NCBI GenBank assembly: GCA_964291405.2
Contig: OZ219926.1
Coordinates: 4,128,001 to 4,192,000 of the forward strand
DNA from: Thermodesulfobacteriota bacterium
GTDB taxonomy: Bacteria; Desulfobacterota; Binatia; Bin18
DNA length: 64,000 nt
Direction of reading: 5' to 3'
In this document: positions 1 through 64,000 of the stretch, piece by piece
Layout of the letters: every line of letters begins with the position of its first letter
How positions within the stretch are numbered: the first letter of the stretch is position 1
Made by a program: the position numbers and the translations under genes
The notes under the pieces: generated by a model
What the model saw: the letters and a program-made list of their open reading frames with translations, nothing else
What the model was told of the DNA's origin: nothing
The model's database searches: none

Positions 1-1339
1 CGCCACCGTACCAGGCGCGGGGCGATTTTTCGTGGTCCTCAATAAACTGCATGGCCCAGGCTTTGGGAGCGCCGGTGACGGTCACGGCCCAGGTGTGGGC
101 CAAAAAGGCGTCGAGCGCGTCAAACTCTTCTCTGAGATAGCCCTCCACATGATCAACGGTATGGATCAGCCGGGAGTATATTTCGATTTGACGCCGCCCA
201 ATTACGCGGACGCTGCCCGGCTCACAAATGCGAGACTTGTCATTGCGGTCCACGTCCGTGCACATGGTCAGCTCGGACTCGTCTTTCTTTGAGGTCAGCA
301 GTTCAAGAATCCGGTCGGCATCGGTGATCGCGTCCTGCCCGCGGGCAATGGTGCCCGATATGGGGCAGGTCTCGACACGCCTGCCTTCAACCCGAACGTA
401 CATCTCGGGCGAGGCCCCCACCAAGTATTCGTCCTGTCCGAGGTTGATAAGAAAGCCGTACGGCGACGGGTTGCGTTCCCGGAGGCGTCGGAACAGTTCC
501 GCGGGCGAGGCCGTGCAGCCTTCAAAAAACGTTTGTCCGGGCACCACCTCAAACAGGTCTCCCTTTTTGAAGGCCTCTTTGGCCACGGTGACCCCCGTGG
601 CATACTCCCCCGGCTCGTGGTCGCAGCCTTGGTCCACCTGGGGGTTTCCCTGATACGCCTGGCTTTTGCCGGTGCGGGGTATGCCATGCGTCGAGTGTCC
701 GTCTACTTCAAATTCATAGCTGCGTCGCATCGCCCGCTCGCGTCGATGGTCAACCACGATCAGTTCGTCAGGGAGATAGAGTACCAGATCGCGCTGATCG
801 GCCGGACGTTCCAAACGCAGCCGTATCGGCTCAAACTGAAAGGCGAGGTCGTAACCAAACGCACCATACAGGCCCAGATGAGGCTCCGCGGTGCTATAAA
901 AGAGCTGCACCAGCACGCGCAGCACGGAAAAAAGCGACGCTTGCTGACTGCGCTGCTCCTCCGGGAAACGCTCACGCGTTGGTGTGACAGAGCCAATCAG
1001 GTCCTGCCCCTGGACCTCCAACGAGGTGACGGCGGAGAGCTGCTCGACCCCTGCGGTGATGGCCGGTAAGAGCAGGGCGCCGCGCTCGTTCAGGGCTGAC
1101 ACACAAAAATTCAAACCACGCCCTCCGATCGCCAGAGGCGGGTTGATAAAGCCCATATCCCAGCGGGTGTAGCGTCCGGGATATTCATAGCTTGAGGCAA
1201 ACAGGGCCCCCCGCTGGCTGTCGAGCGCGTCCAGAACGGGCTCGATGGTGTCTGCCGCAGGCAGGTCGTCAATCACTCGATGAACGGTGATCCCTCCACG
1301 GGTATGGTAATGGTCTGTGTGTTGGAGCAGGGATGTCAT
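1..1339 (-). CDS. trpE: Anthranilate synthase, TrpE(G)-type, runs off window edge
   Basis: Manual minus-strand translation from ATG at 1339: MTSLLQHTDHYHTRGGITVHR...RGALFASSYEYPGRYTRWDMGFINPPL, the N-terminal signature of fused TrpE(G); absent from ORF track because it is truncated by the edge. Confidence 0.9.
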   Translation of the reverse strand, partial: MTSLLQHTDHYHTRGGITVHRVIDDLPAADTIEPVLDALDSQRGALFASSYEYPGRYTRWDMGFINPPLAIGGRGLNFCVSALNERGALLLPAITAGVEQLSAVTSLEVQGQDLIGSVTPTRERFPEEQRSQQASLFSVLRVLVQLFYSTAEPHLGLYGAFGYDLAFQFEPIRLRLERPADQRDLVLYLPDELIVVDHRRERAMRRSYEFEVDGHSTHGIPRTGKSQAYQGNPQVDQGCDHEPGEYATGVTVAKEAFKKGDLFEVVPGQTFFEGCTASPAELFRRLRERNPSPYGFLINLGQDEYLVGASPEMYVRVEGRRVETCPISGTIARGQDAITDADRILELLTSKKDESELTMCTDVDRNDKSRICEPGSVRVIGRRQIEIYSRLIHTVDHVEGYLREEFDALDAFLAHTWAVTVTGAPKAWAMQFIEDHEKSPRAWYGG

Positions 1340-1418
1340 ACTGGCCTCACTATCCTCCGTTAATGGAGCCGGGCCTATACGAAAAAGGCCGCAACCTTGG
1401 GAGAGGCGGCGGCCTAGC

Positions 1419-1453
1419 AAAAGAAGAGCCGCCTCTCAGCGAAAAGGCGGCTC
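1419..1453 (-). terminator. trp attenuator terminator
   Basis: 9-bp stem GAGCCGCCT/AGGCGGCTC (1426-1434, 1445-1453) followed on the minus strand by TTCTTTT, between leader peptide and trpE. Confidence 0.85.
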
Positions 1454-1470
1454 CGATTTCAGTCGTTATC

Positions 1471-1551
1471 CTACGTCCGGGCCACCTCCTCAGGCAGCCA
1501 CCACCAATTCCGGCTATGCTGGAATAGATAATGGTTCGGACGACTCATCAT
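1471..1551 (-). CDS. trpL: trp operon leader peptide
   Basis: MMSRPNHYLFQHSRNWWWLPEEVART*, three tandem TGG codons upstream of the terminator and trpE. Confidence 0.88.
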   Translation of the reverse strand: MMSRPNHYLFQHSRNWWWLPEEVART

Positions 1552-1648
1552 AGATGAATCATTATACCTGGCGCGAACAAAAAGACAATTGCTCCTGAGA
1601 GCACTGGGTTATGAGACGTTTGCGCGCACGTTGTGGAAGGTCTAGGAC

Positions 1649-2226
1649 GTGAGTGAGAGGCAAACTATGACCGGGAGCCAAGTCTACCTTCGACCGCTGA
1701 CAGGCGAGGATGCGGCAGCCTTTGTGCCGTGGATCAACGATGCTGAGGTGACCCGCACCCTGGCCGTCGGAGCGGCGGTCATGGACAGACAAGCGGAGCA
1801 GACCTGGATTGAGAAGACGAATGCCAGTGGGCATGATGTGCTCTTCGGCATTGTCGTTCAGGGACCGACCAGCTTATAGGTTCGATCGGGCTAAATCAGA
1901 TCGACTTTCGACACCAGAGCGCCAGTCTGGGCATGATGATTGGCGAGAAAAGTATGTGGGGCAAAGGGTATGGAACGGAGGCGACAAGGCTGGTGGTGCG
2001 CTATGCTTTCGAAGAACTCCATTTGAATCGAGTCCAACTCCACGTGTACGAATATAATCTGCGCGGAATTCGCGTATACGAAAAAGTCGGTTTCCGGTGG
2101 GAAGGCGTGCTGCGACAGGAGCATGTGTACGCCGGTCATTTTTGGGACACGGTCGTCATGGCGATTCTGCGCGAGGAATGGGAGAAAGGACCAGCTTTGC
2201 CTGCGTCCGAGTCGAGCAAAACCTAA
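1649..2226 (+). pseudogene. RimJ/RimL-type GNAT N-acetyltransferase with 1-nt frameshift near 1861-1863
   Basis: ORFs 1649-1879 and 1933-2226 join into one GNAT if one G is added in the GGG run; restored GIVVQGTDQLIGSIGLNQID aligns with the neighbour's GIVAQETDSLIGFIGLNCID. Confidence 0.8.
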
Positions 2227-2228
2227 AA

Positions 2229-2331
2229 AATCCCCTCCTCGGAAGGGTGGCCGAATGCCGGAATGGGTTCCCCTAGTTAGCCAGACAAAACCCACCCCGC
2301 CGCTCGCGCGGCACCCCTCCCAAGAGGGGAT
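2229..2331. repeat. REP-like inverted doublet (family A)
   Basis: TCCCCTCCTCGGAAGGGTGGCCG..GGGTT and ACCCACCCCGCCGCT..CGGCACCCCTCCCAAGAGGGGA are inverted copies of each other; the same pair occurs at 43.0 kb. Confidence 0.8.
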
Positions 2332-2343
2332 ATGTAATGAGTA

Positions 2344-2883
2344 ATGCGCAACCCCTTCCGTATAGGCACAGACGTCTATCTCCGCCCGCTGGAGCCTGAG
2401 GATGTTCCCAGCCTGACCGACTGGACAACTCAGCCAGCAATACGGACTGCGTTAGACCTCTTTTACCGTCTCCTGGACCAGTCCGCCGTAGAGCTGTTTC
2501 TGGAACGCACCAAAAGTGACGCACACGATATTGCTCTTGGTATTGTCGCGCAGGAAACGGATAGCTTGATCGGCTTCATTGGTCTCAATTGCATTGACCA
2601 GGAAAATAGTCACGTCCAATTAGGATTTTTTCTCGGCAAGCAGAAGACAGACGGCGAGCGCTGTCTGTCTGAAGCCGTCGACCTGATGACACGCCATGTG
2701 TTTAAAGTCCTCGGTATGAACCGTCTGTGGCTGTACGTGGATGCCGCGGAAGTCCAGACCATCAACCTGCTGGAACAGCAGGACTTTGCCCATGAAGCAA
2801 CCCTGCGACAGGACCGCTGTCTGAACGGACGATATGCCGACACGGTCGTGATGGGGCAATTAAAGGGAGATGGGAGAGCCTAA
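2344..2883 (+). CDS. RimJ/RimL-type GNAT N-acetyltransferase
   Basis: VYLRPL...LIGFIGL...LGMNRLWL...EATLRQ...YADTVVM pattern. Confidence 0.85.
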   Translation: MRNPFRIGTDVYLRPLEPEDVPSLTDWTTQPAIRTALDLFYRLLDQSAVELFLERTKSDAHDIALGIVAQETDSLIGFIGLNCIDQENSHVQLGFFLGKQKTDGERCLSEAVDLMTRHVFKVLGMNRLWLYVDAAEVQTINLLEQQDFAHEATLRQDRCLNGRYADTVVMGQLKGDGRA

Positions 2884-2923
2884 CGTATAGGAGCAAGCTT
2901 CCCGCCCAGTATGTTTCGTCCTT

Positions 2924-4114
2924 TTATCCCTTCGGCAACCCCAACACCCGCTCACCCATGATATTCTTCTGAATCTCGCTCGTTCCGCCGGCAATCGTGT
3001 ACTGCCGGGCGCTGAGAACACGGTTAAACCAGCGCGGGGCGTCGGGGACGACGTCGGTCGCCTGCTCGGCAATGGCTGCACCGGCGAGGAGTTCGCTGGC
3101 AAACGTGGCAATATCGATACCCAACTCCGAGCCGCACAGCTTCAGCATGGAGCCTTCCGGGCCTGGGGGCAAACCCTTGAGCAGCTTGGTCAGGCCGCGT
3201 AAGCGGGTGTATTTCAGGGCCTGGCTTTCAATGTGAAATTGGGTCAGCTTCTGCCGTACCCAGGACTGTTCCCAGGCCGGGCTTCCGTCGACGTGAACCT
3301 GTTGGGACAGTTCCACCAAACGTCCAATCTGGTCGTCATAATTTGCGACTCCGGCATAGGCGCGCTCGAACATTAACGTCGTCATGGCGACCTTCCAGCC
3401 CTGATTGAGCGGGCCAACCAGGTTGGCTTTGGGCACACGTACATCCTCAAAAAACACTTCGTTGAAATGCGAATGGCCGTTCATCAGGACCAAGGGCCGA
3501 ACCGTCACGCCGGGGGTTTTCATATTGACCAGTATATAGCTGATGCCACGATGTTTGGGCGCGTCCGGGTCGGTCCGGACCAGCATGAAAATCCAGTCCG
3601 CGTACTGCGCGCCCGAGGTCCAGACCTTCTGGCCGTTAATGATGAAATCGTCTCCCTCGGCCACGGCCTTGGTTTGCAGGCCGGCCAGGTCCGAACCCGC
3701 GCCGGGCTCGGAATACCCCTGACACCAGACATCATCGCCGTTCAGTATCCGCTTGAGGAAGCGTCCCTTTTGTTCATCCGTGCCCCAGTGCATGAGCGTC
3801 GGACCGCACAGGGCAATGCCGGAGTAGCCGGGTAAGACCGGCGCGTGGGCGTTGGTGTATTCTTCGTCAAAAATGACCTGTTCCAGCAGACCGGCGCCGC
3901 GTCCGCCGTATTCTTTGGGCCAGGCAATACCGACCCAGCCGCTGGCGTACATGGTGCGCTGCCAGATACGGCGTTTTTCAAACGTTTCCCGGTCCGGGGC
4001 AACCCGCTCGTCTTTAGGGTCGTCGACACACAGAGCGGGGTCCAAATTCGTGGCCAACCAGCCGCGGACTTCAGCCCGAAGGGCGTCCTGTTCAGGCGTG
4101 TATTGAAAATCCAT
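2924..4114 (-). CDS. Acyl-CoA dehydrogenase
   Basis: WCQGYSEPGAGSDLA, NGQKVWTS, FNEVFF, IAGGTSEIQKN motifs. Confidence 0.95.
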   Translation of the reverse strand: MDFQYTPEQDALRAEVRGWLATNLDPALCVDDPKDERVAPDRETFEKRRIWQRTMYASGWVGIAWPKEYGGRGAGLLEQVIFDEEYTNAHAPVLPGYSGIALCGPTLMHWGTDEQKGRFLKRILNGDDVWCQGYSEPGAGSDLAGLQTKAVAEGDDFIINGQKVWTSGAQYADWIFMLVRTDPDAPKHRGISYILVNMKTPGVTVRPLVLMNGHSHFNEVFFEDVRVPKANLVGPLNQGWKVAMTTLMFERAYAGVANYDDQIGRLVELSQQVHVDGSPAWEQSWVRQKLTQFHIESQALKYTRLRGLTKLLKGLPPGPEGSMLKLCGSELGIDIATFASELLAGAAIAEQATDVVPDAPRWFNRVLSARQYTIAGGTSEIQKNIMGERVLGLPKG

Positions 4115-4147
4115 ATGCGTTCCCTCTTCGTTTTGTACTGAGGCCGT

Positions 4148-5188
4148 TTACGCTAGCGTCTTGAGGGCGGGCAAGACTTCTTCGCCCAGCCGTTGGATGC
4201 ATTCGATGATCTGCTCCGGCTTGGGCCCCATGGGTACCCGGCAGCGCAGCACGAAATGCTCGACTCCGAGTTCTTTTTGCCACAGGTCGAGGTGTTCGAG
4301 CCAGTCGTCTTTTGTGCCCATCACCAGATAGGGGCGGACTTTATCTAGGGTGAAATCCGCTTCTGAGCGGAAATCTTTGGTCGGCGTGAGCATGCCCATA
4401 CGCAGATAAAACTTGCACTCCTCAAGCCAGAGCCGGCCAAACGTCTCTTCGGCTTCTTCCATGCTGGAGGCCAGCCAGCCGTCCCGGAGTAGTGCCACAT
4501 GCGGCGTTTTCCCGGCCTTGATTGCCGCCTCCTGATAGATTTCCAGTTGGCCTTTGAGAGTATCAAAGGTGTCAAAAAACGGCGCCATCGACCAGACATC
4601 GCCCAAGCGCCCGGCCCGCGCGATGGACTTCGGGCCAAACGCGCCTATCCAAATGGGAGGGCGGGGTTTCTGGTAGGGTTTGGGCGTAATGTGGATCGCG
4701 TCGTAATCGTAATACCGGCCGTGGTGGGCAAGCGGCCCCGGTGTGGTCCAGGCCTTGTGCATGATGTCGAGACACTCTTCAAAGCGGCCCTCGCGTTGCC
4801 GAATCGATACGCCAAAATGGTTGAAGTAATCAATATGATAGCCCACGCCCACGCCCATGATGAGACGACCACGTGACAGAACATCAATCATGGCGGCCTG
4901 CTCGGCCAGATGGACCGGGTGATACAGGGGTGGCATGATGACGTAGGAGCCGATCTTGACACGCTCGGTGCGGGCGGCCAGCGCGGCCATGAGCGTCAGG
5001 GTCGAGGGAAACATGCATTCCGTGCGGGCGTGTCGTTCGGGCACAAACAGGGCGTCAAAGCCGGCCTGTTCTGCCTGCTCGGCCTCGTGCAGCAACTGCT
5101 GGGCAAAATCGGCCGAACGCTCCGGGTCGGGTTCTGGCTGTTGATACGGGCCACCGTGGGTATCGGGAACATAGCCGACCGAAATCAT
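4148..5188 (-). CDS. LLM-class flavin-dependent oxidoreductase
   Basis: AEQAGFD..F.PERH, HPVHLAEQAA.ID.LS.GRL, PKPYQKPRPPIWIG. Confidence 0.92.
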   Translation of the reverse strand: MISVGYVPDTHGGPYQQPEPDPERSADFAQQLLHEAEQAEQAGFDALFVPERHARTECMFPSTLTLMAALAARTERVKIGSYVIMPPLYHPVHLAEQAAMIDVLSRGRLIMGVGVGYHIDYFNHFGVSIRQREGRFEECLDIMHKAWTTPGPLAHHGRYYDYDAIHITPKPYQKPRPPIWIGAFGPKSIARAGRLGDVWSMAPFFDTFDTLKGQLEIYQEAAIKAGKTPHVALLRDGWLASSMEEAEETFGRLWLEECKFYLRMGMLTPTKDFRSEADFTLDKVRPYLVMGTKDDWLEHLDLWQKELGVEHFVLRCRVPMGPKPEQIIECIQRLGEEVLPALKTLA

Positions 5189-5359
5189 GCTGCCTCCTTA
5201 TGCCGTTCCGCCGCATTCGATGGAACGCTCAACTTTTATACGCGCTTGGTCTGGCAGACTCAATGCAAAGGGATTGGCTTGACCGGTGACAGTGGTGTCC
5301 AATAGGTAAGGGAAGGGCAGTGCGTATACACGTAGCATCTACCAAGGAAAGGGCGAGGT

Positions 5360-6031
5360 ATGATCAAACTCATGTCATTTTTTAAGCGGAAACCGGGCAT
5401 GTCGGTCGAAGCCTTCCAGGAGTACTGGCGGATGAAACACGCCGACGTGGTCGTCAAGCTGCCGGGCATTCAGCGCTATGTGCAGTCGCATACGCTGCTG
5501 TCCGGCTACCGCAAGGGAGAGCCGGTCTACGATGGCGTAGCCGAGGTGTGGGTCGAGGACACCCAGGTGCTGCGGGCCCAGGCCGATACGCCGGAATACG
5601 CCGCGGTTCGGGCTGACGAGCCGAATTTCATCGACCTCTCAACCATGGGCAGCATTATCACCCAGGAGCATACGATTAAGGCTGAGAGTGTCCCGGCCAA
5701 CGCGGTCAAGAATATGGAGTTTGTCACCCATCGGGCCGACCTGTCGATTGAGGCGTTTCAGCAGCACTGGCGGGAAGTCCACGGCCCGCTCGGTGCGGCC
5801 ATTCCGGTGGTCAGACGCTATGTGCAGAGCCATACCCGACTCTCCGCGTATCGGGCCGGAAAAACGCCCATCTATGACGGGGTGGCCATTACCTGGTTTG
5901 CTGACACGCAGGCTATGCGGACCTCAGCAAGTTTGCCCGAATACACGGCCACCCGGGCGGATGAAGCCAATTTCATTGATGGCACCAAACTGCCGTTTAT
6001 CATTACCCGCGAACACGTCATCGTAGGATAA
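5360..6031 (+). CDS. Tandem EthD-domain protein
   Basis: Two repeats of F..YW...H...P...RYVQSH...YDG.A..W. Confidence 0.9.
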   Translation: MIKLMSFFKRKPGMSVEAFQEYWRMKHADVVVKLPGIQRYVQSHTLLSGYRKGEPVYDGVAEVWVEDTQVLRAQADTPEYAAVRADEPNFIDLSTMGSIITQEHTIKAESVPANAVKNMEFVTHRADLSIEAFQQHWREVHGPLGAAIPVVRRYVQSHTRLSAYRAGKTPIYDGVAITWFADTQAMRTSASLPEYTATRADEANFIDGTKLPFIITREHVIVG

Positions 6032-6061
6032 GGGTGACATCGCAGGACCGATTTTTCACAG

Positions 6062-7321
6062 TTAGGGGGAGGCGCTGGTTTTTTGCTGTTTTTGGAGGGT
6101 AACCAGGGAGGCGAGTTTGCCAACGGGCGGCAGACCCCGGATGATCCGCCCGTTCACCACTAGGGTGGGCGTGGCTTCGATCTCAAGGCGGAGGGCCTCG
6201 TCAATATCGTTCTTGACCAGCGCCTCAGTACGCCCGTCATCCATACACGCGTTGAACTGCTCGAAATCCAATCGAGCGGTCCTGGCATGGGCGTCAAAGT
6301 CGGTCCGCTTGAATTTGGTTTGATCCGCAAACAAGAGGTCGGCATACTCCCAGAATTTTCCCTGTTCCGCCGCGCACTCGGCAGCCATTGACGCCGCACA
6401 AGCACCCGGATGAACTTGGCTCTTCATGCCGGTGTTACACTGCTGGTCAAGCGGATAGTGCCGAAACACGATGCGGACATCATCCGGGTTGGCATGCTGA
6501 AATTTCAGCAGAGTGTCTCGGGCTCTGGCACATTGTGGACAGCGGAAATCAACGAACTCGTGAATGGTGAGCACGGCGCCCGCGGGGCCCTCGACGTGCC
6601 GTTCCGACCCACGCAGCACGACGGCGGGCTGGTCGTAGTAATAGCGCACAAAACCCATGTCCATCTCTGCTGGAGGAGGCGCGAGATATTCCTGAAGGGG
6701 GGTGACGTGTGCGGCGTCCTCTGTCTGGGTCAGCCCGATGCCCAACAACACGACGGAAAAGCCCAGCGCGGCGTAAGCAAGCCGAGGGAGGGTCATCGTA
6801 TGGTCTGCCCGCCCCTGCACAACGGCACTCACGAAGAGGCCCAGGTTCACCAGATACAGAGCGGTACATAGGGGACAGACCGCTCCTATCGTGAAGAATG
6901 AAATCGCCGCCATATACAGCGAGAAGACAAACATCCAGCCACACAGCAGGGCGGTCAGCCCAGGCACTGCCAGGAACGTGCTAGCGAGGAGGATCGCATA
7001 GCTACCAGCGGCCAGGACGGCAACAGGAACCCCAAAGAGGGTGGCATAGGCGCTGCTCAAGACCAGGCTACAGTTGACCGTGGTCCCGGTGCCGCAAAAA
7101 GCCGATTCAATACTACCGCTTGCCCCCGCCTGATAGTGGAGGACCGAGAGGTAGACTCCGAGGACAAGGCCGAGCGCTCCAAAGACACGTATGGCGAGCG
7201 GTGGCCAACTGGGAGTGGAGCGTTCGGCGTGACGCGTTGTCTGTAAGGCCGGGTCGTGTGTGGCTGCCTTACGGCGGGCAGCTTTTGCTTTCTTTGCTGA
7301 CATGGGCTGAAGCATTACCAC
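6062..7321 (-). CDS. VKOR-DsbA/thioredoxin fusion
   Basis: VKOR loop cysteines (FC...NC..VL.S.Y), CPLC in membrane region, C-terminal DFRCPQC and cis-Pro ATPT. Confidence 0.92.
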   Translation of the reverse strand: MVMLQPMSAKKAKAARRKAATHDPALQTTRHAERSTPSWPPLAIRVFGALGLVLGVYLSVLHYQAGASGSIESAFCGTGTTVNCSLVLSSAYATLFGVPVAVLAAGSYAILLASTFLAVPGLTALLCGWMFVFSLYMAAISFFTIGAVCPLCTALYLVNLGLFVSAVVQGRADHTMTLPRLAYAALGFSVVLLGIGLTQTEDAAHVTPLQEYLAPPPAEMDMGFVRYYYDQPAVVLRGSERHVEGPAGAVLTIHEFVDFRCPQCARARDTLLKFQHANPDDVRIVFRHYPLDQQCNTGMKSQVHPGACAASMAAECAAEQGKFWEYADLLFADQTKFKRTDFDAHARTARLDFEQFNACMDDGRTEALVKNDIDEALRLEIEATPTLVVNGRIIRGLPPVGKLASLVTLQKQQKTSASP

Positions 7322-7419
7322 ACCCCTTTCTGAATCGCCAATAGGGGCAGGGTTGCCTTGCGCGACATGGGGAAAGCGGGTAGGGAGCGAACAGATCGCT
7401 GTGCGGAAAGGGAACGGGT

Positions 7420-7668
7420 ATGGAGACGGATGATCTTGGCTGGATTCCCCGCTCTGTTCGAGACAAGCTCGACCACGTCGGCATCAAACTCCATTTAAAG
7501 GAATGGCAGGCCTTCCCCCTGGAGGACCGTCAGGCATTGTGCGCTTTGTCCTACCAGACGGCGGTTGAAAAAAAGGCGTTCCTGGAACGCCTTGATGCCT
7601 TAGCCCTACAGCACTGCGGAGCGCTGCCGCGACGGCTGTCTCCAGACAGATTGGGTGGGAAAGACTAG
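7420..7668 (+). CDS. Short nitrate-reductase-associated (NarM-like) family protein
   Basis: IP..VR.KLD..GIKL.L..W..F..EDRQAL pattern. Confidence 0.65.
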   Translation: METDDLGWIPRSVRDKLDHVGIKLHLKEWQAFPLEDRQALCALSYQTAVEKKAFLERLDALALQHCGALPRRLSPDRLGGKD

Positions 7669-7696
7669 GGGCGACCGGCAAGTCACTCCCTATGGA

Positions 7697-8722
7697 TTAC
7701 TGCGTTGCCAGCATTTCCTCAATCAATTCGGCAAACGCCGAGTAGGGTTGCGAACCGGACAGAAAGCGACCGTTCACAAAAAAGGCCGGCGTTCCGCTCA
7801 CCCCAAGTTGGGTGCCGAGCGCCAGGTCCTTACTGACCGCCGCAGTATAGGCGTTATTGTCCAGGCAGGCCGCAAACTGTGCTGTGTCCAGTTTGAGGTC
7901 GGCGGCATATTGTTTCAGTTCCTCGGACTGTAAGGCTTTAATATTGGCGAACAGGATGTCGTGGTACTCCCAGTATTTGCCCTGATCTCCGGCACAGCGC
8001 GCCGCCTCTGCCGCTTTATAGGCCTGGGGATGGATCCGGGTTAACGGGAAATCCCGGAATACGAACTGGACTTTATCCTTGTATTTTTCCTGAATTTGGG
8101 AGAGTGCAGACTGCACTCGGGCACAGTACGGTCATTGATAGTCGGAGAACTCTACCAGCGTAATGGGCGCATCCTGTGGCCCTTTTGTGGGTGCTCCGGC
8201 GGTCGGAACGTCAACAATGGGCGGTGTCAGCTTAAAGTCGATCGTGGCGGCTTTGCGCAGTTCGGCGGCAAATGCCTGTTGGCGCTGTTGCTGCTTGCGG
8301 GCCTGGAGGGATTGTTTGAGCTGAGCTTGCACCTCCTCCAGTTTTTTCTCTCCAAACCGGGTTTTGTTCTTAGTATAGTAATTCTCGACCTCCGCGTCGC
8401 TGACCGGTTCTGTTTTGTCGGTCACTTCCTGCTGGCGGAGTTGTTGGCGGGTGATCCCCCGTTTCTTTGCTTCCTGCTCTTGCAGGTGTGCGTTGATGAT
8501 CGAGTCGACCGCTTGCTTTTTGAGCGAGTAGATTTGATTGTTCAAACGGAGCATCTGGCCTTTGATCTGGTTTTCAATCTCTGCCTCGGTAATGCTTCTC
8601 TCGCCGACCGTGGCCAGTACCGTGCCGGTGGCCTCGGCTCTGAGTAAGCCCGGAGCTAGCACAACTCCTGCTAGTAAAAAGGCCCGGACAAGGCCGAGGC
8701 TTTTCTGCCCGTGTGGTTTCAT
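7697..8722 (-). CDS. Exported SurA-N-like + DsbA/thioredoxin-fold selenoprotein (UPYC)
   Basis: ORFs 8132-8722 and 7697-8116 are in frame across a TGA at 8132-8134: VEFSDYQ-U-PYCARVQ; downstream SECIS-like hairpin; signal peptide; GTPAF cis-Pro loop. Confidence 0.9.
8102..8118 (-). promoter_or_regulatory. Putative bacterial SECIS element
   Basis: GAGTGCA-GTC-TGCACTC perfect 7-bp stem starting 13 nt after the in-frame TGA. Confidence 0.8.
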
Positions 8723-8955
8723 CGTTGCTCCTTCTCTGAGTTCTGCTAGCCAGTAAAGGTCAAAATAAGAAAGAAGAGCAGCAAGGGGGCGAGCATCCAG
8801 ATCAGAAAAACCACCCAGGCCGGTCCTTGTCCCTGATTTTCCATGTCATCTCCTCCAGCTGAAACGGTTTGATTTCAGGTTCCTACCATACGGAAAACCT
8901 CGCGCTGACTCAATGCGGTCGGTCGTGACGCAAGAGGGCGGTTCACGCATCGCCT

Positions 8956-9636
8956 CTATTGGGGCTGGTCGAAAAGGGACTGCCGGGTGATCCAGAACCG
9001 GATGAGGCTCCAGACAATAACAGCGACAAGCAGCAGGCCCCACGCAACGTGCCCAAGACGCTGGATAGAAACGAGGGCGGCGTCAATCTCGGCTCCAAAG
9101 GAATAGGCCAGCGTGAAAATGATCGGCACGTAGACGGCGATGGCAATCAGAGAAATTCGCACATAGATAGGCGTCGGCATCCCGTGGGCGCCAACAATAA
9201 TATGGGCGGGGAGGCGCAGGCCGGGCAGGAAGCGGGTCAAAAAAAGTGCCCGATTCCGATGCCGGTCAAGCCAGGTCTTAAATCGCTCGACCCATTTGCT
9301 GCGATGGAGAAAGGGAAACGCCGAACGCGGACTTCTGCCCCTCCAATGTCGTCCTACCCAAAAACCAACAAAATCGCCGCAAAAAACGCCAAGGCCGAGC
9401 AGCATGAGCATAGTGGTCAGCTGAACCTGGTCCGAGTAGTAGAGATAGCCGGCGGCAACGAGGGCAATTTCTTCGGCGAGCGGAATGAACCATATCCCCG
9501 CAATAAGCAGCAGAAAGATGGTGATATAGGGTGAGTACGTGAGGTAAGAAACCCAGTGATCAATAGCGGATGCTGAGAACAATTCAAACACGGGAGCAGA
9601 GACTTCCTTACAATGATACTGCCTGGCGCTCAACAA
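8956..9636 (-). CDS. DedA family membrane protein (start uncertain)
   Basis: P.AEE..L..AG, GD..GF..GR, RFLPGLR motifs. Confidence 0.88.
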   Translation of the reverse strand: MLSARQYHCKEVSAPVFELFSASAIDHWVSYLTYSPYITIFLLLIAGIWFIPLAEEIALVAAGYLYYSDQVQLTTMLMLLGLGVFCGDFVGFWVGRHWRGRSPRSAFPFLHRSKWVERFKTWLDRHRNRALFLTRFLPGLRLPAHIIVGAHGMPTPIYVRISLIAIAVYVPIIFTLAYSFGAEIDAALVSIQRLGHVAWGLLLVAVIVWSLIRFWITRQSLFDQPQ

Positions 9637-9815
9637 GAAAAACAGCGCGGCGCATTCCAGGAGAATGTAAGCCTTATTATACCGAGATCAAGTCCGGTGG
9701 AAGAGACCGAGGGCGAGACCACACTCCTCAACATCGTAACGGGGCATTATTCTTTCCTTCTCGGGCCGTTCTGCGTATATTGAAACCTGACTTCAGCAAT
9801 GCTGGAGGATGTAGA

Positions 9816-11024
9816 ATGACATGGTGGATAGTATTTCTGAGCGGTTTGCTCTGGGTGCAGTCAGCATGGGCGACGGCGGACATCTCTCCTGCTCTCTTGG
9901 GCATGTACCGTAAGACCATTGAGATCGAGCGTGAACTCTACATCCATGCCGCCCGCTACGGGGTAGACCATCGGCTCGCTCGGGCCGTGATGCTACAGGA
10001 ATCGGGCGGGAATGCGGAGTGGGTTTCCCCGGGCGGAGGTGTCGGGTATTTCCAAATGCCCCCCGGACTCGTCCGGTTACTTGGCAGTCCAACCCAGATT
10101 GAAGCCGGCATCAAATACTTGGCGCAGTTGCAAAACCAGTTCGCGCGTGAGGACTATGTACTGGCCGCCTATAAGCTTGGTCCCGATCGGGTACAAGAAG
10201 ACGAGCCCATCCACTTCAAGACGCTGCAATACGTGGTGAGCATTGGGTACTATAAATCCGTTTTGCAGGAATATGAGCCCGAAGTACGTCGCCGAGCAGA
10301 ACAGCTTGAGCTGAGAAAAGTTCAACCCGAGGAGTCATGGGAATCCGTCGCCCAGGCCCTTCGGCTCACGCCAACCATCCTGCGCTTGTACAATCCCATG
10401 CTAGCGAAGCGTTTTCTTCAAAGAGGCTCGACTGTTGTCTATCCTGTGGAGATACCTGCGGATCTGGTCGGTGTGGGGGAAAAGCCGGTGTATGTGGTCC
10501 GTATTGGAGACACGCCCGAGCTGCTGGCCAACGTCTTTCAGGTTGATTCGCAGACGTTTCGTCAGCAGCACCAGCTGTGGTATTTACATCCCCTTGCGGC
10601 CGGGAAAGAACTCTCCCTTCCAATATCCCCAGCGGCAGCGCCGGATAGACAGACGGTAGCGTCCCTGCCGACACCGCTGCCCTCTGCCGCGGGACGTGGC
10701 GTTGAAGAAAAGAAAAACGAGCAAGACCTCCGGCATACCGTGCGTCGCGGAGATTCCCTGGAGAGAATCGCTCGGCGTTACGGGACGACGGTGCGTGCTC
10801 TGAGGACGGCAAACAGTCTACGCGGGACCCAGATTAATATAGGCGCGGTCCTGCGGATTCCCACCGGCCGGACCGAGACGACGCTCTACCGGGTCCGTTG
10901 GGGGGATACCCTGGGGGAGATTGCTCTACGCTACAATACCACGATTGCGACCTTGGTCCGGCTCAACAACCTCCGCAATCACCACATTCAGGCGGGCAAG
11001 GTGCTCCGTATCCCCGCGTCATAA
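9816..11024 (+). CDS. Lytic transglycosylase with LysM repeats
   Basis: Signal peptide from ATG 9816, SLT catalytic QESGG, LAAY, C-terminal LysM domains (HTVRRGDSL..IARRY, YRVRWGDTL..IA). Confidence 0.9.
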   Translation: MTWWIVFLSGLLWVQSAWATADISPALLGMYRKTIEIERELYIHAARYGVDHRLARAVMLQESGGNAEWVSPGGGVGYFQMPPGLVRLLGSPTQIEAGIKYLAQLQNQFAREDYVLAAYKLGPDRVQEDEPIHFKTLQYVVSIGYYKSVLQEYEPEVRRRAEQLELRKVQPEESWESVAQALRLTPTILRLYNPMLAKRFLQRGSTVVYPVEIPADLVGVGEKPVYVVRIGDTPELLANVFQVDSQTFRQQHQLWYLHPLAAGKELSLPISPAAAPDRQTVASLPTPLPSAAGRGVEEKKNEQDLRHTVRRGDSLERIARRYGTTVRALRTANSLRGTQINIGAVLRIPTGRTETTLYRVRWGDTLGEIALRYNTTIATLVRLNNLRNHHIQAGKVLRIPAS

Positions 11025-11050
11025 AGGTAGGAGACATGGACGATCAGTTT

Positions 11051-12043
11051 TTACTCAGAGGTGTTAAGCCGTGCGGAGTAATCGTCCTCTATGGCTCTGA
11101 CCGCACGATAGGCAAACTCGGTATAGGGAACGGGAATGCCGAGGCGCTGACCTTCCTTGAAGACGTGTCCGACGGTCTCTTCAATCTCCGTTTTTTTCCC
11201 TGCCAGGACATCTTGGAGCATGGACGGAATAATCTGCGTCCGCCCGCTCTGTGCCACCCGTTGTCCCACCCGGACGAGCATCTGCACGGCCTCGTCGAAG
11301 GGAGCGTCCCGGAGCGTCTGCTGATTGAACAGGCTCCAGGCCGCATGGTCGGATAGGGGAATGCCGAGGGCATCCGCAACGGCCGCAACTTCTCGAAACA
11401 TATGGACTGAGAGGGTCGCCAGTTCCGGGCTCGACCAGACCAAATGGACCGGCAGGCGGGTCAGGGCAGCCAGCGGGGCAAAGGGGTTTTGGATGGCTTG
11501 TTTCGTCCATTCGATCGAGACGATATTCTCGACCGCGGCCGCCTTAAGCCCGGCGTCAACAAACGTCTGAGCAAGATGATCAACCCGCGTTGAGTGCGTG
11601 CCGTCCGGTTCGCCAAAGAACGTAATCCCGTCCAGGGTATAATGGGCCTCGCCATCGCGGACGAGGGTCGCGCCGATCATGGTGGTCGCGCCAACGACGC
11701 TGTCCGCGCCAAAAACGCGAGCCATCTGGGCGTTCTTCACTACGCCATTCTGAAGTGAGGCGACACTGTTGGTCCGCAGATGTTTGACGCTGGCCAAGGC
11801 GCGCGGCATGTCCTTGGTCTTCACGGTAATCAACAGGACATCGGCCGTGTCGAGGGCTGAAGCATCGGTGTATGCTGGCAGCCGGACCCGAAAGTCGGAC
11901 AGTCCGGTGAGGCGGAGACCGTTTTGCTGGACAGCCCGTGCGTGACCTGGCCGGGCAATCATGACGGCGTCTACCCCATGCCGGGCGAGATGCCCGGCGA
12001 CAACCGAACCCACACCACCGGCACCGAGAATCACAACCCGCAT
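11051..12043 (-). CDS. panE: Ketopantoate reductase family protein
   Basis: GAGGVG, SLQNG, W.K, SMLQD...GK.TEIE motifs; exact substrate unproven. Confidence 0.8.
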   Translation of the reverse strand: MRVVILGAGGVGSVVAGHLARHGVDAVMIARPGHARAVQQNGLRLTGLSDFRVRLPAYTDASALDTADVLLITVKTKDMPRALASVKHLRTNSVASLQNGVVKNAQMARVFGADSVVGATTMIGATLVRDGEAHYTLDGITFFGEPDGTHSTRVDHLAQTFVDAGLKAAAVENIVSIEWTKQAIQNPFAPLAALTRLPVHLVWSSPELATLSVHMFREVAAVADALGIPLSDHAAWSLFNQQTLRDAPFDEAVQMLVRVGQRVAQSGRTQIIPSMLQDVLAGKKTEIEETVGHVFKEGQRLGIPVPYTEFAYRAVRAIEDDYSARLNTSE

Positions 12044-12119
12044 ATCCGCCCTCCCTTACTTTTATTGGCACGGGATTATGGCGGGTCCGGCTCGATATTG
12101 TCAACGAAGGCGCTGATGT

Positions 12120-12716
12120 CTAGGGGTGCTCCGGGAATCGGACCCGATACACCCGCGACAGATGGATGAAATACCCCTCTCCCTGTTTCAACGCGGCCAG
12201 ATTTTCGGCCGCGACCTTTCTGCCGACGGTCTGACTGATCGCCTCAGCCTCAGTTCCTTCTCTGCGCAAGAGCAGCGTTGTTTCGTACCGCCCAAAAACG
12301 AGGCGGGATGGGTGTGGAAGGAATTCGACTACCACCATTCCGGTGCGTAAGAAGAAAGTCAGTGTGTGCTCCCAGTCGGCCGTCTCTTGGGCACCATCAA
12401 CGATGAGAAGGGGGGGCAGGGAAGGCGTCCTACCCAGACCGGTCTGCAGCGTCTGAAGCACCTGCTGAGCGATATCGTCCGAAATCGTCCCCTCTGTCGG
12501 TAGGGGAATATAGGCAGCGTCTTCACGCAGCAGGAGACGAAAGGGCATTTCGAGTTGCTGACGACCGTGGGCGTCCAGACACACCACCACGCCGTGTTGA
12601 CTCGCTTGACGCAGGGCGAGGCTCAGGCATAACTCGGTCCGGTCGCGCGGCTGCCCCCCCAGCACGGCTAGACGGCCGCTGAGGTCGGGCAGCGGAAAGA
12701 GACGCTCCTGGGCCAT
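12120..12716 (-). CDS. Hypothetical protein, degenerate P-loop NTPase-like
   Basis: Likely start MAQERLF at 12716; LLIVDGAQ Walker-B-like, L..LKQGEG tail, no intact Walker A. Confidence 0.5.
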   Translation of the reverse strand: MAQERLFPLPDLSGRLAVLGGQPRDRTELCLSLALRQASQHGVVVCLDAHGRQQLEMPFRLLLREDAAYIPLPTEGTISDDIAQQVLQTLQTGLGRTPSLPPLLIVDGAQETADWEHTLTFFLRTGMVVVEFLPHPSRLVFGRYETTLLLRREGTEAEAISQTVGRKVAAENLAALKQGEGYFIHLSRVYRVRFPEHP

Positions 12717-12819
12717 GGAGCGAAGAGCATAGCGTCTCTCCCGCTGCGGGGAAAGCTGACCAACTCCCGGTCGCGCGCTATCTCCTCCCCTACTCAGGCC
12801 GTGCCGAACCGCGTATAAG

Positions 12820-13281
12820 GTGGGCATGGCAATGGCGCGCTCGTACAAAGGCGTTTTCCTGGTGATAGGACTCCTGACCATAGGTGTGGTGGCGGTGACG
12901 ATTACCTATCGCCATCGCCCCCTACCCAAAGAGACAGTGCAGAGTGTCCTGCAAGCCCGCGGGATGCCTGCGGCAAAACGGGGAATGCGACTTTCCCAAG
13001 CCGGTCGCCAGCTTTTACCACCCGACGAGCGGGCCGAAATGGACGCGATCTATGCCGAGGCCCTCCGGTCGTTACCCGAGCAGGAGCGACTGAAACTGGA
13101 GGAGCTGAGAAAGCATGGCGCCCAGCCCAGCGGACGGGAGGTGACGGAGATGGGCCGGTTGGTCCAAAAGGCGCTTCGGGCGTTGCCACCGGAAAAAAAT
13201 CAACGCCTGTTTGCTTTGGTCGAAAAGGCGGTTGCCCTCCAGCTTGCCAAACAACAACAAGCCGCTCCCCAGCCGAAGTAA
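12820..13281 (+). CDS. Hypothetical membrane-anchored helical protein
   Basis: N-terminal TM segment, helical repeats, co-oriented with the next two genes. Confidence 0.6.
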   Translation: MGMAMARSYKGVFLVIGLLTIGVVAVTITYRHRPLPKETVQSVLQARGMPAAKRGMRLSQAGRQLLPPDERAEMDAIYAEALRSLPEQERLKLEELRKHGAQPSGREVTEMGRLVQKALRALPPEKNQRLFALVEKAVALQLAKQQQAAPQPK

Positions 13282-13285
13282 TGGT

Positions 13286-13774
13286 ATGCCGTTCTCAGCC
13301 CACCGTGCCGCCGTCCGCATACTGTGTCTGCTCGTCTGTCTGGTCTGGCCCACCCCGGTTGCCGGCATCCGATCCGACGCTACGACGCTGTTCGGGATCG
13401 AGGGTTTTCGGGTGGCTATTGTGACCATTAGCCCTCCGGCGCGCAGACTGGGATTTTCGGAAACGCAGCTCAACATGCTGGCTGCCACTCACCTACGCCG
13501 TAACGCGCTGACGGTCGGGGACTTTCCAGCCGTGCTGAATATCTCTCTCCGGGTCGTGGAACACCCGGCCTCGGTGTTGGCCTATTCGCTCGAACTGCAA
13601 GTACAACAAGTCGTCCATTTGAAACGAACGGAGCAGGTCCACTTAATGGCCCCAACCTGGACGGAAGGGACGCTGACCATGGTGCCGCGAGCAGGGCTGA
13701 GGCGCAGCGTTGAAAGTGCCCTGGCCGAACTCTTTGACTCGTTGGGTCGCGATTATCGCCTGGTCAACTCATGA
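13286..13774 (+). CDS. Hypothetical exported protein
   Basis: Signal-like N-terminus from ATG 13286; stop overlaps next ATG (ATGA). Confidence 0.6.
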   Translation: MPFSAHRAAVRILCLLVCLVWPTPVAGIRSDATTLFGIEGFRVAIVTISPPARRLGFSETQLNMLAATHLRRNALTVGDFPAVLNISLRVVEHPASVLAYSLELQVQQVVHLKRTEQVHLMAPTWTEGTLTMVPRAGLRRSVESALAELFDSLGRDYRLVNS

Positions 13775-14496
13775 AGCCTCTCGTCAACCCAAAAGATGGT
13801 AGTCTGCTCGTCCGCATCCCCGCGGGCGAATATTGCATGGGAAGCGAGAGCGGGACGCCGCCCGAACGTCCGGCCCACCGGGTCTCGCTGGGGAGTTTTT
13901 ATATTGCCCAACACCCGGTGACGAATGCCCAGTACCGGCAGTTTGTCATCGACACTGGCCATCGTGCACCCTATCTCGATGATGCCCGGGTGGAACGTGA
14001 GAATTGGGACCAGGAGCGCCACGCTCCGCCGGCGGGGCGAGAAGCCCATCCGGTGGTCTTGGTCAGCTGGCATGATGCCCAGGCCTACTGCGCCTGGGCC
14101 GAGGGCCGGCTGCCAACCGAGGCCGAATGGGAAAGCGCGGCCCGTGGCGGGTTAGAAGACAAGCCCTATCCGTGGGGAGATGGGATCAGTCGGGAGTTGG
14201 CAAATTATGATAATCGGGCCGGGACCACCCCGGTCGGGAGCTATCCGTCCAATCCCTATGGTCTGTATGACATGGCCGGTAACGTCTGGGAGTGGGTGGC
14301 CGACTGGTACGACCCGCAGTACTATACAGTCTCCCCGACCGAGGACCCGCAGGGCTCGGCGACCGGAACGGTTAAGGTGTTGCGCGGAGGAGCCTGGCTG
14401 CTCTTCCCCGAGTTTTGCCGGGTTGCCTACCGCTTCCGCAACAACCCCAATTTTCGCTTCAATCTGATTGGCTTTCGTCTGGCGAAATCGGCCTGA
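13771..14496 (+). CDS. FGE-sulfatase (SUMF1/EgtB/PvdO) domain protein
   Basis: F/YxMG, VTNAQY, PVV.VSW.DA.AYC.W, RLPTEAEWE.AARG, NPYGLYDMAGNVWEW, RGG, GFR. Confidence 0.93.
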   Translation: MKPLVNPKDGSLLVRIPAGEYCMGSESGTPPERPAHRVSLGSFYIAQHPVTNAQYRQFVIDTGHRAPYLDDARVERENWDQERHAPPAGREAHPVVLVSWHDAQAYCAWAEGRLPTEAEWESAARGGLEDKPYPWGDGISRELANYDNRAGTTPVGSYPSNPYGLYDMAGNVWEWVADWYDPQYYTVSPTEDPQGSATGTVKVLRGGAWLLFPEFCRVAYRFRNNPNFRFNLIGFRLAKSA

Positions 14497-15952
14497 GCAG
14501 ACCCTCTTGATACAACTGGGCCAGGACCTGACGGACCTGGGCAGGCGGGCTCTGCCGCCCGTCGGGATGCCGCTGATAGGCGGCCAGGATATCCACAACG
14601 GCACGCTGCGTCTGCACGCAGCGCAGCAGGGTCGGGACATTGACTCCGGACAGAAAGCGCAGGCCGCGTGGGTAACGTGGAGTCACAACCGCGGGCCGGA
14701 GCTCAACATACGAGCCTTCGATAACAGGCCGCTCCTGGATACGCAGGTCAGGCGTTACCATTACGTGTGAAACCGGCTGGGAATCAAATGGAGAAAAGGC
14801 CGTGGACGGCTGCTGCGGAGCGGCGGGACCCGCGTCGGGCTCAAGGCGCAGGCAACGGTGCTGCCAAAAGGGACGGTCCGGCCAGCGACCCTCTTCCGCG
14901 TAATAGCGGGCCGATTGTTGATAGTGGCTGCGATAGGTGTCTCGCTGACCGGCTTCGTACAGCTCGGCAGCCTGGGACTGCATGACGGGCCGCTGGAGTA
15001 TGGTGTTGACAACCACGGCGCCGGTAATGGCGGATGCCATGGCTTTCCGGACTCCCTCCGAGGACAAGGGATCAATGAACAGGCCGGCGTCACCGACGAG
15101 GAGGGTGCGGCCGGCGACAAACTGCCGCGCGGTATACAGGCTGGCATCAAAAACCTGAGGTGGGTGGGGAAGGTGCGCGTCAGCCAGAAAACCCGAGACA
15201 TAGGCCGCCTTGCGGAGCTCCTCGATATAAAAGCGCTGTAGTCCGACCCGCTTTATGGCGTGGCTGTGTCGCCAGTCAAGCAGCAGCGTGACATTCCGCT
15301 CGCCCGTGTGCAGCGGGACTGACCAGACCATGCCGTCCGCATAGGCTTCAAGCAGGGTGTTGGCGAAGTCTACGCCGGGTGGATTCCCCGCGTTTTGCCA
15401 ATAGCCCGTCAGGGCCAGGGTCTGGAAGACACTGTCCCGCTGGCGCAGGTTGTGGCGGGCGTATATGCCCGCGTGGCCGGTCGCATCAACACAGAATTCC
15501 GCCCGAATGCGCTCTCTCGAACCATAGCGGACGGTCACGCCGTGTTCCCCGTCAGGCCGGACGTCTCGCACCGGTTGTCCTTCCACAACCCGGACACCGG
15601 CCTGGCGAGCCTGATTGAGCAGAATCAGGTCAAAGTCGGCGCGCACAGACTGAAACCCGCGCCGGTGGTGATCCGAGCTGTAATACGCGGTACGCGGTCG
15701 AGGCGAGCCCCAACACACGCTGTGGCCAGACATCCGCAGAAAGCCGGCCTGTTCCACCTGCGTCCGGACACCCAGAAAGTCGAGCAGGGGGAGGATACTC
15801 GGGGTCAGGGACTCTCCAATCTGGTGCCGTGGAAAACGGCGCTTCTCAATAAGCACGACCCGATAGCCGAAGCCCGCGAGTTGGTGGGCGATAGTCGCTC
15901 CGGCCGGACCGCCGCCAGCAACTACGATGTCTGCTGCGGAAGGGAGTGTCAC
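14459..15952 (-). CDS. qhpG: FAD-dependent monooxygenase, QhpG-like (Trp hydroxylation for CTQ)
   Basis: GGGPAG, FPR..IGESL, DATG, GDA..F.DPLSS.G halogenase-like fold; adjacent to qhp genes. Confidence 0.8.
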   Translation of the reverse strand: MTLPSAADIVVAGGGPAGATIAHQLAGFGYRVVLIEKRRFPRHQIGESLTPSILPLLDFLGVRTQVEQAGFLRMSGHSVCWGSPRPRTAYYSSDHHRRGFQSVRADFDLILLNQARQAGVRVVEGQPVRDVRPDGEHGVTVRYGSRERIRAEFCVDATGHAGIYARHNLRQRDSVFQTLALTGYWQNAGNPPGVDFANTLLEAYADGMVWSVPLHTGERNVTLLLDWRHSHAIKRVGLQRFYIEELRKAAYVSGFLADAHLPHPPQVFDASLYTARQFVAGRTLLVGDAGLFIDPLSSEGVRKAMASAITGAVVVNTILQRPVMQSQAAELYEAGQRDTYRSHYQQSARYYAEEGRWPDRPFWQHRCLRLEPDAGPAAPQQPSTAFSPFDSQPVSHVMVTPDLRIQERPVIEGSYVELRPAVVTPRYPRGLRFLSGVNVPTLLRCVQTQRAVVDILAAYQRHPDGRQSPPAQVRQVLAQLYQEGLLRPISPDESQSD

Positions 15953-16099
15953 GTCAGACTGCCAATGGCGAATCGTAGAATTGTTGCTTGGAGCTTATGC
16001 CGTCGGATCAGGAAGAGCAACACGAGGGCCGTGTCTATTTCGTCTCCGGCCAAGCTGCTGTACAGTCGGCCTGGTATTCGTCCTCTCAGGACTGTCGCT

Positions 16100-17839
16100 A
16101 TGCATATTGCCTCGGTACTCTCCCGTTTCTATCGGCTGTCGCCCTTTGTGAAGCCGTATGTGCGCAGAATCGGTTTCATCTTCCTCCTGTCCTCCTTTGG
16201 CACCGTTCTCGGTCTGCTCTGGCCGTTGTTTACCAAAATCCTGATTGACGATGTTTTGCTCGCACGCAACATATCGCTCTTGGTGACGCTGTGCGGGATC
16301 ATGCTGGGTGTCACGCTGCTCGGTTATGGGGTAGGGGCGATCAATCGCTATCTCTACACCCAGGTTACGGCACGCGTTTTATTTGCGCTCAGACAGCACC
16401 TCTTCGCCCATTTGCAGAAGCTCTCTCTCCGCTTCCATACCCAGGTCAAAGTGGGCGATCTCCTGTCGCGCCTGAATACCGATATTGCCGAGATTCAGTC
16501 CGTCCTCACCGACGCGGCCTTCACCTTTGTCACCAATATCTTCGTCCTGCTGGCAACCGTGGGATTTCTCATCTGGCTCAACTGGCGGCTCTTTCTGGTC
16601 AGCCTGCTCGTTATCCCGCTCCAAATATATGGGGTACGCAAAATACAGCCGTATATGGTCGAGGAAACCCGCAAGGTGCGCGAGTTGAACGCCTCGATTT
16701 CCGCCTTTCTGGTTGAGTCCCTGTCGGCCATCAAATTCGTCAAGCAGTTTGGTGCGGAGCCTACCCAATTGGGGCGTTTGGGCCGACTGGGTCAACGCTT
16801 TGTTGCGCTGGTGACACGGTTTGAAATGATCGGCTATATCGGCAGCACGACCGCGACGGCTACGACGTTTCTGGGCAGTACCCTGGTCACCCTCTACGGG
16901 GGCTATCTGGTGATTGAGGGCCAGATGAGTATTGGCAGTCTGGTTGCCTTCGCCGCCTACCAGTCGCGCGCCTTCAGTCCTATCCAGGTTCTAATGGACC
17001 TGTACCTACGCATCGAGCGGGCTGGCGTGTCCGTGGACCGGGTGTTCGAGTTTCTGGATATCGGACAGGAATATACCGAGCCGTCCGGCGGGACCTTACG
17101 CCCCGAAGGGCTACACGGGGAGATCGAATTTCGTGACGTATCGTTCGGCTATCAGACCAACGCTCCGGCCAGTCAGCCGGTGTTGCGTCAGGTGAGTTTT
17201 CTGGTGGGGGCCGGGCAGCGCCTGACCGTTCTGGGACCGAGCGGAACGGGCAAGTCCACGCTCGTCGACCTCCTGATACGGCTGTATGAGCCCCAGGCCG
17301 GGACCATCTGCCTGGACGGTCATGACGTGAGGGAGTTGGACCTGGTATGGCTACGTCAACATGTGGTCGTCATCGGCCACGAGCCCTTTCTATTTCACGC
17401 CTCGATTCTGGAAAACGTGTCGTACGCCAGCCCGGAGGCAAGCCGCGAAGAGATCGTTGCGGCGGTCACAGCAGTTGGCCTGCACGAGTATGTGACCACG
17501 TTGCCTGACGGTTACGAGACCACTGTGGGCGAACGGGGCACGCGCCTGTCGGCCGGACAGCGTCAGCGCATTGCCCTGGCCCGCGCCCTGCTCAAAAAGC
17601 CCCGGATTCTGGTGCTGGACGAAGCCCTGTCCGGCCTTGATGTCGAAAGCGAAGCCGACCTCCGTCAGACCTTGTCTGCGGTGATGCGAGGCTGCACGAC
17701 ACTCGTGGTGACCCATCGGTTGAGCTCTCTCCACGCCGACGATGCGGTTGTCGTGCTTAAGCACGGCGCGGTCGAGTGGCAGGGAACTTACCGGGAACTG
17801 ATCCGAGCGCCTGACATCTTACAGGCCGCCACCGGGTAG
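16100..17839 (+). CDS. qhpF: ABC exporter (TMD+NBD), QhpF-like
   Basis: TM domain, GPSGTGKST, LSAGQRQR, LDEA; likely start ATG 16100; qhp context. Confidence 0.82.
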   Translation: MHIASVLSRFYRLSPFVKPYVRRIGFIFLLSSFGTVLGLLWPLFTKILIDDVLLARNISLLVTLCGIMLGVTLLGYGVGAINRYLYTQVTARVLFALRQHLFAHLQKLSLRFHTQVKVGDLLSRLNTDIAEIQSVLTDAAFTFVTNIFVLLATVGFLIWLNWRLFLVSLLVIPLQIYGVRKIQPYMVEETRKVRELNASISAFLVESLSAIKFVKQFGAEPTQLGRLGRLGQRFVALVTRFEMIGYIGSTTATATTFLGSTLVTLYGGYLVIEGQMSIGSLVAFAAYQSRAFSPIQVLMDLYLRIERAGVSVDRVFEFLDIGQEYTEPSGGTLRPEGLHGEIEFRDVSFGYQTNAPASQPVLRQVSFLVGAGQRLTVLGPSGTGKSTLVDLLIRLYEPQAGTICLDGHDVRELDLVWLRQHVVVIGHEPFLFHASILENVSYASPEASREEIVAAVTAVGLHEYVTTLPDGYETTVGERGTRLSAGQRQRIALARALLKKPRILVLDEALSGLDVESEADLRQTLSAVMRGCTTLVVTHRLSSLHADDAVVVLKHGAVEWQGTYRELIRAPDILQAATG

Positions 17840-17861
17840 TGTTCGCACTTTTTCTCGCCTC

Positions 17862-18575
17862 TCACGTGTGACTCGTCTGTTGGAGATAGGTCCGGGCGGT
17901 TTCTGGCGTCAAGTCTGGGTGGCGCTCGGCCCGGAGGGCGAGCGTAGCGGCAATATGCGCTGAGGCAAAACTATGGCCGTAAAAGTTCTGCGTCTGGGCC
18001 GGGCCGGGCAGGGGGCGTGGATAGGGATGGGCACGAAAGGGAACCGGGCTGTCTGTGAGGGCGCGGTATTCGTCCCACGCGCAGCTTTCATCTGCGGCCA
18101 CGCCTATGACGCCGGGTAAGGTTGCGGGTAACACATCCGAGCGGTCCGGGGGAGAAGACGCAATCAGGATGAGCTTTGCTTCTTGTGCTTGGGCGACCAG
18201 GGCCGAGAGCGGCTGGCGATGCTGCGCGTTAATCATTCCCAGACTCAGACTGATGATTTTCATGCGCTGTCCAATGGCCCAGCCCAAGGCCGCTTCCAGA
18301 ACCGGAAATGAAGTGGCCAGATGGTCCGTAAAAATCTTAACCGCGTAGAGCTCGGCTTGGGGAGCTTTGGCACGGACCACCCCGGCGAGGGCGGTCCCGT
18401 GCCCGATGTGATCGGGGTACTCCGGGCTGGTCTGGACCTCGTTCTCCTCGTTCAAGAAAAAATGGATGCCGCCCGCGACGCTGCCAACATGCGAATGCTG
18501 GGCATTCACCCCGCTGTCGATAAGCGCGACTTTAACCCCCGCCCCGGTCGGCGCCCCGTCCCTGTCCTGACCCAT
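17862..18575 (-). CDS. qhpE: Subtilisin-like leader peptidase QhpE
   Basis: Small S8 protease with IDSG, HGT, GHSFAS triad; divergent from qhpA. Confidence 0.88.
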   Translation of the reverse strand: MGQDRDGAPTGAGVKVALIDSGVNAQHSHVGSVAGGIHFFLNEENEVQTSPEYPDHIGHGTALAGVVRAKAPQAELYAVKIFTDHLATSFPVLEAALGWAIGQRMKIISLSLGMINAQHRQPLSALVAQAQEAKLILIASSPPDRSDVLPATLPGVIGVAADESCAWDEYRALTDSPVPFRAHPYPRPLPGPAQTQNFYGHSFASAHIAATLALRAERHPDLTPETARTYLQQTSHT

Positions 18576-18660
18576 GCCTTGTCCCTTGTAAGCAAAGCAT
18601 ACCAAATATGCCCGTTTATGCGAGGGAGAAAATGGTATCTACAACTCCGGTTCTTTCCAT

Positions 18661-18688
18661 TTGACTCTCACTCAGAGAGGTATAGAAT
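18661..18688 (+). promoter_or_regulatory. Putative sigma70 promoter of qhpA1 operon
   Basis: TTGACT-16 nt-TAGAAT; overlapping CTCTC-N5-GAGAG inverted repeat. Confidence 0.45.
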
Positions 18689-18744
18689 CCGGCTACTGCG
18701 TCAGAGATGGAGACCAGTGTTTCAGCCTGGAGGAGAGGACAGGT

Positions 18745-20424
18745 ATGACGACCGGAAAAACATGGAAACGTATGAGAAGGCACATCTGGGTATTGCTCGT
18801 GTTGGCGGGGCTCGTTGGCACGACCCATGATGTCAAGGCTGCGGAACACCAGGCGACGCCTTCCGCCCGAGAAACGTTGGTGATCCGCTGTATACGTTGC
18901 CACGCGCCGCAAGGAGAGAATGGCAAGCTTGACGCGATTGAAGCCCAGCGCAAGTCACCCGAAGGCTGGAGCATGACGCTCAGCCGTATGGTCCGAACGC
19001 ACGGGGTCGAATTGCAGGACGGAGATGCCCGCATTCTGGTCAAATATCTGAGCGATCACTACGGGCTGGCTCCCAAAGAAGTCGAGCCCTATCGCTTTAT
19101 TCTCGAACAGCGCAATACCCGCACCACGCAGGACGTGCCCAAGCCCCTCCAGGCTGGCTGTATCCAGTGCCATACCTACGCACGGATCGCCTTGCAGCGC
19201 CGGACGCAGGACTCGTGGGAGCGGCTGCCGGACGCCAAGGTCGCACTCATGGCGAATATCGGCAGTGAGACCGCCTCCGCCGGCCAGTTGAAGGATTATT
19301 GGTTTGATGATGCAAAGAAAGCTGCGGTGCCCCATCTGATCGAGCACCAGCCGTTTGAGACCGAAGCCTGGACGGCCTGGCAGGCGGCCAAAAAGCCGAG
19401 CTATGCCGGTACTTGGCTGGTGGTTGGCCATGACCCCGGCCGCGGCGGGGATTACACCGGGCAACTCACGCTGACCGCCGGGGAGGACGATCAATACACT
19501 GGCACATTTTCCTACACGTTTGCCGACGGCTCTCGGATGGAAGGCTCCACGACCGGGACGATATACACCGGCTTCCAGTGGCGCGGCGTTGCCCAAGCCA
19601 AGGAAAGTGGACCGGCCGGCCGGGAGATGCGACAGCGCGAGATTTTCTTTGCCTCCGAAGACGGGAACACCGTTTCCGGCCGGCGCTTGCTGACCAACCT
19701 CGGCGACCTGGGCATGAATGAAACCTGGTATCGCCGCCGGGGCGGGGCGCAGCTGCTGACGGTCAGTCCAGCCATGATCCAAACCGGCTCTCCCCAGACA
19801 GTAAATATTTTCGGGATGGGCTTCTCCGGGGACACGCTGTCGGCGGATAAAATTTCTTTTGGCGAGGGCGTGGGGGTGTTGTCCCTGCGGCTCGATGGCA
19901 ACCAGACGATTGTGGCGGAAGTCTTTGCCAAGGCTGGCGTGGCAGAAGGGCTGCGCACGGTCTCCATTCAAGGGGTGGCGGGAACGGGGCAGGTCGCGGT
20001 CTACGAGGCGGTCGATTACATCCGCATCACGCCGGAACGGGGCTTCGCCCGGCCCGGCGGCATTCGGACGCCAAAAATTTTTCAGCAGTACGAAGTGGTA
20101 GGCTATGCGAACGGCCCGGATAACGCCAAGGGCACGGACGACGATGTCAAGCTGGGACGGATCGGCCCGGTCAAGTGGAATCTGGAAGAGTACGTGAAAC
20201 GTCCGAACGACGACGATATTCAGTATGTCGGTGCGGTCGACCAAACCGGCCTGTTTCACCCCAACGAGGATGGGCCGAATCCCAAACGCCACCTGATGGA
20301 AGGTAATGTGGGCGATGTCTGGGTGGAAGCCTGGTATACGCCCGAGGGCGAAAAACGACCCATGGGCGCGCGCGCCCACTTATTAGTGATGCCGGCCAAG
20401 TTTGTCTTCCCACCGATTGAATAG
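18745..20424 (+). CDS. qhpA: QHNDH alpha subunit (diheme c), copy 1
   Basis: CIRCH and CIQCH, RK.PEGW.MT..RM...HG, ARIALQRRT, NGPD...GT.DD, GPNP.R, C-terminal PPIE. Confidence 0.95.
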   Translation: MTTGKTWKRMRRHIWVLLVLAGLVGTTHDVKAAEHQATPSARETLVIRCIRCHAPQGENGKLDAIEAQRKSPEGWSMTLSRMVRTHGVELQDGDARILVKYLSDHYGLAPKEVEPYRFILEQRNTRTTQDVPKPLQAGCIQCHTYARIALQRRTQDSWERLPDAKVALMANIGSETASAGQLKDYWFDDAKKAAVPHLIEHQPFETEAWTAWQAAKKPSYAGTWLVVGHDPGRGGDYTGQLTLTAGEDDQYTGTFSYTFADGSRMEGSTTGTIYTGFQWRGVAQAKESGPAGREMRQREIFFASEDGNTVSGRRLLTNLGDLGMNETWYRRRGGAQLLTVSPAMIQTGSPQTVNIFGMGFSGDTLSADKISFGEGVGVLSLRLDGNQTIVAEVFAKAGVAEGLRTVSIQGVAGTGQVAVYEAVDYIRITPERGFARPGGIRTPKIFQQYEVVGYANGPDNAKGTDDDVKLGRIGPVKWNLEEYVKRPNDDDIQYVGAVDQTGLFHPNEDGPNPKRHLMEGNVGDVWVEAWYTPEGEKRPMGARAHLLVMPAKFVFPPIE

Positions 20425-20462
20425 CATGGTAGGGGTATAGGGACGGACTCTGGGAGGGCATA

Positions 20463-21926
20463 ATGGAATTACACTTCCGTGCGGAAAACGCCCACGCTAT
20501 AACGGAGGGCAACCAGAACATTCTGGTTGCGGCCAAAAGCATGTCCATGTTTGTCATGGACCCGGTCTCCCAGGCCGTCCTCGATTATGTGCAGGCGCAT
20601 CCGCACGCGATCCAGGAAGAGCTGACCGCCAGTCTGGCCGAGCACTTCCCGCTGGCCGAAATAACCGAGACGATCCAGGAATTTATCACCTTAGAAATCC
20701 TGCAAACCCAGGAGCGTTCCGCTACTCCCGCTCCCCTGCCGGTGCTCGACGTCGAGCATTTCCCGGTGAGTTCGCTCGTTGTCAACGTGGCCAATAAGTG
20801 TAACCTCCACTGCACCTACTGCTACGAACCCGAGGGGGCGAAATACGGCCCGTCGCCGGTCCAGATGGACTGGGAGACCGCGCGCGACAGCGTCGATTTT
20901 CTGTTCAAGAAGTCCGGCGCCAGCAAAGAGGTCAATTTGATTTTCTTTGGCGGAGAGGCGCTGCTGAACTTCAAGCTCATGCGTCGGACCGTCGCCTATG
21001 CGGAAGAAAAGGCCCAGGCCGAAGACAAGGTCGTCGACTTTTCGCTCACGACCAACGGAACGCTCTTAACCGACGAGGTAATCGACTTTTTCCAGGCCCA
21101 TCGCTTTGGCGTGACCATCAGCATTGATGGTCCCAAAGACCTGCACGACAAGCGGCGCGTTTTTCTTACAAAGCGGGGCGAACAGAAAGGCTCGTACGAT
21201 CTCTTACGGCCCCGCCTGGAACGCCTGCTGGAACGCTATACGGTCAGGCCGGTGGTCGCCCGGGTCACGGTCACAAAAGACGCCATCGATATCGTGCGCA
21301 CCTACGAGCATCTCACGCAGCTCGGTTTTTTTGAGGTTGGCTTTTCGCCGGTCACCGCCCAGGCCGAGACCGACTATGGCTTGGAGCCGGCCGATTTGCG
21401 TGAATTGCTGCGGCAGTTTCGCGAGCTTGGCGCGGTGTATATCGAGCGGGCGCTCAACCAGCAGTACACCGGGTTTTCAAATTTGAGCACCATGCTGACC
21501 GACATTCACCTGGGCACAAACAAGCTCTTTCCGTGCGGGGCCGGCCTGGGCCTGTTGGACGTGGACGGCAACGGTGATGTGTATTTATGTCATCGGTTTC
21601 CGGGCACCGAGGAACAAAAATACGGCAATGTCAAAGACGGCATTCAGTACGACCGGCTGAACGCCTTTATCAACGGTGCCCATCTGGGCAATAAGCCGGT
21701 ATGTCAGACCTGTTGGATTCGGGGCCTGTGCGGCGGCGGGTGCTACCACGAAGCCATGACCGAGTTTGGGGACACGGCACTGCCGAATCTGCACTACTGC
21801 GATTTCTTGCGGGAATGGACGGAATACGGCATTGGCGTGTATATGCAGTTGCAAGAACAAACCCCTGGGTTTGTCGAGCAGTATGTGTTACGCGGGCGTG
21901 GAGACGCCCCAAAAGAATTAACCTAA
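20463..21926 (+). CDS. qhpD: Radical SAM/SPASM thioether-forming maturase
   Basis: N-terminal RRE-like region, CNLHCTYC, PCGAG...LCHRF, C..C.....CGGGCYHEA; between qhpA and qhpC. Confidence 0.95.
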   Translation: MELHFRAENAHAITEGNQNILVAAKSMSMFVMDPVSQAVLDYVQAHPHAIQEELTASLAEHFPLAEITETIQEFITLEILQTQERSATPAPLPVLDVEHFPVSSLVVNVANKCNLHCTYCYEPEGAKYGPSPVQMDWETARDSVDFLFKKSGASKEVNLIFFGGEALLNFKLMRRTVAYAEEKAQAEDKVVDFSLTTNGTLLTDEVIDFFQAHRFGVTISIDGPKDLHDKRRVFLTKRGEQKGSYDLLRPRLERLLERYTVRPVVARVTVTKDAIDIVRTYEHLTQLGFFEVGFSPVTAQAETDYGLEPADLRELLRQFRELGAVYIERALNQQYTGFSNLSTMLTDIHLGTNKLFPCGAGLGLLDVDGNGDVYLCHRFPGTEEQKYGNVKDGIQYDRLNAFINGAHLGNKPVCQTCWIRGLCGGGCYHEAMTEFGDTALPNLHYCDFLREWTEYGIGVYMQLQEQTPGFVEQYVLRGRGDAPKELT

Positions 21927-21939
21927 GGGAGAGTGTGGG

Positions 21940-22281
21940 ATGAAACACCTCAAGGCAGCGAACTCCAAGGCCCGGGCCGTCACCGCCAGTGTGGCACAAG
22001 CGACTTCCACCGAGGAAGACGTTATCGGGATGGCCCAACCCATCGGTTGTACGACGATCTTCAATCCGGGCTGGGAGGCGAATCCGTGGGGTGGAGCCAG
22101 CAGCATGTGCGCCCCCATGGAGGCCGACCTGCTGAGCTGTGCGAATCTGTGCTGGTGGCCGGCTCAGGTGCCGGACAGCCTCCAGAGTGCTCCCGAGTGG
22201 GCGAAAGGCTGCTCGGGCATGAATCAGGAAGACTGGCGCAACCTCGACGTTGTTTTCCCCAAGACCGATACGTCCGGATAA
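21940..22281 (+). CDS. qhpC: QHNDH gamma subunit precursor, copy 1
   Basis: MKHLK..N.KA leader; core GCTT.F.PGWE...C.PMEADL..C...CWWPAQVPD. Confidence 0.95.
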   Translation: MKHLKAANSKARAVTASVAQATSTEEDVIGMAQPIGCTTIFNPGWEANPWGGASSMCAPMEADLLSCANLCWWPAQVPDSLQSAPEWAKGCSGMNQEDWRNLDVVFPKTDTSG

Positions 22282-22306
22282 ACGCAGCGGGCGGAAGGAG
22301 CCGGTG

Positions 22307-23398
22307 GTGCACGGGAAAAACAGGCCGCTGCTGGGGGGTGTGCTCTTTGTGTTCGGACTGCTGGTCCTGCCGCAGACGACCTGGGCCAAGTGGTACCTCC
22401 TGGCCAGCACGCATCCCAACAACCTGGTCGTCGTCGATACCGAAACCGACACGGTGGTCAAAGACATTGCCCTTGAGGGTCGTGGGCCGGCGCTCTATAT
22501 CGCGCCAAACCCGGCCCAGCCGCAGTTCGCCTATGTCGTAAATAATCTGGCCAAAAGCGTTGCCATGGTCGATCTGGACGAGGGCAAGCAGGTCAAAAGC
22601 TTTGACTTGTCGAGCGACAACGAGCTCGTACGCACCATGGCGATCGATGTGAACATGCAGGGCACCCGGCTGTTCGTGCACGAAATGCCGGTTCAGCAAG
22701 ACATGGGCCGCTATACGGCCCGGGACAACCGGATACGGGTCATTGACCTGGAGACCAATGAGACGCTGACCACGTTTACCGCTCCCCGCCAGGTGATGGG
22801 ATTAGCCTCTTCAAAAGACGGCAAACGCCTCTATCTGTTCAGCGTCGGTCAGGACATTTTTGTGCACAGCACGGAAGACGGCAGCCTACTCGATGTCATT
22901 CCGCTGGCAAACCGCAACATCAGCGGCATTGCGAGAACCGACGGCCTGCCGCTCGGCGGGACCTATCAGGAAAGCGGCCACCTCGTCTCTTTCGGGACCT
23001 TCACCACCGATTCCATCACCAATCAGGTGACGCTCGGTATCGGCTCTCTCGACCTGACTCAGGAAGACCCGGAACTGAAGGTCGTTGAATTGCAGCCTTT
23101 TGTCGAAGGCGATTATGTGCTCACGGGTGCGCTGTCGCCGCATACGAACAAGGCCTATTTCGCATACAACAGTTTGTGGAAGGTTGACCCGAAAACCCGT
23201 CACATTGAGAAAAAGGTGTCGCTGTCCAACACCTATTTTGCGCCGCTCGTTCACCCCGAAGGCAAGAAGGTCTACTGCGGCAGCAACTGGCACGATGTCG
23301 CGGTCTACGACGCGGAATCACTCGACCTGATCACCAAAGTCCCCCTGGGCCATTCGCAGACCGGAGGGGTCAGTGTCTTGCGGTTTGTGAATCGTTAG
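22307..23398 (+). CDS. qhpB: QHNDH beta subunit (beta-propeller), copy 1
   Basis: Signal peptide, HPNNL.VVD, PRQV propeller repeats, follows qhpC; GTG start after AGGAG. Confidence 0.88.
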   Translation: MHGKNRPLLGGVLFVFGLLVLPQTTWAKWYLLASTHPNNLVVVDTETDTVVKDIALEGRGPALYIAPNPAQPQFAYVVNNLAKSVAMVDLDEGKQVKSFDLSSDNELVRTMAIDVNMQGTRLFVHEMPVQQDMGRYTARDNRIRVIDLETNETLTTFTAPRQVMGLASSKDGKRLYLFSVGQDIFVHSTEDGSLLDVIPLANRNISGIARTDGLPLGGTYQESGHLVSFGTFTTDSITNQVTLGIGSLDLTQEDPELKVVELQPFVEGDYVLTGALSPHTNKAYFAYNSLWKVDPKTRHIEKKVSLSNTYFAPLVHPEGKKVYCGSNWHDVAVYDAESLDLITKVPLGHSQTGGVSVLRFVNR

Positions 23399-23406
23399 CG
23401 CCCGGT

Positions 23407-24039
23407 ATGTCTCGGACGATACTTACCCGCCGAAATGTTCTCCAGGGGATCGGCACCGCCGCCCTTCTCGGCCAGGCGTACAGTCTGGCGCATGCCGTTG
23501 AAAAAGGCGACGCCGCCAGCTTCGCCTCGGTTGTGAAACGCCGGCGCATGATCCGTAAGTACGAGGACAGGCCGGTCCCTGAAGAAGAGATCCGAGCGCT
23601 GCTGCGCTACGCCGTGCGTGCGCCCAGCGCGGGGAATCTACAGCCGTGGGAGTTTATTCTGGTGCGTGACACCGAGGTCCGAGACCAACTCGCCAAGGCG
23701 GCGATGAATCAGAACTCGGTTGCCACCGCGCCGATTATTGTTGCCACCTGTGCCGATATCCAACGCATGGGTGAGAAATACGGCACGCGCGGCGCTTTTT
23801 ATAGTTTAGTGGATACCGCGTTTGCCTCATTACTCATTTTGTTAGGCGCAACCGAGCGCGGGCTCGGGGCCTGCTTTGTTGGCGCGTACAATCCGGAAGA
23901 AGTCGCCAAGATATTGCAACTGCCCAGCCACGTCCGTCCGGTCGGACTCATCACCCTCGGTTATCCTGCGGAAAAGCCACGCAAACCGACGAACAAGAAA
24001 ATCCCGCTCGAGAACCTGATCCACGAGAATACGTGGTAG
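23407..24039 (+). CDS. Nitroreductase family flavoprotein with Tat signal
   Basis: TRRNVL..AHA signal; RR.IRKY, APSAGNLQPWEF, GLGACFVG, LGYPAE. Confidence 0.9.
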   Translation: MSRTILTRRNVLQGIGTAALLGQAYSLAHAVEKGDAASFASVVKRRRMIRKYEDRPVPEEEIRALLRYAVRAPSAGNLQPWEFILVRDTEVRDQLAKAAMNQNSVATAPIIVATCADIQRMGEKYGTRGAFYSLVDTAFASLLILLGATERGLGACFVGAYNPEEVAKILQLPSHVRPVGLITLGYPAEKPRKPTNKKIPLENLIHENTW

Positions 24040-24175
24040 GCGCGGGAATCGTATCCCTCTTATTTTTTGTTACACAGGAGGCTTGTCTGTTGACAGTGCT
24101 TTTTGTAGTGGACTATAGGCGGTAGTAGGTGTTGAGCACAGGTGAGGACGAGCGAAGAGTGATTGCAGGGCTGTA

Positions 24176-25840
24176 ATGGAGGGCATGATCATGAACGCTA
24201 TATGGGGGAGACGTGGTCGACTAAGCGGATACCTCTTGAGCCTCTTCTTGGGCTTCACGCTCTGTTTTGCAGGACAACCCGCGTGGAGCCAGGAGATGAC
24301 CGGGCCGGCTTTGCTGGAGACGCGTTGCTCGGGTTGTCATCCTCCTCATGAAGAAGGGGGCAAGCTTGACGCGATCGAACATCAGCGCAAGCCCCCCGAA
24401 GCCTGGGAGATGACTATCTATCGCATGTTGCGCACCCACGGAGCGAATCTGGAAGCGGGTGAGGCTCGCATCCTGATCAAATACCTGAGCGATCAGTATG
24501 GCCTGGCACCGGCGGAAGTCAAACCCTTTCGGTATGCCTTAGAGAAACGGAACAATACGATAGAAAAACATGTTCCCAAGGAAGTGAAGGGCACCTGTGT
24601 GGCCTGTCACTCCTATGCGCGGATCGCCCTGCAGCGCCGTACGCCCGAATCGTGGGGGCGTCTGCCGGACCTGACCGCGGCCTTGCTGCCGAATATCGAA
24701 AACCAGGTCGCCTCAACGGGGCTGCTGGGCGACTTCTGGTACACGCTGGTGCGGAAGGATACCGTCCCCTATCTGGCGCAGACCTATCCGTTTGACTCAG
24801 CCTCTTGGAGGCAGTGGCAGGCCAAGCCCAAACCGGACTACGCCGGGGTCTGGAATGTGGTCGGTCACGACCCTGGAAAGGGCGGGGCCTACACCGGCCG
24901 GATGACGCTGACCGCGTCGGGGAACGATAACTACGAGGGCCAGCTCGCGTATGACTTTGCCGATGGGTCGCGTATGACCGGGAAAAACACTGTGACGATG
25001 TATACCGGCTTCCAGTGGCGGGGTGTGGCCGAGGTCGAGGGCGGCAAGACCCACAAAGAAATCTTTTTTGCCAATGAGGACGGAACGGTCGTAAGCGGGA
25101 GGCGGTTGCTGACGCTTGTTGGCGATCTGGGCATGGAAGAGACCTTATACCGGAATACGGGCCAGGCAAAATTTTTGGCCGTCAGCCCGGCCGCGCTCAA
25201 AGTCGGCGAGCGCTCCACGCTCAGGCTGTTTGGCATGAACCTCCCCGAGTCCCTGACCGCGGCTTCGATCTCTCTGGGAACGGGTGTGACGGTTCAGTCT
25301 CTGCGGAGGGTTGATGCTGATACGGTCATGGCCGACGTGGTAGTGGGGAAAAAGGCAAAAGTAGGCGCTCGACAGGCTCGGATTCGGGGAGTTGATGGGG
25401 AACAGTCGCTGGCCGTCTACGATACGGTTGACTATATCCGTCTCTCTCCGGAACAGGCGTTTTCTCGGCCTGGTGGCATTCGCACCCCCAAAATTTTTCA
25501 GCAGTTTGAGGCGGTCGGATATACAAATGGTCCGGACGGACGAAAGGGAACTGACGACGATATGAAGCTGGGACGTGTCGGTCCGGTGACGTGGAAGCTG
25601 AACGAGTACGTGCGGCGCGTCAATGATGACGATGTGCGCTTTGTCGGTGCCATGGATGCCCACGGTCTTTTTACGCCGGCCGAGGACGGTCCAAATCCAA
25701 AACGGCACTTGCAGCAGGGCAATGTCGGCGATGTCTGGGTGGAGGCCTGGTATCGGCCAAATGGCGCCCGTCGGCCTATGGGAGCGCGCGCCCACCTGCT
25801 GGTCATGCCGGCAAAGTATAATTTTCAACCGATTGAATAG
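24176..25840 (+). CDS. qhpA: QHNDH alpha subunit (diheme c), copy 2 (start may be 24185/24191)
   Basis: CSGCH and CVACH; colinear paralog of copy 1. Confidence 0.95.
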   Translation: MEGMIMNAIWGRRGRLSGYLLSLFLGFTLCFAGQPAWSQEMTGPALLETRCSGCHPPHEEGGKLDAIEHQRKPPEAWEMTIYRMLRTHGANLEAGEARILIKYLSDQYGLAPAEVKPFRYALEKRNNTIEKHVPKEVKGTCVACHSYARIALQRRTPESWGRLPDLTAALLPNIENQVASTGLLGDFWYTLVRKDTVPYLAQTYPFDSASWRQWQAKPKPDYAGVWNVVGHDPGKGGAYTGRMTLTASGNDNYEGQLAYDFADGSRMTGKNTVTMYTGFQWRGVAEVEGGKTHKEIFFANEDGTVVSGRRLLTLVGDLGMEETLYRNTGQAKFLAVSPAALKVGERSTLRLFGMNLPESLTAASISLGTGVTVQSLRRVDADTVMADVVVGKKAKVGARQARIRGVDGEQSLAVYDTVDYIRLSPEQAFSRPGGIRTPKIFQQFEAVGYTNGPDGRKGTDDDMKLGRVGPVTWKLNEYVRRVNDDDVRFVGAMDAHGLFTPAEDGPNPKRHLQQGNVGDVWVEAWYRPNGARRPMGARAHLLVMPAKYNFQPIE

Positions 25841-25930
25841 GGATTGAACAAACCCTGGCGTTAGAGCGAGCAGTATGCTACGAGGCTGGGAGGAGACGCG
25901 AGAGTTTCCGGTCAGCGCAAGGAGGGCGTG

Positions 25931-26263
25931 ATGAAACACCTCAAGGCCGCGAACCATAAAGCGCATAGAGTCGAGACCGCCCCCGCGGCCAAACGGCAGG
26001 TGCCGGAAGACGTTCTGGGCATGGCCCAGCCGATGGGCTGCACCACGATTTTTAACCCCGGCTGGGAGGCGAACCCCTGGGGCGGCACCGCGGGCATGTG
26101 CGCGCCAATGGAGGCTGACCTGCTCGGCTGTGCCAATGTGTGTTGGTGGCCGGCTCAGGTGCCCGACAGCCTGCAAAACTACCCGGAGTGGGCCAGTGCC
26201 TGTTCGGGTGTCAACGCCGAGGACTGGCGTAGCTTGGAGCTGGTCTTCCCCGAGAAGAAATAG
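25931..26263 (+). CDS. qhpC: QHNDH gamma subunit precursor, copy 2
   Basis: MKHLKAANHKA leader; GCTTIFNPGWE...CAPMEADLLGCANVCWWPAQVPD. Confidence 0.95.
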   Translation: MKHLKAANHKAHRVETAPAAKRQVPEDVLGMAQPMGCTTIFNPGWEANPWGGTAGMCAPMEADLLGCANVCWWPAQVPDSLQNYPEWASACSGVNAEDWRSLELVFPEKK

Positions 26264-26315
26264 CCGCAGAGTACCGTCTCAAAATCCGTGCGGTGAATAA
26301 CGAGGGGTTTCCAGT

Positions 26316-27140
26316 ATGAACCCTGGGCAAAGACAGCGTCTGTGGAGCCGAGGCGTTTTCTTTGCGGGACTGTTCCTGCTCCTGCACGGGTTCCCTCCGC
26401 TCGTTGAGGCGGACTGGTATATCGCCTCGACAACCATCCCACCGAACTCCTCCGCTTCTGCTTGGCGTCCTCCTCAGGTTGTGACGCGTGTTGCCCGGAA
26501 CCGACTGACCTACGAGACCCGAGCCTGGACGCAAATTATCGACCTCAACACGCAGCAGCTCTCGATTATCAGCCATCTGGGACAGGTGTACTGGCAGGGA
26601 CCAATCGAGGCCTACGCCACGGTTATGGCAGCGCGCACCCAGGAACGGCGGGCGCAGGCGGAACGCTTGATGAACCAGCTCCCTCATGGGCCACAACAAT
26701 TCGTGACAAGACGAGCCGGTCCGTTTGATAGCCTGAGCCCCAGGCTGACGATTACGATCACCCCGATGTCGGAGACCGAGTCGGTCGCCGGGTATACGGC
26801 TCACAAATATCGTATCCAGCGGAACGGCATCGCGTATGAAGAAACCTGGTTGGCTGAGAAGATCAAGCTGGGGACGGATGTTGATATGTCCCGGCTGAAC
26901 GCGTTTATCGACAAGCTGCAAACTTCTCGAACGACGCCGCCAGGAGCTGTGCTCGCCGAATTAACCGAGCTGATCAATATAGGCTACCCAGTCAGGACCG
27001 TGAACCTGGTCACCCAGGTGGTCAAGGAAGTGGTCCAGGCCGAGCAGCGGCCGATTCGGGCTGAGGTATTTATGGTGCCGGATGGCTATACCAAAAAGGC
27101 GCTGGTCGAGATCATGTTTCCAACAAGGAGGCGTTTATGA
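26316..27140 (+). CDS. Exported DUF4412-like protein
   Basis: Signal peptide; IIDL....L.I..H, ETE.VAGY...KY, E.W.A, GYP, F.VP.GY.K pattern. Confidence 0.65.
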   Translation: MNPGQRQRLWSRGVFFAGLFLLLHGFPPLVEADWYIASTTIPPNSSASAWRPPQVVTRVARNRLTYETRAWTQIIDLNTQQLSIISHLGQVYWQGPIEAYATVMAARTQERRAQAERLMNQLPHGPQQFVTRRAGPFDSLSPRLTITITPMSETESVAGYTAHKYRIQRNGIAYEETWLAEKIKLGTDVDMSRLNAFIDKLQTSRTTPPGAVLAELTELINIGYPVRTVNLVTQVVKEVVQAEQRPIRAEVFMVPDGYTKKALVEIMFPTRRRL

Positions 27141-28240
27141 AGGGCAAGAGTCTGTTATGGGCAGTGTCAACGCTGAGTGCGCTGGTCCTCGTTTGTAGTC
27201 TACCCGGCCTGGTGTGGGCCAAATGGTATATCCTGACCGGCGCCCATCCGAACTCCGTGTATGTGATTGATGCGGAAACCGATACGGTCGTGAAGACCAT
27301 CCCGCTTGAGGGAAAAGGGCCCATCTTTACCGTGGCGCCGAATCCAGCCCGACCCCAGTTCGCCTATGCGGTCACCAACCTCAGCCAAAGCGTGGCCCTG
27401 GTTGACCTGGACGAGGGAAAAGAGGTCCTGCGCTTTAATCTCTCCAACGACAACGAACTGGTCAGGACCATGGCCATTGATGTCAACCCGCAGGGCAATC
27501 GCCTCTACATCCATGAAATGCCGTTGAAGAAAGACCTGGGCAAATACGAGATACTGGAGACCCGCATCCGAGTCATCGATCTGGACACCAATACGGTCGC
27601 CAATGTGTTCCCCGCCCCCCGTCAGGTGATGGCGCTGGCGTCGTCCCAAGACGGGAAAAAGCTGTACGCCTTTAGCGTGGGCAGAGATATCTCGGTGCTG
27701 AATCCAGAGACGGGTCAGGTCGAGGACGTTATCCCCATGGCGGACTGGAACGTGACCGGCGCCGGCAAGCTGGAGGGACTGCCCTTGTGGAACCCCTATC
27801 AGGAAAACGACTACCTGGCCTCGTTTGCCGTGTATATGACGGACACGATTACCCAGCATGCCACCGTTGGAGTAGCCACCCTTGACCTCAAGCAGGCCAA
27901 TCCGGAGCTGCAAGTGGTTGAGCTTCAGCCCTATGAGGCCGAATGGTGGACGGCCCACGGGGCGGTATCGGCCAAAACCCAGAAGGCCTATCTCGGCTGG
28001 GACAAGCTGTGGAAGATGGATATCGCGACGCGCCAGATGGAAGAAGTGAGGCAGTTCGACACCAACAGTGTCTTCGGCTCTTTTCTCCATCCCGATGGGA
28101 CCAAAGTCTACTGCGGTGGAAACTGGAGTGCGTTGTCCGTGTTTGACGCCGACACGCTCAAGCCTCTCAAGAAGATTGATCTGGGGCACTCCCAAGCCGG
28201 TGCGGGTATCCGGTTTGTCAACCGCGAGAATGGGTTCTAA
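27137..28240 (+). CDS. qhpB: QHNDH beta subunit, copy 2
   Basis: Clear paralog of 22307-23398 (WAKWY.L..HPN, SNDNELVRTMAIDVN, LGHSQ). Confidence 0.88.
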   Translation: MKGKSLLWAVSTLSALVLVCSLPGLVWAKWYILTGAHPNSVYVIDAETDTVVKTIPLEGKGPIFTVAPNPARPQFAYAVTNLSQSVALVDLDEGKEVLRFNLSNDNELVRTMAIDVNPQGNRLYIHEMPLKKDLGKYEILETRIRVIDLDTNTVANVFPAPRQVMALASSQDGKKLYAFSVGRDISVLNPETGQVEDVIPMADWNVTGAGKLEGLPLWNPYQENDYLASFAVYMTDTITQHATVGVATLDLKQANPELQVVELQPYEAEWWTAHGAVSAKTQKAYLGWDKLWKMDIATRQMEEVRQFDTNSVFGSFLHPDGTKVYCGGNWSALSVFDADTLKPLKKIDLGHSQAGAGIRFVNRENGF

Positions 28241-28282
28241 CCGGAACACGCCGCAGCCCCCTGGGTAGCGCGGTAGACGGGA

Positions 28283-29449
28283 GTGCTGATGCAATACGAT
28301 CTACTCCTCAAAGGCGGTCAGGTCATTGACCCCGGCTGGCCGCAGTACCACACACTCCAGCCCGCAGATGTGGCGATTCGGAACGGCAAGATAGCGGCCG
28401 TCGCCGCCGACATCCCCGCAGACCAAGCGGCCCGCGTGCGCGAGGTGTCCGGTCATATTGTCTGTCCTGGGTTGATCGACATTCACGCCCACACCTTTGT
28501 GAACGCCCACGATATGGGCGCCGAAACCGATCGGCGCTGTGCCGCGAGTGGGGTGACCACGCTGATTGACGCCGGCAGCGCCGGTTCAGCCACCTTCCCC
28601 GGACTGCGGCAGTATGTGGCCAATACGAGCGAAGTCCGGCTGCGCTGTTTCATTCATCTGTCAGCCCTGGGTCTGATTCACCTTCGGGTCGGAGAGCTGA
28701 TGCATATGGACTATGCCGACCCTGAGGGCTGTGCGCGCACGATTGCGGACAACCGCGACCTTGCCATAGGCGTCAAGCTGCGCTTCAGCAATAACGTCGT
28801 GCCGGACGCCGCCGGGACCGAACCGCTGCGTCTCGCCCGCCAGGCGGCCGATATGGCAGGCGTGCCATTGATGGTGCATATTACCGACGCGCTGCTGCCG
28901 GTCCCGCGGATTTTAGAATTCCTCAAGCCGGGCGATGTGGTGACCCACTGCTTCCACGGGTTTGCATACGGCATCATGGGACCGGAAAAGAAAGCCATTC
29001 TCAAAGAAGTCTGGGCGGCCCAGAAAGAGGGGATTATTTTTGACTGCGCGCACGGGCGCATGCACTTTCCGTTTCCGTTTGTCCGGCAGGCCCTGGACGC
29101 GGGATTTTTGCCCGACACGATCGCGACCGACCTGACGCTCCCCAGCGCGACCAGAGGGCCGGTCTTTGATCTGCCGACGACCATGTCCAAGCTCCTCAAC
29201 CTGGGCATGAGTCTGGAAGACGTGATCCGCTGCGTTACCACCAATCCCGCCCGCGTGATCGGGGAGGCTGAGCAAATTGGAACGCTCAGGCCCGGTGCCA
29301 CTGCCGATGTCGCCGTGCTCAGCCTTGAACAGGGAGAATTCGACTTTGTCGATACCGACCAGAACCATATGACCGGCGAGAAAAAGCTAGTCGCCCAGCT
29401 AACGGTCAAAGATGGACGGGTGTGGTATCAGGCCGACCGAGCGAGATAA
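28283..29449 (+). CDS. Amidohydrolase/deacetylase (dihydroorotase-like) family
   Basis: PGLIDIHAH, GVTT..DAGSAG, GVKLR, MVH, THCFHG, TD metal-binding motifs. Confidence 0.9.
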   Translation: MLMQYDLLLKGGQVIDPGWPQYHTLQPADVAIRNGKIAAVAADIPADQAARVREVSGHIVCPGLIDIHAHTFVNAHDMGAETDRRCAASGVTTLIDAGSAGSATFPGLRQYVANTSEVRLRCFIHLSALGLIHLRVGELMHMDYADPEGCARTIADNRDLAIGVKLRFSNNVVPDAAGTEPLRLARQAADMAGVPLMVHITDALLPVPRILEFLKPGDVVTHCFHGFAYGIMGPEKKAILKEVWAAQKEGIIFDCAHGRMHFPFPFVRQALDAGFLPDTIATDLTLPSATRGPVFDLPTTMSKLLNLGMSLEDVIRCVTTNPARVIGEAEQIGTLRPGATADVAVLSLEQGEFDFVDTDQNHMTGEKKLVAQLTVKDGRVWYQADRAR

Positions 29450-29658
29450 GGTGGTCTGGCGGGGGCCATCCAGGGTAAGCCTGCTGGCTGTCGTTATCGC
29501 TCTTCTGGCCATGCTGCACTGACTCCCCCTATCGTCCCTAATGAAGTTCGTTGACGGCCCCTCTCATACGCCTTTCGCTGGCACGACTGTGGCGGACATG
29601 GTAAGCAGACATCCACGCCAGCCCGTGTTTAAGCGGGCTGTACTGTAAGGAGGACCGC

Positions 29659-30120
29659 ATGGCCGGAAAGCATTTTGAAGAACTGAACGTTGGGGATGTC
29701 TTTCAGCATCAACCCGGACGCACGATTACCGAGACGGATAACCTGTTGTTCTCGACCATGACCCACAACCCCCAGCCGCTCCATCTGGATGAAGAGTTCT
29801 CCAAGAAAGCCGAGTTTGGCCAACGCCTGGTGAACAGTATCTACACCCTGGGGCTTGCGGTCGGCCTGTCTGTCGGCGATACCACCCTGGGAACGACGGT
29901 CGGTAATCTGGGCTTTGAAAAAGTCGTCTTCCCCAAGCCTGTTTTTATTGGGGATACCCTGTACGCCGAGTCCGAAGTTGTCGAGAAGCGAGAATCGCGT
30001 TCCCGTCCGCAGTGGGGGATCGTGACCTTCGAGCACCGGGCCAGGAACCAGCGGGGCGAGATTGTGATGAGCTGCCGCCGGGGTGCCATGATGCGCAAAA
30101 AAGAGGCCCAGATTTCATAG
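29659..30120 (+). CDS. MaoC-like (R)-specific hydratase
   Basis: [11 protein letters not shown]...T.N.QPLHLD, F..PVF.GDTL. Confidence 0.92.
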
Positions 30121-30136
30121 CGAGAGAGGGGAGAGT

Positions 30137-31039
30137 ATGACCCGCTTACGCCGTGCCGTCCATTTCGTGCCTGGGGCCAATGAAAAAATGCTCAATAAAT
30201 CGCTGGCGCTGGAAGCGGACACGCTCGTGCTGGACCTCGAAGACGCGGTCACCCCGGACAATAAGGACGCGGCTCGGGAGACGGTGACAGACTGGCTCAG
30301 GCATGTGGATTTTGGTCGTCAGGAACGCATGGTCCGCATGAACCCGCTGGATACTCCCTGGGGGGTGGCTGATCTGGAAGCGACGATGCAGGGGCGACCC
30401 GACTCCTACCTCGTCCCCAAGGTGCGAACCCGGGATGATGTGCTGAAGATTCATACGATTATCAGCCGCATGGAAAAGGCGTGCGGCTATCCGCCGGGTG
30501 AGGTCAAGCTGGTGGTATTAGCCACAGAGACGCCCGAGGGCTTACTGAATATCAAGGATTTTGGTTCCTGCCCGCGGGTCGATGCCCTGTCGTGGGGGGC
30601 CGAGGACTTGTCGGCCGCCATTGGCGCCAGGCGGAACCGGGCCGAGGACGGCAGCTTTCTCGAAGTGTTCCGTTATGCCCGGATTATGACCCTGCTGGCG
30701 GCAACGGCCGCAGGTGTCCAACCGCTGGATACGGTCTTCGTCGATATTCGAGATAGCGCAGGGCTCCGCCAGGAATGTATCGAAGGGGCGTGGATGGGCT
30801 TTACCGGAAAGATCACCATCCATCCCAACCAGGTAGACATCGTCAACGAGGTGTTCACCCCCTCGGCGGAAGAGGTCGCGGAAAGCCAGGAACTGTTGGC
30901 GGCTTTTGAAGAAAACCAAAAGGCCGGGAAAATGGCGTTCAGCTTCAAAGGCCAGATGGTCGATGTGCCGCATCTCACGCGGGCGCGGACCATTCTTGAA
31001 CGGGCCAGGCAGGCCGGGCTGGCAGAGGCCGGACGATGA
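30137..31039 (+). CDS. CitE/HpcH-family acyl-CoA C-C lyase
   Basis: FVPG, LDLEDAV, VRMN, ETP, GAEDL, GF.GK..IHP.Q, MVD.PH. Confidence 0.92.
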   Translation: MTRLRRAVHFVPGANEKMLNKSLALEADTLVLDLEDAVTPDNKDAARETVTDWLRHVDFGRQERMVRMNPLDTPWGVADLEATMQGRPDSYLVPKVRTRDDVLKIHTIISRMEKACGYPPGEVKLVVLATETPEGLLNIKDFGSCPRVDALSWGAEDLSAAIGARRNRAEDGSFLEVFRYARIMTLLAATAAGVQPLDTVFVDIRDSAGLRQECIEGAWMGFTGKITIHPNQVDIVNEVFTPSAEEVAESQELLAAFEENQKAGKMAFSFKGQMVDVPHLTRARTILERARQAGLAEAGR

Positions 31040-32436
31040 TCGGCATTACCGGCTGCGGCTATCATGTGCCCTTCTGTCGCCTGGAGCGGGCGCACTTCGC
31101 TCAGGCCTGGAATCGCCGGGTCGGCAAGGGCGAGCGGGCCGCAATCTATTTCGACGAAGACGCCCTGACCCTCGGATTTGAGGCGGCCCAGCGCTGTTTG
31201 GAATACACCGGCAATAAAAAAGTCGATGCCCTTTTCTTTGCCTCAACCTCCGCCCCGTTCTGGCAGCGCTCGGCCGCCAGCTTTCTGGCTGCGGCCTGCG
31301 ATCTCTCGGCAGCGTGCGAAACCTCGGACTTCGGGGGTAGTTTACGCTCAGCCACCGCGGCTCTGCGCGCCGGTGTTGATGCGCTCAACAGCCGCCGCCT
31401 GTCCACGCTCTTGATATCAGTCGGCGAGGTGCGCGACGGCCAGCCGGGAGAAACCGAAGAAGAGTGGTTCGGTGACGCCGGCAGTGCGCTCACCCTTGGG
31501 CGGGAGAATGTGCTGGCCGAAATTATGGGTCTGGCGACCCACTCCAGCGACTTTTGGGATGAGTGGCGACGCGACGGAGATGAGTTTATCCGGACCCAGG
31601 CGTCCCGCTTTTCAACCGAGCGAGGCTACCAGAAAAACCTCGTCGCGGTCAGCAAAGCGCTGCTTGAAAAGCATGGCGTGCCAGCCCAGCAGGTGGCCAA
31701 GGTGATCCTCCCCTCCCCGGATGGTCGGGCCCATAGCGCGACCGCCCGGCATCTCGGCTTTCAGGACGCGCAGCTTCTCGACCCGTGCTTTGGGGAGATT
31801 GGCGCACCCGGTAGCGCCGCTCCTTTTCTCTTGCTGGCAGCCGCCTTGGAAGGGGCCAATCCGGGGGACCTGCTGCTGCTGCTCAACTATGGTGACGGTG
31901 CGGACGGCGTCCTGCTGCGTGTGACCGAGGCCATTCGAAAGCGTCCGCTTCCGTCCTCGCTCTCTGACCATCTCAGCGAGAAACGGCTGTATTCCTCCTA
32001 CCAGATTTTTCAGAAAATGCGCTCCTACTATAAGCACCACCAGGAGGCGGCCGAGCTGTCCAACGTCTTCCTGGAAAAAGAAGAGAGCCAGAACATTCGT
32101 CTGCACGGCACGCTGTGTCTGCGCTGTGGAACGCGCCAATACCCCATCACCCCAGTCTGCGGCGGATGCCAGAACCGCGACTCCCTCCACGAAGTCCCGC
32201 TCGAACACACGGGTCAGATCTTTACCTTTACCCGCGACCATCTGTATGTGGCTCCCGACTCTCCGACCATTATGAGTGTGGTCGATGTCGACCAGGGCGG
32301 TCGTCTCTACCTCCAGATGACCGATGTCGACCCGGAAGATGTCCGGGTGGAGGACCCGGTTGTCCTGACCCTCAGACGCAGGAAAGAAGGACCCACGATG
32401 CACAACTACTACTGGAAATGCCGGCCGGTGCGCTAA
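31036..32436 (+). CDS. HMG-CoA-synthase-like fold fused to Zn-ribbon/OB-fold (DUF35)
   Basis: DED.LT, GDAG.A, YG.GAD; C-terminal CLRCG..P...CGGC, YYWK. Confidence 0.85.
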   Translation: MIGITGCGYHVPFCRLERAHFAQAWNRRVGKGERAAIYFDEDALTLGFEAAQRCLEYTGNKKVDALFFASTSAPFWQRSAASFLAAACDLSAACETSDFGGSLRSATAALRAGVDALNSRRLSTLLISVGEVRDGQPGETEEEWFGDAGSALTLGRENVLAEIMGLATHSSDFWDEWRRDGDEFIRTQASRFSTERGYQKNLVAVSKALLEKHGVPAQQVAKVILPSPDGRAHSATARHLGFQDAQLLDPCFGEIGAPGSAAPFLLLAAALEGANPGDLLLLLNYGDGADGVLLRVTEAIRKRPLPSSLSDHLSEKRLYSSYQIFQKMRSYYKHHQEAAELSNVFLEKEESQNIRLHGTLCLRCGTRQYPITPVCGGCQNRDSLHEVPLEHTGQIFTFTRDHLYVAPDSPTIMSVVDVDQGGRLYLQMTDVDPEDVRVEDPVVLTLRRRKEGPTMHNYYWKCRPVR

Positions 32437-32556
32437 TCCCGGCCTGGCGAAAGGCGACGCGCTCGGCTAGCATGGGGCGACAAAGAGTAAAGGTGTCCTC
32501 CAAACAAGTAGACAAAGCCGGATACGTTTACTCTTTCCGGAAGGAAGGAAACGCAG

Positions 32557-33723
32557 ATGGGGACATCACTGAAAGATCAAGTCGCGGTTATTGGTGTGGG
32601 CTGTATCAAGTTTGGCGATAATTTTGATCAGGGCTATGAAGATATGGCGGCCGAGGCGGCGTACGCGGCCTTTCATGACGCCCGCATTGCCCCGGAAGAG
32701 ATCGATGCCGCCTGGCTTGGCACCTACTCACCGGCCCAGGGACACGGCAAGGCCGCAGTTTCCCTGGGTGACGCGTTGCGTTTATACAACAAGCCGATTT
32801 CGCGGGTAGAAAATTTTTGCGCGACCGGGACCGACGCGTTTCGGCACGCCGTCCTCGCGGTCGCCTCCGGCATGTATGATACGGCCCTGGTCTTGGGGGT
32901 TGAAAAATATAAGGATCGCCCTGGGCGCGGCCTGGCCCGGGAGGGGGTGCATCCGTATTATCACGACGGCTCAACCGCTCCGGGCCTGTTTGCCCTGGCC
33001 GCCACCCGCTATATGCACGAGTTTGGCCTGACCCGTGAAACCCTGGCCAAAGTGGCCGTCAAGAACCACCGCAACGGCGCGCTCAACGCCAAGGCCCACC
33101 TGCAAAAGGAAGTCACCCCGGAAGCCGTCCTGACAGCACCGATTGTGGCCTATCCGTTTGGGCTGTACGACTGCTGTCCGACGACTGATGGCGCGGCTGC
33201 GGCCGTGGTGTGTCGAGCCGATCTGGCAAAGAAATATCGCGCCGATCATATCCTGGTCAAAGGGGTGGGTCTGTCCGTGACGAGCGGGCGACCGTTCATG
33301 GACCCCAATTTTGACTATCTCGGTTTTCGGGCCACCCAGAACGCCTCGGCGCAGGCCTATGCCATGGCCGGCATCACCGACCCGCTGAAGGAGATCGATG
33401 TCGCCGAGGTGCACGACTGCTTTACCTGGACGGAAATTTCCAACTATGAAGACCTGGGTTTTGTTCAAAAAGGCCAAGGGGCGAAGCTGATTGAAGAAGG
33501 CCGCACCGCCCTGGACGGCGATATCCCGGTCAACCCCAGCGGCGGACTCAAGTCGTTTGGCCATCCCATCGGCGCGAGTGGGGTGCGCATGGTGTATGAG
33601 ATTGTGACCCAACTCAGAGGGGAAGCCGGACCGCGTCAGGTCACAGACCCAAAGCTGGGTCTTGTGCATAATGTGGGTGGTCCCGGAGCCGTGTCGTGCG
33701 TGGCCGTGCTTGGCCAGCCCTGA
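32557..33723 (+). CDS. SCP2-type thiolase (acetyl-CoA acyltransferase)
   Basis: ENFCATG, DGAAA, EVHDCF, NPSGGL...GHPIGASG, HNVGG. Confidence 0.92.
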   Translation: MGTSLKDQVAVIGVGCIKFGDNFDQGYEDMAAEAAYAAFHDARIAPEEIDAAWLGTYSPAQGHGKAAVSLGDALRLYNKPISRVENFCATGTDAFRHAVLAVASGMYDTALVLGVEKYKDRPGRGLAREGVHPYYHDGSTAPGLFALAATRYMHEFGLTRETLAKVAVKNHRNGALNAKAHLQKEVTPEAVLTAPIVAYPFGLYDCCPTTDGAAAAVVCRADLAKKYRADHILVKGVGLSVTSGRPFMDPNFDYLGFRATQNASAQAYAMAGITDPLKEIDVAEVHDCFTWTEISNYEDLGFVQKGQGAKLIEEGRTALDGDIPVNPSGGLKSFGHPIGASGVRMVYEIVTQLRGEAGPRQVTDPKLGLVHNVGGPGAVSCVAVLGQP

Positions 33724-33755
33724 GGCCGCGACGAGAAACCAAGTGAGGAGAAAAC

Positions 33756-34463
33756 ATGTCACAGTCTTCCATTGTTGATGTCATTTGCGAGCGTGCCCTT
33801 GAGATTGCCCCCGAGGTGCCCTGGCTGGTTGAGCCGCTGACTCCGGGGCGGGGCCAGGCCTTTATCCTGCAACACATTCTGCGCAACCGGCTGTTCAGCG
33901 CGGTCATCCGGCCGGCCTGGATAAGCCGCTGTCCCGACCTGGCCATCGTCCGCAAGACCATCGGGCAGATGCGGGAGGAGTTGGTGTTTGATGACGAGAT
34001 CGCCCAGCCCCATACCACTCTGTTGTGGGAGATGGGTCGCAACGTCGGCCTGACCAACGAAGAAATGGACAATACCCGGGCCGTGCCGCTGGTCGATATT
34101 GCGCTGAACGTGTGGGAGCATATTGCCCGCTCAAAACACTGGGTTGCGGGCTGGCTGGCGACTTCGGTGGATGAGTTCATGCTGACGGCCATGTCGGGCG
34201 AGCATAATTATCGGCCCGAAGCCTGGCAGGCCACCTTTCAGCTCAACGACGAGCAGGTCTTCTTTTTCTCCTACCATACCAAGGCCGACGACGATCATGC
34301 CGGTCGCAAGGTCTGGGAGCCCATCGCCCGACATGTGACGACCGAGGCCGAGCGTCGGGAAGTCCTGGATGGCATGGAACTGGCGCTGACGGCCGATAAG
34401 CTGTTCTACCAGGGGATTTGCGAGCTGGGCGATCATATTGACGCCAGTAAAAACGCCGCTTAG
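33756..34463 (+). CDS. Heme-oxygenase-like di-metal oxidase (CADD/PqqC/TenA superfamily)
   Basis: EE..H, E, H-xxx-D-xx-H (HTKADDDHA) ligand pattern. Confidence 0.75.
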   Translation: MSQSSIVDVICERALEIAPEVPWLVEPLTPGRGQAFILQHILRNRLFSAVIRPAWISRCPDLAIVRKTIGQMREELVFDDEIAQPHTTLLWEMGRNVGLTNEEMDNTRAVPLVDIALNVWEHIARSKHWVAGWLATSVDEFMLTAMSGEHNYRPEAWQATFQLNDEQVFFFSYHTKADDDHAGRKVWEPIARHVTTEAERREVLDGMELALTADKLFYQGICELGDHIDASKNAA

Positions 34464-34489
34464 CTGGGCAGGATGCGTGCGCTGAGACT

Positions 34490-35266
34490 ATGCCGATACA
34501 CGACAATCTCAGACGGCTGGTTGAGCTTGCCGCCCCCTTGTGGGCCGGCGAAAAAGAAATCGTCTGGACCTATTTTCAGAGTCCACGGCGCACGAACGAG
34601 ACTGATCTGCTGTGGCTCAAACGGCAATGTTTCAAAGAGATCTGGGGCTCAGGTATCGGCGATAAGAAGAAGGGCCTCTTTCAGGGACCGGTTGCCTACC
34701 TGGACGACGTCTTTCCCAAGATCGACCGCGGGGTTGACCGTCATACGGTCCTGGACGTTATTGACGACCTGCGCTCCGAATTCTATCACTACTGCCTGTT
34801 TGCCGACATCTACGACTCTATCAGCGGCACCAGGCTGGACCCGCAGCAACTCACCGGCTGGGAGGCGGACGACACGCTCGCCCGGTTGCGCTACGAGTGC
34901 AAGGAGCAGCGGGGACAGCTGGGTCACTTTGCCTCGCGCTTTACCGAGGGCGGATATTGCAGCATGTTTGTGGCGGGTATGCGGCTGGCGGGTACGGGCG
35001 AGCTCAACGACCGCATCGCCAAAGCGTGTGAGCAGGTCTATAACGACGAGATCGGACATATGCATTTGGGCTTTGTCGGGCTGGCGCAACAGACCCTGTC
35101 TGCCGAGGAGTGGGACGAGGTCGCCGACATGGTCCGCACGATTCTGATCCAGCGGCTCCACATGCGTAACGAACAATTCGGCTATCCGCTCCCAGATACT
35201 CGCCTGAAGGCCATTCAGGCCGGCGATATCGAGCCTATGCCGTTCGACTACGCCGGTCTTGAGTAG
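34490..35266 (+). CDS. Ferritin-like di-iron domain protein
   Basis: KE...EFYH...EGG...DEIGH four-helix ligand pattern. Confidence 0.65.
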   Translation: MPIHDNLRRLVELAAPLWAGEKEIVWTYFQSPRRTNETDLLWLKRQCFKEIWGSGIGDKKKGLFQGPVAYLDDVFPKIDRGVDRHTVLDVIDDLRSEFYHYCLFADIYDSISGTRLDPQQLTGWEADDTLARLRYECKEQRGQLGHFASRFTEGGYCSMFVAGMRLAGTGELNDRIAKACEQVYNDEIGHMHLGFVGLAQQTLSAEEWDEVADMVRTILIQRLHMRNEQFGYPLPDTRLKAIQAGDIEPMPFDYAGLE

Positions 35267-35307
35267 GGGACCGGCCCGCACCGGCTTGTACTGCGTATCC
35301 AAGAGCC

Positions 35308-35556
35308 ATGCAGAAACCCTCACACGCGTCCCTCAGAGAACCGGCCCGCGCCTGGATATGGGCCACCTTTGTTGTGCTGCTGTTTATCTGTGTGCCGTAT
35401 GGGTTTGTCGGCACCTATCAGCCGCTCGTCTTTGGCCTGCCGCTGTGGTTCCTGCTGACGCTGTTGGGCTCCTTCCTCCTGGGCGGATTCACCATGTATG
35501 TGGCGGTCCGGCACTGGCGCTTGGCGGCTTTCATCCTTGACGAGGAAACGGACTAA
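35308..35556 (+). CDS. Small 2-TM symporter accessory protein (DUF3311/DUF997-like)
   Basis: P.VFGLPLWF motif directly upstream of a Na+/solute symporter. Confidence 0.75.
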   Translation: MQKPSHASLREPARAWIWATFVVLLFICVPYGFVGTYQPLVFGLPLWFLLTLLGSFLLGGFTMYVAVRHWRLAAFILDEETD

Positions 35557-35615
35557 AGAGTAAACGTGTCCAGCATCTCATATATTGGAGGGCTTGTTTC
35601 CTCTTTTGAGTCAGC

Positions 35616-37193
35616 ATGAGCGGTCCAGCTGAGACGGTCGGCCTGGGCTTTGGCGCCCTGGTTCTCCTGTCCGTATATCTGCTGAGTAATCTGTTGATCG
35701 GGTTTTTTGCCTACCGGTCGGGCGAGACCTGGGCGGCCCGCGACTATTTTCTGGGTGGAAAAACAACCGGCGCGCTGGTGCTGTTCTTCGCCATGCTGGC
35801 GACCAAATTCAGCGGCAACACCTTTTTCGGTCTGCCCGGGCAAGCCTACCGGATCGGCTTGATGTCGGTCCTGCTGGTGCCGTTTATGGTTGTGATTGCG
35901 GTAGGCTTTCTCTCCTACGCGCCACGTCTCTACGTCTTATCAAAGAAATATGACTACCTGACACCGGCCGATTTCTACGCCGACCGCTTTCAGAGCCGAC
36001 CTTTGCGACTCATCGTCGCCTGTTTCCTGATCCTGTCGGTGATTCCCTACCTGATGATCCAGGCCACGGGCATGGGTCATGCTTTCGTCGGATTCACTGG
36101 CGGCCAGTATTCGTTCACCAGCGGGGTCGTGTATATCTCCGCCGTCATGCTGGCCTATGTGCTGCTGAGTGGCTGGCGTGGCGTTGTCTGGGCCGAGGTG
36201 TTGCAGGGCAGTCTGCTCTTGGGCTCAATTGTGATTGCCGCGGTGGTGCTGGTCGCGTCCGAAGGCGGGCTGGCCAACGTCATTCAGCAGGCGGTTCGGG
36301 TTGCGCCTGAAAAAGTGGAGGTCGCGGGCTCGTATAGCACCCTGACACGTTCGTATTTGTTGTACGCGGTGGTTTTTGCACTGGGGGGCTGCATGTATCC
36401 CCAGATCATCCAGAGCGTGTATGCCGCCAAGACCGAGGCTGATTTACGGCGCAGCGTCGTCATGATGATCCCCAACTACATCCTCATCATGCTCTGCGTT
36501 GTGTTGATCGGGCTGGTCGGGGTGGTGCGATTCCACGAGCTGGGAACCATACAGGCCGACCAGATTCTGGGTCTGTTGCTCGGCCAGCAGGCCCAGAATC
36601 TGTACTGGGTCGTCGTTCTGGTCTTTATCGGCGCGGCGGCGGCTATCATGTCTACCGCGGCGGGTGTCTTGCTCACCCTCTCGTCTATCGTGACCCACGA
36701 TCTCTACCGGCATTGCTTTCGTCTCAACGCGAGTGAGGATGAAATTGCCCGAGCAGGACGGATTTTCACCGTGCTGCTCCTCTTGCTTGTCATGGGGCTC
36801 TCGCTCCAGCCCATGACCACCTTGTGGCAGCTCACGATTATCAAGTTTGAATTTCTGATGCAGCTCTATCTGCCCCTGATCTTGGGCTTGTACTGGCCGC
36901 GGTTTACGCGCCGGGCGGCCTTTGCCGGGATTGGTGTTGGGACCCTGAGCGTGACCGCTATGCTGCTGGCTGGCTGGAAGCAGGTCTTGATCTTTGACGC
37001 CGGTCTGGTCGGCTTTCTGCTCAATGCGGCGGCGTGCGTCGGTGTTACCCTGCTGGCGCCGCCCGATGCGGACGAACAGGGTCGGGTACGGGAACGGTTC
37101 TTTTCCCTTTTTGACAGGCCGCGCGCGATCCAAGAAAATCAACAAAGCGGCCATGTCTCTCCATCACCTGAGTCAATGACACTGGACGCATAA
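35616..37193 (+). CDS. Sodium:solute symporter
   Basis: DYFLGG, AT..S..TF.G.PG, T..D....RF, AAIMST, many TM helices. Confidence 0.93.
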   Translation: MSGPAETVGLGFGALVLLSVYLLSNLLIGFFAYRSGETWAARDYFLGGKTTGALVLFFAMLATKFSGNTFFGLPGQAYRIGLMSVLLVPFMVVIAVGFLSYAPRLYVLSKKYDYLTPADFYADRFQSRPLRLIVACFLILSVIPYLMIQATGMGHAFVGFTGGQYSFTSGVVYISAVMLAYVLLSGWRGVVWAEVLQGSLLLGSIVIAAVVLVASEGGLANVIQQAVRVAPEKVEVAGSYSTLTRSYLLYAVVFALGGCMYPQIIQSVYAAKTEADLRRSVVMMIPNYILIMLCVVLIGLVGVVRFHELGTIQADQILGLLLGQQAQNLYWVVVLVFIGAAAAIMSTAAGVLLTLSSIVTHDLYRHCFRLNASEDEIARAGRIFTVLLLLLVMGLSLQPMTTLWQLTIIKFEFLMQLYLPLILGLYWPRFTRRAAFAGIGVGTLSVTAMLLAGWKQVLIFDAGLVGFLLNAAACVGVTLLAPPDADEQGRVRERFFSLFDRPRAIQENQQSGHVSPSPESMTLDA

Positions 37194-37212
37194 AGCGAAC
37201 ACACTGCGAACC

Positions 37213-38271
37213 ATGGAATTCGGCCTGCAATTTTTTCCTGACGTCAGTCCGGCGCAGCGCTCTGGAGAAGAGTATTGGGCCGATGCGCTCTACCTCAGCC
37301 AATTAGGTGAAGAGCTGGGTTTCACATCTATTCGGACAGTCGAACATTATTTCCACCCGTACGGAGGGTACAGTCCCAACCCCCTGTTGTTCCTGGCCGC
37401 GGTGGCTATGAGGACGGCGAAAGCCCGGCTGATTACTGGCGCGGTCTTACCGGCGTTTAATCATCCGCTCAAACTGGCAGGTGAAATCGGAATGCTGGAT
37501 GCGATCTCACATGGCCGCTTAGAAGTCGGATTTGCCCGGGCGTTTCTCCCACATGAATTTGAGCGTTTTGGGGTCACGCCAGACGAAAGCAATGCGCGGT
37601 TTGAAGAAGGGCTTGAACTTGTTCGGCGTCTGCTTGAGGAAGAACATGTGTCTGCTGAGGGACGATTTCACCAATTCAGAGATGTGACCTCTTTACCCCG
37701 TCCGACCCAAACTCCACGGCCTCCGTTTTGGCTTGCTGCATTGGCGACACCCTCGAGCTTTGAGCGTGCCGGACGGCTGGGCTACGATGTGATGGCTATT
37801 CCCCTGGCCGGTGGCCAAATGGCCGACCTGATCGGCCGTTATCGTGAAGCACGCCGACAGGCCGGCCATACCGGGCCAGGCCGTGTTATGCTCGCTTTTC
37901 ATATGTTGTGTACCGCCAGTGAGGAGCAAGCGATCAACATAGCTCGCGGCCCTTTGAATGCGTATCTCAAATCTCTGGTGGACGGCGCGTCGGGCTGGTT
38001 GGCAGGTCAATCATCTGCGGACTATCCCAACTATGACAAGATTATTGCCGTGCTGTCCAAGGAAACCTTTGAAACGCAACGTGAGAAGGGCGCAGCCTGG
38101 ATAGGCACGCCTGACGCTATCAGCCGGCAGATCAAAGACTATTATTCCAGTGTGGGTGGTTTTGATATTGCTTCAATGCAGGTGAATTTCAATGTATTGG
38201 AGCGGGCAAAGGCCGAAGCGTCCATGCGTTTATTTGCCGCCCAGGTCTTGCCGCAATTCACGCACCGGTAA
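37213..38271 (+). CDS. LLM-class flavin-dependent oxidoreductase
   Basis: VEHYF..YGGYSPNP, HPLKLA, GRLEVG, PRPTQ.PRPP. Confidence 0.92.
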   Translation: MEFGLQFFPDVSPAQRSGEEYWADALYLSQLGEELGFTSIRTVEHYFHPYGGYSPNPLLFLAAVAMRTAKARLITGAVLPAFNHPLKLAGEIGMLDAISHGRLEVGFARAFLPHEFERFGVTPDESNARFEEGLELVRRLLEEEHVSAEGRFHQFRDVTSLPRPTQTPRPPFWLAALATPSSFERAGRLGYDVMAIPLAGGQMADLIGRYREARRQAGHTGPGRVMLAFHMLCTASEEQAINIARGPLNAYLKSLVDGASGWLAGQSSADYPNYDKIIAVLSKETFETQREKGAAWIGTPDAISRQIKDYYSSVGGFDIASMQVNFNVLERAKAEASMRLFAAQVLPQFTHR

Positions 38272-38385
38272 CGTACCGAAAGCAAAGCAGGAGAACCCCG
38301 GCTTGCGCTCATGCTGCAAATCCCACATGGTGGCGACAAAATAATCTAGCTCAATTGCTATGATACACAGGAGAAAAAAGAGTCC

Positions 38386-39522
38386 ATGTCAGCCCAAGAA
38401 CATCGCTTTGCCATTATCACCGATGAAGCCCTGGATTCCCTGCGCAAGCTTATTCGTGTCCCTATCGAAGACACCTTGGAGCCGTGGTGCTATGAGGCCA
38501 CGCGCGACAACATCCGCCACTATGCACATGGTATAGGGGACGATAACCCCCTGTGGTGCGACCCGGAATATGCCGCCATAACCCACTACGGCACAATTAC
38601 CGCCCCGCCGTCGTTTGTCTTTCCGCTCAATCGGGTTCTGAGCGGCTATGTGGGCGGACTGCCGGGAATTCACGCTATGTGGGCCGGTGCGGATCTGACT
38701 TGGCATAAGCCCATATTCCGCAACGACGCTTTTACGACCAGAGCCTACTTAAAAGACCTGGTCGAGCATGAGACGCGCTTTGCCGGGCGGGCGATCCAAC
38801 AGATCTACCACGTTGATTATTACAACCAGGACAATGAGCTGGTGATCGAGGGCGATAGTTGGTGTTTTCGCACTGAGCGCGATACCGCCCGGGAGCGTGG
38901 CACAAAATACACCGAGGTCAAACAGCAGGCGCCGGTCAGTTATAGCCGCGAGCAAATCGCCGAGATCTTCGCCCAGTACGCGCAGGAAGAAGTGCGTGGG
39001 GCAACACCGCGCTACATCGAAGATGTCAGTGTTGGTGACAGCCTGCCGACCATGGTCAAAGGACCGATGACGGTTACCGGCTTTATCGCCTATGCCCAAG
39101 GCTGGGGCGGGTTATATATTCGAGCCAACCGCCTGGCCTGGAAGCAGCTCCAAAAGCATCCTGGGCTGGGCATTCCTGACCGTTTTGGCATTCCTGACGT
39201 ACCCGAGCGCGTTCACTGGGATACCGACCTCGCCCAGCGGGTCGGCACGCCCGAAGCCTATGACTATGGTCCGGAGCGCACCTCATGGATGACTCACCAT
39301 CTGACCGACTGGATAGGCGACCGGGGCTTTCTGCGACAGATTTCCGTGAAGATACGGCGTCACAATCCGGTCGGCGATACGCTCTTCATCAACGGCGAGG
39401 TGACTCGAATTTTCGAGGAAGATGGCCATCACTGTGTCGAGGTGCAGCAAAACGCCAAAAACCAGGACGGCGAACTGTCCGTGCTCAGCACCGGTGTAGT
39501 GCGGCTGCCCTCCCGAGCCTGA
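38386..39522 (+). CDS. Double hot-dog MaoC/FAS1-like dehydratase
   Basis: D.IRHYA.G.GDDNPLW.D..YA, APP.F; second hot-dog domain with H.D...A...G.P..YDYG. Confidence 0.88.
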   Translation: MSAQEHRFAIITDEALDSLRKLIRVPIEDTLEPWCYEATRDNIRHYAHGIGDDNPLWCDPEYAAITHYGTITAPPSFVFPLNRVLSGYVGGLPGIHAMWAGADLTWHKPIFRNDAFTTRAYLKDLVEHETRFAGRAIQQIYHVDYYNQDNELVIEGDSWCFRTERDTARERGTKYTEVKQQAPVSYSREQIAEIFAQYAQEEVRGATPRYIEDVSVGDSLPTMVKGPMTVTGFIAYAQGWGGLYIRANRLAWKQLQKHPGLGIPDRFGIPDVPERVHWDTDLAQRVGTPEAYDYGPERTSWMTHHLTDWIGDRGFLRQISVKIRRHNPVGDTLFINGEVTRIFEEDGHHCVEVQQNAKNQDGELSVLSTGVVRLPSRA

Positions 39523-39546
39523 GTCCCGTGGACGTGGAAGCTCCTC

Positions 39547-39572
39547 CTGGGAGTGCGGGCATCCTGCCCGCA
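39547..39572. repeat. Single REP-like palindrome
   Basis: CTGGGAGT-GCGGGCA-TCC-TGCCCGC hairpin between convergent genes. Confidence 0.5.
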
Positions 39573-39625
39573 AGATTTTGCCCGAAGATCCTGTGACAAG
39601 AGAGCGCCAACCGGTGATGTGGACG

Positions 39626-40309
39626 CTACACAATCCGGTGCTCTTCGGTAATCAGAGTGAATGCTGATGCCGGGTCAACGAACTTTGCACCATCCGGCTG
39701 AGCGTGATCTTTGTACTCCGCCGACGCCAGGGCAAAATTCAGGTCGCCCAGGGTCTCAAACCACAGCTCGGCCACCCCATCGTACTGCGGCTCACCCCGC
39801 TCATACGCCGAAGGCAGAGCGTGGCACTGAACGTAGCGCTGCACACCAGGCATGGCGAGCGCCAGTGGGCCGTGCACGTCCTTCCAGTAGCGGAAGAACT
39901 CCTCCCGGTCCCAGTCAGGCTTGCGTTTGATAAAGGACAGCCGTTTGACCCGCGGCTCGGGACTGTTGGATTGCTCGCCTCTGCGCAGCACATGGTCTGC
40001 GGTGACGAGCCGCGCTACGTTTTGGACATCTGCAAAATTCGGTTCATCCGCGTACGCGCCTTCGCGATATTCCTTGCTCAGAAAGGCGGCGGTGATGGCG
40101 GCTTCGCTATCCATCCAGATTTCCACCACACCGTCATAGGCTTGGCTCCGGCTCACCACGGTCGAGCTGTGGTTTTGCACATAGCCGCGCAGACCGGGCA
40201 TACGCTTGGCGAGTGGGGCGTGCACTTCGCGCCAGTGGCGTGAGAAGTCCGCCAAGCTGAGACCATCTTTCCGCTTAAAGGCAATGAGTAAGTGGGCCAT
40301 TCTATCCAT
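39626..40309 (-). CDS. Tandem EthD-domain protein
   Basis: Two EthD repeats; paralog of 5360-6031. Confidence 0.9.
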   Translation of the reverse strand: MDRMAHLLIAFKRKDGLSLADFSRHWREVHAPLAKRMPGLRGYVQNHSSTVVSRSQAYDGVVEIWMDSEAAITAAFLSKEYREGAYADEPNFADVQNVARLVTADHVLRRGEQSNSPEPRVKRLSFIKRKPDWDREEFFRYWKDVHGPLALAMPGVQRYVQCHALPSAYERGEPQYDGVAELWFETLGDLNFALASAEYKDHAQPDGAKFVDPASAFTLITEEHRIV

Positions 40310-40410
40310 CCTCCTCGCGATAGGGAGGGTATGATTTTTTCACAGCCTGGGCAAGCGCGAATCGGTTGTGTCGATGTACCCACGGGCGAACGGTGAGGTA
40401 TGGAAGAGCG

Positions 40411-41310
40411 TCAGAACGACCCGGCCTCGATGTCCTGAATAAATTGCACCACGTCCCGAAAATACGCCTCCTGATCGTCATACATGGCGCAATGGCTGCC
40501 ATTTTCACACACGGCGACGCGCGAGTTGGGGATCAACTCACCCATGCGTTCAATCTCGGACACACGCATGGTGTCGAAGTGCGCGCCGGAGACCAGGGTC
40601 GGACACTGAATCCGGTGCAGGTCCGCCCAGCGGTCCCAGTCCTTGAACGTGCCGGTCACCACAAACTCGTTCGGGCCCTGCATGGTGTTATAGACCGGCT
40701 TGGCCAGGTTGCGGAACATGCGTACCAGCGGTTCCGGCCAGGGGTCGAGCCGGCATAGATGCTGACGGTACACATGGGTGAACAGGGTCTCCTCGTATTC
40801 CGGCGCTGCATAGTCCTCGGTCGCCTCATATTTTTCAAGAACACGCAGGACCTCGGGCGACTGCTGGGCGCGCAACTCGTTGATATACGCGACATAGGCC
40901 GGAATGCTGGCGGTCATATTGGAGAGAATGAGTCCCTTGAGGTGCTGCTGATAGGCCAGGGCATACTCCATGCCGAGCAGCCCACCCCAGGAATGGCCGA
41001 GCAGATAGAAGTGCTCCAGCCCAAGCGCGCGCCGGACCTGTTCGACTTCTTCCCGAAAACGCTCCACCGTCCACAGGCTGGTATCGTCCGGCTGGTCGGA
41101 ATAGGCCGAGCCGAGCTGGTCGTAGTAAATAATCTGAATATCATGCTGCGGCAGGAAGTCTTCAAAGCACTCAAAATACTCATGCGTGCAGCCAGGCCCG
41201 CCGTGCAGGGTGAGGAGGGGAATCGACCCGGAGCCAAAGCGCTTGGTCCAGACGGTGTACTTGCCATCAATCGGGATCATCTCAACCCCACCGGTTTTGA
41301 TATTTTGCAT
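40411..41310 (-). CDS. pip: Proline iminopeptidase-family alpha/beta hydrolase
   Basis: HGGPG, YDQLG..SD.P, GHSWGG, GSH. Confidence 0.88.
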   Translation of the reverse strand: MQNIKTGGVEMIPIDGKYTVWTKRFGSGSIPLLTLHGGPGCTHEYFECFEDFLPQHDIQIIYYDQLGSAYSDQPDDTSLWTVERFREEVEQVRRALGLEHFYLLGHSWGGLLGMEYALAYQQHLKGLILSNMTASIPAYVAYINELRAQQSPEVLRVLEKYEATEDYAAPEYEETLFTHVYRQHLCRLDPWPEPLVRMFRNLAKPVYNTMQGPNEFVVTGTFKDWDRWADLHRIQCPTLVSGAHFDTMRVSEIERMGELIPNSRVAVCENGSHCAMYDDQEAYFRDVVQFIQDIEAGSF

Positions 41311-41499
41311 AATCTTATTCCCCTTGATTGCGTGGTGTGCCTGCCCGGTTTCCGGTATAACACTGCTCGGCCTGACCTGACCAGAGCGGCTTTTCCCCGA
41401 AAATGAGAAACTTTTAATCTTGATCTCATCTTTCTCTCATATGCAGTTGCCATACTGAACGTCAAAGAACACAGCAATGCTCATGAGAGGAGGAGTACG

Positions 41500-42969
41500 A
41501 TGCAGACGAAGAAAAAAGTAATAATCGGAACACTGGCGGTTTCCCTGGCCTTCGGGGGCTTTACCTTAGGTCGGGTGACCCAAATGGACGTGGTCCAAGC
41601 AGCGCCGGAAACGGCAGCTCCCAGGCTCTCCATAACGCCGTCCGGATTACCCTCATTTGCCGACCTGGCCGACCATGTCTCGCCGGCTGTGGTCCATGTG
41701 CGTGTTGTTGGCGTAGAAAGGGCGGCTGAGCGTGGTCCCCGTTTTGGCGGTCCACGGAGTCCGTTCGGTCCTCAGTTCCCGTTCCCGCCCGGATTTGGCG
41801 ACCCGCGCCCTCACCAGGGTATACCGCGTCGCAGCTCCGGCTCCGGATTTATCATCCGCAACGACGGGCTGATCATCACCAATAACCATGTGGTTGAGGG
41901 CGCCAACGAGATTATGGTGACTCTTCCGGATGAGCGCGAATATCAGGCAAAGATCCTCGGCCGTGACCCCAAAACCGACCTGGCTGTGCTCAAGGTTGAA
42001 TCCGAGCAGGATTTGCCGGTCGCGAACCTTGGCGATTCCGAAGACGTCCGCGTCGGTGACTGGGTCATGGCCATTGGCAACCCGTTTGGGCTGAGCAATA
42101 CCGTGACCGCCGGTATCGTCAGTGCCAAAGGTCGAACCATCGGGGCCGGTCCGTACGACGACTTTATCCAGACCGACGCCTCCATTAACCCCGGTAACTC
42201 GGGGGGGCCGCTGTTTAACGAAAAAGGCGAGGTCGTTGGCATCAACACCGCGATCTTCGGCAATGGCGGCGGGAATATCGGTATTGGTTTTGCCATCCCG
42301 ATCAACTTGGCCAAGCAGCTCGTACCCGACCTGGAGACCAAGGGCCATGTGACGCGCGGTTGGCTGGGAGTCACCATCCAGAAGATGACCACAGAGTTGG
42401 CGGAATCCCTCGGTCTCGACGAGCCAAGTGGAGCCCTGGTGGCCGATGTCACCACAGACAGCCCGGCCGATAAAGGCGGCCTGGAACGTGGCGATGTCAT
42501 TGTCGGCTACGACGGCCACACGGTGAAAGAGAATGCCGACCTGCCTCTGCTGGTCGCCAACACAAAAGCCGGAACGAAAGTTCCTATTGATGTGGTGCGC
42601 GATGGAAAGACCCGGAGGCTCACGGTTGAAATCGCCAAACTTGACGAACCCGAAGTCGCCAGCGGACCTGCGGCCGCCAAAAGAGGCAAGTGGGGGATGG
42701 CGCTGCGTGAGCTCACGCCGGAAGAGCGAGACCGAATGCGTCTTAAAGCAGGTGAGGGGGTCATTGTGGCTGGCGTGCGGCCCGACAGTCCGGCTGCGGC
42801 CGCTGGAGTCCGTGAGGGGGACGTGATCCTTGAGGTCAACCGAGCCCCGGTCAAAACGGTGGACGAACTCAAAAAGGCAATCGCCACAGTGACGGAAGAC
42901 AAACCGTTACTGCTCCTGCTCCGACGGAACAACGGCGTGAACCACTACGCCTCTCTGGCGGCGAAATAG
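41500..42969 (+). CDS. DegP/DegQ (HtrA) protease, two PDZ domains
   Basis: TNNHVV, DLA, QTDASINPGNSGGPL, PDZ repeats. Confidence 0.95.
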   Translation: MQTKKKVIIGTLAVSLAFGGFTLGRVTQMDVVQAAPETAAPRLSITPSGLPSFADLADHVSPAVVHVRVVGVERAAERGPRFGGPRSPFGPQFPFPPGFGDPRPHQGIPRRSSGSGFIIRNDGLIITNNHVVEGANEIMVTLPDEREYQAKILGRDPKTDLAVLKVESEQDLPVANLGDSEDVRVGDWVMAIGNPFGLSNTVTAGIVSAKGRTIGAGPYDDFIQTDASINPGNSGGPLFNEKGEVVGINTAIFGNGGGNIGIGFAIPINLAKQLVPDLETKGHVTRGWLGVTIQKMTTELAESLGLDEPSGALVADVTTDSPADKGGLERGDVIVGYDGHTVKENADLPLLVANTKAGTKVPIDVVRDGKTRRLTVEIAKLDEPEVASGPAAAKRGKWGMALRELTPEERDRMRLKAGEGVIVAGVRPDSPAAAAGVREGDVILEVNRAPVKTVDELKKAIATVTEDKPLLLLLRRNNGVNHYASLAAK

Positions 42970-43021
42970 TCCATCGCTCTCATTCGCTCGCCAGACGTGT
43001 GGGACTGCTAGGCTGGAGATC

Positions 43022-43113
43022 ACCCACCCCGCCGCTGACGCGGCACCCCTCCCAAGAGGGGATGTGTATTACTCCCCTCCTCGGAGGGGTGGCCGAAGGC
43101 TGGGGTGGGTTCC
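43022..43113. repeat. REP-like inverted doublet (family A)
   Basis: Same two units as at 2229-2331, in the opposite order. Confidence 0.8.
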
Positions 43114-43249
43114 TTTTCGTGTCTACACGTCCTGAGAGAGGGGTTTTCCGAGTGGGGGACCGCCCACCCTGGGGGATTGCAGAAATATCTAGAACAGGTA
43201 AGGCTTGCAGACGGACGACGAATTCACGACGGAAGAAGGAGAAGGATTC

Positions 43250-44104
43250 ATGCACAAAACATTCACATCTCGGTTTCTCCACTGCTGCATCGCTCTGAGT
43301 ATTGGCCTGCTCTTCGCCGGTCAGGCCCGTGCCGACCATCACGCCGCGGCAGAAGGCGTCGATCCTGCCCTGCAAGCCGCCATTGACGGGGAACATCGCT
43401 CGGCCGAGCACAAGGCACGCGACCAATACCGCCATCCCGCGCAAACCCTGACCTGGATGGGGCTCAAGCCGGATATGACGGTGGTCGAAATCTCACCGTC
43501 AAGAGGCTGGTACACCGAGATTCTGGCTCCCTATCTGAAAGACCAGGGGAGCTTCTATCTGGCCGGGTTCGATAGGGAATCAGAGGTTGCGTACATGAAG
43601 CGGCTGAACGCCCTCTTGGACGAGAAACTGGCTGCTAATCCCGAGGTGTACGGTACGCCAACAGTGACTGAACTCGCCCCGCCCAACAAGGTTGATATTG
43701 CCCCCGCAGGCTCGGCGGACATGGTGCTGACCTTCCGCAACGTCCACAACTGGATGAGCGCCGGGACGGCCGACGGGGTTTTTGCCGCCATGTATGCAGC
43801 GCTCAAGCCGGGCGGGATTCTCGGTCTGGTGGAGCACCGGGCCGATCCCAACACGGAACAGGACCCCAAGGCGTCTTCGGGTTATGTCACCGAGGCAGAG
43901 ACCGTTCGAATGGCAGAAAAAGCGGGCTTCAAGCTCGTGGACCAGACTGAGATCAACGCCAATCCGAAAGATACACGCGATCATCCTAAAGGCGTGTGGA
44001 CCCTGCCACCCGCTCTCAGTCTCGGAGACGAGGACAGGGAAAAGTATCTGGCGATTGGAGAGAGCGACCGTATGACGCTCAAGTTCAAGAAGCCGGCGGA
44101 GTGA
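43250..44104 (+). CDS. Exported class I SAM-dependent methyltransferase-like protein
   Basis: RDQYRHP..TL, VVEI.P..GWYTEILAP, LTFRN.HNW, LKPGG.L, IGESDRM. Confidence 0.88.
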   Translation: MHKTFTSRFLHCCIALSIGLLFAGQARADHHAAAEGVDPALQAAIDGEHRSAEHKARDQYRHPAQTLTWMGLKPDMTVVEISPSRGWYTEILAPYLKDQGSFYLAGFDRESEVAYMKRLNALLDEKLAANPEVYGTPTVTELAPPNKVDIAPAGSADMVLTFRNVHNWMSAGTADGVFAAMYAALKPGGILGLVEHRADPNTEQDPKASSGYVTEAETVRMAEKAGFKLVDQTEINANPKDTRDHPKGVWTLPPALSLGDEDREKYLAIGESDRMTLKFKKPAE

Positions 44105-44122
44105 AGAATCCTCGCCCGAGCG

Positions 44123-44605
44123 CTATTCGCTGCTCATGCGCGCGATTTCCTGAACTGCCTTGACAATGCTGGCATAGCCGGTGCAGCGGCACAGATTGCC
44201 GGCTATGCCGTGCCGAATCTCCGCCTCGGTCGGGTCCGGCTTTTCTTTCAGCAGTTGCTGAACCGACAACACCATGCCGGGGGTGCAAAAGCCGCACTGT
44301 AAGGCGTGGTGTTTGACAAAGGCGTCCTGGATCGGATGCAGGTCGCCCGATTGCCTTGTGTCTTGTGTCCAGCCCTCAATGGTGGTGACCGTGGAGCCCG
44401 CGACATCGGCAGCCAGAATGGTACACGCCTTGACCGTCAGACCGTCAAGCACGACGGTGCACGCGCCGCAATTGCCGGTGGCACAGCCGAGATGGGTGCC
44501 GGTGAGGTCGAGCTGATCACGCAAAAAATCAACCAGGAGCGTACGCGTATCGACTGTGGCTTCACACGGCGTATTGTTTACTGTCAGTTGAATGGTAGTG
44601 TGCAT
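44123..44605 (-). CDS. Mo-hydroxylase 2Fe-2S small subunit (CoxS-like)
   Basis: GC..G.CGAC, QCGFCTPG, NLCRCTGY. Confidence 0.95.
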   Translation of the reverse strand: MHTTIQLTVNNTPCEATVDTRTLLVDFLRDQLDLTGTHLGCATGNCGACTVVLDGLTVKACTILAADVAGSTVTTIEGWTQDTRQSGDLHPIQDAFVKHHALQCGFCTPGMVLSVQQLLKEKPDPTEAEIRHGIAGNLCRCTGYASIVKAVQEIARMSSE

Positions 44606-44623
44606 AGCCTTCTATCCCATTTC

Positions 44624-45502
44624 TTACGCCGCCCGTTCCAACGCCGTCTTCACCGCCCGGCGAGTAAACACCCGGACCATCTCTCGTTTGTAATCCGCGT
44701 CGGCGTGCAACTCTGCGACCGGGTCGTAAGCCGTCTCATATGCGGCGGTCGCAACCGCCTCGACAAAGGCGTCGTCTACGGCCCTGCCCGTCAGAGTGTT
44801 CTCGATAGCGGTCAAACGGACCGGGACGGGGGCTGCGCCGCAGATGCCGACCCGGATGGACAGACAGGTCCTATCCGGGTTGAGCCGAAGGCACACGCCC
44901 ACGCCGACAATGGCAAAGCCGCCCTCCACCCTAGTGAATTTCACGTAGGCCGTGCCGGTGTCCGGGGACAGAACAGGAACGCGGATTGCGGTCAGAACTT
45001 CATCCGCAGCCAGACTGGTGGTCATATAATCAACAAAGACGTCTTTGGCGGCAACGGTTCGCTCGCCGCTTGGGCCAACAATCCGAAAGGCTGCGTCAAG
45101 CAGGACGAGGACGGGTGGATAGTCAGCCGCGGGATCAAAATGGCCAATCGAGCCACCTAGTGTTCCGCGGTTACGAATCTGGACATCGCCAATACAGGCC
45201 GCGGTCTCGCTCAGGATCGGACAGTGGGTTTGTACAACCTCAGACTCGGCCAGGGCGCGGTGGGTAACCCCTGCTCCTATGGTCAGTGTCTCCCCGTTCC
45301 GGCGAATAGAGTCGAGACCGGCGACATGGTTGAGGCTGACGATATGGGCCGGTGCGACCAGGCCGAGGTTCATGCTCGGCATCAGCGACTGCCCCCCGGC
45401 CAGCAGCTTTGCGTCTTCGCCGTTTTGGGCGCACTGGGATAAGAGGCGGACGGTTTCGTCGATCGAATGCGGCCTATGGAGCTGAAAGGGTGCGCGTATC
45501 AT
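44624..45502 (-). CDS. Mo-hydroxylase FAD medium subunit (CoxM-like)
   Basis: AGGQSL, IRNRGTLGG, DPAAD. Confidence 0.95.
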   Translation of the reverse strand: MIRAPFQLHRPHSIDETVRLLSQCAQNGEDAKLLAGGQSLMPSMNLGLVAPAHIVSLNHVAGLDSIRRNGETLTIGAGVTHRALAESEVVQTHCPILSETAACIGDVQIRNRGTLGGSIGHFDPAADYPPVLVLLDAAFRIVGPSGERTVAAKDVFVDYMTTSLAADEVLTAIRVPVLSPDTGTAYVKFTRVEGGFAIVGVGVCLRLNPDRTCLSIRVGICGAAPVPVRLTAIENTLTGRAVDDAFVEAVATAAYETAYDPVAELHADADYKREMVRVFTRRAVKTALERAA

Positions 45503-47892
45503 GCGTCTGCCCCTCCGTTATTGCCATTCTTGGCCGCTTGAATCATGCGCCACACACGTTGTGGAGTCAGCGGGGTATCGTGAATTCTCACCCCAAAGGG
45601 CGCGAGGGCGTTTTCCACCGCACCGACGATAGTCCCGAACGGACTGGACACGCCGGACTCGCCCGCGCCCTTGGTGCCGAGTGGTGTAAACGGGCTTGGG
45701 ACTTCCTGGTGGTGAATCTCAACGCTCGGCACTTCCACGGCGGTGGGCAGGGTATAGTCCATGAACGTCCCGGTCTGGAGTTGGCCGTTGTCATCATAGC
45801 TGAGCTGTTCATAGATCAGCCCCCCGAGTCCCTGTGCGACGGCGCCCTGAAACTGCCCCTCCACCAATAAGGGATTGATGACGGTGCCGCAGTCGTGGAC
45901 GGTTACATAGCGCAGGAGGGTGATGACGCCGGTTTCAATATCTACCTCCACCACGGCCACGCAGGCCGCATAGGGATAAGAGGGATAGGTGTTGATCCGG
46001 CCTTTGTCGTCCGGCACGTGGTGGATATTGCCCATGCGGAAATAGCGCGTGGACTCCAAACCCGGCTCCATATCAAAGGCGTGATGGTCGAAGGGGCGTT
46101 TGTGGACATACTCGGCAACTTCGTTAAACGCCACTTCTTGGTCAGCCTGCCCCCTGACGCGAATACGGCCCTGTTCACAGTCCAGGTCTTCAGGCGCCGC
46201 TTTCAGCATACTCGCCGCAACCCGCAACACCTTATGGTGCACTTCCCGGGCCGCGTACAGCGAAGCTGAGCCTCCCATGAACAGGCTGCGCGAGCTCCAG
46301 TTACCCAGTCCATAGGGACATGCCTGGGTATCACCCTGCACGACCCTGACGGTACTGAGCGGAACGCCGAGGGTATCTGCCACAATCTGGGCAATGCCGG
46401 TTTCATTGCCCGAGCCGGGCGAGGTGACACCGGTCAGGACGGTGACTTGCCCACTCGGGCTGACGCGGACGGTGGCACCTTCATAGCCGCCGATAAAAGA
46501 GTCGGGAATGCAGCCGCCTTCGGGCGTGAGCTCAAAACCCACGCCCATGCCAATATACCGGCCCTGGGCGCGGAGGCGCTGTTGTTCTTCGGCAAAGCCG
46601 TGGTAGCCGGCCTTGTCCATGACGTCCTGCAACGCCTTGGCATAATCACCGCTATCCAGGGTTGCTCCCGAGATTTGCACATAAGGAAACTCGTCCTTGG
46701 GCACAAAATTCTTGAGCCGCACCGCGGCGCGGTCCATCTGGACCGTATCGGCAACCCGGTCCATGACGCGGTCCATGAGAAAAGAGGCCGCCTCCTTGCC
46801 AAACCCGCGATACGCATTCCAGGGGCCCTTGTTGGTGACCACGATGGACAGGTCTACCTCACAGTTCGGGATTTTGTACGGGCCGGGCACGACAAAGGAC
46901 GCCACATAGGACATGCCCCAACCGGCCACCGCGGCCAGGGCGCCGACGTCGCCAATGATGCGAACCTTGAGGCCGACCACGGTTCCGTCCGCCTTGCAGG
47001 CGACCGAGAACCTGAGGGTTTGCTCACGGGCATGACCGCCGGCCATCAAATGTTCGGTGCGCTCTTCGATCCATTTGACTGGCTTACCGGTCTGCTTCGA
47101 CAGCAGGCAGGCCAGCGGGTCTTCCTGATAGGTCGGAATCTTGACCCCAAATGCGCCACCCACCTGGGGCTGAATCACCTGGATGTCGTTTTCATCCATC
47201 TGCAAGGTGCTGGCCAAGGTGGTGCGTAGGGGATGGGGCGCTTGGGTGGAGACCCACAGGGTCAGGCGTTCAGCGCGGTCATCATAATGCGCCAGGGCCG
47301 CGCGTGGCTCCAGCGGCGTGGCCGTATGCCGGTGCAGGCGGAGGGTGTCGTCGAGGATATGGTCGGCGTCGGCAAAAGCTTGCTCACTATCACCGCCCTG
47401 AAAGCGAACGTGCATTAGTTCGTTGGTTTCCCATTCGGGGTAGAGCAGGGGGGAGTCCGGCTCCAGGGCCCGTTCGGCATCGATTACCACCGGTAGGTCC
47501 GCGTACTCGACTTCGATCAGGTTGGCCGCCTCGGTCGCGGCGTGTCTGGTATCGGCCACCACCGCGGCCACCGGCGTGCCGACATAATGTACCCGGTCAA
47601 TCGCCAGGCAGTAGATGTCGGTCGTTTTTCCCCCAAAGGCGCTGGGGTTTAACGTATGCGGAATGGGCTTGCTCCACTGCTTGATATCCGCCCCGGTGGC
47701 AACGATGCGCACGCCTGGGTGTTGCTGCGCCGCGTCGGTATTGATGCTGAGAATCCGGGCGTGGGCATAGGGACTGCGGACAACGGCCATATAGCCCATG
47801 TCCGGCAGACTCACGTCTGCGGTGTATTGTCCCTTGCCAGCCACGAGTTTGGTATCCAGGATGCCACTGACCGCACTACCTACATATGCCAT
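45499..47892 (-). CDS. Xanthine-oxidase-family molybdopterin large subunit (CoxL-like, substrate unknown)
   Basis: GGAFG.K, AYRGFG, GQFQG...QG.G, KGAGE. Confidence 0.93.
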   Translation of the reverse strand: MAYVGSAVSGILDTKLVAGKGQYTADVSLPDMGYMAVVRSPYAHARILSINTDAAQQHPGVRIVATGADIKQWSKPIPHTLNPSAFGGKTTDIYCLAIDRVHYVGTPVAAVVADTRHAATEAANLIEVEYADLPVVIDAERALEPDSPLLYPEWETNELMHVRFQGGDSEQAFADADHILDDTLRLHRHTATPLEPRAALAHYDDRAERLTLWVSTQAPHPLRTTLASTLQMDENDIQVIQPQVGGAFGVKIPTYQEDPLACLLSKQTGKPVKWIEERTEHLMAGGHAREQTLRFSVACKADGTVVGLKVRIIGDVGALAAVAGWGMSYVASFVVPGPYKIPNCEVDLSIVVTNKGPWNAYRGFGKEAASFLMDRVMDRVADTVQMDRAAVRLKNFVPKDEFPYVQISGATLDSGDYAKALQDVMDKAGYHGFAEEQQRLRAQGRYIGMGVGFELTPEGGCIPDSFIGGYEGATVRVSPSGQVTVLTGVTSPGSGNETGIAQIVADTLGVPLSTVRVVQGDTQACPYGLGNWSSRSLFMGGSASLYAAREVHHKVLRVAASMLKAAPEDLDCEQGRIRVRGQADQEVAFNEVAEYVHKRPFDHHAFDMEPGLESTRYFRMGNIHHVPDDKGRINTYPSYPYAACVAVVEVDIETGVITLLRYVTVHDCGTVINPLLVEGQFQGAVAQGLGGLIYEQLSYDDNGQLQTGTFMDYTLPTAVEVPSVEIHHQEVPSPFTPLGTKGAGESGVSSPFGTIVGAVENALAPFGVRIHDTPLTPQRVWRMIQAAKNGNNGGADA

Positions 47893-47952
47893 GCTGAAGA
47901 ATCCCTTTTTATCTGTATAGTGCTGGAACCTAGCGCCCTGAGGTTTTCAGTG

Positions 47953-48939
47953 TCAATGCGGTTTCGCCTGATCTTGTTGCTCTGCTTGCTGAGTCCACTT
48001 CTCCGTTTCAACCAAGACGTGAGCGATCCGTTGGCGGAGGGCGTCAGCCGACTCCGGTGTCCAGTCATAGAACCCTTTGCCTGTTTTTACCCCAAGCTCG
48101 TCCTGGGCAACTTTTGCGGACAGGACCGGCGGGATCTTCTGCGACGTTGTGAGATGTGGATACAGCCCTTGCATGGCGGCGGAGATCAAGTCCCAGCCGG
48201 CCAGCTCAAAAACTTCAAAAATCCCGGCGACCGCCCAGCGTCGGCCAATACTATTCTTCATGGCCGTATCAATATCCTGCGGGCTGGCAATACCGTTTTG
48301 CACCATGTCAAGGGCTTCCCGCAGCAGCGCGCCCTGCAAACGGTTGAGAATAAAGCCAGGCACTTCTTTTTGCACGACGACGGGTCGTTTGCCCACGCGC
48401 GTGAGTAATCCGGACAGGGTGTCGAGTGTCTCATCTGACGTGGCCGGCCCACGCACAATTTCAACAATGGGAATGAGATAGGGGGGGTTGGCATAGTGCG
48501 CGACTAAGACCTTGTCGCCGCGCTGCACGGTATGCACGAACTGGCTGGGCATGAGCGTCGAGGTATTGCTCGCCAGGATGGTATGCGGCGGACAAAGGCG
48601 GTCGAGCTGCTCAAAGATGTATCGCTTCAGTTCTACCTCTTCAAACACCGACTCGATCACAAGATCGGCATCCTCGACCGCTCCTTCTAGATCAAGCTCG
48701 GCCCGAATATGGGACAGGACCGGCCTGGCGCGATCCTCAGTCAGCGCACCGAGTGCGATCAAGCGGGCGAGATTGGCCCGGATATTTTCCTCCGCCCGGG
48801 TCAGACTCGCTTGGGTGCGCGCATGCATGGTCACGCGATAGCCGGCCAAGGCAAACTCCTGTGCAATACCGTGGCCCATTAAGCCAGCGCCAACGACGCT
48901 AATGCGTTTGATCGACTGATCGCTCATGTGATTGCTCAT
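47953..48939 (-). CDS. 3-hydroxyacyl-CoA dehydrogenase family
   Basis: GAGLMG, E...E...K, SNTS, H..NP, PGFI.NRL, G.KTGKGFY. Confidence 0.93.
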   Translation of the reverse strand: MSNHMSDQSIKRISVVGAGLMGHGIAQEFALAGYRVTMHARTQASLTRAEENIRANLARLIALGALTEDRARPVLSHIRAELDLEGAVEDADLVIESVFEEVELKRYIFEQLDRLCPPHTILASNTSTLMPSQFVHTVQRGDKVLVAHYANPPYLIPIVEIVRGPATSDETLDTLSGLLTRVGKRPVVVQKEVPGFILNRLQGALLREALDMVQNGIASPQDIDTAMKNSIGRRWAVAGIFEVFELAGWDLISAAMQGLYPHLTTSQKIPPVLSAKVAQDELGVKTGKGFYDWTPESADALRQRIAHVLVETEKWTQQAEQQDQAKPH

Positions 48940-49044
48940 GAGTGAGTGATTAGCGCACTCTTCGCTCTACTCCTAGTACCGAGGTTGTAGCCTCTTTGTC
49001 TCAAGCGTGGTTGTATACGGGCGAAAAAAGATTGAGGAGACAGC

Positions 49045-50187
49045 ATGACACAGGCGCTCACTGACATGTTTGGTATCGAATATCCTATTTTTGCCTTCAC
49101 GCACTGCCGCGACGTTGTTGTCGCAGTCAGTAAAGCTGGTGGACTCGGCGTGCTTGGGGCCGCGATTCACACGGACGAGCGCTTGGAAATCGATATGCAA
49201 TGGATAGACGATCAACTCGGCGATGTCCCGTACGGCGTGGACCTGATGATGCCCTCGAACTACGTGGGTGCTTCAACCGGTGGGATGAATCAAAAGGCGC
49301 TTCAGGAATACATCCCGGACGAGCACCGGCGGTTCGTGGAGAAACTGCTGGAGGACGCCGGGGTGCCCGAGTTGCCGGACCATCTAACCGCCTCCAAAAA
49401 GGAACGCGGCTTACGCTATTCCCAAAAACAGGCCAAGGGTATTGTGGATATTGCGTTTGAGCACAAGGCTCGGTTTCTGGTGAGTGCGCTCGGCACACCG
49501 CCGGATTGGGTGACTGAGGCGGCCCATGCGCGGGGCCTCTACGTCGGCGCCCTGGCTGGTAAGAAAAAGCACGCCGAGCGCCACAAAGCCGCGAGTGTGG
49601 ACGTGATTATCGCCCAGTCCTACGAAGCCGGAGGACATACCGGAGAGATCGGCGGCATGGTGCTGATCCCGGAAATTGTCGATGCCGTTGCCCCGACCCC
49701 AGTGCTCGGCGCCGGCGGCATAGGCAGCGGGCGGCAGATGGCCGCGGCCCTGGCGCTCGGTGCCCAGGGCGTGTGGTGCGGTTCCGTCTGGTTGACGACG
49801 GCCGAGTCCGAACTGGACCGCATGGCCAGGCAAAAGCTGCTGGTCGCGGGGACGGATGACACGGTGCGAACCCGATCCATGACGGGCAAACACGCCCGGT
49901 TTTTACGCTCGGCATGGACCGAGGCATGGGATCGGCCCGACACCCCGGACCCCCTCAAAACCCCGCTCCAAAGCGTTTTGAATTATCCTTCCCTGCGCCG
50001 CATCGACCACGCCATGAAGGCCCCCGGCGTGACCCCGGAGTCCGGCGCCTATCAGCTGTACTCCTATCCTGCCGGACAGGGCATCGGCACGCAAAACAGC
50101 GTGCGGGCCACCCGCGATGTCGTGCGGGAAATGGTGGAGGGCTATGTCGAAGCCGTCGCCAGATTGAACGAACAGCTTGAGGGGTAG
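49045..50187 (+). CDS. Nitronate monooxygenase/enoyl reductase-like flavoprotein
   Basis: AVS.AGGLG, EAGGHTG, AGGI..GR..AAALALGA. Confidence 0.88.
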   Translation: MTQALTDMFGIEYPIFAFTHCRDVVVAVSKAGGLGVLGAAIHTDERLEIDMQWIDDQLGDVPYGVDLMMPSNYVGASTGGMNQKALQEYIPDEHRRFVEKLLEDAGVPELPDHLTASKKERGLRYSQKQAKGIVDIAFEHKARFLVSALGTPPDWVTEAAHARGLYVGALAGKKKHAERHKAASVDVIIAQSYEAGGHTGEIGGMVLIPEIVDAVAPTPVLGAGGIGSGRQMAAALALGAQGVWCGSVWLTTAESELDRMARQKLLVAGTDDTVRTRSMTGKHARFLRSAWTEAWDRPDTPDPLKTPLQSVLNYPSLRRIDHAMKAPGVTPESGAYQLYSYPAGQGIGTQNSVRATRDVVREMVEGYVEAVARLNEQLEG

Positions 50188-50213
50188 ACGGACAAAGTCC
50201 TCACCCACGAGTC

Positions 50214-51293
50214 TCAATACTTGCGCATCACCAACTCGGCAAACTCTGACAGCATCTCCCGGCTTGTCTGGGTCGGAGGCAGGATGGTCAGCTCGTGCAT
50301 GCCCGCTTGCTCTGCCGCGCGGATGCGTTCGATAATCTCCTCTGGCGAGCCCACCAGACTTGTGCCCTGAATCGCCTTGGGAGTCACAAAGCGCCGCTCG
50401 GCCGGCACCAGATAGGTGCTGTGGCCGTCGTGGAGTTGGAGATAGCGTTTGTCGGCCGGCGTCTCCATCCGATCGACATAGGCGCAATACTCCTCCCAGG
50501 TGTCTGCAAATGCCGGCGGAATGACCTCCTCATTCTTGGTCAACTGATAGACCTCATACACAAAATGGAGTGCCGTGGTGACCCAGGCGCCGCAGGCGTC
50601 AATGACCCGGTCCGATTCCAAGGTCTCGCCCGGATGCAGAATCACGGCGGCGGTGACGGCGGAAACGTGAAAGGGGTCCGGCAGGCTGCGTCCGGCTTTG
50701 GCCGCCCCTGTCCGGATCAACTGCAAATGATTGCGCAGGACGCTGGTATCTTCGTAGAGCAGGGTCGTGAGGCCGTCCCCGAATTCACCCGTGAGGCCAA
50801 GCGCCCGCGGTCCGTTGGCGGCAACATAAATCGGAATGGGGTCTTCCAGGTTGATAAAGCGCAGGTCCTGGTGGAGAAAACGGATCGTGCGCGTGGTGTT
50901 ACCAAAGGTGTAGTCAACCTCTTCCCCGCGCAGGAGCGCCCGCACAACGCGCAGATACTCGCGGAAGGGCGCGATGCGCATGGGCTTCATGCCCATGACG
51001 CGCATGGCCGTATGCCCGGTGCCGAGGCCGAGGAAGACGCGGCCCGGTGCAATCTGATTGATCGAGGCAATGGAATGGGCCGTAACCGGAGCGATGCGAC
51101 TGCCGGGAATCGAGACCCCGCTGCCAATATGAATCCGCGAGGTATGCTGCGCAGCCAGCGCCAGGGTGGCATAACAGTCCGACCAGATCATCTGGGAGTC
51201 CGGGACCCAGGCGCGGTCATAGCCCAGATCCTCGGCGTCTTTCACCAGTTGCCAGTCGTCGATACGGGTGGGAAAGATAATACCAAACTGCAT
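50214..51293 (-). CDS. LLM-class oxidoreductase (Mer-like)
   Basis: AE.LGYD.AW..DS, APGR..LG.GTG, PIYVAA.GPR.L. Confidence 0.9.
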   Translation of the reverse strand: MQFGIIFPTRIDDWQLVKDAEDLGYDRAWVPDSQMIWSDCYATLALAAQHTSRIHIGSGVSIPGSRIAPVTAHSIASINQIAPGRVFLGLGTGHTAMRVMGMKPMRIAPFREYLRVVRALLRGEEVDYTFGNTTRTIRFLHQDLRFINLEDPIPIYVAANGPRALGLTGEFGDGLTTLLYEDTSVLRNHLQLIRTGAAKAGRSLPDPFHVSAVTAAVILHPGETLESDRVIDACGAWVTTALHFVYEVYQLTKNEEVIPPAFADTWEEYCAYVDRMETPADKRYLQLHDGHSTYLVPAERRFVTPKAIQGTSLVGSPEEIIERIRAAEQAGMHELTILPPTQTSREMLSEFAELVMRKY

Positions 51294-51346
51294 GCGTCCT
51301 CCTGCGTGCGATTCAGGCGCGTCTCTTTTCTATTGAAGCCGCTAGC

Positions 51347-52384
51347 TTAATACTCCACCGGGCGAACCAGATTCGGCTCCAGCGTGCGCACGCTGGTCTG
51401 CCCGCACAAGGCCAGGTTGGTTTCCAGTTCGTCGCGGAATAGTTCGATTGTCCGATGCACCCCGGCCGCGCCGTCCGCGGCCAGACCCCACAGCATGGGC
51501 CGGCCCATGGCAACCAGATGTGCGCCTAAGGCTAGGGCTTTAATGATGTCTGTGCCCCGACGAAAGCCGCCATCAATCACGATCTGGGCTCTACCCTCAA
51601 CCGCCTCGACAATGTCCGGCAAGGCATCAATCGTCGCCAGGGTGGAATCGAGCTGGCGGCCGCCGTGGTTCGAGACCCAAATGATTTCGGCTCCGACCTC
51701 AACGGCCAGCTTGGCGTCTTCCGGGGTCAGAATGCCCTTTAAGCCAAGCGGAACCGACAGAATGCTCTTGAGCCAGGCCACATCGTCCCAGGTCAGGCGG
51801 GTCTGATAGTCGAACTCAGGCGGCTGTTCGTTGGGGGCGATTGCCCGTGCCCGCTGCGGATCAAAACGCAGCTCAACGTCCCGCTCACGGCGGCTATAGG
51901 TCTGTACGTCAACCGTCAGGCAGACGGCGTGATAGCCCGCGGCTTCCACCCGGGCGAGCAAATCCTGACACCAGGAACGGGGGCCGCTCCAGTAGAGCTG
52001 ATATATCAAGGGGCCACGCGCCGTCTGGGCCAGGTCTTCGACCGACCAGCCGGTGACCCCGCTCACAAAGGCGAGGTTGCGGCTGGGGCTTGCTCCGCGC
52101 ACCATTTCGAGGTCGCCTTCCGGATGAAAAAGCACCAGACCGCCCATCGGCGCGATGGCAAAGGGGGTGGGAAGTTCGAGTCCCAGAAAGGTCGTGCTGA
52201 TATCGATATGGCGGACATCGCGCAGCACCCGCTGGCGGATGGCCAGGCGCTTGAGCGCCCGGCGGTTGCGGCGGCGCGTGGTTTCCGTTTCCGCGCCCCC
52301 AGCGCCAAACGCCCACGGTCCGGGCGGCAGCATGGTTTTTGCGGCGCGTCGAATTTCGCGCAAGGTCATAAAGCGGTGTGGCAT
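51347..52384 (-). CDS. FMN-dependent alpha-hydroxy acid oxidase family
   Basis: LTVD, KG, SNHGGRQLD, DGG.RRG.D..KALALGA. Confidence 0.93.
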   Translation of the reverse strand: MPHRFMTLREIRRAAKTMLPPGPWAFGAGGAETETTRRRNRRALKRLAIRQRVLRDVRHIDISTTFLGLELPTPFAIAPMGGLVLFHPEGDLEMVRGASPSRNLAFVSGVTGWSVEDLAQTARGPLIYQLYWSGPRSWCQDLLARVEAAGYHAVCLTVDVQTYSRRERDVELRFDPQRARAIAPNEQPPEFDYQTRLTWDDVAWLKSILSVPLGLKGILTPEDAKLAVEVGAEIIWVSNHGGRQLDSTLATIDALPDIVEAVEGRAQIVIDGGFRRGTDIIKALALGAHLVAMGRPMLWGLAADGAAGVHRTIELFRDELETNLALCGQTSVRTLEPNLVRPVEY

Positions 52385-52578
52385 GGCAGAGTCCTTTCAG
52401 GCTGGCCCTTTTTTACTTTCCATACCACACTCTTTCGGAGGCTGCTCGGTCCTTTGGCTTTCCTCGCTTGGGCCACTCCCAAGGCAGGGGAAAGACGCGA
52501 GACCGGTCGAGTTCTGCATAACGGAGGCGAAGCCGGGCGGCAAAGCGGGTACGCCCAGCCCTCGAATATCAGGGCAAC

Positions 52579-52941
52579 CTATGAAGAAGTGGGCGAAGCC
52601 GGGCGGATGCGTAATCTGCCTGGCTCGGCGGTAATGATCGCTCCAGCTTCCAGATCCGTACCGTGCGTAGCGAGTACTTGAATACAGGCTGCTGCTTGTT
52701 GACGTGCCGAGAGATTGACAAGGCGAAGAATGCCTGAGTGGCGCTGGCCGCGGACAATAACAAGTTCGCCAAAGTCCTTGTCTAAGGTCACGAGGATACG
52801 ACGGTCATGGAAAGCTCGACTGAGAATTTCTTCATCGCCTGGGTCTTCATCCCACTCGCCCGCCCACAAGACATCATGGCCAGCGGCTCTCATATCCTGG
52901 CGGACTCCGCCCCAGACACAGCTATCAAGCAGAAGCCTCAC
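52579..52941 (-). CDS. DUF5615 PIN-like toxin
   Basis: MRLLLD, D.EIL..A....RILVT.DKDFG.L. Confidence 0.9.
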   Translation of the reverse strand: MRLLLDSCVWGGVRQDMRAAGHDVLWAGEWDEDPGDEEILSRAFHDRRILVTLDKDFGELVIVRGQRHSGILRLVNLSARQQAAACIQVLATHGTDLEAGAIITAEPGRLRIRPASPTSS

Positions 52942-53189
52942 GAGGGGGGTTTAATAAAGAATGGCTCGACGCGTTCATGACTAACGAGCTGTCGCGCATA
53001 GAGGAGGCAAGCCTGGATATCTTCCGGCTCAAGCCAGGAATAGCCTGAAAGTATGGTATCGGCGGTATCTCCCGCTGCCAGCATACCGAGAACATGTTCG
53101 ACTGCGAGCCTTCGTCCTCGGACAATGGGCTTGCCGCCGAAGATTTTCGGATCGATAGTAATGCGTTCGAGCAGCTTGGCCTCATTCAT
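52938..53189 (-). CDS. DUF433 antitoxin
   Basis: RI.IDP.I.GGKP..RG.R..V, Y..L..EDI.ACL.YA; ATGA-coupled to toxin. Confidence 0.92.
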   Translation of the reverse strand: MNEAKLLERITIDPKIFGGKPIVRGRRLAVEHVLGMLAAGDTADTILSGYSWLEPEDIQACLLYARQLVSHERVEPFFIKPPS

Positions 53190-53301
53190 ACCTGTCTCCC
53201 AAAAACATGTTCCAAGGCCCTCCGTATCTCGTTGTCATTGTACTGGCTCCTGACTCCCGTGCAATGCTTATGCTATGAGACTCTGAAGCGACTAAGGGCA
53301 T

Positions 53302-54336
53302 ATGGACAAACACATACCCCCAACCGACCCGGCTGAAGCTGCGGCCTGGGTTGAGTTCTATTACCAGCAGGGCTGGAGTGACGGGTTGCCGCTTGTCCCG
53401 CCAACCGAAGAGTCGGTCCGGGCGATGCTGGAGGCCGGACAGGTCAAGGCGGAGGAGAATCTGGGGACTATTGCGGAACGGAACGTGACCATCCCGGCTG
53501 AGAAGGTAGCCATCAACGCGGTGATGGCCGGCTGTTTGCCCGAGTATTTCCCCGTTGTGCTGGCTGCGGTGCGGGGCCTGTGCCGACCCGAGTTTCACTA
53601 TCACAATCCGGCAACCAGCACCGGCGGGTCGGCGCTTACCCTGATCGTGAACGGCCCGATTGGTCCCACGCTCGGGATCAACGCGACCCATAACGCCTTT
53701 GGGCCGGGATTTCGTCCCAATGCAACCATCGGTCGGGCGCTCCGTCTGGTCATGCTTAACGTGCTCAATACCCGCCCTGGCCTGCTGGATAAGGCCACTT
53801 TGGGCTCACCGGGGAAATATGCGTTCTGTTTTGCCGAGAATGAAGAAAACCATCCCTGGCAGCCGCTCCACGTTGAACGCGGCTTTCGACCCGAGGACAG
53901 TACGGTGACGTTGTACGCGTCCAATACGCTCATGGGGGTGTATAACCAGTTGGCCAGCACGCCCGAGCCTCTGCTGCTGGAATTTGCCGATGCTGTGTGT
54001 AATCTCGCCTCGCCAAACGTATACGGGTTTAATCAGAGCCTGCTGGTGCTCGCCGGCGAGCATGCCGAAATCATCAAACACAGCGGCTGGAGCCGGCGAC
54101 AGGTCCAGGAGCGGGTGATTCAGCAGGCGCGACGGAGTGTGGCGGATTTCAAACGGGCCGGACGTCTGCCGGGGGAGATTAGTCCCGAAGATGCAACAAC
54201 GTGGCGCTATGTCATGCGTGACCCAGATGATGTGTTGATTGTCTGCGCGGGAGCCCAGGGCGGGAGTTGGTCGGCGTGCTTACCAGGCTGGGGGAATAAG
54301 TGGACGCGTAGCGTGACCGAACTGGTGCGGGTGTAA
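53302..54336 (+). CDS. Conserved protein typically partnered with UGSC proteins
   Basis: GW.DGLP.VPPT, EKVA.NAVMAGC.P, G.R.NATIGRA, G.PGKY..C.AENE. Confidence 0.75.
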   Translation: MDKHIPPTDPAEAAAWVEFYYQQGWSDGLPLVPPTEESVRAMLEAGQVKAEENLGTIAERNVTIPAEKVAINAVMAGCLPEYFPVVLAAVRGLCRPEFHYHNPATSTGGSALTLIVNGPIGPTLGINATHNAFGPGFRPNATIGRALRLVMLNVLNTRPGLLDKATLGSPGKYAFCFAENEENHPWQPLHVERGFRPEDSTVTLYASNTLMGVYNQLASTPEPLLLEFADAVCNLASPNVYGFNQSLLVLAGEHAEIIKHSGWSRRQVQERVIQQARRSVADFKRAGRLPGEISPEDATTWRYVMRDPDDVLIVCAGAQGGSWSACLPGWGNKWTRSVTELVRV

Positions 54337-54360
54337 CTGGGACATAAAGGAGGAAGACGA

Positions 54361-54903
54361 ATGCATCGTACGGTTTTTGATCCGACTCTCCCCTTGGAAA
54401 CCCAGGAATTTGTGTATGCGCAGCGACCCGGCTCGTTCCGGGGGCTGCGGGTTGGAGTGGTTGAAAACACCAAATTCAATTCCAAGGAGTTGCTGTGCAA
54501 GGTGGCCGAGCGGCTGGAGCGGCAGCACGGCATACGCCTGGTATCCGTGAATCGTAAGCAGTCATCCGGCCATACCGTCAGCCAAGAAACGATTTCGCTG
54601 TTTCGGCAACAGGTCGATATTGTGCTGGCCGGCGTAGGTGATTGAGGGTCGTGCAGTTCGAGCAGTGTGCTCGACGGACTGAAATTGGAGCGAGCTGGTG
54701 TCCCCACTGCGGCTATCGTCACCACACCCTTTATTGCCACCGGCCGCGCTATGGCCGCCAGTTGGGGGGTCAAGGACTACCGGTTTCTGGTGACTGCCCA
54801 CCCCATCGCCAACCTGACAGAAGACGAGTTGGACACCCGGGCGGACGAACTGGCGGCACAAGTGCTAGACTTTTTTCAAAGCGCCGGTTCTGCTTCGGAT
54901 TGA
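54361..54903 (+). CDS. UGSC-family selenoprotein
   Basis: ORFs 54361-54645 and 54667-54903 are in frame across TGA 54643-54645: AGVGD-U-GSC; SECIS-like hairpin follows. Confidence 0.9.
54654..54681 (+). promoter_or_regulatory. Putative bacterial SECIS element
   Basis: CAGT-TCGAGCA-GTG-TGCTCGA-(CGG)-ACTG; apical G 20 nt after TGA. Confidence 0.8.
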
Positions 54904-54990
54904 CACCCCCGAAGGGGCATTGTAACAATAACGCCTCATACGAATACGGGAGTTTTCAATACTCACCGGCGCATTCACGGAGGAGGGAAG

Positions 54991-56145
54991 GTGTTTCAAA
55001 CCTCACGGCTACCGTATGCAGGGGCCATTGATGCCGATGGCCATATTAATGAACCCGCCGATCTGTGGGAGCGGTATATTGACCCGGAATATCGGGAGCA
55101 GGCCATCCGGATTCGGCCCGGCCCGGACGGGCTCGACCATCTGGAACTGAACGGCCAGCGTTCGCGCTATTTTGACGCGGAAATCCTGGCCCGTGGCACC
55201 AGCATGGGCAGCACATTTGAAGAGCGTACCGGCATTAAGCAACAGGGCTACACCAAAAGCGTCCCCTTTGGAGGAAACGATCCTCAAGAACGCCTGGCCC
55301 TACTCGATCAGGAAAACCTGGCCAAAGCGCTGATCTATCCAACGATCTGTCTGGAATGGGAAACAGAAGTCACCGACCATGATCTGGCCCAGGCCTACAC
55401 CCGCGCCTATAACCGCTGGATCGTGGATTTTTGTTCCGATTCCGGTGGCCGGCTGATTCCGATCGCCCATATCTGTCTCACTTCAGGTGAAGCTGCGGCT
55501 CAGGAACTGGAACGGGCCGTCAAAGCCGGGGCCAAGGGTGCTTTTGTCTCACCTTATACGCTGACCGACAAAGCTCATGGGCATAAGGATCACGATCCGT
55601 TCTGGGCTATGGCCCAGGACCTGGATGTCCCGATCGGGATTCATCCGGTGGCCGAGCCGCCGAACCGCCGCGTCTACCAGCGCTTTCGGGAGATGTATAA
55701 ATGGGGCGAGTGGTGGGTGGACATGCTGGGCGGCCAGGGTCCCCAGCAGGCCTTCTTGGGCCTGTTCCAATACGGTCTGTTCGACCGTTTTCCCACCGTA
55801 AAGGTTGTCGTGCTCGAATCCGGAGCGGGCTGGATCGGGCATATGCTCGACCGCATGGACGCCGCGTATAAGACCGCCCTTGGCAGAAGCGTCCCGCTCA
55901 AAGAAGTCCCGAGCTACTACTTCCAGCGCCAGTGTTGGATATCGGCCGACCCGGATGAGCGTGCTCTGCCATACCTGATTGAGTATATCGGCGCGGACAA
56001 GTTTTTCTGGGCGAGTGATTTCCCCCACGACGATCATACCTGCGACTATATTAAAGACCTGACGAAGATGGTGGAGCCGCTGTCTGAAGAGAGTCGGCGG
56101 AAAGTCCTGGGTGAGAATGTAGCCGGCGTGTACGGGCTGTCCTGA
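54991..56145 (+). CDS. Amidohydrolase_2 family protein
   Basis: DADGH..EP, YN.W..DFC, H, E.GAGW, SDFPH. Confidence 0.9.
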   Translation: MFQTSRLPYAGAIDADGHINEPADLWERYIDPEYREQAIRIRPGPDGLDHLELNGQRSRYFDAEILARGTSMGSTFEERTGIKQQGYTKSVPFGGNDPQERLALLDQENLAKALIYPTICLEWETEVTDHDLAQAYTRAYNRWIVDFCSDSGGRLIPIAHICLTSGEAAAQELERAVKAGAKGAFVSPYTLTDKAHGHKDHDPFWAMAQDLDVPIGIHPVAEPPNRRVYQRFREMYKWGEWWVDMLGGQGPQQAFLGLFQYGLFDRFPTVKVVVLESGAGWIGHMLDRMDAAYKTALGRSVPLKEVPSYYFQRQCWISADPDERALPYLIEYIGADKFFWASDFPHDDHTCDYIKDLTKMVEPLSEESRRKVLGENVAGVYGLS

Positions 56146-56197
56146 CCCCAAGCGCACCTCTGTACACAGAAACGAATAACCAAAAAAGGAGTAGGTT

Positions 56198-57316
56198 ATG
56201 CAATTCGGTATGCTGTACGAAATGGAAACGCCCCGCCCGTGGAACAAGCTGAGTGAGTACAACGTCTACCACGAAGCCCTGGCCCAGATCGAACGGGCCG
56301 ACCAGGTTGGCTTTGACTATGTGTGGGAGGTTGAGCATCATTTTCTGGAGGAATACTCCCACAGCCCGGCCCCCGAGGTGTTCTACGGGGCGGTCTCGCA
56401 GCGCACCAAGAACATCCGTATCGCCCACGGCGTGCGCCTCCTGCCGCACCGCTTCAACCACCCCATCAAGGTGGCGGAACAGGCCGCCGTGCTCGACATT
56501 CTGAGCAACGGGCGGATGGACCTGGGTACGGGGCGGTCAACCACGGCCCAGGAGCTGGACGGATTTGGGGTGGATTACGATCGGACGCGTGAAGAGGTGC
56601 GTGAGGCCCTCGATGTGATCGTGAAAGCCTGGACCGAAGAAATCCTGGAATACAACGGTAAAACTATTCAGGTCCCGCCCCGGCGGGTCGTGCCCAAGCC
56701 CATTCAAGAGCCACATCCGCCGATGTGGATGGCCTGCGTAGCACCGGACAGCTATGAGATGGCTGCCGACCGCGGCCTCGGTGTGCTCAGCTTCAATCTG
56801 AACTGGGAACAGGTCCAGAAGACCATGGACACCTACCGGGAGAAGTGTAAAGACCGCAGCGACGTGGTGTCGCAGGTGATCAACGAGCGGTTTGCCGGGG
56901 TGGCCATCTGTCATGTGGCCGAGAACAAAGAGGAAGAGGCGATCGGCATCGACGGGGCACGTTGGTTTCTGCACAACGTGGCCAAGCTGTTTGAGCCCCT
57001 GATGGTCAAGAACAATCTGTACTCATACGAATATCTGCGCACCCTGTTCGACCTGGAAGCGGATGCCAACGATTTGAGCGACGCGCAGATCAAAGAGCAC
57101 CCCATGGTCACGGTCGGCAATCCGGATGAGGTCAACCGCAAGCTCGAAAACTTTGACCAGGCCGGTCTGGATCAGGTGATTTTCTTCAAGCAGGCCGGTC
57201 GGATTCCGCACAAGAACATCATGCGCTCGATTAATCGGATCGGGCAGTATGTGATTCCGTATTTTAATCCGCATAAAGCGGGACCGACTGAGGAGACGCT
57301 GTTCTCAGCAAAATAA
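56198..57316 (+). CDS. LLM-class flavin-dependent oxidoreductase
   Basis: VEHHFLEEYSH, HP..VAE..A.LD.LS.GR, PKP.Q.PHPP. Confidence 0.92.
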   Translation: MQFGMLYEMETPRPWNKLSEYNVYHEALAQIERADQVGFDYVWEVEHHFLEEYSHSPAPEVFYGAVSQRTKNIRIAHGVRLLPHRFNHPIKVAEQAAVLDILSNGRMDLGTGRSTTAQELDGFGVDYDRTREEVREALDVIVKAWTEEILEYNGKTIQVPPRRVVPKPIQEPHPPMWMACVAPDSYEMAADRGLGVLSFNLNWEQVQKTMDTYREKCKDRSDVVSQVINERFAGVAICHVAENKEEEAIGIDGARWFLHNVAKLFEPLMVKNNLYSYEYLRTLFDLEADANDLSDAQIKEHPMVTVGNPDEVNRKLENFDQAGLDQVIFFKQAGRIPHKNIMRSINRIGQYVIPYFNPHKAGPTEETLFSAK

Positions 57317-57342
57317 GGCTGCCGCACAAGGAGAAGTCATAC

Positions 57343-58446
57343 ATGCTCAAGCCCATTATCTCTTCCGATTCGCATATTACCGAACCACCAGGCACCTATG
57401 TGGATCGCATTGACAAGAAGTACAGAGATACCGCGCCGCACATGATTCACGACGAGAAGAAGGGTGATCTATTCGTCATCAGCGGCATGAAGCAGCCGGT
57501 CCCCATGGGGCTGGTTGCCGCAGCCGGACAGAAGGCTGAAGACCTTGCCATGTTCGGTGCCAAGTTTGAGGACTTGCACCGGGGCGGCTGGGACCCGGAA
57601 GCACGTCTGGCCGACCAGGACCGGGACGGCGTGGCTGCCGAGGTGATCTATCCCACCGTGGGGATGCTGCTGTGTAATCACTCCGACTTTGACTACAAGA
57701 AGGCCTGCTTTGACGCCTATAACGAATGGATCGCGGAATACTGCTCCGCCCATCCGGACCGCCTGCTCGGCCTGGGCCAGACCGCCATGCGCTCGGTCGA
57801 TGAGGGCATAGACGATCTGCGCAAGATCAAAGAGCTGGGTCTGCGCGGGGTGATGATGCCGGGCAACCCCCAGGTGTCCGATTACGACGACCCGCTCTAT
57901 GACGTGTTCTGGCAGGCTGCCATCGATATGCAGATGCCGCTGAGTTTTCACATTCTCACCAGCCGGAGCGATGTGGTCGGTTCCTCTCCACGCGGGCCCA
58001 AGCTGAACGGCTTCCTGTCTATTATTCGGGGCAACCAGGACCTGATGGGGACGTTTATTCTGGGTGGCGTGTTTGAACGTAACCCCAAACTGAAAATCGT
58101 GTGTGTCGAAGCCGACGCCGGCTGGGTGCCGCACTACATGTACCGCATGGATCATGCCTACGATCGGCACCGCTACTGGCTGAAACCCGGCCAGGAACTG
58201 TCAAAGATGCCGAGCGAGTATTTCAGCGAGCATATCTACACGACCTTTCAGGACGACTGGGTGGCGTTCCGGATGAAAGATATGTGCAACCCGCGCCGTC
58301 TGATGTGGGCCAACGACTTCCCGCACAGCGACTCGACCTGGCCGTGGTCACAGGAACTCCTGAAGGAGCATACGGCGCATCTCACGGAAGAAGAGAAGAA
58401 CTGGATTCTTCACGACAACGTGGCCGAGCTGTATAACCTGGACTAA
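57343..58446 (+). CDS. Amidohydrolase_2 family protein
   Basis: SDSH..EP, YN.W..EYC, FH, E...GW.P, NDFPH.D. Confidence 0.92.
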   Translation: MLKPIISSDSHITEPPGTYVDRIDKKYRDTAPHMIHDEKKGDLFVISGMKQPVPMGLVAAAGQKAEDLAMFGAKFEDLHRGGWDPEARLADQDRDGVAAEVIYPTVGMLLCNHSDFDYKKACFDAYNEWIAEYCSAHPDRLLGLGQTAMRSVDEGIDDLRKIKELGLRGVMMPGNPQVSDYDDPLYDVFWQAAIDMQMPLSFHILTSRSDVVGSSPRGPKLNGFLSIIRGNQDLMGTFILGGVFERNPKLKIVCVEADAGWVPHYMYRMDHAYDRHRYWLKPGQELSKMPSEYFSEHIYTTFQDDWVAFRMKDMCNPRRLMWANDFPHSDSTWPWSQELLKEHTAHLTEEEKNWILHDNVAELYNLD

Positions 58447-58469
58447 AAGACTGGCGAGCGTACAAACCG

Positions 58470-58497
58470 GGGCGTCCAAAACGGACGCCCTTTTTTT
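58470..58497 (+). terminator. Rho-independent terminator
   Basis: GGGCGTCC-AAAAC-GGACGCCC followed by T7. Confidence 0.9.
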
Positions 58498-58536
58498 GTC
58501 GCCTTCCGGGGTCGGATCGTGGAGGGCAAGCCGCTC

Positions 58537-58800
58537 CTAGGCATCAACCTTCTCGGCCAGCCAGACTTTGATGGGCGACTGATACGGAACATCTCGCTTG
58601 TTGGCCGCGATCTTGATCCGCTCCAGCAGATCGACGGGTAACCTGAGGGAAATCGCTTTGGTGGACGGTTTGAGGTTGGGGAACCGGGCACGTTCGGCTC
58701 GACTCCAGTCCACATAATCGGTCGAATCGTGGCTTTCCCAAAAGACTCGCTCTTCCGCCTCACTCTTGAAGGGGGGAATGGATTTACGTTTCCTGCTCAT
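58537..58800 (-). CDS. BrnA-like (CopG/RHH) antitoxin
   Basis: P.FKSEAEER.FWE.HD, ISLRLP..LL..IK..A....VPYQS. Confidence 0.88.
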   Translation of the reverse strand: MSRKRKSIPPFKSEAEERVFWESHDSTDYVDWSRAERARFPNLKPSTKAISLRLPVDLLERIKIAANKRDVPYQSPIKVWLAEKVDA

Positions 58801-58860
58801 AACGGGTTCGCTCCTTACGGCTCATATCTCGGGCGGAGATGACGCGAATCAGTGTGTTTT
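58784..58860 (-). pseudogene. brnT: BrnT toxin C-terminal remnant
   Basis: Minus-strand TLIRVISARDMSRKERTRYEQET* overlapping the antitoxin start; in-frame stop just upstream and no start codon. Confidence 0.75.
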
Positions 58861-58960
58861 TAACATACTTGAGGAATCAAGGGAGTCTATAATGACCGGC
58901 GTCGAAAAGATGTGATACGGTCCAATCTCGACGTGCATTAACAAGTAGAGAGACACCGGC

Positions 58961-59542
58961 ATGGAGAACACAAAGGACGCGGGGAACAGACAGGAGCCTG
59001 AGGGCGTCATTGACCTCAGACAAGAGTTGATTGACCTGTATGCCAGCGAACAAATGCTGGCGTTCTTTGAGTTCACGCTTGAGCGCCCTGGAAACGAGGC
59101 GCTTTCCGGGCTGTGCCGCATTGCCCAGCCAAAGCCCCACCGCTCGACGCTACGCTATCTCTCCCTCATTTTTCTGGTTGACACCCATGACTCCGCAACC
59201 CGACTCGTCGTCCAGAAAGCCCTGGCCCGGCTTGAGGGCAACGCCCTGAAAACAGCCGTGCCCGGCATGACGGACGGCGCTATCATCTCAAGCCTGAATT
59301 CCAGCACCGAGAACTATATCGCCCAGACGGACCTGCTGCTGGAAAGCGCGGTGAACAAGGCATTCATCACGACCCAACTCATTCCTGCCATCGCCCGCAT
59401 CGCCCAGTTCCACCTGACTCACATTGAGTGGTGGGAGGAGAGCCGCAGTATGGCTTCCCCCCCAGCCGACACGCCATCCGCGCCGTCCTCCTTGCTGGCT
59501 ACGGTCCGGGACTGGTTTCGGCGAAGTACCGAGCGCCGCTAG
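58961..59542 (+). CDS. Hypothetical protein
   Basis: 193-aa ORF with plausible codon usage; no family recognised. Confidence 0.6.
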   Translation: MENTKDAGNRQEPEGVIDLRQELIDLYASEQMLAFFEFTLERPGNEALSGLCRIAQPKPHRSTLRYLSLIFLVDTHDSATRLVVQKALARLEGNALKTAVPGMTDGAIISSLNSSTENYIAQTDLLLESAVNKAFITTQLIPAIARIAQFHLTHIEWWEESRSMASPPADTPSAPSSLLATVRDWFRRSTERR

Positions 59543-59576
59543 TCAGGAAGCCTATTTTTTGTTCATAGGGATAACC

Positions 59577-59801
59577 ATGCTCGCCAAGCTCACGTCCAAA
59601 AATCAACTGACCCTCCCGAAAGCAGTGTTGTCCGATTTCAAAGGCATCGAGTATTTTGAGGTGACTGAGGAGAACGGTCGTATCGTATTAACGCCTGTGC
59701 GTTTTTCACGGGCGGGTGCCGCGCGGGCCAAGCTAGCCGAACTCGGGCTATCTGAGGCTGGCATTGCTGAGGCAGTAGTGTGGTCGCGTCGTACCGGATG
59801 A
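59577..59801 (+). CDS. AbrB/MazE-type antitoxin
   Basis: MLAKLTSKNQLTLPK...G.IVLTP. Confidence 0.85.
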   Translation: MLAKLTSKNQLTLPKAVLSDFKGIEYFEVTEENGRIVLTPVRFSRAGAARAKLAELGLSEAGIAEAVVWSRRTG

Positions 59802-59819
59802 GCCCAGTCTCCACCTCTT

Positions 59820-60029
59820 ATGAGCAGCCGTATTCATAAACACAATAAAGGGCGTCGGTGGGACTATTGGGTCTGCGCTGCCTGTGACAGGCAGGTCCAC
59901 CGGTTCATGACGCTGTTCGCGTCCCGTCGTAAATACTGTTCCGACCGCTGTAAGGAGCTTGCAGCCGAGGCACGCGCCGAGGTCAAGAAGGCTGAGAAAG
60001 ACCGTCAAACCGGGAGGACGCTACATTGA
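59820..60029 (+). CDS. Small Zn-finger-like hypothetical protein
   Basis: CAAC-x16-YCSDRC treble-clef-like motif. Confidence 0.5.
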   Translation: MSSRIHKHNKGRRWDYWVCAACDRQVHRFMTLFASRRKYCSDRCKELAAEARAEVKKAEKDRQTGRTLH

Positions 60030-60053
60030 GGGCACCGTTGCCTCGTACCGCCT

Positions 60054-60093
60054 GTCCCCTCGCCCCTTGGGGGAGAGGGCTAGGGAGAGGGGC
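60054..60093. repeat. REP-like palindromic element
   Basis: TCCCCTCGCCCCTTGGGGGAGAGGGCTAGGGAGAGGGG, similar in style to family A. Confidence 0.55.
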
Positions 60094-60128
60094 AATTTCG
60101 AGATAAGCGCCACAGTCAGCGCTCTACG

Positions 60129-61451
60129 ATGAATCTTTTCCTCATTTTTCAGTACGGCCTTATCGGCGCGTTTGTCGCCCTGTTGGCGACTTTCCTGTTG
60201 GTCATGGTCTCCGACAGTGTGGAAGGGCATGTTTCCCACCTTTTGGGTTTATACACGAAAAACCCAATCCTGAAATTTCTCGGCATCGGCATGGGCGGCG
60301 TGCTGCTCGCTCTGCAAGCCTTGATGTCTTACAAACGGGCCAAGGCACTGGAGGACACCGCGAACGCCCAGGCTGAAGCAGCGAAGGCACAGGCCAAGGC
60401 CACGGAGGAACAGGCAAAGGCCAACGAGAATACCGAACAGGGGCAGCGGCAGGAACGCCTGAAAAACGCCATAGAGCATCTTGGACACGCCTCGGACTCC
60501 GTGCGTTTGGGCGGGGCTTATGAACTGTTCCATCTGGCGCAAGATACGAAAGACTTGCGTCAGACTGTCCTGGACATTCTCTGCGCCCATATCCGACGGA
60601 CGACGGGCGAGGCTGCGTATCGGGAAAAGTATAAGTTCGAACCTTCAGAAGAAGTCCAAAGCTTATTGACCCTGCTGTTCGTGCAGGAGCGTGAAATCTT
60701 CAAAGGTCTCCGTATCAACCTGAAGGGAAGCTGGCTGAATGGGGCTGATCTCAGAGAAGCACGTTTAGCCAGAGCCATTCTGACCAATGCGTATCTGCAA
60801 AGAGCCCTGCTTCAAGGGGCGCACCTGCAAAGGACCGGCCTTGCCGTGGCGCACCTAGAAGAAGCAGTTCTCACCAAGGCTTGGCTACACGGAGCCGATC
60901 TTCTTGAGACATACATGCAAGGAGCTGCTCTTCAATCTGTGCGGTTGTATGGAGCTGATCTTCGTGGGGTGAAAATGCAAGGAGCTTATCTACCCGACGC
61001 GCATCTGCAGGGAGCCTTTCTTCAGTCTGTGTCGCTGGAGGGGGCGACCCTTTCGAGGGCCCGTCTACAAGGAACTGGTATTTCCTTCATATATCTGCAA
61101 GGAGCCTCTCTTAATGAGGCGAAGCTGCACGGGGCAGGAACTGATAATTGGTCTTCTTCGATGCCTTTTGCAGAGCGCATCAAGAGGTCAATTGGCAAAG
61201 AAAGTAATCTGTCGAGCGTATTTTTTGGAGGTATAGGCCGGGGAGGTGTAGACCTCCTTGTCGAAGGCTTGTCTGATAAAAAAGCAAGAATACTTCGAGA
61301 GATACTGAGGCCACATATTGACCAGCCAGTAAGCCACGAATTACCGGAAAATAGCGGTGCCATCACCGGAGCCTACACAGCCAAAGAAGCAGAACAATGG
61401 ATTGCCGAATACAACGAAGCCATGTCAGAAGTACCTGAGGGCGATAGCTGA
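60129..61451 (+). CDS. Membrane-anchored pentapeptide repeat protein
   Basis: Two N-terminal TMs, A..LG....VR.GG.Y.L helical domain, long A.L..A.L repeats. Confidence 0.9.
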   Translation: MNLFLIFQYGLIGAFVALLATFLLVMVSDSVEGHVSHLLGLYTKNPILKFLGIGMGGVLLALQALMSYKRAKALEDTANAQAEAAKAQAKATEEQAKANENTEQGQRQERLKNAIEHLGHASDSVRLGGAYELFHLAQDTKDLRQTVLDILCAHIRRTTGEAAYREKYKFEPSEEVQSLLTLLFVQEREIFKGLRINLKGSWLNGADLREARLARAILTNAYLQRALLQGAHLQRTGLAVAHLEEAVLTKAWLHGADLLETYMQGAALQSVRLYGADLRGVKMQGAYLPDAHLQGAFLQSVSLEGATLSRARLQGTGISFIYLQGASLNEAKLHGAGTDNWSSSMPFAERIKRSIGKESNLSSVFFGGIGRGGVDLLVEGLSDKKARILREILRPHIDQPVSHELPENSGAITGAYTAKEAEQWIAEYNEAMSEVPEGDS

Positions 61452-62986
61452 TGCCCACCCTCCACTGGCTCACCCGAGACAAAGACCTCCGCACCGCCTC
61501 CTGCGTGCCGTATCGGCTGTTGGAAGAAGCGCCTGACCTGTCGGCAGGGGAACCGGACACGAGCAATATCCTGATTCAGGGCGACAACCTGGAAGCGCTC
61601 AAGGCGTTGCTGCCGTTCTACGCCGGGCGGGTGAAGTGCATCTATATCGACCCGCCGTACAACACGCACTCCGCCTTCGAGCATTACGACGACAGCCTCG
61701 AACACACGCAATGGCTGGCGATGATGTGGCCACGCCTCGAATTATTGAGAGAGTTCATGACGGATGAAGGGTCAATCTGGATCAATATTGACGATGACGA
61801 GGGACACTATCTCAAGATCATTGCTGACGAAATCTATGGCCGAAGAAATTTCATCGTTAACTGTCTTTGGCAAAAGAGAACGTCGCCCGACGGAAGGATA
61901 AATATGGGCGATGCTCATGACCATATCTTTGTCTATGGCAGTCAGACGACAAGAGACAGTTTCAACAACCTGGCATTAACGGAGGAACAGCGGAGTTTGT
62001 ACAAGAACCCTGATAACGACTTACGTGGCCCGTGGGTTTCTACGGACTTCACTGCTCAGGGTTGGCGGCCGAATCAGATGTATGAAATCGTCACTCCCGC
62101 CGGCGTGCGATATTCTCCACCAGAGGGCCGGTGTTGGGCTAATGTCGAAGAGAATTTTACCCGTCTGCGTAATCAAGGGCGGATATGGTTTGGAAAGGAT
62201 GGCAGCTCTCGGCCACGTGTAAAAAACTATCTGTCGGAGGCAGAAGGGGTGAAATCCTGGAGTTGGTGGGCCAACAGAGAAGTTGGTCATAATCAGGAAG
62301 CCAAGAAAGAAATCAACGCTCTGTTTGGGGCATTGAACGCCTTCGACACTCCAAAACCCGAACGTCTCATCCAACGTATTCTTCACATTGCCACCAACCC
62401 CGGCGACCTGATACTCGACTCCTTCCTCGGCTCCGGTACCACGGCGGCAGTCGCCCACAAGATGGGCAGGCGCTACATCGGCATTGAGATGGGCGAGCAC
62501 GCGGTGACGCATTGCGTACCCCGCTTGCGAAAGGTCATTGACGGCGAGCAGGGCGGCATCTCAAAAAGTGTCGGTTGGCAGGGTGGGGGCGGGTTCCGTT
62601 TCTACCGGCTCGGGCCACCGGTGTTTGATGAGGAGGGACAGATTCGAGCGGACATTCGCTTTCCGGTGCTGGCTGCCCATGTCTGGTTCAGCGAGACCGG
62701 GCGTCCGTGGAATGGGAGCGGGGATTCGCCCTTCCTGGGTCTGCACGACGGCCACGCCTATGCGCTGCTGTACAACGGCATCCTGGGCGATAGGCGCCCG
62801 AATGGTGGCAACGTGCTGACACGGGCCACACTTGCTACGATTCGGGAAGAGATTGCGCGCAAGCATGCGCGTTTCAACGGGCCGATGACGGTCTATGGCG
62901 AACAGTCGCGCCTGGCCTCTGCTACTTTGGAGCGGGACGGCATTACCTTCAAGCAAATGCCGTATGATGTGAAGGCAAGAACCTGA
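61451..62986 (+). CDS. mod: Type III R-M DNA adenine methyltransferase
   Basis: GDNL..LK.L, IYIDPPYN, TPKPE.L, DSFLGSGTT; res-like gene downstream. Confidence 0.92.
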   Translation: MPTLHWLTRDKDLRTASCVPYRLLEEAPDLSAGEPDTSNILIQGDNLEALKALLPFYAGRVKCIYIDPPYNTHSAFEHYDDSLEHTQWLAMMWPRLELLREFMTDEGSIWINIDDDEGHYLKIIADEIYGRRNFIVNCLWQKRTSPDGRINMGDAHDHIFVYGSQTTRDSFNNLALTEEQRSLYKNPDNDLRGPWVSTDFTAQGWRPNQMYEIVTPAGVRYSPPEGRCWANVEENFTRLRNQGRIWFGKDGSSRPRVKNYLSEAEGVKSWSWWANREVGHNQEAKKEINALFGALNAFDTPKPERLIQRILHIATNPGDLILDSFLGSGTTAAVAHKMGRRYIGIEMGEHAVTHCVPRLRKVIDGEQGGISKSVGWQGGGGFRFYRLGPPVFDEEGQIRADIRFPVLAAHVWFSETGRPWNGSGDSPFLGLHDGHAYALLYNGILGDRRPNGGNVLTRATLATIREEIARKHARFNGPMTVYGEQSRLASATLERDGITFKQMPYDVKART

Positions 62987-63054
62987 TTGGTTGACGAGCG
63001 TCAGGACAGTTTGTACCTGATTGTCAGATCATGACTCCACAGGAGGACAGAGGA

Positions 63055-63246
63055 ATGCAGCAGACCTTTCGAGTGAAAGCTGTGTGGGACGCTGAGGCAG
63101 AAGTGTTCTACTCTGAAAGCGATATCGAGGGCTTGCACATTGAGGCGGCTACCCTTCGACTCTGCTCAGGACAGGCCCTGGATGAATTTGAAGCAATCAT
63201 GCTGGACGCAGCGCCTGAACTCATCATGGTGAACCATCGTACTTGA
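63055..63246 (+). CDS. DUF1902 (HicB-like) protein with in-frame repeat insertion
   Basis: V.A.WD.EA.V....SDI.GL..EA.TL.E pattern interrupted by LRLCSGQA. Confidence 0.7.
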   Translation: MQQTFRVKAVWDAEAEVFYSESDIEGLHIEAATLRLCSGQALDEFEAIMLDAAPELIMVNHRT

Positions 63247-63254
63247 GAGGGCAG

Positions 63255-63366
63255 GTCCTTCGACTTCGCTTGCGCTACGCTCAGGACGAATGGGTGCTTA
63301 GGACCGCCGGTCATGCTGAGCGTAGCCCCGGAGGGGCGAAGTCGAAGCACGCTCAGGACGAACGTG
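63255..63366. repeat. Palindromic repeat cluster (family B), left of GIY-YIG
   Basis: CTTCGACTTCGC..CTACGCTCAGGACGAA and its inverse CTGAGCGTAG..GAAGTCGAAG. Confidence 0.85.
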
Positions 63367-63380
63367 TGGGCGAGGGTGCC

Positions 63381-63677
63381 ATGAGTTTCTGGGTCTACAT
63401 TTTACGCTGTGGAGACGGGTCCTATTACACCGGTCATACGGATGATCTTGAACGCCGTCTTCACCAACATCAGGCCGGGACTTTCGGGGGATACACTTCG
63501 TCCCGGAAACCATTATCCTTGGTCTATTCCTGTCCATTCCCGTCGAGGGAAGAGGCCATGCGAGCGGAACGGCAGATTAAAGGTTGGAGTCGAAAGAAGA
63601 AAGAGGCCATGCTGCGCGGAGACTGGACTGCGGTCAATCGGTTGTCTCGTGGGAAACATAGGCATCAACGGTCGTAA
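63381..63677 (+). CDS. Stand-alone GIY-YIG nuclease (YhbQ/UPF0213-like)
   Basis: WVYILRC.DGSYYTG.T.DL.RR..QH, A..E.QIKGWSR.KKEA. Confidence 0.92.
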   Translation: MSFWVYILRCGDGSYYTGHTDDLERRLHQHQAGTFGGYTSSRKPLSLVYSCPFPSREEAMRAERQIKGWSRKKKEAMLRGDWTAVNRLSRGKHRHQRS

Positions 63678-63679
63678 TG

Positions 63680-63903
63680 GTCCTTCGACTTCGCTGACGC
63701 TACGCTCAGGACGAACGGCGGGGAGACCGTCGGTCCTGAGCGTAAGGCGCACCGCGCCTGAAGTCGAAGGGCGCTCAGGACGAACGGAACAAAGGCTATT
63801 GGTCCTGAACACCCGCCATTCATGCTGAGCGTAGCCCCAGAGGGGCGGAGTCGAAGCACGCTCGGGATAGGCACAGCACAAGCGCAAGCGAAGGACGAAC
63901 GGG
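63680..63903. repeat. Palindromic repeat cluster (family B), right of GIY-YIG
   Basis: Several further direct and inverted copies of CTTCGACTTC../CGCTCAGGACGAACGG. Confidence 0.85.
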
Positions 63904-63921
63904 TCTGGAAGAAGACGAGTC

Positions 63922-64000
63922 ATGCAACTGAAGCAGTATCAGGCCGATGCGCTGGCCGTTCTGCGCCGCTTCTTTGAAGAAGCCCGCATGGCCGGGCCGA
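63922..64000 (+). CDS. res: Type III R-M restriction subunit (N-terminus only)
   Basis: MQLKQYQADALAVLRRFF Q-motif-like start downstream of mod; truncated by the edge. Confidence 0.7.
   Translation, partial: MQLKQYQADALAVLRRFFEEARMAGP

Follow-up and report, generated by a model that had tools for sequence, protein, structure and literature searches.

A Binatia-type quinohaemoprotein amine dehydrogenase gene cluster with two structural gene sets and a single set of maturation genes

Quinohaemoprotein amine dehydrogenase (QHNDH) is a textbook example of an enzyme subunit that is made in the manner of a RiPP, and to our knowledge all biochemical work on it comes from single-set proteobacterial operons. 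The locus described here, which carries two sets of structural genes, raises the question of whether one line of maturation enzymes may serve two such enzymes. It occupies positions 14459-29449 of a 64-kb window, that is, the whole stretch of DNA analysed, which comes from an uncultured Binatia-like bacterium (OZ219926.1, positions 4,128,001-4,192,000). Judged from its sequence, the region is a Binatia-type qhp cluster for the production of a periplasmic quinohaemoprotein amine dehydrogenase with a CTQ cofactor. It represents a known enzyme family in an unusual arrangement and not a new kind of system; the proposal of an undescribed system made in the preliminary description of this DNA is only partly supported.

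Gene content of the cluster

Pfam and NCBIfam profiles recovered qhpG, qhpF, qhpE and qhpD once each and qhpA, qhpC and qhpB twice, both sets being intact (Table 1). A tblastn search of the 64-kb window with all cluster proteins turned up no additional G, F, E or D, and A, B and C occur there exactly twice apiece. An FGE-like gene, qhpG, qhpF, qhpE, qhpA1, qhpD, qhpC1, qhpB1 and a Tat-nitroreductase gene are followed by the cassette qhpA2-qhpC2-DUF4412-qhpB2, so that the dedicated maturation genes D, E, F and G lie beside set 1 and set 2 has none of its own. The paralogues of sets 1 and 2 are 56% (A), 72% (C) and 53-54% (B) identical. These results agree with the preliminary description, which had reported two diverged A/C/B sets with single D, E, F and G genes at or near the places found here, and had noted a nitroreductase, a DUF4412-like protein and an amidohydrolase interleaved with or adjacent to them, all three of which were located by profile match. 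It had also listed no AraC-type qhpR, and indeed none of the window ORFs scanned with Pfam matched an AraC or HTH_18 domain; several small ORFs of the window gave no Pfam match whatever. A qhpR gene may be located beyond the window.

Table 1. Features of the qhp cluster and its flanks, with positions in the 64-kb window
Feature	Position	Strand	Profile match or basis
FGE-sulfatase-fold (EgtB/PvdO/GldK-like) protein, 241 aa	13771..14496	+	PF03781, 233.8 bits
qhpG, flavin monooxygenase	14459..15952	-	NF049967, 287.3 bits (cut-off 240); single copy
qhpF-like ABC exporter, permease and ATPase	16100..17839	+	ABC_membrane and ABC_tran domains; single copy
qhpE, subtilisin-like leader protease	17862..18605	-	NF049966, 168.5 bits (cut-off 165); single copy
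Promoter-like TTGACT-16-TAGAAT, qhpE/qhpA1 divergent spacer	18661..18688	+	10/12 consensus positions
qhpA1, dihaem alpha, set 1	18745..20424	+	TIGR03908, 419.5 bits (cut-off 274.35)
qhpD, radical-SAM/SPASM thioether maturase	20463..21926	+	TIGR03906, 548.7 bits (cut-off 453); only copy
qhpC1, gamma precursor, set 1, leader and CTQ-bearing core	21940..22281	+	NF037958, 129.7 bits (cut-off 50)
qhpB1, predicted beta-propeller, set 1	22304..23398	+	TIGR03907, 173.1 bits (under equivalog cut-off 223.2)
Nitroreductase-fold flavoprotein, twin-arginine signal	23407..24039	+	PF00881, 113.3 bits
Promoter-like TTGACA-N18-TATAGG, upstream of qhpA2	24090..24119	+	Conserved hexamers
qhpA2, dihaem alpha, set 2	24191..25840	+	TIGR03908, 450.1 bits (cut-off 274.35)
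qhpC2, gamma precursor, set 2	25931..26263	+	NF037958, 135.5 bits (cut-off 50)
DUF4412-like protein, N-terminal hydrophobic helix	26316..27140	+	PF14371, 26.3 bits (cut-off 21.6)
qhpB2, predicted beta-propeller, set 2	27137..28240	+	TIGR03907, 181.2 bits (under equivalog cut-off 223.2)
Amidohydrolase/deacetylase-family metallohydrolase	28289..29449	+	NF006689, 384 bits (cut-off 371)

Several reading frames extend upstream of the starts given. The qhpA1 ORF begins at 18661, its likely start being the ATG at 18745 behind GGAGGAGAGG, and that of qhpA2 at 24176, the start being put at 24191 from a three-way alignment and start analysis. The qhpF ORF is open from 15395 (likely start ATG at 16100) and that of qhpB1 from 22250 (likely start GTG at 22304). 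The ORFs of qhpC2 and the amidohydrolase run from 25928 and 28283, the genes being placed at 25931 and 28289. The name qhpF rests on domains and cluster position, because the libraries searched hold no QhpF-specific model.

Both alphas have all four QHNDH alpha Pfam domains, the N-terminal one being a dihaem cytochrome c domain, and exactly two CxxCH motifs each; the count of haem-binding motifs is therefore canonical, and the haem changes announced earlier were not borne out. Over its full length A2 matches the solved chains 1JMX_A (E 3e-80) and 1JJU_A (E 1.2e-79), and qhpB2 matches 1JJU_B along the whole of its length (E 1.3e-35, residues 31-363). The betas, putative seven-bladed propellers of the QH_beta family, occupy their canonical place after qhpC, in set 2 after the DUF4412 gene. 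Hand counts from alignments put identity with the solved chains at roughly 35-40% in alpha, about 30% in beta and about 55% in the core of gamma.

The N-terminus of the gamma precursors C1 and C2 aligns as MKHLKAAN-KA--V in both, and they share the junction G/MAQP[IM]GCTT, in which the slash marks the putative cleavage site. C7, E16, C27, D33, C37, C41, W43 and D49 are kept in both and are invariant in 82/82 sampled gammas, and a residue-by-residue alignment of C2 to 1JJU_C and 1JMX_G has all eight in place. In the predicted cross-links, Cys7, Glu16, Cys27, Asp33, Cys41 and Asp49 would form the thioethers, and Cys37 and Trp43 the CTQ. Around the cofactor the two cores are nearly identical, with few differences such as S/G before Cys37 and L/V before Cys41. 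The suggestion that both precursors suit one maturation line is supported by leader and core features common to C1 and C2; the supposed peculiarity of the gamma peptide is not, since the fifth Cys occurs in 72 of the 82 sampled sequences and is lineage-wide.

Accessory genes accompany the cluster. The nitroreductase gene starts 8 nt downstream of qhpB1, and in 8/8 orthologues inspected an S/T-R-R-x-hydrophobic-L-Q motif occurs together with a hydrophobic stretch and an A-x-A site. It follows qhpB in seven related loci, five of them single-set. The amidohydrolase, in which no signal peptide is visible, lies directly after the nitroreductase in L005 and L007, both single-set loci, and some 5 kb beyond it in L027; it counts as a conserved neighbour and not as a member of set 2. 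Because single-set relatives carry them, neither gene is tied to the twin layout. The DUF4412-like gene overlaps qhpB2 by 4 nt. Its PF14371 match covers only part of the model (positions 89-191), and the profile is matched by 71 of 81 aligned relatives. A confident AF2 model (pLDDT 87.9) shows an open beta-sheet, in fold similar to LolA and RseB; Foldseek returned 14 PDB matches at E <=1e-3 (PNGase F-II, LolA, RseB, VioE), with TMq only 0.27-0.41. The FGE-like gene lies outside the range of the preliminary description, yet is conserved beside qhpG: it adjoins qhpG in the window and in eight related loci, in two different gene orders. Here the two genes are convergent with overlapping ends. No signal peptide is visible in the FGE-like protein, and its NCBIfam matches to GldK, EgtB, SenA and PvdO are all sub-threshold.

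Transcription, distribution and origin of the second set

Set 2 appears to be separately transcribed and has a promoter-like element of its own. The TTGACA and TATAGG hexamers upstream of qhpA2 are kept in a three-way alignment of all three twin genomes while their flanks have diverged, with a spacer of 18 nt in the window and of 16 nt in the other two, L001 and L008. Because its second hexamer ends in G, the element is not listed by the automatic promoter scan. That scan yielded 5 sites overall against 4.8 expected in shuffles, and the promoter-like elements, TTGACT-16-TAGAAT before qhpA1 included, are therefore consensus matches only. In L001 and L008, moreover, an opposite-strand HTH-methylase (DNA methylase) gene lies between the nitroreductase and A2; a single colinear operon that takes in set 2 fits neither this intervening gene nor the conserved element.

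Related loci were inspected within 10 kb either side of qhpD, and set 2 was sought in 11 related loci with full flanks and 35 other loci. The twin arrangement, for which a synteny check had been proposed, recurs in two of the 11 (L001 and L008) and in none of the 35, and is thus rare in the sample. In the close relative L002, set 2 is absent and a transposase remnant stands at its place; the cassette is therefore not essential. The amidohydrolase is absent from this spot in L002 and L008.

Both sets are under purifying selection, with dN/dS of 0.04-0.20 overall between the window and L001 and L008. Within set 2 the values are 0.14-0.17 for A2, 0.04-0.09 for C2, 0.16-0.17 for the DUF4412-like gene and 0.045-0.054 for B2; the structural genes of set 1 and the maturation genes give 0.05-0.19. 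Set 2 has dS values of 0.36-0.49, similar to the 0.28-0.48 of set 1 together with the maturation genes. Decay of one set had been named as a finding that would count against the twin system; the frames are intact in three species.

On sequence evidence, both sets belong to a QHNDH clade whose members come mainly from genome bins of Binatia. A1 shares 76% identity with the L003 alpha and 69% with the L004 alpha, but only 56% with A2; for B1 the figures are 81, 68, 70 and 63% with the betas of L004, L005, L007 and L027, respectively, and only 54% with B2. In alpha and beta trees, from which the sequences of the solved quinohaemoprotein amine dehydrogenase structures (1JJU, 1PBY, 1JMX, 1JMZ) were left out, set 2 forms a separate branch inside the Binatia-type clade. 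A single clade of the B1 and B2 sequences from the four closest genomes, a group chosen after the tree had been seen, was rejected by an AU test (p 4.5e-7), and set 2 is for this reason not a recent copy of set 1. The trees assign it to another, deep sub-lineage within the family.

Possible roles of the second set

Set 2 is intact, under purifying selection and provided with its own promoter-like element, and its gamma keeps the leader, the putative cleavage site and the eight key residues; it therefore probably encodes a second isozyme whose maturation falls, in trans, to the single D/G/F/E line. As in the known pathway (PMC7876137), the gamma-2 precursor would be cross-linked by QhpD, hydroxylated by QhpG, exported by QhpF and trimmed by QhpE, and would then join alpha-2 and beta-2. 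QhpG is described as dihydroxylating the CTQ-precursor Trp of QhpC, and each of QhpD, QhpE and QhpG is reported to perform a single turnover (PMC7876137); a shared line would therefore become limiting if both sets were co-expressed. Set 2 would have its own transcription and regulation and may act on a different range of amines, and the DUF4412 protein, putatively LolA-like, may serve as a periplasmic helper.

The nearly identical gamma cores would suit an isozyme of regulatory or dosage value, whose amine range is essentially that of set 1 and which is kept for expression under other conditions. This is possible though somewhat unlikely: the promoter-like element of set 2 and its dispensability in L002 agree with it, but identities of 56% in alpha and 53% in beta would leave ample room for a changed substrate channel, and the extra DUF4412-like gene of set 2, under purifying selection, is absent from set 1. 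It is distinctly unlikely that a second qhpD/E/F/G set elsewhere in the genome matures set 2, with nothing shared. The search covered the 64-kb window and 10 kb either side of qhpD in related loci, and the QhpD clusters P0008 and P0021 both have the longest-contig entry 81891, so that contigs with two qhpD genes may exist; however, no second D, E, F or G was found in the 64 kb or at the L001 and L008 loci, and the C1 and C2 leaders have the N-terminal motif and the junction in common.

Mixing of subunits between the sets, for example of gamma-2 with alpha-1 and beta-1, would give more than two enzyme forms and is conceivable for gammas with 72% overall identity and such similar cores. It is nonetheless very unlikely, given that in every one of the three genomes each set has kept a full alpha, beta and gamma trio of its own and that the alpha and beta trees place set 2 alike, as expected if the trio evolves as a unit. 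Disfavoured as extremely improbable is an inactive passenger, the remnant of a transferred cluster whose maturation genes were lost. The spot is variable: a methylase gene stands there in L001 and L008 and a transposase remnant in L002, and in L002 and L008 the amidohydrolase is missing from it; against this, all four set-2 genes remain intact across three species (dS 0.36-0.49, dN/dS 0.04-0.17), and every catalytic and cross-link residue is kept, as are the two haem motifs.

The preferred reading, a second isozyme matured in trans, can be joined to the accessory genes in a wider one, fairly unlikely as a whole, in which a shared D/G/F/E line supplies two separately regulated CTQ enzymes and three Binatia-type helpers have been recruited. 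The line would then serve two diverged gammas despite the reported single turnover. The cytoplasmic FGE/EgtB-like protein could be the factor behind the unexplained Cys-Trp bond, or could modify the fifth Cys, the Tat-exported nitroreductase-fold flavoprotein after qhpB would be the second helper, and the LolA-like DUF4412 protein would hand hydrophobic amines to the second enzyme. We know of no such FGE/EgtB-like, Tat-nitroreductase or LolA-like DUF4412 helper from the studied qhp operons.

Known systems and significance

The qhp operon of Paracoccus denitrificans and Pseudomonas putida, qhpADCBEFGR, encodes quinohaemoprotein amine dehydrogenase (PMC7876137). The present cluster resembles it in the A-D-C-B core order, the four-domain dihaem alpha and the predicted propeller form of beta, the gamma with three Cys-to-Asp/Glu thioether positions and the Cys37/Trp43 pair, and the radical-SAM QhpD, flavoprotein QhpG, subtilisin-like QhpE and ABC exporter. 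It differs in the second A/C/B set without maturation genes, the Tat-nitroreductase after qhpB, the FGE-like gene beside qhpG, the DUF4412-like gene inside set 2, the fifth gamma Cys, betas under the NCBIfam cut-off and, in the window, the lack of an AraC-type qhpR. Closer still are the single-set Binatia-type clusters (L002, L004, L005, L007 and L027), whose QhpD is 74-94% identical and which share the layout (FGE-like) qhpG qhpF qhpE qhpA qhpD qhpC qhpB nitroreductase, with qhpG diverging from qhpF and qhpE from qhpA; in L005, L007 and L027 the amidohydrolase follows. The second A/C/B set and the DUF4412-like gene are absent within 10 kb of qhpD in these five loci.

In some RiPP clusters a single radical-SAM/SPASM maturase acts on several precursors, and reviews discuss QhpD among such maturases. 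The likeness lies in one maturase gene, two precursor genes and a shared leader motif; the product here is, however, a subunit of a redox enzyme and not a free peptide, and the second precursor has its own partner subunits and an apparent promoter.

Two diverged precursors on one line would make the locus a ready-made test of how QhpD, QhpG and QhpE recognise leader and core, and of how maturation enzymes with a single turnover are shared out between two clients. Should set 2 simply be an isozyme, it would represent an ordinary paralogue gain in an accessory region. In the main genomic survey of Binatota the word 'quinohemoprotein' has no occurrence and the enzyme is not mentioned. The wider result may be the more useful one: a clade of QHNDHs, well set apart and known mainly from Binatia bins, with extra genes that are conserved and, in gamma, a fifth Cys.

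Gene content and assignment of the two sets

ORF listing and profile searches of the window recovered every gene named in the preliminary description, and tblastn found two copies each of qhpA, qhpB and qhpC and one of every other cluster protein in the 64 kb, so that its account of two structural sets beside single copies of qhpD, qhpE, qhpF and qhpG stands, as does the absence of an AraC-type qhpR among the window ORFs scanned with Pfam. Rfam models, run over 12000-31000, had no match at gathering scores. By all sequence tests except the NCBIfam beta equivalog cut-off, both set 1 (A1, C1, B1) and set 2 (A2, C2, B2) are quinohaemoprotein amine dehydrogenases (QHNDH), composed of a dihaem alpha subunit (A), a beta propeller (B) and a gamma chain made from precursor C. 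Both betas are short of that cut-off of 223 bits (QhpB1 173, QhpB2 181), and QhpB2 aligns in full length with 1JJU_B, a beta chain of known structure (E 1.3e-35). Between the sets, identity amounts to 56% for alpha, 53-54% for beta and 72% for gamma. The change in haem binding once ascribed to the locus proved to be the standard arrangement, since 76 of 80 alpha ORFs have two CxxCH motifs and the remaining four are fragments.

Features of the window and of related loci (window positions unless a locus is named; dN/dS is for the window against L001 or L008)
Feature	Location	Strand	dN/dS	Remark
Luciferase-like monooxygenase genes (four)	4148-5188, 37213-38271, 50214-51293, 56198-57316
EthD-domain genes (two)	5360-6031, 39626-40309
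VKOR-DsbA fusion	6062-7321	-		6-8 kb upstream of qhp cluster
DsbA-like thioredoxin-fold protein	7697-8116	-		separate from the fusion; 6-8 kb upstream of qhp cluster
FGE-sulfatase-fold protein	13771-14496	+		cytoplasmic; adjoins qhpG
qhpG	14459-15952	-		passes NCBIfam equivalog cut-off
qhpF-position ABC exporter	likely start 16100	+
qhpE	17862-18605	-		passes NCBIfam equivalog cut-off
qhpA1	likely start 18745	+	0.12-0.14	passes NCBIfam equivalog cut-off
qhpD	after qhpA1	+		passes NCBIfam equivalog cut-off
qhpC1	after qhpD	+	0.07	passes NCBIfam equivalog cut-off
Fifth Cys of qhpC1	~22100-22120			approximate, from protein alignment
qhpB1	after qhpC1	+	0.11-0.15	below beta equivalog cut-off
Nitroreductase-fold protein	23407-24039	+		after qhpB1; twin-arginine signal
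Promoter-like element upstream of A2	24090-24119			consensus match
qhpA2	likely start 24191	+	0.14-0.17	passes NCBIfam equivalog cut-off
qhpC2	between qhpA2 and DUF4412-like gene	+	0.04-0.09	passes NCBIfam equivalog cut-off
Fifth Cys of qhpC2	~26090-26110			approximate, from protein alignment
DUF4412-like gene	between qhpC2 and qhpB2	+	0.16-0.17	4-nt overlap with qhpB2
qhpB2	after DUF4412-like gene	+	0.045-0.054	below beta equivalog cut-off
Amidohydrolase	last in row, after qhpB2	+
Molybdenum hydroxylase	44123-47892	-		15 kb downstream of qhp cluster
Pentapeptide-repeat protein, N6/N4 DNA methylase, GIY-YIG nuclease	60129-63677	+		in a row
HTH-DNA methylase	L001 14313-15644; L008 13678-15021	-		between nitroreductase and A2
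DDE transposase remnant	L002 14996-15991	+
AccI-type endonuclease and methylase pair	L004 11691-14376	+		between qhpD and qhpC

Elsewhere in the window, the molybdenum hydroxylase is of the xanthine dehydrogenase/aldehyde oxidase type and comprises three subunits (2Fe-2S, FAD and MoCo) that could oxidise aldehydes. The row beginning with the pentapeptide-repeat gene may be an islet of mobile or defence genes; the window has its lower-GC end there (0.54 in 60-62 kb).

Relatives of the cluster and ancestry of set 2

Among the 120 QhpD matches listed, 68 are at least 60% identical and the next best reaches 49%; the named ones among these matches come from metagenome bins of Candidatus Binatia or 'Deltaproteobacteria'. 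Related loci were sampled by scanning one genome per species and keeping the best 80 of at least 595 confirmed relatives (L001-L080, with 10 kb either side of qhpD). QhpD is 65-95% identical in 14 of these 80 (L001-L013 and L027), which are here called Binatia-type and are titled Binatia, Binatota or Binataceae (9), delta proteobacterium (3), Verrucomicrobiia (1) and Methylomirabilota (1), and 41-47% identical in the remaining 66, from Acidobacteriota, Gemmatimonadota and Proteobacteria. The window DNA is about 89% identical to L001, L002 and L008 over 11 kb, which makes a Binatia genome its most probable source. Titles and clusters are at odds in L053, titled Binatota, which holds an alphaproteobacterial-type cluster in the alpha and beta trees, and in the bins titled Verrucomicrobiia (L010) and Methylomirabilota (L027), which hold Binatia-type clusters, owing either to gene transfer or to mis-binned contigs.

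The synteny search that the preliminary description had proposed was carried out by translating all ORFs of the window and of the best 80 of at least 595 loci and searching them with the window proteins, and A, B and C were each found twice in three loci alone, the window, L001 and L008. L062 was dismissed as a further twin, its two alpha ORFs covering query residues 45-324 and 324-552 of what is one split gene. Within the same best 80, qhpD has 8 kb or more of flank on either side in 46 loci, and the twin layout occurs in 2 of the 11 Binatia-type and in none of the 35 others among them. Additional twin loci are hinted at, indirectly, by metagenome alpha clusters that pair by longest-contig size (22672 for P0124 and P0228, 77570 for P0128 and P0158, 23144 for P0132 and P0175), co-location of these unnamed proteins being read from identical longest-contig size only.

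The ancestry of set 2 was weighed with identities and trees, which together with an AU test led to the rejection of a recent origin by tandem duplication of set 1. The identity of A1 to A2 is only 56%, against 76% and 69% to the alphas of L003 and L004, and B1 is 54% identical to B2 against 81%, 70%, 68% and 63% to the betas of L004, L007, L005 and L027. The alpha tree (77 rows) contains a Binatia-type clade of 17 rows (support 100) in which the A2 trio has its own branch (100) apart from an A1 lineage of 9 rows (98), and the beta tree (29 rows) repeats this with a Binatia-type clade of 16 rows (99), the B2 trio (100) and a set-1 lineage of 9 rows (99). When B1 and B2 from these three twin genomes and L002, a group chosen after the tree was seen, were constrained to be monophyletic, the tree was 63.7 log-likelihood units worse (p-AU 4.5e-7). 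Descent of set 2 from a lineage like that of L027 was not adopted: a FastTree of 139 alphas speaks for it, placing A2 and the only alpha of L027 in a 93-row clade (support 92), whereas the beta tree speaks against it, grouping L027 with the set-1 lineage (support 99). Set 2 may be either an old paralogue surviving only here or a cassette from an unsampled lineage of Binatia type.

In comparisons of the window with L001 or L008, every gene has a dS of 0.28-0.49, and the similar values of the two sets fit their co-inheritance from the ancestor that the three species have in common. Judged by low dN/dS, both sets are alive; the decay of one of them, named earlier as a finding that would speak against a working pair, is not borne out by values of 0.04-0.17 across the two.

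Set 2 as a cassette in a variable region

In the Binatia-type loci nearer to the window the usual order is an FGE-like gene (forward), qhpG (reverse), qhpF (forward), qhpE (reverse) and then qhpA, qhpD, qhpC, qhpB and the nitroreductase gene (all forward). The nitroreductase follows qhpB in the window and in L001, L002, L004, L005, L007, L008 and L027, five of these seven loci being single-set, and its twin-arginine motif is kept in 8 of 8 copies. The amidohydrolase lies right behind it in L005 and L007 and about 5 kb further on in L027, where SDR, DUF1329 (LolA_like) and DUF1302 genes intervene (15058-19018); the DUF1329 gene of this single-set locus is another LolA-like accessory gene close to a qhp cluster. 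Since single-set loci have both, nitroreductase and amidohydrolase are features of the lineage and not, as had been supposed, parts of the twin layout. The DUF4412-like gene alone travels with set 2.

The nitroreductase stop and the A2 start are 151 nt apart in the window, and in L001 and L008 a minus-strand HTH and N6/N4 DNA methylase gene occupies this interval. Upstream of A2 all three twin loci keep both CTGTTGACA and, after a spacer of 16-18 nt, CTATAGG, while the neighbouring sequence diverges; as a match to the promoter consensus this element would be set 2's own putative promoter. The promoter and terminator scans (5 sites against 4.8 expected and 18 against 14.4, respectively) are by themselves uninformative.

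L002, with a QhpD 94% identical, is yet without set 2 and amidohydrolase, their place being taken by unrelated DNA of about 4.1 kb that includes a transposase remnant, and L008 has set 2 and no amidohydrolase. Mobile or restriction-modification genes interrupt the qhp clusters of the close relatives L001, L002, L004 and L008. From the variable contents in L001, L002 and L008, together with the L004 insert, the stretch that follows qhpB readily gains and loses DNA. For L002 it is simpler to suppose that set 2 was lost, because the amidohydrolase, ancestral at this spot, is missing there as well; the alpha and beta trees do not resolve the branching order of the four closest genomes. Direct or inverted repeats bracketing set 2 were not found in the window, L001 or L008, the only pairs being of 14-26 nt inside genes, hence there is no att-like site. 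GC is flat across the region (0.58-0.63) and that of set 2 is not distinct, and so gives no compositional sign of recent transfer.

Within the window and the best 80 of at least 595 loci, the DUF4412-like gene occurs between C2 and B2 in the three twin loci only. Its subfamily is small (29 clusters at E <=1e-10), and four members have longest contigs equal in size to those of qhp proteins: P0407 (77570, as two alphas and QhpD), P0413 (35860, as QhpD and alpha), P0415 (37725, as alpha) and P0406 (5537650, as a QhpD fragment), which indirectly suggests that the association extends past three genomes. The protein has a hydrophobic helix at its N-terminus. Its AlphaFold2 model (pLDDT 87.9 with an 81-row alignment; a single-sequence model at 41.8 was not used) matched PNGase F-II (in its N-terminal part), LolA, RseB, VioE and ependymin-related proteins in the PDB by Foldseek, with TMq only 0.27-0.41. 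As a lead only, it is predicted to be a periplasmic or membrane-anchored LolA-like protein, possibly a candidate carrier for hydrophobic ligands. Complex prediction for QhpB2 (29-367) and the DUF4412-like protein (31-274) scored 0.01 against a mark of 0.32, which gives no answer either way, and no mention of DUF4412 was found in the literature searched.

Maturation of the gamma precursors and comparison with known systems

QhpF has the exporter role in the maturation of QHNDH. Both gamma precursors have the N-terminal motif MKHLKAAN-KA--V, with variants across the QhpC sequences aligned, and the junction G|MAQP[IM]GCTT, the mature N-terminus being placed by alignment with 1JJU_C, and both keep all eight residues for the three thioethers and the CTQ cofactor, which do not vary in any of the 82 gamma ORFs. 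These common traits make shared maturation plausible, and one maturation line serving both sets is the best-supported reading, to which we give somewhat better than even credence. Alternatively, a second maturation set may lie elsewhere in the genome, of which 64 kb is covered here.

Both gammas also carry a fifth Cys (EWA-x-x-C-S-G), lacking in the solved Paracoccus and Pseudomonas gamma chains (1JJU, 1JMX). The preliminary description counted gamma-peptide changes in favour of an undescribed system; the fifth Cys is present in 72 of the 82 gamma ORFs sampled and characterises most of the sampled family rather than this locus, nine others, of alphaproteobacterial type, having Ala and one being truncated. 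An Asp lies seven residues downstream of it in 81 of 82, and a fourth cross-link through this Cys is conceivable. The FGE-like protein, with sub-threshold matches to GldK, EgtB, SenA and PvdO, adjoins qhpG in the window and in eight loci (L001, L002, L004, L008, L009, L011, L013 and L027) of two cluster layouts. Relatives of this protein catalyse C-S bond formation or Cys oxidation, which makes it a candidate for an additional maturation factor.

Compared with the studied qhpADCBEFGR operons, the window has a second structural set and three extra conserved genes and is without qhpR among its Pfam-scanned ORFs. No description of twin qhp sets, or of QHNDH in Binatota, was found in the open literature, and subscription gene-order surveys may bear on novelty; the word 'quinohemoprotein' does not occur in the accessible portion of a Binatota survey (PMC8262859), and the qhp clusters described in the available portions of PMC5023235 and PMC2147049 are single only. 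According to the accessible portion of PMC7876137, the cytoplasmic steps on QhpC are cross-linking by QhpD and hydroxylation by QhpG, leader removal falls to QhpE, and each of the three acts once, a point stressed there. For the window this raises a question of stoichiometry should the two sets be expressed together. To call the locus an undescribed system was too strong: it is better described as a lineage-specific form of the known qhp cluster that has gained a cassette for a probable second isozyme.

Follow-up and report, generated by a model that had tools for sequence, protein, structure and literature searches.

A conserved lysine at the place of the distal histidine of heme 2 in quinohemoprotein amine dehydrogenase alpha subunits of Binatia

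In the solved quinohemoprotein amine dehydrogenases (QHNDHs) electrons pass from cysteine tryptophylquinone (CTQ) to heme 2, then to heme 1 and finally to an external acceptor. A stretch of 64,000 nucleotides from a Candidatus Binatia bacterium (in the following: the window) contains a gene, qhpA1, for a heme-bearing alpha subunit with lysine in place of a conserved histidine at heme 2. QhpA1 is a variant of a known enzyme, and its heme 2 must differ from that of the QHNDHs studied so far in the way it is held or used. Distal-lysine c-type hemes are rare in nature and their redox behaviour is of current interest. The QhpA family, in which one axial position is filled by His, Lys or Thr, represents a natural experiment and would lend itself to examining cleanly how electron flow from a protein-derived quinone depends on the sixth ligand. 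The problem bears also on whether alpha-subunit hemes carry out chemistry themselves, the concluding oxidation that yields CTQ having been proposed as such a reaction (PMC7876137). Moreover, a defined biochemical trait is added to Binatia, an uncultured phylum. A literature search found no paper linking Binatota with quinohemoprotein amine dehydrogenase, and in a full-text search, which did not reach the primary structure papers, none was found that states the heme ligands of QHNDH.

The qhp locus and its two alpha subunits

The following genes constitute the locus in the window:

14459..15952, minus strand: qhpG, flavin monooxygenase for CTQ biogenesis (NF049967 287.3 bits, cut-off 240)
16100..17839, plus strand: qhpF-like ABC exporter, start approximate with an open frame back to 15395 (Pfam ABC_membrane and ABC_tran; position as in related loci)
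17862..18605, minus strand: qhpE, subtilisin-like leader peptidase (NF049966 168.5 bits, cut-off 165)
18745..20424, plus strand: qhpA1, QHNDH alpha subunit, Lys-type (559 aa, ATG start at 18745; signal peptide, di-heme domain and three beta-barrel domains)
20463..21926, plus strand: qhpD, radical SAM/SPASM maturase of the gamma subunit (TIGR03906 548.7 bits, cut-off 453)
21940..22281, plus strand: qhpC1, CTQ-bearing gamma subunit of set 1 (NF037958 129.7 bits, cut-off 50)
22250..23398, plus strand: qhpB1, beta subunit (beta-propeller) of set 1, start codon uncertain (best NCBIfam match TIGR03907 QH_beta, 173.1 bits, below the cut-off of 223.2)
24176..25840, plus strand: qhpA2, second alpha subunit, Thr-type (TIGR03908 450.1 bits; Thr167 codon 24674-24676)
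25928..26263, plus strand: qhpC2, gamma subunit of set 2 (NF037958 135.5 bits)
27137..28240, plus strand: qhpB2, beta subunit of set 2, 54% identical to QhpB1 (TIGR03907 181.2 bits, below the cut-off of 223.2)

Both alpha subunits contain PF09098, PF14930, PF09099 and PF09100 in this order, all above the Pfam cut-offs, and both exceed the NCBIfam cut-off for TIGR03908 (274.35 bits), to which QhpA1 scores 419.8 bits. The AF2 model of QhpA1 (pLDDT 92.3) has the QHNDH alpha chain as its sole real fold match in Foldseek (1jmx_A with TM 0.93 and E 1.2e-46, 1jju_A with TM 0.91). When aligned to 1JJU_C, QhpC1 retains the four cysteines, the WW pair and their acidic partners, and the Cys, Trp and acidic residues of QhpC2 align to the same chain. 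The qhp operon set is complete in the window: both QH_gamma copies, QhpD, QhpE and QhpG score above their cut-offs and the ABC exporter is present, while QH_beta is the best match of both beta subunits although they stay under its cut-off (173 and 181 versus 223 bits). This Candidatus Binatia bacterium has a genuine QHNDH with its full equipment, in which QhpA1 is the alpha subunit that carries the hemes. The enzyme is not decaying, since it retains both CxxCH motifs and the gamma-subunit cross-link residues, and the set of maturation genes is undamaged.

A Tat-exported protein of the nitroreductase family is encoded nearby. Its alignment (A2) comprises 26 of 35 orthologs, three with doubtful starts and near-duplicates being left out. 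Complex prediction of mature QhpA1 with two hemes and FMN against this protein returned 0.00 in both runs (mark 0.32), which is evidence neither way.

The distal position of heme 2 in QhpA1 and its relatives

The residues of the di-heme domain considered here are encoded as follows:

18889..18903, plus strand: heme 1 attachment motif CIRCH, Cys49 to His53 (C49, C52 and H53 nearly invariant in alignment A1, n=114)
18988..18990, plus strand: Met82 codon in an RM motif, presumed distal ligand of heme 1 (Met in 91 of the 94 rows having the first CxxCH)
19159..19173, plus strand: heme 2 attachment motif CIQCH, Cys139 to His143 (C139, C142 and H143 invariant in alignment A1, n=114)
19237..19239, plus strand: Lys165 codon AAG, where an ungapped alignment puts the conserved distal histidine of the second heme (1JJU_A His126); in predicted helix 155-168
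19249..19251, plus strand: Met169 codon, one helical turn past Lys165 and on its side of the helix; might replace or alternate with Lys165 as ligand, but solely within the QhpA1 subclade
19255..19257, plus strand: Asn171 codon, invariant in Lys- and Thr-types and rare in His-types

In a phmmer search against PDB, residues 42-558 of QhpA1 align to 4-488 of 1JJU_A (E 1.4e-68) with no gap between the second CxxCH and Lys165, His104 falling on His143 and His126 on Lys165; the alignment to 1JMX_A has the same register. R147, Q151-R152-R153 and W158 anchor it to these two solved alpha chains, and in alignment A1 R81 is invariant and M82 nearly so. We take His126 of 1JJU_A to be the distal ligand of a bis-His heme 2, in keeping with the conservation of the column and with an internal repeat of the di-heme domain, in which the Lys165 site matches Met82 of heme 1 (BLASTP E 0.010 up to W75/W158, extended ungapped from there, Met82 and position 165 each lying 7 residues beyond). 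Another histidine of 1JJU_A, His121, pairs with Arg160 of QhpA1; it was considered as the real ligand and discarded, since His occurs in only 3 of 107 rows of column 160.

A preliminary description of this gene had quoted CIQCH, an intervening segment, K and VALM, and had placed the lysine at the ungapped +22 position relative to a reference sequence from P. denitrificans. The translation of 19159-19260 (CIQCH-TYARIALQRRTQDSWERLPDA-K-VALMANI) is identical, the lysine being residue 165. That reference was correctly registered, and the misregistration that had been named as a possible error is not seen with 1JJU_A or with 1JMX_A. The proline in the helix (Pro162), the methionine four residues after the lysine (Met169) and the retained Met ligand of heme 1 (Met82 in the RM motif) are all present as described. 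Three points go beyond that description, namely the clade-wide distribution of the trait, the Thr of QhpA2 at the same column and a His-retaining sister group in Binataceae.

The column itself is His in 96 of 105 rows (50%-identity representatives together with the window proteins P0001, P0002 and P0031), the others being Lys (5), Leu (2), Thr (1) and Ala (1). Judged by this conservation it behaves like an axial ligand, comparable to the Met of heme 1. The QhpA family conserves this distal His although its formal definition does not require it; both QhpA1 and QhpA2 lack the residue, Thr167 of QhpA2 sharing the column with Lys165. Among 182 full-length homologs (proteins of 470-640 aa only) the column contains Lys in 105, His in 59, Thr in 14 and Leu in 3. 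The replacement is no chance event: Lys is under selection, as it is found in 105 of the 122 rows without His and in 39 of 63 QhpA genes (from 54 genome loci and the window), and because both of its codons are used (27 AAG, 12 AAA). It is a clade-wide, selected trait of Binatia-type QhpA and not a quirk of one gene. The Thr lineage is stably kept as well (16 genes in the loci and the window). Lys- and Thr-type copies often adjoin in one locus, and there are over a hundred Lys-type sequence clusters.

The Binatia-type clade, which includes the His-retaining QhpA of Binataceae, comprises 61 rows with a support of 99. Two samplings were used for phylogenetic reconstruction: in one the Lys- and His-types were thinned to below 80% identity, which reduced the former to 38 rows and removed none of the 59 rows of the latter, and the other contained 16 chosen His-type rows and 8 locus sequences. 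Neither FastTree nor quick IQ-TREE runs resolved the branching among the Lys, Thr and Binataceae-His groups, which form a polytomy, so that a single clean origin is unsupported on the free trees. AU tests gave a p-AU of 0.662 and rejected neither a clade of Lys and Thr together nor one of Thr by itself; the constrained tree was 12.2 log-likelihood units better than the short free search. These results are compatible with one loss of His without proving it. The step from His (CAY) to Lys (AAR) requires two base changes, with Asn or Gln, non- or weakly ligating residues, as intermediate.

Possible coordination of heme 2

The otherwise almost universal distal His of heme 2 is replaced by a strictly conserved Lys, which lies on that face of the helix which is turned toward the heme. 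We tentatively suggest, with a probability of roughly 0.45, that Lys165 is the sixth ligand of heme 2 while the heme of the Thr paralog is open. Lys165 would take over as distal axial ligand and heme 2 would become a six-coordinate, low-spin His/Lys heme. It would still relay electrons from the CTQ of the gamma subunit to heme 1 (His/Met) and from there to the external acceptor, at a potential that is probably somewhat shifted. In QhpA2, with Thr at this column, heme 2 would most likely be five-coordinate or water-bound.

This proposal is supported by the ungapped alignment to the two solved alpha chains, by the ligand-like conservation of the column, by the selection on Lys, by the intact state of the enzyme and by the position of residue 165 within helix 155-168 of a model with the QHNDH alpha fold. 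Heme 2 of TsdA, treated below, is a precedent for a c-heme that transfers electrons with His/Lys ligation. It belongs to an i, i+3/4 stripe, W158-L161-K165-L168-(F/M/L)169, which apart from Lys165 is hydrophobic and conserved, and from an amine facing the iron out of such a stripe we infer coordination rather than a persisting charge. Of the residues able to ligate a heme (H, M, C, K, Y), Lys165 alone is both conserved in the Lys-type and missing from the Thr-type. A substitute ligand specific to the Thr-type was not found among the conserved residues, save Tyr at 202, which occurs in 29 of 59 His-types too.

Several observations speak against a His/Lys heme. Thr (14) and Leu (3) among the 182 rows cannot ligate, and the stable maintenance of the Thr lineage means that a sixth protein ligand from this column is not indispensable in the clade. 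The route from His to Lys leads through the non- or weakly ligating intermediate mentioned above. Asn171 came in as His disappeared. All 105 Lys-type and all 14 Thr-type rows have it (fraction 0.03 of the 59 His-type rows; Binataceae His-types have F there), so that something besides Lys may define the new pocket. A lysine ligand must, moreover, be deprotonated. Finally, the confidence of the model falls just past the site, the mean pLDDT being 88 at residues 161-170, 74 at 171-180 and 77 at 181-190.

The persistence of the non-ligating Thr and Leu variants, the mutational route and the invariance of Asn171 in both types would also fit a heme 2 that is five-coordinate or bound to water or hydroxide across the whole Lys/Thr clade, with Lys165 lining the distal pocket and serving as a base, as a cation or as hydrogen-bond partner for a small molecule bound there. 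This explanation is rather unlikely in our judgement, but it is the first to be weighed against the His/Lys proposal. The smaller neighbours in the Thr-type point in the same direction, since position 166 is Ala in 14 of 14 Thr-types versus L, V or A in the Lys-type. Such a heme may serve small-molecule binding or catalysis, for example the final oxidation step of CTQ maturation; that this step might be catalysed by the hemes of the alpha subunit has been suggested by Oozeki et al. (PMC7876137). On the other hand, it would cost energy to keep a charged Lys directed at the iron on a hydrophobic side of a helix. Comparable Lys residues in cytochrome c variants bind the iron. Moreover, Lys is present in all 105 Lys-type proteins without an acidic partner specific to them; at position 128 close by, where 39 of 59 His-types and all 14 Thr-types have E, the acidic residue has largely disappeared from the Lys-type.

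Besides His/Lys and open coordination, the preliminary description had offered His/Met. As a general solution the latter was rejected, since Met169 is found in only 32 of the 105 Lys-type proteins, where Phe is commonest (58) and Leu (13) and Ile (2) complete the column. Restricted to the QhpA1 subclade, a His/Met169 heme or a switch between Lys165 and Met169 with the redox state appears improbable, though not without attractions: Met169 follows one turn after Lys165 on the same helix face, all close QhpA1 orthologs have it, and it is present in 27 of the 39 Lys-type genes of the loci and the window. A precedent is heme 2 of TsdA from Allochromatium vinosum, an electron-transfer c-heme with His/Lys ligation (Em -129 mV), in which Lys can be replaced by a nearby Met to give a His/Met state at +266 mV, about 400 mV apart (PMC6879331). 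Against this, Met169 does not explain the invariance of Lys, and a residue at i+4 would lie about 6 A further along the helix, so that the helix or the heme would have to shift.

Slightly less credible still is a ligand from elsewhere, with Lys165 being incidental: Asn171, a clade-specific residue of the alpha subunit such as Tyr106, Tyr145 or Met549, or a residue of a partner subunit. Y106, Y145, Y220, M549, K462 and K537 are indeed conserved in the non-His clade and rare in His-types, and N171 is invariant, but these candidates cannot be placed near the iron from sequence, and Y145 is Tyr also in 14 of 59 His-type rows. Within the gamma subunit a fifth Cys was considered as partner in a His/Cys heme and is not favoured, as it is found in the gamma subunits of the loci and the window including all His-retaining Binataceae loci and therefore does not track the loss of His. 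Its sole exception is a frameshifted second copy in locus L019. That Lys165 might be covalently cross-linked to the porphyrin, giving a modified catalytic heme 2, is very improbable, because only an analogy suggests it, namely the dichotomy of Lys versus Thr/Leu at one near-iron site and the cytochrome P460 / cytochrome c'-beta family, in which one Lys, present or absent, decides on the cross-link, whereas QhpA1 has no sequence or fold relation to P460 and its model matches only QHNDH alpha.

With little confidence, the two gene sets may be seen as a QHNDH isozyme pair of Binatia in which the electron-relay heme beside the quinone cofactor was re-engineered twice. It would be His/Lys or Lys-modified in one enzyme and, in the Thr paralog, open and five-coordinate, binding O2, H2O2, NO or nitrite, and at least one isozyme would couple amine oxidation directly to heme-2 chemistry or employ heme 2 in finishing its own CTQ, and so do more than relay electrons.

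Comparison with known systems

QhpA1 shares with QhpA of Paracoccus denitrificans and Pseudomonas putida (1JJU/1PBY and 1JMX/1JMZ, chain A) the four domains, the two CxxCH motifs and the heme-1 Met. The fold is the same (TM 0.91-0.93), as are the partner and maturation genes qhpD, C, B, E, F and G, at an identity of 29-32% between the alpha subunits. In contrast, His126 of 1JJU_A is Lys165 in QhpA1 and Thr167 in QhpA2. QhpA1 differs further in a 3-residue insertion after the ligand helix, common to the Binataceae His-types, and in lacking the Arg that 45 of 59 His-types have at column 182 and that is missing from the Binataceae His-types too. In the gene order of the window G, F and E lie upstream and the nitroreductase-family gene downstream, which distinguishes it from the loci of the solved enzymes.

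The closest His-retaining relatives are the QhpA proteins of Binataceae MAGs (L046, L047 and L049-L054), which show about 49% identity and fall within the same Binatia-type clade. They share the post-helix insertion and the fifth Cys of the gamma subunit with the QhpA1 clade, but have His at +22 in a PDLHEYF context and do not possess Asn171. Their loci show the canonical order A-D-C-B-E-F-G without a nitroreductase gene.

Outside the family, TsdA resembles QhpA1 in being a di-heme periplasmic enzyme with an electron-transfer c-type heme and with Lys and a nearby Met (PMC6879331). It is an unrelated enzyme with a different reaction, and ligation by Lys, which has been demonstrated in TsdA, is only inferred for QhpA1. 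Whereas Lys165 and Met169 of QhpA1 are related as i and i+4 of a helix, the Lys and Met of TsdA are loop neighbours. A lysine amine is an axial ligand of c-type hemes also in NrfA (CxxCK), in octaheme tetrathionate reductase (OTR) and in alkaline cytochrome c. In NrfA and OTR it ligates the catalytic heme, the Lys of NrfA replacing the proximal His of the attachment motif, whereas QhpA1 retains a normal CxxCH and has its Lys at the distal position of an electron-relay heme.

Register of QhpA1 on the solved alpha chains

18745-20424, + strand: qhpA1 (P0001), 559 codons, signal-peptide-like N-terminus
19159-19173, + strand: heme 2 attachment motif CIQCH (Cys139-His143)
19237-19239, + strand: Lys165 codon AAG, 22 residues past His143
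24176-25840, + strand: qhpA2 (P0002), second alpha-type gene of the window
24674-24676, + strand: Thr167 codon of QhpA2, in the column of Lys165

The reading of 19159-19260 in the preliminary description matches the sequence exactly. In QhpA1 heme 1 is attached at CIRCH (Cys49-His53), the RM methionine is Met82, and Pro162 and Met169 lie three residues ahead of Lys165 and four residues beyond it, respectively. Among all PDB chains phmmer matched QhpA1 to 1JJU_A (E 1.4e-68) and 1JMX_A (E 8.4e-68) only, the two solved QHNDH alpha chains; the match of QhpA2 is just as good (E 3e-80 to 1JMX_A). From the second CxxCH to the site the alignment is gap-free and pairs His104, His121 and His126 of 1JJU_A (printed numbering) with His143, Arg160 and Lys165 of QhpA1. 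The reference sequence and numbering of the preliminary description are therefore correct.

His126 of 1JJU_A is presumably the distal ligand of heme 2, an assignment supported by three tests, namely conservation, comparison with heme 1 and an internal repeat. Conservation was assessed on P0001, P0002 and a further window protein, P0031, together with the best 150 of 716 family matches in a set of 50%-identity representatives. In the 105 rows covering the site the distal column contains H 96, K 5, L 2, T 1 and A 1. The heme-1 Met column is conserved on a par (Met in 91 of 94 rows), and just 3 of 107 rows have His in the column of His121. The di-heme domain is built as a repeat, with Cys49...Trp75 matching Cys139...Trp158 (BLASTP, E 0.010 for a single comparison, one 7-residue gap). 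Met82 follows Trp75, and Lys165 follows Trp158, at the same distance of seven residues, so that position 165, as judged from sequence, corresponds structurally to the heme-1 ligand.

Distribution and phylogeny of the substituted column

The closest genomic relatives of the window are MAGs titled Candidatus Binatia (99% identity). In 182 proteins of 470-640 amino acids, collected in two protein searches and including P0001 and P0002, the distal column shows K 105, T 14, L 3 and H 59, with one row lacking the motif. In 54 genome loci and the window together, the site can be read in 63 qhpA genes (K 39, T 16, H 8), besides six ORF pieces from which the motif is absent. Codons at the site are AAG 27 and AAA 12 for Lys, ACC 14 and ACA 2 for Thr, and CAC 7 and CAT 1 for His; the use of both Lys codons indicates that Lys is held at the protein level while its codon drifts. 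Each of the 16 Thr-type genes has a Lys-type gene nearby, 13 in the same locus (window counted) and three in the same MAG (L028 with L004, L031 with L007, L029 with L038). Eight contigs titled "uncultured Enterobacteriaceae" or "Klebsiella pneumoniae" (L009, L021-L023, L027, L030, L037, L041) contain qhp clusters of the Binatia type, whose QhpA shares 55-85% identity with that of the window; these titles look like mislabels or placeholders.

In a FastTree reconstruction of 114 rows those without His form one clade inside the His-type family (54 rows; K 38, T 14, L 2; support 99). Eight genes that keep His, taken from MAGs of Binataceae and "delta proteobacterium" (about 49% identical, context PDLHEYF), fall within the same clade, then of 61 rows and again with support 99, in a quick IQ-TREE run, where the Lys, Thr and Binataceae-His groups form an unresolved fork. 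In AU tests neither the monophyly of Lys plus Thr nor that of Thr was rejected (p-AU 0.662), and the constrained tree lay 12.2 log-likelihood units above the free search, which was short. All this fits, without proving, a history in which His was lost once, in the ancestor of the Lys/Thr group, before the Lys and Thr paralogs split. Binataceae His-types resemble the Lys/Thr group in a 3-residue insertion past the ligand helix and in the lost Arg at column 182, so both changes are older than the His loss. A single base change, we infer, would turn Asn (AAC) into His (CAC), into Lys (AAR) or into Thr (ACC). Leu also occurs outside the Lys/Thr group, in the isolated family members P0124 and P0132, and may reflect independent losses or sequence errors. 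The isolated P0247, also outside this group, has Ala in a garbled-looking stretch, which may likewise be an independent loss or a sequence error.

Gene set and surroundings

23407-24039, + strand: nitroreductase-family FMN protein with twin-arginine export signal TRRxxLQG, directly 3' of qhpB1
24176-28240, + strand: second structural set (qhpA2, qhpC2, DUF4412-like gene, qhpB2)
26316-27140, + strand: DUF4412-like secreted protein of the second set
44126-47892, - strand: three-subunit molybdenum hydroxylase

QhpA1 belongs to a genuine QHNDH, which apart from the ligand is intact. Both alpha subunits possess all four Pfam domains typical of QhpA and score 419.8 bits (QhpA1) and 450.1 bits (QhpA2) against an NCBIfam equivalog cut-off of 274.35. 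The AlphaFold2 model of QhpA1, built from a 114-sequence alignment (mean pLDDT 92.3, pTM 0.89), places residue 165 inside helix 155-168, and with it Foldseek retrieved 1jmx_A (TM 0.93) and 1jju_A (TM 0.91) and no other near match. The gene order is qhpG (minus strand), ABC exporter, qhpE (minus strand), qhpA1, qhpD, qhpC1, qhpB1. QhpD, QhpE, QhpG and both gamma subunits score above the curated cut-offs of their families; each beta subunit has the right family as top match, yet scores below its cut-off. Aligned with 1JJU_C, the two gamma subunits retain the four cysteines, the WW pair and the acidic residues.

A fifth cysteine (context WAK-G/A-C-S-G) occurs in both gamma subunits (21940-22281 and 25928-26263). 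Neither 1JJU_C nor 1JMX_G, the gamma chains of known structure, has this residue, which is conserved across Binatia-type loci, including His-retaining ones. It may form a further cross-link or contact a metal or heme; as a substitute for the lost His it is not favoured, since its presence does not follow the His loss.

The second set has no maturation genes of its own, and its QhpB2 is 54% identical to QhpB1. Twelve related loci (L001-L003, L005, L006, L012, L013, L015-L018, L020) preserve this arrangement, and in many Lys-type clusters no second set was seen within the 10-kb flank. In locus L019 (17176-18357) the second set looks degraded, with a qhpA2 frame of only about 730 bases and a qhpC2 whose reading departs after the WW region as if frameshifted. 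The nitroreductase-family gene occupies the same place in 35 Lys-type loci. Binataceae loci that retain His follow the canonical gene order A-D-C-B-E-F-G and lack this gene in their flanks. Association of a nitroreductase fold in the periplasm with this type of QHNDH is unusual, and the protein could serve the enzyme as redox partner.

An FGE-sulfatase-like gene adjoins qhpG. Positions 1-14500 and 28283-64000 are rich in oxidative catabolism genes, including five luciferase-like monooxygenases, two EthD proteins and beta-oxidation-type enzymes; a DNA methylase with a GIY-YIG gene lies at the window end. No cytochrome c or cupredoxin able to take QHNDH electrons was seen within the window.

Coordination of heme 2

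Heme 2 of QhpA1 cannot be bis-His through the canonical residue. Lys165 is the positional equivalent of that ligand, lies on the heme-facing side of the helix and is under purifying selection. The 105 Lys-type rows share a conserved helix face, W158-L161-K165-L168-169, which apart from K165 is hydrophobic (W158 in 105, L168 in 103; position 161 L 48, M 36, V 11, I 7). Lys165 is the sole ligand-capable residue specific to the Lys-type. With a probability of about 0.45 we propose that it binds the heme-2 iron. Such ligation would give a low-spin His/Lys heme 2 and would let electrons continue to pass from CTQ to heme 1, a relay that in the solved QHNDH enzymes runs through heme 2.

The main rival, somewhat less probable, is an open or water-bound heme 2 with Lys165 as a pocket residue. 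The Thr and Leu variants in the same column speak for it, as does the invariant Asn171 (codon 19255-19257), present in 105/105 Lys-type and 14/14 Thr-type rows and in a fraction of 0.03 of 59 His-type rows; Binataceae His-types have Phe there. Columns 171 and 128 (19126-19128) co-vary with the ligand column, the latter being E in 39/59 His-types and 14/14 Thr-types and mostly lost in the Lys-type. No type-specific substitute ligand was found in the Thr-type rows, and whichever reading holds for QhpA1, heme 2 of the Thr paralog QhpA2 is most likely open.

Met169, an option in the preliminary description, is rejected as a general ligand because position 169 in the 105 Lys-type rows is F 58, M 32, L 13 and I 2. 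Retention of Met169 is confined to the QhpA1 subclade and one adjacent subclade, and a Lys165/Met169 switch within the QhpA1 subclade is improbable. A sixth ligand from elsewhere is slightly less probable still, and a P460-like Lys-heme cross-link is very improbable.

As a sequence fact the replacement is solid and clade-wide. No description of it was found in the literature searched (QHNDH/QhpA heme ligands; Binatota/Binatia with QHNDH), which lay mostly outside subscription journals. The natural His/Lys/Thr series at one position is attractive for bioinorganic work. For His/Lys ligation of heme 2 in QhpA1 a measured precedent in a periplasmic di-heme enzyme is TsdA of A. vinosum, whose heme 2 has a potential of -129 mV in its His/Lys form and of +266 mV after switching to His/Met (PMC6879331).

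Follow-up and report, generated by a model that had tools for sequence, protein, structure and literature searches.

Translation and profile matches identify qhpC1, in the window (the whole stretch of 64,000 nucleotides analysed), as the gene of the CTQ-bearing gamma subunit of a quinohemoprotein amine dehydrogenase (QHNDH) in a Candidatus Binatia genome. The mature peptide carries a fifth cysteine, Cys61. Across the sequences compared, Cys61 is the usual state of the QhpC family, and the four-Cys crystallised, Pseudomonadota-type form is a minority. QhpC1 is an ordinary, typical Binatia-type QhpC and no oddity. The best reading of Cys61, held tentatively and with a little less than even confidence, is a fourth thioether made by QhpD, from C61 to E67 or D68.

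The precursor scores 102.9 bits against Pfam PF08992 (cut-off 25) and, over residues 1-107, 129.7 bits against the NCBIfam equivalog NF037958, QH_gamma (cut-off 50). Translation starts at ATG 21940, downstream of the ribosome-binding site GGGAGAG. The leader has the motif MKHLKAxNxKA, in which M1, K2, H3, L4, K5, N8, K10 and A11 are near-invariant among 53 homologues. In the HMMER alignment, Met31 of the precursor falls on mature residue 1 of 1jju_C. Numbering from the Met codon at 22030, as in a preliminary description of this DNA, equals the P. denitrificans numbering and is kept here; this Met is not the start codon. We infer that QhpE cleaves the leader of QhpC1, about 30 residues long, against 28 residues for the QhpE-cleaved leader of the studied enzymes, P. 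denitrificans included (PMC7876137; this and the other papers are cited from the parts available). Residues C7, E16, C27, D33, C37, C41, W43 and D49 are all canonical and are invariant in 113 unique homologues. The pairs C7/E16, C27/D33, C41/D49 and C37/W43, together with N12, N39-L40, C61, E67 and D68, all named in the preliminary description, are confirmed by translation of 22030-22281. The ring spacings given there (+9, +6, +8) match those of C7-E16, C27-D33 and C41-D49 in the available part of PMC8172795, where the Cys precedes the acceptor in all three rings.

Table 1. Genes and residues of the qhp region, in positions of the window.
Feature	Position	Strand	Basis
qhpG, flavoprotein monooxygenase for CTQ formation	14459..15952	-	NF049967, 287.3 bits (cut-off 240)
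qhpF-like ABC exporter	15953..17839	+	ABC_membrane and ABC_tran domains, starting at residue 260 in the ORF as listed; position conserved in loci
qhpE, subtilisin-like leader protease	17862..18605	-	NF049966, 168.5 bits (cut-off 165)
qhpA1, dihaem alpha subunit	18661..20424 (ORF as listed, start provisional)	+	TIGR03908, 419.5 bits (cut-off 274); four Pfam alpha-subunit domains
qhpD, radical SAM/SPASM thioether-forming maturase	20463..21926	+	TIGR03906, 548.7 bits (cut-off 453)
qhpC1, QHNDH gamma-subunit precursor, 113 aa	21940..22281, stop included	+	ORF list, translation, profile matches
Leader peptide, 30 residues (MKHLKAAN..EDVIG), presumed to be recognised by QhpD and cleaved by QhpE	21940..22029	+
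Mature gamma peptide, 83 residues	22030..22278	+	translation, HMMER alignment to solved chains
Asn12 codon; Asp in solved gammas	22063..22065	+
Asn39-Leu40; Asp-Pro in solved gammas	22144..22149	+
Cys61 codon TGC, fifth Cys	22210..22212	+
Glu67-Asp68, candidate thioether acceptors at +6/+7 of Cys61	22228..22233 (E67 22228-22230, D68 22231-22233)	+
qhpB1, beta-propeller subunit	22304..23398	+	TIGR03907, 173.1 bits, below equivalog cut-off 223; synteny in 72 loci
Single Cys of mature QhpB1 (KVYCGSNW)	23303..23305	+
Nitroreductase-family flavoprotein gene	23407..24039	+	Pfam Nitroreductase 1.8e-32; NfsA-like/BluB-like ~1e-23, below cut-offs
qhpA2	24176..25840	+	second structural set
qhpC2, second gamma precursor, with C61 (26201-26203), N12 and N39-V40	25931..26263	+	second of two PF08992 matches in the genome
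274-aa ORF between qhpC2 and qhpB2	26316..27140	+	weak DUF4412 match, 7.6e-06
qhpB2	27137..28240	+	second structural set
Amidohydrolase/deacetylase-family metallohydrolase gene	28283..29449	+	NF006689, 384 bits (cut-off 371)

Both solved gammas belong to the same family. QhpC of P. denitrificans (1JJU/1PBY chain C) aligns as 1jju_C with an E-value of 6.3e-26 and shares with QhpC1 the four Cys, E16, D33, D49, W43 and the CWWPAQV core; that of Pseudomonas putida (1JMX/1JMZ chain G) aligns as 1jmx_G at 1.3e-24, with the same cross-link residues. Each has four Cys in the aligned part, Asp12 and Asp39-Pro40, as the preliminary description had stated for the canonical form. Unlike QhpC1, with its Asn12 and Asn39-Leu40, both also have Ala61 and one residue less between position 61 and the Asp-Trp pair. 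The order qhpA-D-C-B, with qhpE, F and G nearby, is common to P. denitrificans and the window. Gammas of a further type, the S-type of soil metagenomes (e.g. P0058, L075-L153), resemble QhpC1 in their five Cys including C61; they differ in S/T/A at position 12, V/I at position 39 and a CFWPAQ core. They are of the short form, with Asp at +6 of Cys61 (CAAATKDW), and are about 45-52% identical to the QhpC1 mature peptide. The S-type operon is qhpA-D-C-B(-F-E), and its beta subunit, unlike QhpB1, has a different Cys pair.

Cys61 was found in 41 of 51 close homologues; the remainder comprise six with A, V or K, three cut off by truncation ahead of the site and one out of frame. A library of 50%-identity cluster representatives gave 113 matches, many of them fragments, of which 46 were evaluable, with the C37/C41/W43/D49 core intact, Asp-Trp present and position 61 occupied. 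Cys61 is present in 37 of these 46, counted as sequences and not as species; the other nine have K (3), A (3), Y (1), L (1) and V (1). A genome scan with one genome per species, covering the best 80 of 594 relatives, yielded 72 loci and 82 gamma genes, the frameshifted L040 being left out. In these best 80 of 594, Cys61 occurs in 49 of the 82 gammas. They comprise 48 of 48 of the N-type (N12, N/G39, long form; Binatia clade) and one of the D12/D39-P40 type (L041); in D12-type genes Cys61 is rare (1/33). The gammas of the genome loci without Cys61 number 32 (A14, V14, T3, I1), all with D12 and with D39 followed by P, A or S; one further gene is truncated. In a metagenome scan seeded with the S-type (S/T/A12, CFWPAQ) and covering the best 80 of 582 relatives, every one of the 80 gammas has five Cys exactly in its mature part, Cys61 among them. 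Altogether, 85 of the 113 unique mature gammas in the alignment carry Cys61 and 28 do not.

On a tree of these 113 sequences, built with the columns around 61 omitted, the Cys61 state changes only twice. Read on this tree, the counts reflect few independent events, since they reduce to those two changes. The preliminary description had presented Cys61 as an extra feature of the QhpC1 peptide. This did not hold: Cys61 is the commonest state in each of the four samples except within the D12-type, and the paralogue QhpC2 has it too. The same description named commonness of C61 or N12 in canonical QhpC as evidence against its reading, and the family comparison largely found C61/N12 to be common, the exception being the narrow crystallised D12/D39-P40 type. 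A sample of 151 genomes from the window's phylum contained the family in 6. Assemblies of Candidatus Binatia are the source of the loci with 96-99% identity to qhpC1. Three contigs with Binatia-type qhp operons (L018, L020, L021) are labelled as Enterobacteriaceae or Klebsiella pneumoniae MAGs and are probably mis-binned.

The acceptor side of the proposed ring is regular. Thirty-five of the 37 Cys61 representatives could be parsed, two lying outside the parsing pattern. In 32 of the 35, the Asp of Asp-Trp lies six residues after C61, and in the other 3 it lies seven residues after it. Position +6 holds D (32), E (2) or Q (1, P0113), hence an acidic residue in 34 of 35. N-type gammas, one residue longer, have Glu at +6 in 48/48, and S-type gammas have an acidic residue there in 80/80. 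The C61-E67 pair falls within the spacings used by QhpD, because +6 is also the spacing of the known C27-D33 ring. Conservation of the acceptor is non-discriminating: D68-W69 is invariant in 113/113 unique gammas, 28 of them without Cys61, so the Asp has a role independent of any ring.

The cysteine side looks constrained. Where Cys is absent, position 61 drifts, to A/V/T/I in the genome loci and to K/A/Y/L/V in the cluster representatives, and this pattern suggests a constraint on the thiol itself. Seven-Cys representatives (P0101, P0107, P0113, P0143, P0155) have the four canonical Cys, C61 and a co-occurring pair, C6 or C18 together with C74, the latter near a ..LC.VPD end. In them Cys61 is the odd one out, as the two further Cys always occur together. 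No Cys partner for gamma Cys61 was found in the alpha subunit, QhpA conserving only two CXXCH pairs in both groups, and no Cys tracking Cys61 across clades was found in alpha or beta. Spacing, the lack of a cysteine partner, the odd Cys parity and the constraint at 61 favour a specific chemistry at Cys61, for which a fourth thioether would be the simplest candidate. An extra Cys-to-Glu/Asp bridge, as put forward in the preliminary description, survives as a live and reasonable though unproven idea, and would now apply to most of the family.

The enzyme, too, speaks for a further ring. QhpD acts at several sites and is the multi-site enzyme of the cluster; its second-best family is that of the PapB ranthipeptide maturases (309.4 bits, below the cut-off of 340). 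Among the PapB/CteB-type ranthipeptide and SCIFF maturases, which act on Cys-Xn-Asp/Glu peptides, the PapB model gives 309 bits and the SCIFF maturase model 266, both below their cut-offs. Substrates of the ranthipeptide and SCIFF enzymes are short secreted peptides, whereas the substrate of QhpD becomes an enzyme subunit. Against a fourth ring, the available parts of the papers on QHNDH or QhpC describe three Cys-Asp/Glu bonds and CTQ, though only for four-Cys proteins, and make no mention of a fifth Cys (PMC7876137, PMC13692751, PMC11951088, PMC8172795). AlphaFold2 models gave a mean pLDDT of 52.7 for the precursor (24-row alignment) and 45.5 for the mature peptide (113-row alignment), which is too low for distances.

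Maturation may proceed as follows. In the cytoplasm, QhpD would bind the leader and make the three known rings, C7-E16, C27-D33 and C41-D49. It would also join Cys61 to the acidic residue at +6 through a fourth thioether, again from sulfur to methylene. This acceptor would be Glu67 in QhpC1, with Asp68 (+7) as the alternative; the shorter forms would use the Asp of their Asp-Trp pair. Such a ring would staple down the C-terminal third of the gamma peptide, which has no other cross-link. After the rings, QhpG would hydroxylate Trp43, QhpE would remove the leader and QhpF would export the peptide; with Cys61 bridged, no reactive thiol would reach the periplasm. In its wider form, the proposal is that most gammas, including both in the window, have four QhpD rings and CTQ, and that the three-ring Paracoccus/Pseudomonas gamma is a derived minority that lost the fourth ring (C61 to the +6 acid). 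This is possible, and is put forward with more doubt than assurance.

Part of the evidence speaks for a simpler state, in which QhpD makes three rings only and Cys61 is a free thiol packed in gamma or against alpha/beta, with a packing or a maturation/redox role. This has a substantial chance, though one distinctly short of even, and a conserved free thiol is nearly as likely as the fourth ring. A small residue that is simply buried would show the same replacements, A/V/T/I. Asp-Trp, the acceptor, is invariant regardless of Cys61, and the clade counts all reduce to two state changes. Enzymes with four Cys fold and are functional with three rings only (PMC7876137, part available). Against a free thiol, at least three deep clades retain Cys strictly, whereas the site drifts freely once Cys is lost. 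Lys at 61 in P0040, P0056, P0064 and P0106 speaks against a tightly buried site. Unpaired thiols, moreover, are uncommon in exported proteins.

A partner in the beta subunit was considered for the Binatia clade only: an inter-subunit disulfide between gamma Cys61 and the QhpB Cys of KVYCGSNW. Of 47 N-type QhpB, 42 have that beta Cys, 36 of them as the sole Cys of the mature protein; it is found in 0/57 S-type and 1/32 DP-type (Asp12/Asp39-Pro-type) QhpB. Gamma is reportedly placed on the beta propeller in the solved enzymes, which would suit such a bond. However, gamma Cys61 is kept in L020, L023 and L041, which have Ala, Val and Leu at the beta column, and S-type gammas keep it without a beta partner. 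The column is elsewhere I/L/V/M/F, in a 'K-x-Y-V-G' propeller strand motif, and looks like a core position. A disulfide of this kind is highly improbable even within the Binatia clade. At the N-type Cys column, S-type QhpB has I (40), M (8), F (5), L (2) or V (2). On these 0/57, with the N-type exceptions L020 and L023, a general gamma-beta disulfide is rejected, and the inter-subunit ligation suggested in the preliminary description is not general, this being the only candidate column. Total Cys in S-type QhpB is 2 in 43/57, 0 in 9/57 and 3 in 5/57. Other conserved Cys pairs occur in QhpB, one in the D12-type (75% each) and a different one in the S-type (82% each). Haem ligation by Cys61, also suggested earlier, is rejected as unsupported, since QhpA has only its two CXXCH pairs.

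Other chemistry at Cys61, such as a bridge to another acceptor (e.g. D73), a metal ligand, a persulfide or another modification, is very unlikely. S-type gammas keep an Asp eleven residues after Cys61 (..NLDLVFP, 80/80) that corresponds to Asp73 of QhpC1 and would allow a bridge of this kind; in N-type gammas, however, the equivalent residue is D/E/N/S/A. Metal-binding partners are not evident, and the available parts of the QHNDH literature offer no precedent (PMC7876137, PMC13692751, PMC11951088, PMC8172795). The fourth thioether remains the preferred reading.

Asn12 and Asn39 are a separate matter. Among the cluster representatives, position 12 is occupied by D/N/S/T/A/E/F, and 39-40 vary just as much; throughout the N-type, N12 and N/G39 are constant. 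Both Asn are residues at variable surface positions. The preliminary description took Asn12 as a sign of altered active-site charge. This is unsupported, as Asp12 and Asp39 are listed in the available part of PMC7876137 as surface acidic residues, not catalytic ones, proposed by a docking model to meet Arg47, Arg70, Arg307 and Arg314 of QhpG. QhpG sequences from 20 D12-type loci and 21 N-type sequences were aligned and numbered on the Pseudomonas sequence L057. At position 47, Arg/Lys is found in 20/20 D12-type and 4/21 N-type sequences, the latter having mainly Ser (17). At position 70, Arg/Lys is kept in the D12-type and in 21/21 of the N-type, mainly as Arg. At position 310 the counts are 20/20 and 3/21 (N-type mainly Gly, 13, and Ala, 4), and at position 317 they are 20/20 and 0/21 (N-type mainly Ser, 16, and Thr, 4). 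Positions 310 and 317 of L057 would correspond to Arg307 and Arg314 by an offset of +3, which also fits Arg240. P. putida QhpG has the full Arg47/70/307/314 docking cluster (PMC7876137, part available), whereas in Binatia-type QhpG three of the four are mostly non-Arg, in parallel to D12N/D39N. Because of this parallel, the Asp-to-Asn changes at 12 and 39 seem to reflect docking surfaces of QhpC and QhpG that changed together rather than an altered active site. The co-change is a single clade-level event.

The qhp cluster of the window is complete, with G, F, E, A1, D, C1 and B1, followed by a second set, A2-C2-X-B2. QhpA, QhpD, QhpE and QhpG score above their equivalog cut-offs; QhpB1 and QhpB2 (173 and 181 bits) fall below the TIGR03907 cut-off of 223, yet are syntenic. 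The qhpF-like ORF as listed starts at 15395, overlapping the opposite-strand qhpG, and 15953 is a provisional start. The start of qhpB1 is GTG 22304 or 22307, preceded by GGAAGGAG; its signal peptide ends in ..TWA and the mature part begins at 22388. The only gamma genes of the genome, by PF08992 search, are qhpC1 and qhpC2, and qhpD is the sole copy within the cluster. The second structural set, 24176-28240, is without qhpD, E, F or G of its own. Since the leaders of QhpC1 and QhpC2 are alike, one maturation set probably serves both enzymes. Two gamma genes are present in 11 loci, the window included. The 274-aa ORF between qhpC2 and qhpB2 has no match among NCBIfam profiles and is kept in the same place in the loci holding the second set.

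Two neighbouring genes recur. The nitroreductase-family gene directly follows qhpB1 in 25 of the 31 N-type loci that extend far enough to show it, and in 0/31 loci without Cys61. Its product is a candidate for the reductase that serves QhpG or QhpD; for QhpG, the available part of PMC7876137 states that the physiological electron donor is unknown. The metallohydrolase gene stands after the qhp genes in most N-type loci and may prepare amine substrates.

QHNDH serves as the reference for the cross-linking of a protein, rather than a peptide, by a radical-SAM enzyme. To our knowledge, its gamma subunit has always been drawn with three Cys-Asp/Glu thioethers and CTQ, from two proteobacterial enzymes. 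The five-Cys form with a C-x5-D/E-W motif dominates the sequence space: Binatia have it, as do abundant lineages of soil metagenomes and several smaller types. A bridged Cys61 would give QhpD a fourth site and make the cage around CTQ larger than has been assumed. With a free Cys61, the strict conservation of an exported thiol would call for an explanation. Cys61 may be the overlooked fourth internal cross-link of the QhpC family.

Follow-up and report, generated by a model that had tools for sequence, protein, structure and literature searches.

The gene qhpA2 (24176..25840, plus strand), located in a window of 64,000 nucleotides (the whole stretch of DNA analysed) from an uncultured Binatia bacterium, encodes the alpha subunit of a second quinohemoprotein amine dehydrogenase (QHNDH). 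Its product is a variant of this known enzyme in which the distal histidine of heme II is replaced, the residue found at that position being Thr167. QHNDH is a textbook CTQ enzyme, and its pair of hemes is regarded as a simple electron wire, six-coordinate throughout. Comparison of the sequences gives about an even chance that QhpA2, QhpC2 and QhpB2 form a working second amine dehydrogenase, in which no residue of the protein serves as sixth ligand of heme II. In such an enzyme the sixth position of heme II would be open or occupied by water (His/- or His/H2O), and the heme would probably be high-spin; it would still relay electrons from CTQ to heme I, at a shifted potential and with small molecules gaining access.

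The 554 aa ORF starts with a Sec-type signal peptide, spanning the first ~38 residues, and contains the Pfam domains PF09098, PF14930, PF09099 and PF09100 in this order, i.e. a di-heme domain followed by three beta-barrel domains. It scores 450.1 bits against TIGR03908, the NCBIfam equivalog for the QHNDH alpha subunit, whose cut-off is 274.35, and is aligned end to end by phmmer to the solved alpha subunits 1jmx_A (E 3e-80) and 1jju_A (E 1.2e-79). An AlphaFold2 model, built on an alignment of 86 sequences (A3), has a pLDDT of 92.2 and a pTM of 0.88, and was matched by Foldseek to 1jmx_A (TMt 0.94, rmsd 2.2 A) and to 1jju_A (TMt 0.93). Both heme attachment motifs, CSGCH for heme I (residues 51-55; 24326..24340, plus strand) and CVACH for heme II (residues 141-145; 24596..24610, plus strand), are invariant in A3. 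Met84 (24425..24427, plus strand) is the candidate distal ligand of heme I, a role suggested by its conservation: in the 93 rows aligned at this column, taken from the best 150 of 761 representatives, Met is found 89 times, His 3 times and Thr once. Among the features checked for a QHNDH alpha subunit, the equivalog score, the four domains, the two CxxCH motifs and the heme I methionine are all found in QhpA2, and the one missing is the conserved distal His of heme II. Since this histidine is a trait of most QhpA proteins which lies outside the curated definition of the family, QhpA2 stays a member, as a variant.

Thr167 (codon ACC; 24674..24676, plus strand) is located 22 residues past the histidine of the heme II CxxCH. 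The spacing is equal in 1jmx_A and 1jju_A, and the gapless phmmer alignments pair Thr167 with His126 of both chains, which we take to be the iron-bonded ligand, and Arg162 with their His121. The peptide running from CVACH past the threonine to AALLPNIENQ, and the position of the Thr codon, had been given exactly by a previous sequence-only reading of this DNA. The same reading had claimed about 50 residues free of His and Met after the threonine; the stretch is in fact longer and free of Cys too, as none of these three residues occurs between positions 146 and 230 of QhpA2, the next His being residue 231 and the next Met residue 243.

The survey of this site across QhpA homologs, put forward in that reading as a check, was run by phmmer on 152 sequences, i.e. 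QhpA1, QhpA2 and the best 150 of 761 sequences from a library of 50%-identity representatives. The heme domain is aligned in 106 of the 152, and 98 of them have an intact heme II motif and a filled column. In these 98 rows, which derive from the best 150 of 761 representatives, column 167 contains His in 90 cases, the other eight being made up of 5 Lys, 2 Leu and 1 Thr; two extra rows, with an imperfect heme II motif, also contain His. Column 162, matching His121 of 1jmx_A and 1jju_A, varies, with 29 Leu, 27 Lys, 18 Arg, 3 His and other residues. A set of 46 full-length His-type representatives was also used, picked for His at column 167, so that its 46/46 His is by construction; here the only other column outside CxxCH where His, Met, Cys, Lys or Tyr exceeds 90% is Met84 (44/46). 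The presence of two hemes and of two conserved distal candidates therefore points to His/Met ligation for heme I and His/His for heme II, the pairing of candidates to hemes being suggested by their order along the sequence. Taken as a whole, the alignments support column 167 as the conserved distal-ligand position of the QHNDH alpha family. Heme II is presumably the heme adjoining CTQ. The structures of QHNDH are reportedly those of Datta 2001 and Satoh 2002. A full-text search, which covered papers outside subscription, found none naming the axial ligands of QHNDH, and for this reason the putative ligand assignment draws on conservation.

Only two qhpA copies are found in the genome. The paralog, qhpA1 (18661..20424, plus strand; true start probably at Met29 or Met38), has Lys193 (codon AAG; 19237..19239, plus strand) in the same column as Thr167. 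Identity between the products of the two sets is 56% for A1/A2, 72% for C1/C2 and 53% for B1/B2. That the paralogs differ at this site, K against T, and that both lack His, as had been claimed, is true; the claim also implied the same state for the two hemes, yet a lysine can ligate heme. In an alignment of 122 proteins, comprising QhpA1, QhpA2 and 120 homologs of 54-98% identity, 106 have Lys at the column and 14 have Thr, with Leu and Met occurring once each. The organisms named for these homologs are uncultured Binatia, Binatota or 'Deltaproteobacteria' MAGs. At Lys-type loci the lysine is encoded by AAG in 39 cases and AAA in 18. A sister clade of ~50% identity (Binataceae, 'delta proteobacterium' MAGs) has His in the column, preceded by the same LPDL context, which makes the alignment of the column unambiguous.

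A precedent for lysine as the distal ligand of an electron-transfer c heme, which bears on QhpA1 and the 106 Lys-type homologs, is provided by heme 2 of TsdA from Allochromatium vinosum, a protein unrelated to QHNDH both as a fold and as an enzyme. According to passages of one paper (PMC6879331), this heme has His/Lys ligation and an Em of -129 mV, known His/Lys c hemes are few, and the Lys ligand is described as labile. In TsdA, Met can take over from Lys on reduction, whereas QhpA2 has no Lys or Met near the site. Since Lys is invariant in 106/106 Lys-type proteins, and is a proven heme ligand in TsdA, heme II of QhpA1 is probably six-coordinate. An invariant lysine, for which both codons are in use, is most simply a ligand of heme II, and a Lys-iron bond would be expected in QhpA1 and throughout the Lys-type clade. 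The open heme II is therefore proposed for QhpA2, where loss of the sixth ligand is the simplest reading, and not for QhpA1.

Intact Thr-type alpha loci are 21 in number: besides that of the window, 15 come from species genomes and 5 from metagenome contigs. Thr is kept in all of them (21/21) at identities of 62-98%, being encoded by ACC in 18 cases, ACA in 2 and ACT in 1. With His in 90 of the 98 family rows and Thr at every one of these loci, chance does not account for the pattern. Invariance was counted on 13 Thr-type proteins, 63-89% identical to QhpA2. In the mature Thr-type protein 236 of 515 columns (46%) are invariant, as compared with 29 of 40 in residues 141-180 and 13 of 18 in the distal segment (residues 160-177; 24653..24706, plus strand): the segment around Thr167 is better conserved than the rest of the protein.

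Thr-type-specific residues, defined as those fixed in at least 85% of the Thr type and at most 15% of the Lys type, are E130, T140, L166, T167, A168, L171, Q177 and V225. None of the Thr-type-specific fixed residues of the alpha subunit is His, Met, Lys, Cys or Tyr. The residues fixed around Thr167 are smaller ones, with Lys changed to Thr, Leu/Val to Ala and Phe/Met to Leu, and Gln177 and Glu130 are newly polar; Glu130 (24563..24565, plus strand) is found in 14/14 Thr-type and 14/106 Lys-type proteins. The side chain of Thr is not able to coordinate heme iron. Given a threonine at the ligand site, and no substitute ligand fixed among the His, Met, Lys, Cys and Tyr residues of Thr-type proteins, loss of the sixth ligand is the simplest reading. 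The catalytic parts are canonical, as the Cys and Trp of CTQ, the cross-link Cys, both CxxCH motifs and the heme I Met are all found.

Within the alpha subunit, residues that might step in as ligands are Tyr108, Tyr147, Met79 and Tyr222, shared by Lys and Thr types, and Lys194, present in QhpA2.

A Lys-type enzyme is also encoded by every Thr-type species genome which could be checked (15/15). The two types lie at one locus in 12 of the 15 genomes, while in the other three the Lys type is found elsewhere in the same assembly (L005 with L032, L008 with L031, L021 with L016). In one related genome (L037) an internal deletion has left the alpha gene with residues 3-108 and 430-554, gamma is frameshifted and beta is truncated; in another (L041) the alpha and gamma genes of the Thr-type module are gone. 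The module is hence dispensable, its genes being damaged in one related genome and missing in part from another. Such losses, and a Lys-type paralog that is always alongside, would be expected if QhpA2 were a decaying duplicate, in which ligation of heme II was lost with no selection for electron transfer. This explanation is regarded as highly improbable: the reading frame of 554 aa is uninterrupted and none of the motifs has been lost, Thr persists at every intact locus through synonymous codon changes, the distal segment is conserved above average, and there are Thr-type clusters endowed with a qhpD of their own (L057 and L061).

Two sets of qhp genes are found in the window. The first includes likely qhpG, a FAD-dependent Trp-halogenase-like gene (14459..15952, minus strand; PF04820 and PF01494), the name of which is taken from the operon description in a portion of PMC7876137; likely qhpF, an ABC exporter (ORF at 15395..17839, plus strand; PF00664 and PF00005), whose real start must be further downstream because the start of the ORF overlaps qhpG; likely qhpE, a subtilase (17862..18605, minus strand; PF00082); qhpA1; the radical SAM maturase gene qhpD (20463..21926, plus strand; TIGR03906, 548.7 bits); the gamma subunit gene qhpC1 (21940..22281, plus strand); qhpB1 (22250..23398, plus strand; TIGR03907, 173 bits), whose real start is probably downstream of the first codon of the ORF; and a nitroreductase-family gene. 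The second set is made up of qhpA2, qhpC2, a DUF4412-family gene and qhpB2, with an amidohydrolase gene coming next. The genes qhpC2 and qhpB2 are thus adjacent to qhpA2, while qhpD and the likely qhpE, qhpF and qhpG lie at most 10 kb away. As qhpD is the only radical SAM maturase of the region, it presumably serves both gamma subunits.

The order ABC exporter, A[Lys], D, C, B, nitroreductase, A[Thr], C, DUF4412, B, amidohydrolase is found at 12 genome loci and in L055, and the Lys-type cluster occurs alone in many relatives. L056 has the double arrangement without DUF4412. In L057 and L061 the Thr-type alpha gene is followed by its own qhpD, the order in L057 being A, D, C, DUF4412 (48% identity), B, and in L058 the alpha gene is followed directly by the beta gene. 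These varied arrangements, including those with an own qhpD, indicate that the Thr type is a long-established paralogous cluster rather than a local duplicate of recent date.

The enzymes of Pseudomonas putida (1JMX/1JMZ) and Paracoccus denitrificans (1JJU/1PBY) share with those described here the four-domain alpha subunit, both CxxCH motifs, the heme I Met, the gamma pattern of CTQ and thioether Cys, the beta-propeller, and qhpD/E/F/G-type genes in the neighborhood. They have His126, where QhpA2 has Thr and QhpA1 Lys, and differ in addition from the enzymes of the window in that the latter have a fifth gamma Cys and clusters containing DUF4412 and nitroreductase-family genes.

The gamma subunit precursor gene qhpC2 (25928..26263, plus strand) scores 135.5 bits against NF037958 and was aligned to 1jju_C and 1jmx_G. 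Its product retains the four canonical Cys, the CWW tryptophan of the CTQ site and every residue involved in CTQ and in the cross-links. Tyr85 and Met35 of QhpC2 are unlike the residues of QhpC1, yet they are also found with His-type and some Lys-type enzymes. A fifth Cys of QhpC, Cys92, is present in the whole Binatia group, in gamma subunits of His-, Lys- and Thr-type enzymes, and is absent in 1jju_C and 1jmx_G. A matching extra Cys is common in QhpB, without being invariant, as Ala or Val replace it in a few relatives; this variability makes a bond between the two subunits only a loose idea. QhpC2 was also considered as the source of a trans ligand specific to the Thr type, and rejected as such: comparison of the two sequences revealed no His, Met, Lys or Cys in QhpC2 that is absent from QhpC1, and the extra Cys occurs in all three types.

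The beta-propeller subunit gene qhpB2 (27137..28240, plus strand) matches 1jju_B (E 1.3e-35), and its score of 181 bits against TIGR03907 is under the cut-off of 223. The DUF4412-family gene (26316..27140, plus strand; PF14371, E 7.6e-6) encodes a protein with a signal peptide, in which His87 and Met267 are invariant. It is found in 16 close modules and is missing from two Thr-type loci, L056 and L058; homologs also adjoin Lys-type clusters (L072 and L074). The AlphaFold2 model of the protein is poor (pLDDT 45.1, pTM 0.34). A search of PDB sequences gave no match (best E 0.92), the ESM Atlas returned DUF4412 or hypothetical clusters only, and comparison with the window ORF at 12120-12881 revealed no similarity. 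Donors conceivable in trans are QhpB2, the DUF4412 protein (His87, Met267) and QhpC2 (Cys92).

Some of the residues just described are needed by an alternative explanation, in which heme II of QhpA2 is six-coordinate and low-spin through a ligand not flagged by the comparison of columns, and the enzyme is an ordinary dehydrogenase with a retuned potential. The ligand could come in cis from Tyr108, Tyr147, Met79 or Lys194, or in trans from Cys92 or Tyr85 of QhpC2, from QhpB2 or from the DUF4412 protein. Tyr108, Tyr147, Tyr222 and Met79 are each conserved in at least 115 of the 122 Lys- and Thr-type proteins, the three tyrosines being far less conserved in the His type; the extra Cys sets QhpC of the Binatia group apart from 1jju_C and 1jmx_G, and a protein with an invariant His87 is encoded within the module itself. 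None of these candidates, however, is specific to the Thr type, so they leave the retention of Lys in Lys-type enzymes unexplained. Similarly, the DUF4412 gene is dispensed with at two Thr-type loci and has homologs beside Lys-type clusters, and the residues fixed beside Thr167 are smaller ones, not able to act as ligands. For these reasons a hidden ligand is thought possible, and on balance rather unlikely.

His-ligated c hemes without a protein sixth ligand are found in di-heme peroxidases, MauG and cytochromes c', and MauG acts on a tryptophylquinone enzyme. A further alternative, the strong form of what the sequence-only reading had suggested, is that the heme, if open, is reactive, binding O2, H2O2, NO or amine/ammonia in place of the lost Lys or His; the enzyme would then act as an amine oxidase or be coupled to peroxidase chemistry, work as a relay gated by its substrate, or mature itself in the manner of MauG. 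This explanation requires an open site. The known five-coordinate c hemes at work in peroxidases and in MauG are in its favor, as are the newly fixed polar residues Gln177 and Glu130 and the distal segment, more constrained than the remaining protein. The likeness to peroxidases and MauG consists of a proposed open c heme in a di-heme periplasmic protein, and does not extend to a relationship of sequence or fold: no homology of QhpA2 to CCP/MauG or cytochrome c' was detected by Pfam, NCBIfam or Foldseek, Pfam reporting the four QHNDH domains only and Foldseek QHNDH only. In addition, the constant Lys-type companion and the decay in some genomes fit an accessory isoenzyme equally well. Oozeki et al. 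proposed, in a portion of PMC7876137, that the hemes of the alpha subunit may carry out the last oxidation of CTQ formation, which is also in keeping with a reactive heme. With all these elements considered, a reactive heme seems distinctly improbable. There is a correspondingly small chance that the vacated heme II site binds amine/ammonia, O2 or H2O2, and gates or senses turnover, or couples amine oxidation to oxygen or peroxide.

The loss of the sixth ligand in QhpA2, with electron transfer retained, would complete a series within one uncultured bacterial group. A whole lineage has Lys in place of the distal His of heme II, and its conserved sister type lacks any residue able to act as a ligand at that position, the main interest being this natural series His, Lys, none, at one heme of a single scaffold. 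If the Thr-type heme is open, the series would let the effects of axial ligation on potential and reactivity be studied, and would suggest that sponge-associated bacteria possess amine-oxidising enzymes whose hemes bind oxygen, peroxide or amines; if it is six-coordinate through another ligand, it is a modest case of ligand plasticity. A literature search, covering papers outside subscription, found none on Lys or Thr heme variants or on QHNDH in Binatota.

Contigs from 4 libraries registered as metatranscriptomes, belonging to 3 studies, match parts of both modules, including positions 24271-24686. By source, three of these RNA-labelled libraries are sponge metagenome and one is marine metagenome. 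The contigs show the presence of the sequences rather than their transcription, and are no more than a weak hint of expression; stretches left uncovered by contigs carry no meaning.

The order in which the types arose was evaluated on two trees, both of which root the Lys/Thr radiation among His-type sequences. In a quick tree built from 82 rows, a Thr group supported at 98*, which holds 15 Thr sequences and one each with Leu, Met and Lys, falls within Lys lineages. In a more careful tree of 41 rows, the main Lys clade falls within a Thr grade at support values of 86-91, none of them starred, and a small Lys/Met group is set apart. As the two trees disagree, neither a change from K to T nor one from T to K is claimed. 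An origin of both types from His-type ancestors is indicated by the His found in the outgroups and in the ~50%-identical sister clade.

Other replacements of the distal histidine are also found. Leu occupies the column in P0124 and P0276, which are 55% identical, the latter being the one close relative of the former, as well as in P0130, where a Met follows three residues later, and in P0017, which lies inside the Thr group; P0311 and P0039 have Met. The histidine is lost in 8 of the 98 rows obtained from the best 150 of 761 representatives, so that its loss is rare, yet recurrent.

The alpha subunit of gene set 1, QhpA1 (ORF 18661-20424), carries a lysine, Lys193 (19237-19239), at the column which holds the heme II distal histidine in the family. 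In the alignment, the same residue was counted at this column in 106 of 122 close homologs, which points to an entire Binatia lineage of quinohemoprotein amine dehydrogenases (QHNDH) whose heme II probably has His/Lys ligation, a rare type in its own right. Other substitutions were also found: in six further QhpA proteins (P0124, P0276, P0130, P0311, P0039, P0017) the distal histidine is replaced by Leu or Met, and these are additional candidates for a changed heme II ligation. Leu is common to P0124 and P0276, which share 55% identity.

A nitroreductase-family (FMN) gene, located 3' of qhpB1 in the window (23407-24039), follows qhpB in almost every Binatia Lys-type qhp cluster retrieved. The qhpABCDEFGR gene list of PMC7876137 does not include such a gene.

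Both gamma subunits contain a fifth cysteine, Cys91 of QhpC1 (22210-22212) and Cys92 of QhpC2 (26201-26203), whereas the solved QHNDH gamma chains (1jju_C and 1jmx_G) lack it. This residue is present in every His-, Lys- and Thr-type relative retrieved, the sole exception being a frameshifted copy in the relative's locus L037. Similarly, QhpB1 and QhpB2 have a cysteine at a site where the solved beta chains carry Leu; among relatives, it is frequent, not invariant.

The Thr-type module is found in a decayed form in two relatives. In L037, which is a complete chromosome, the module (L037:17137-19864) is degraded by an internal deletion in the alpha gene, a frameshift in the gamma gene and a truncation of the beta gene. 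In a second genome it is reduced to the DUF4412 gene and qhpB2 (L041:15207-17119). In the window, the former gene (26316-27140), encoding a DUF4412-family periplasmic protein, lies between qhpC2 and qhpB2. The SRTTPPGAVLAELTE stretch of its product is strongly conserved and His87 is invariant; the AlphaFold2 model obtained for this protein is of poor quality. Homologs with 39-48% identity are located inside or adjoining other Binatia qhp clusters (L057, L072, L074).

The segment 24176-26263, or near-identical DNA, was detected in public runs mostly labelled sponge metagenome, which suggests a sponge-associated organism; the runs include libraries labelled metatranscriptomic. The window also contains four luciferase-like monooxygenase genes (4148-5188, 37213-38271, 50214-51293 and 56198-57316), two EthD-domain genes (5360-6031 and 39626-40309), and acyl-CoA and thiolase genes, a content suggestive of a broad oxidative catabolic region.
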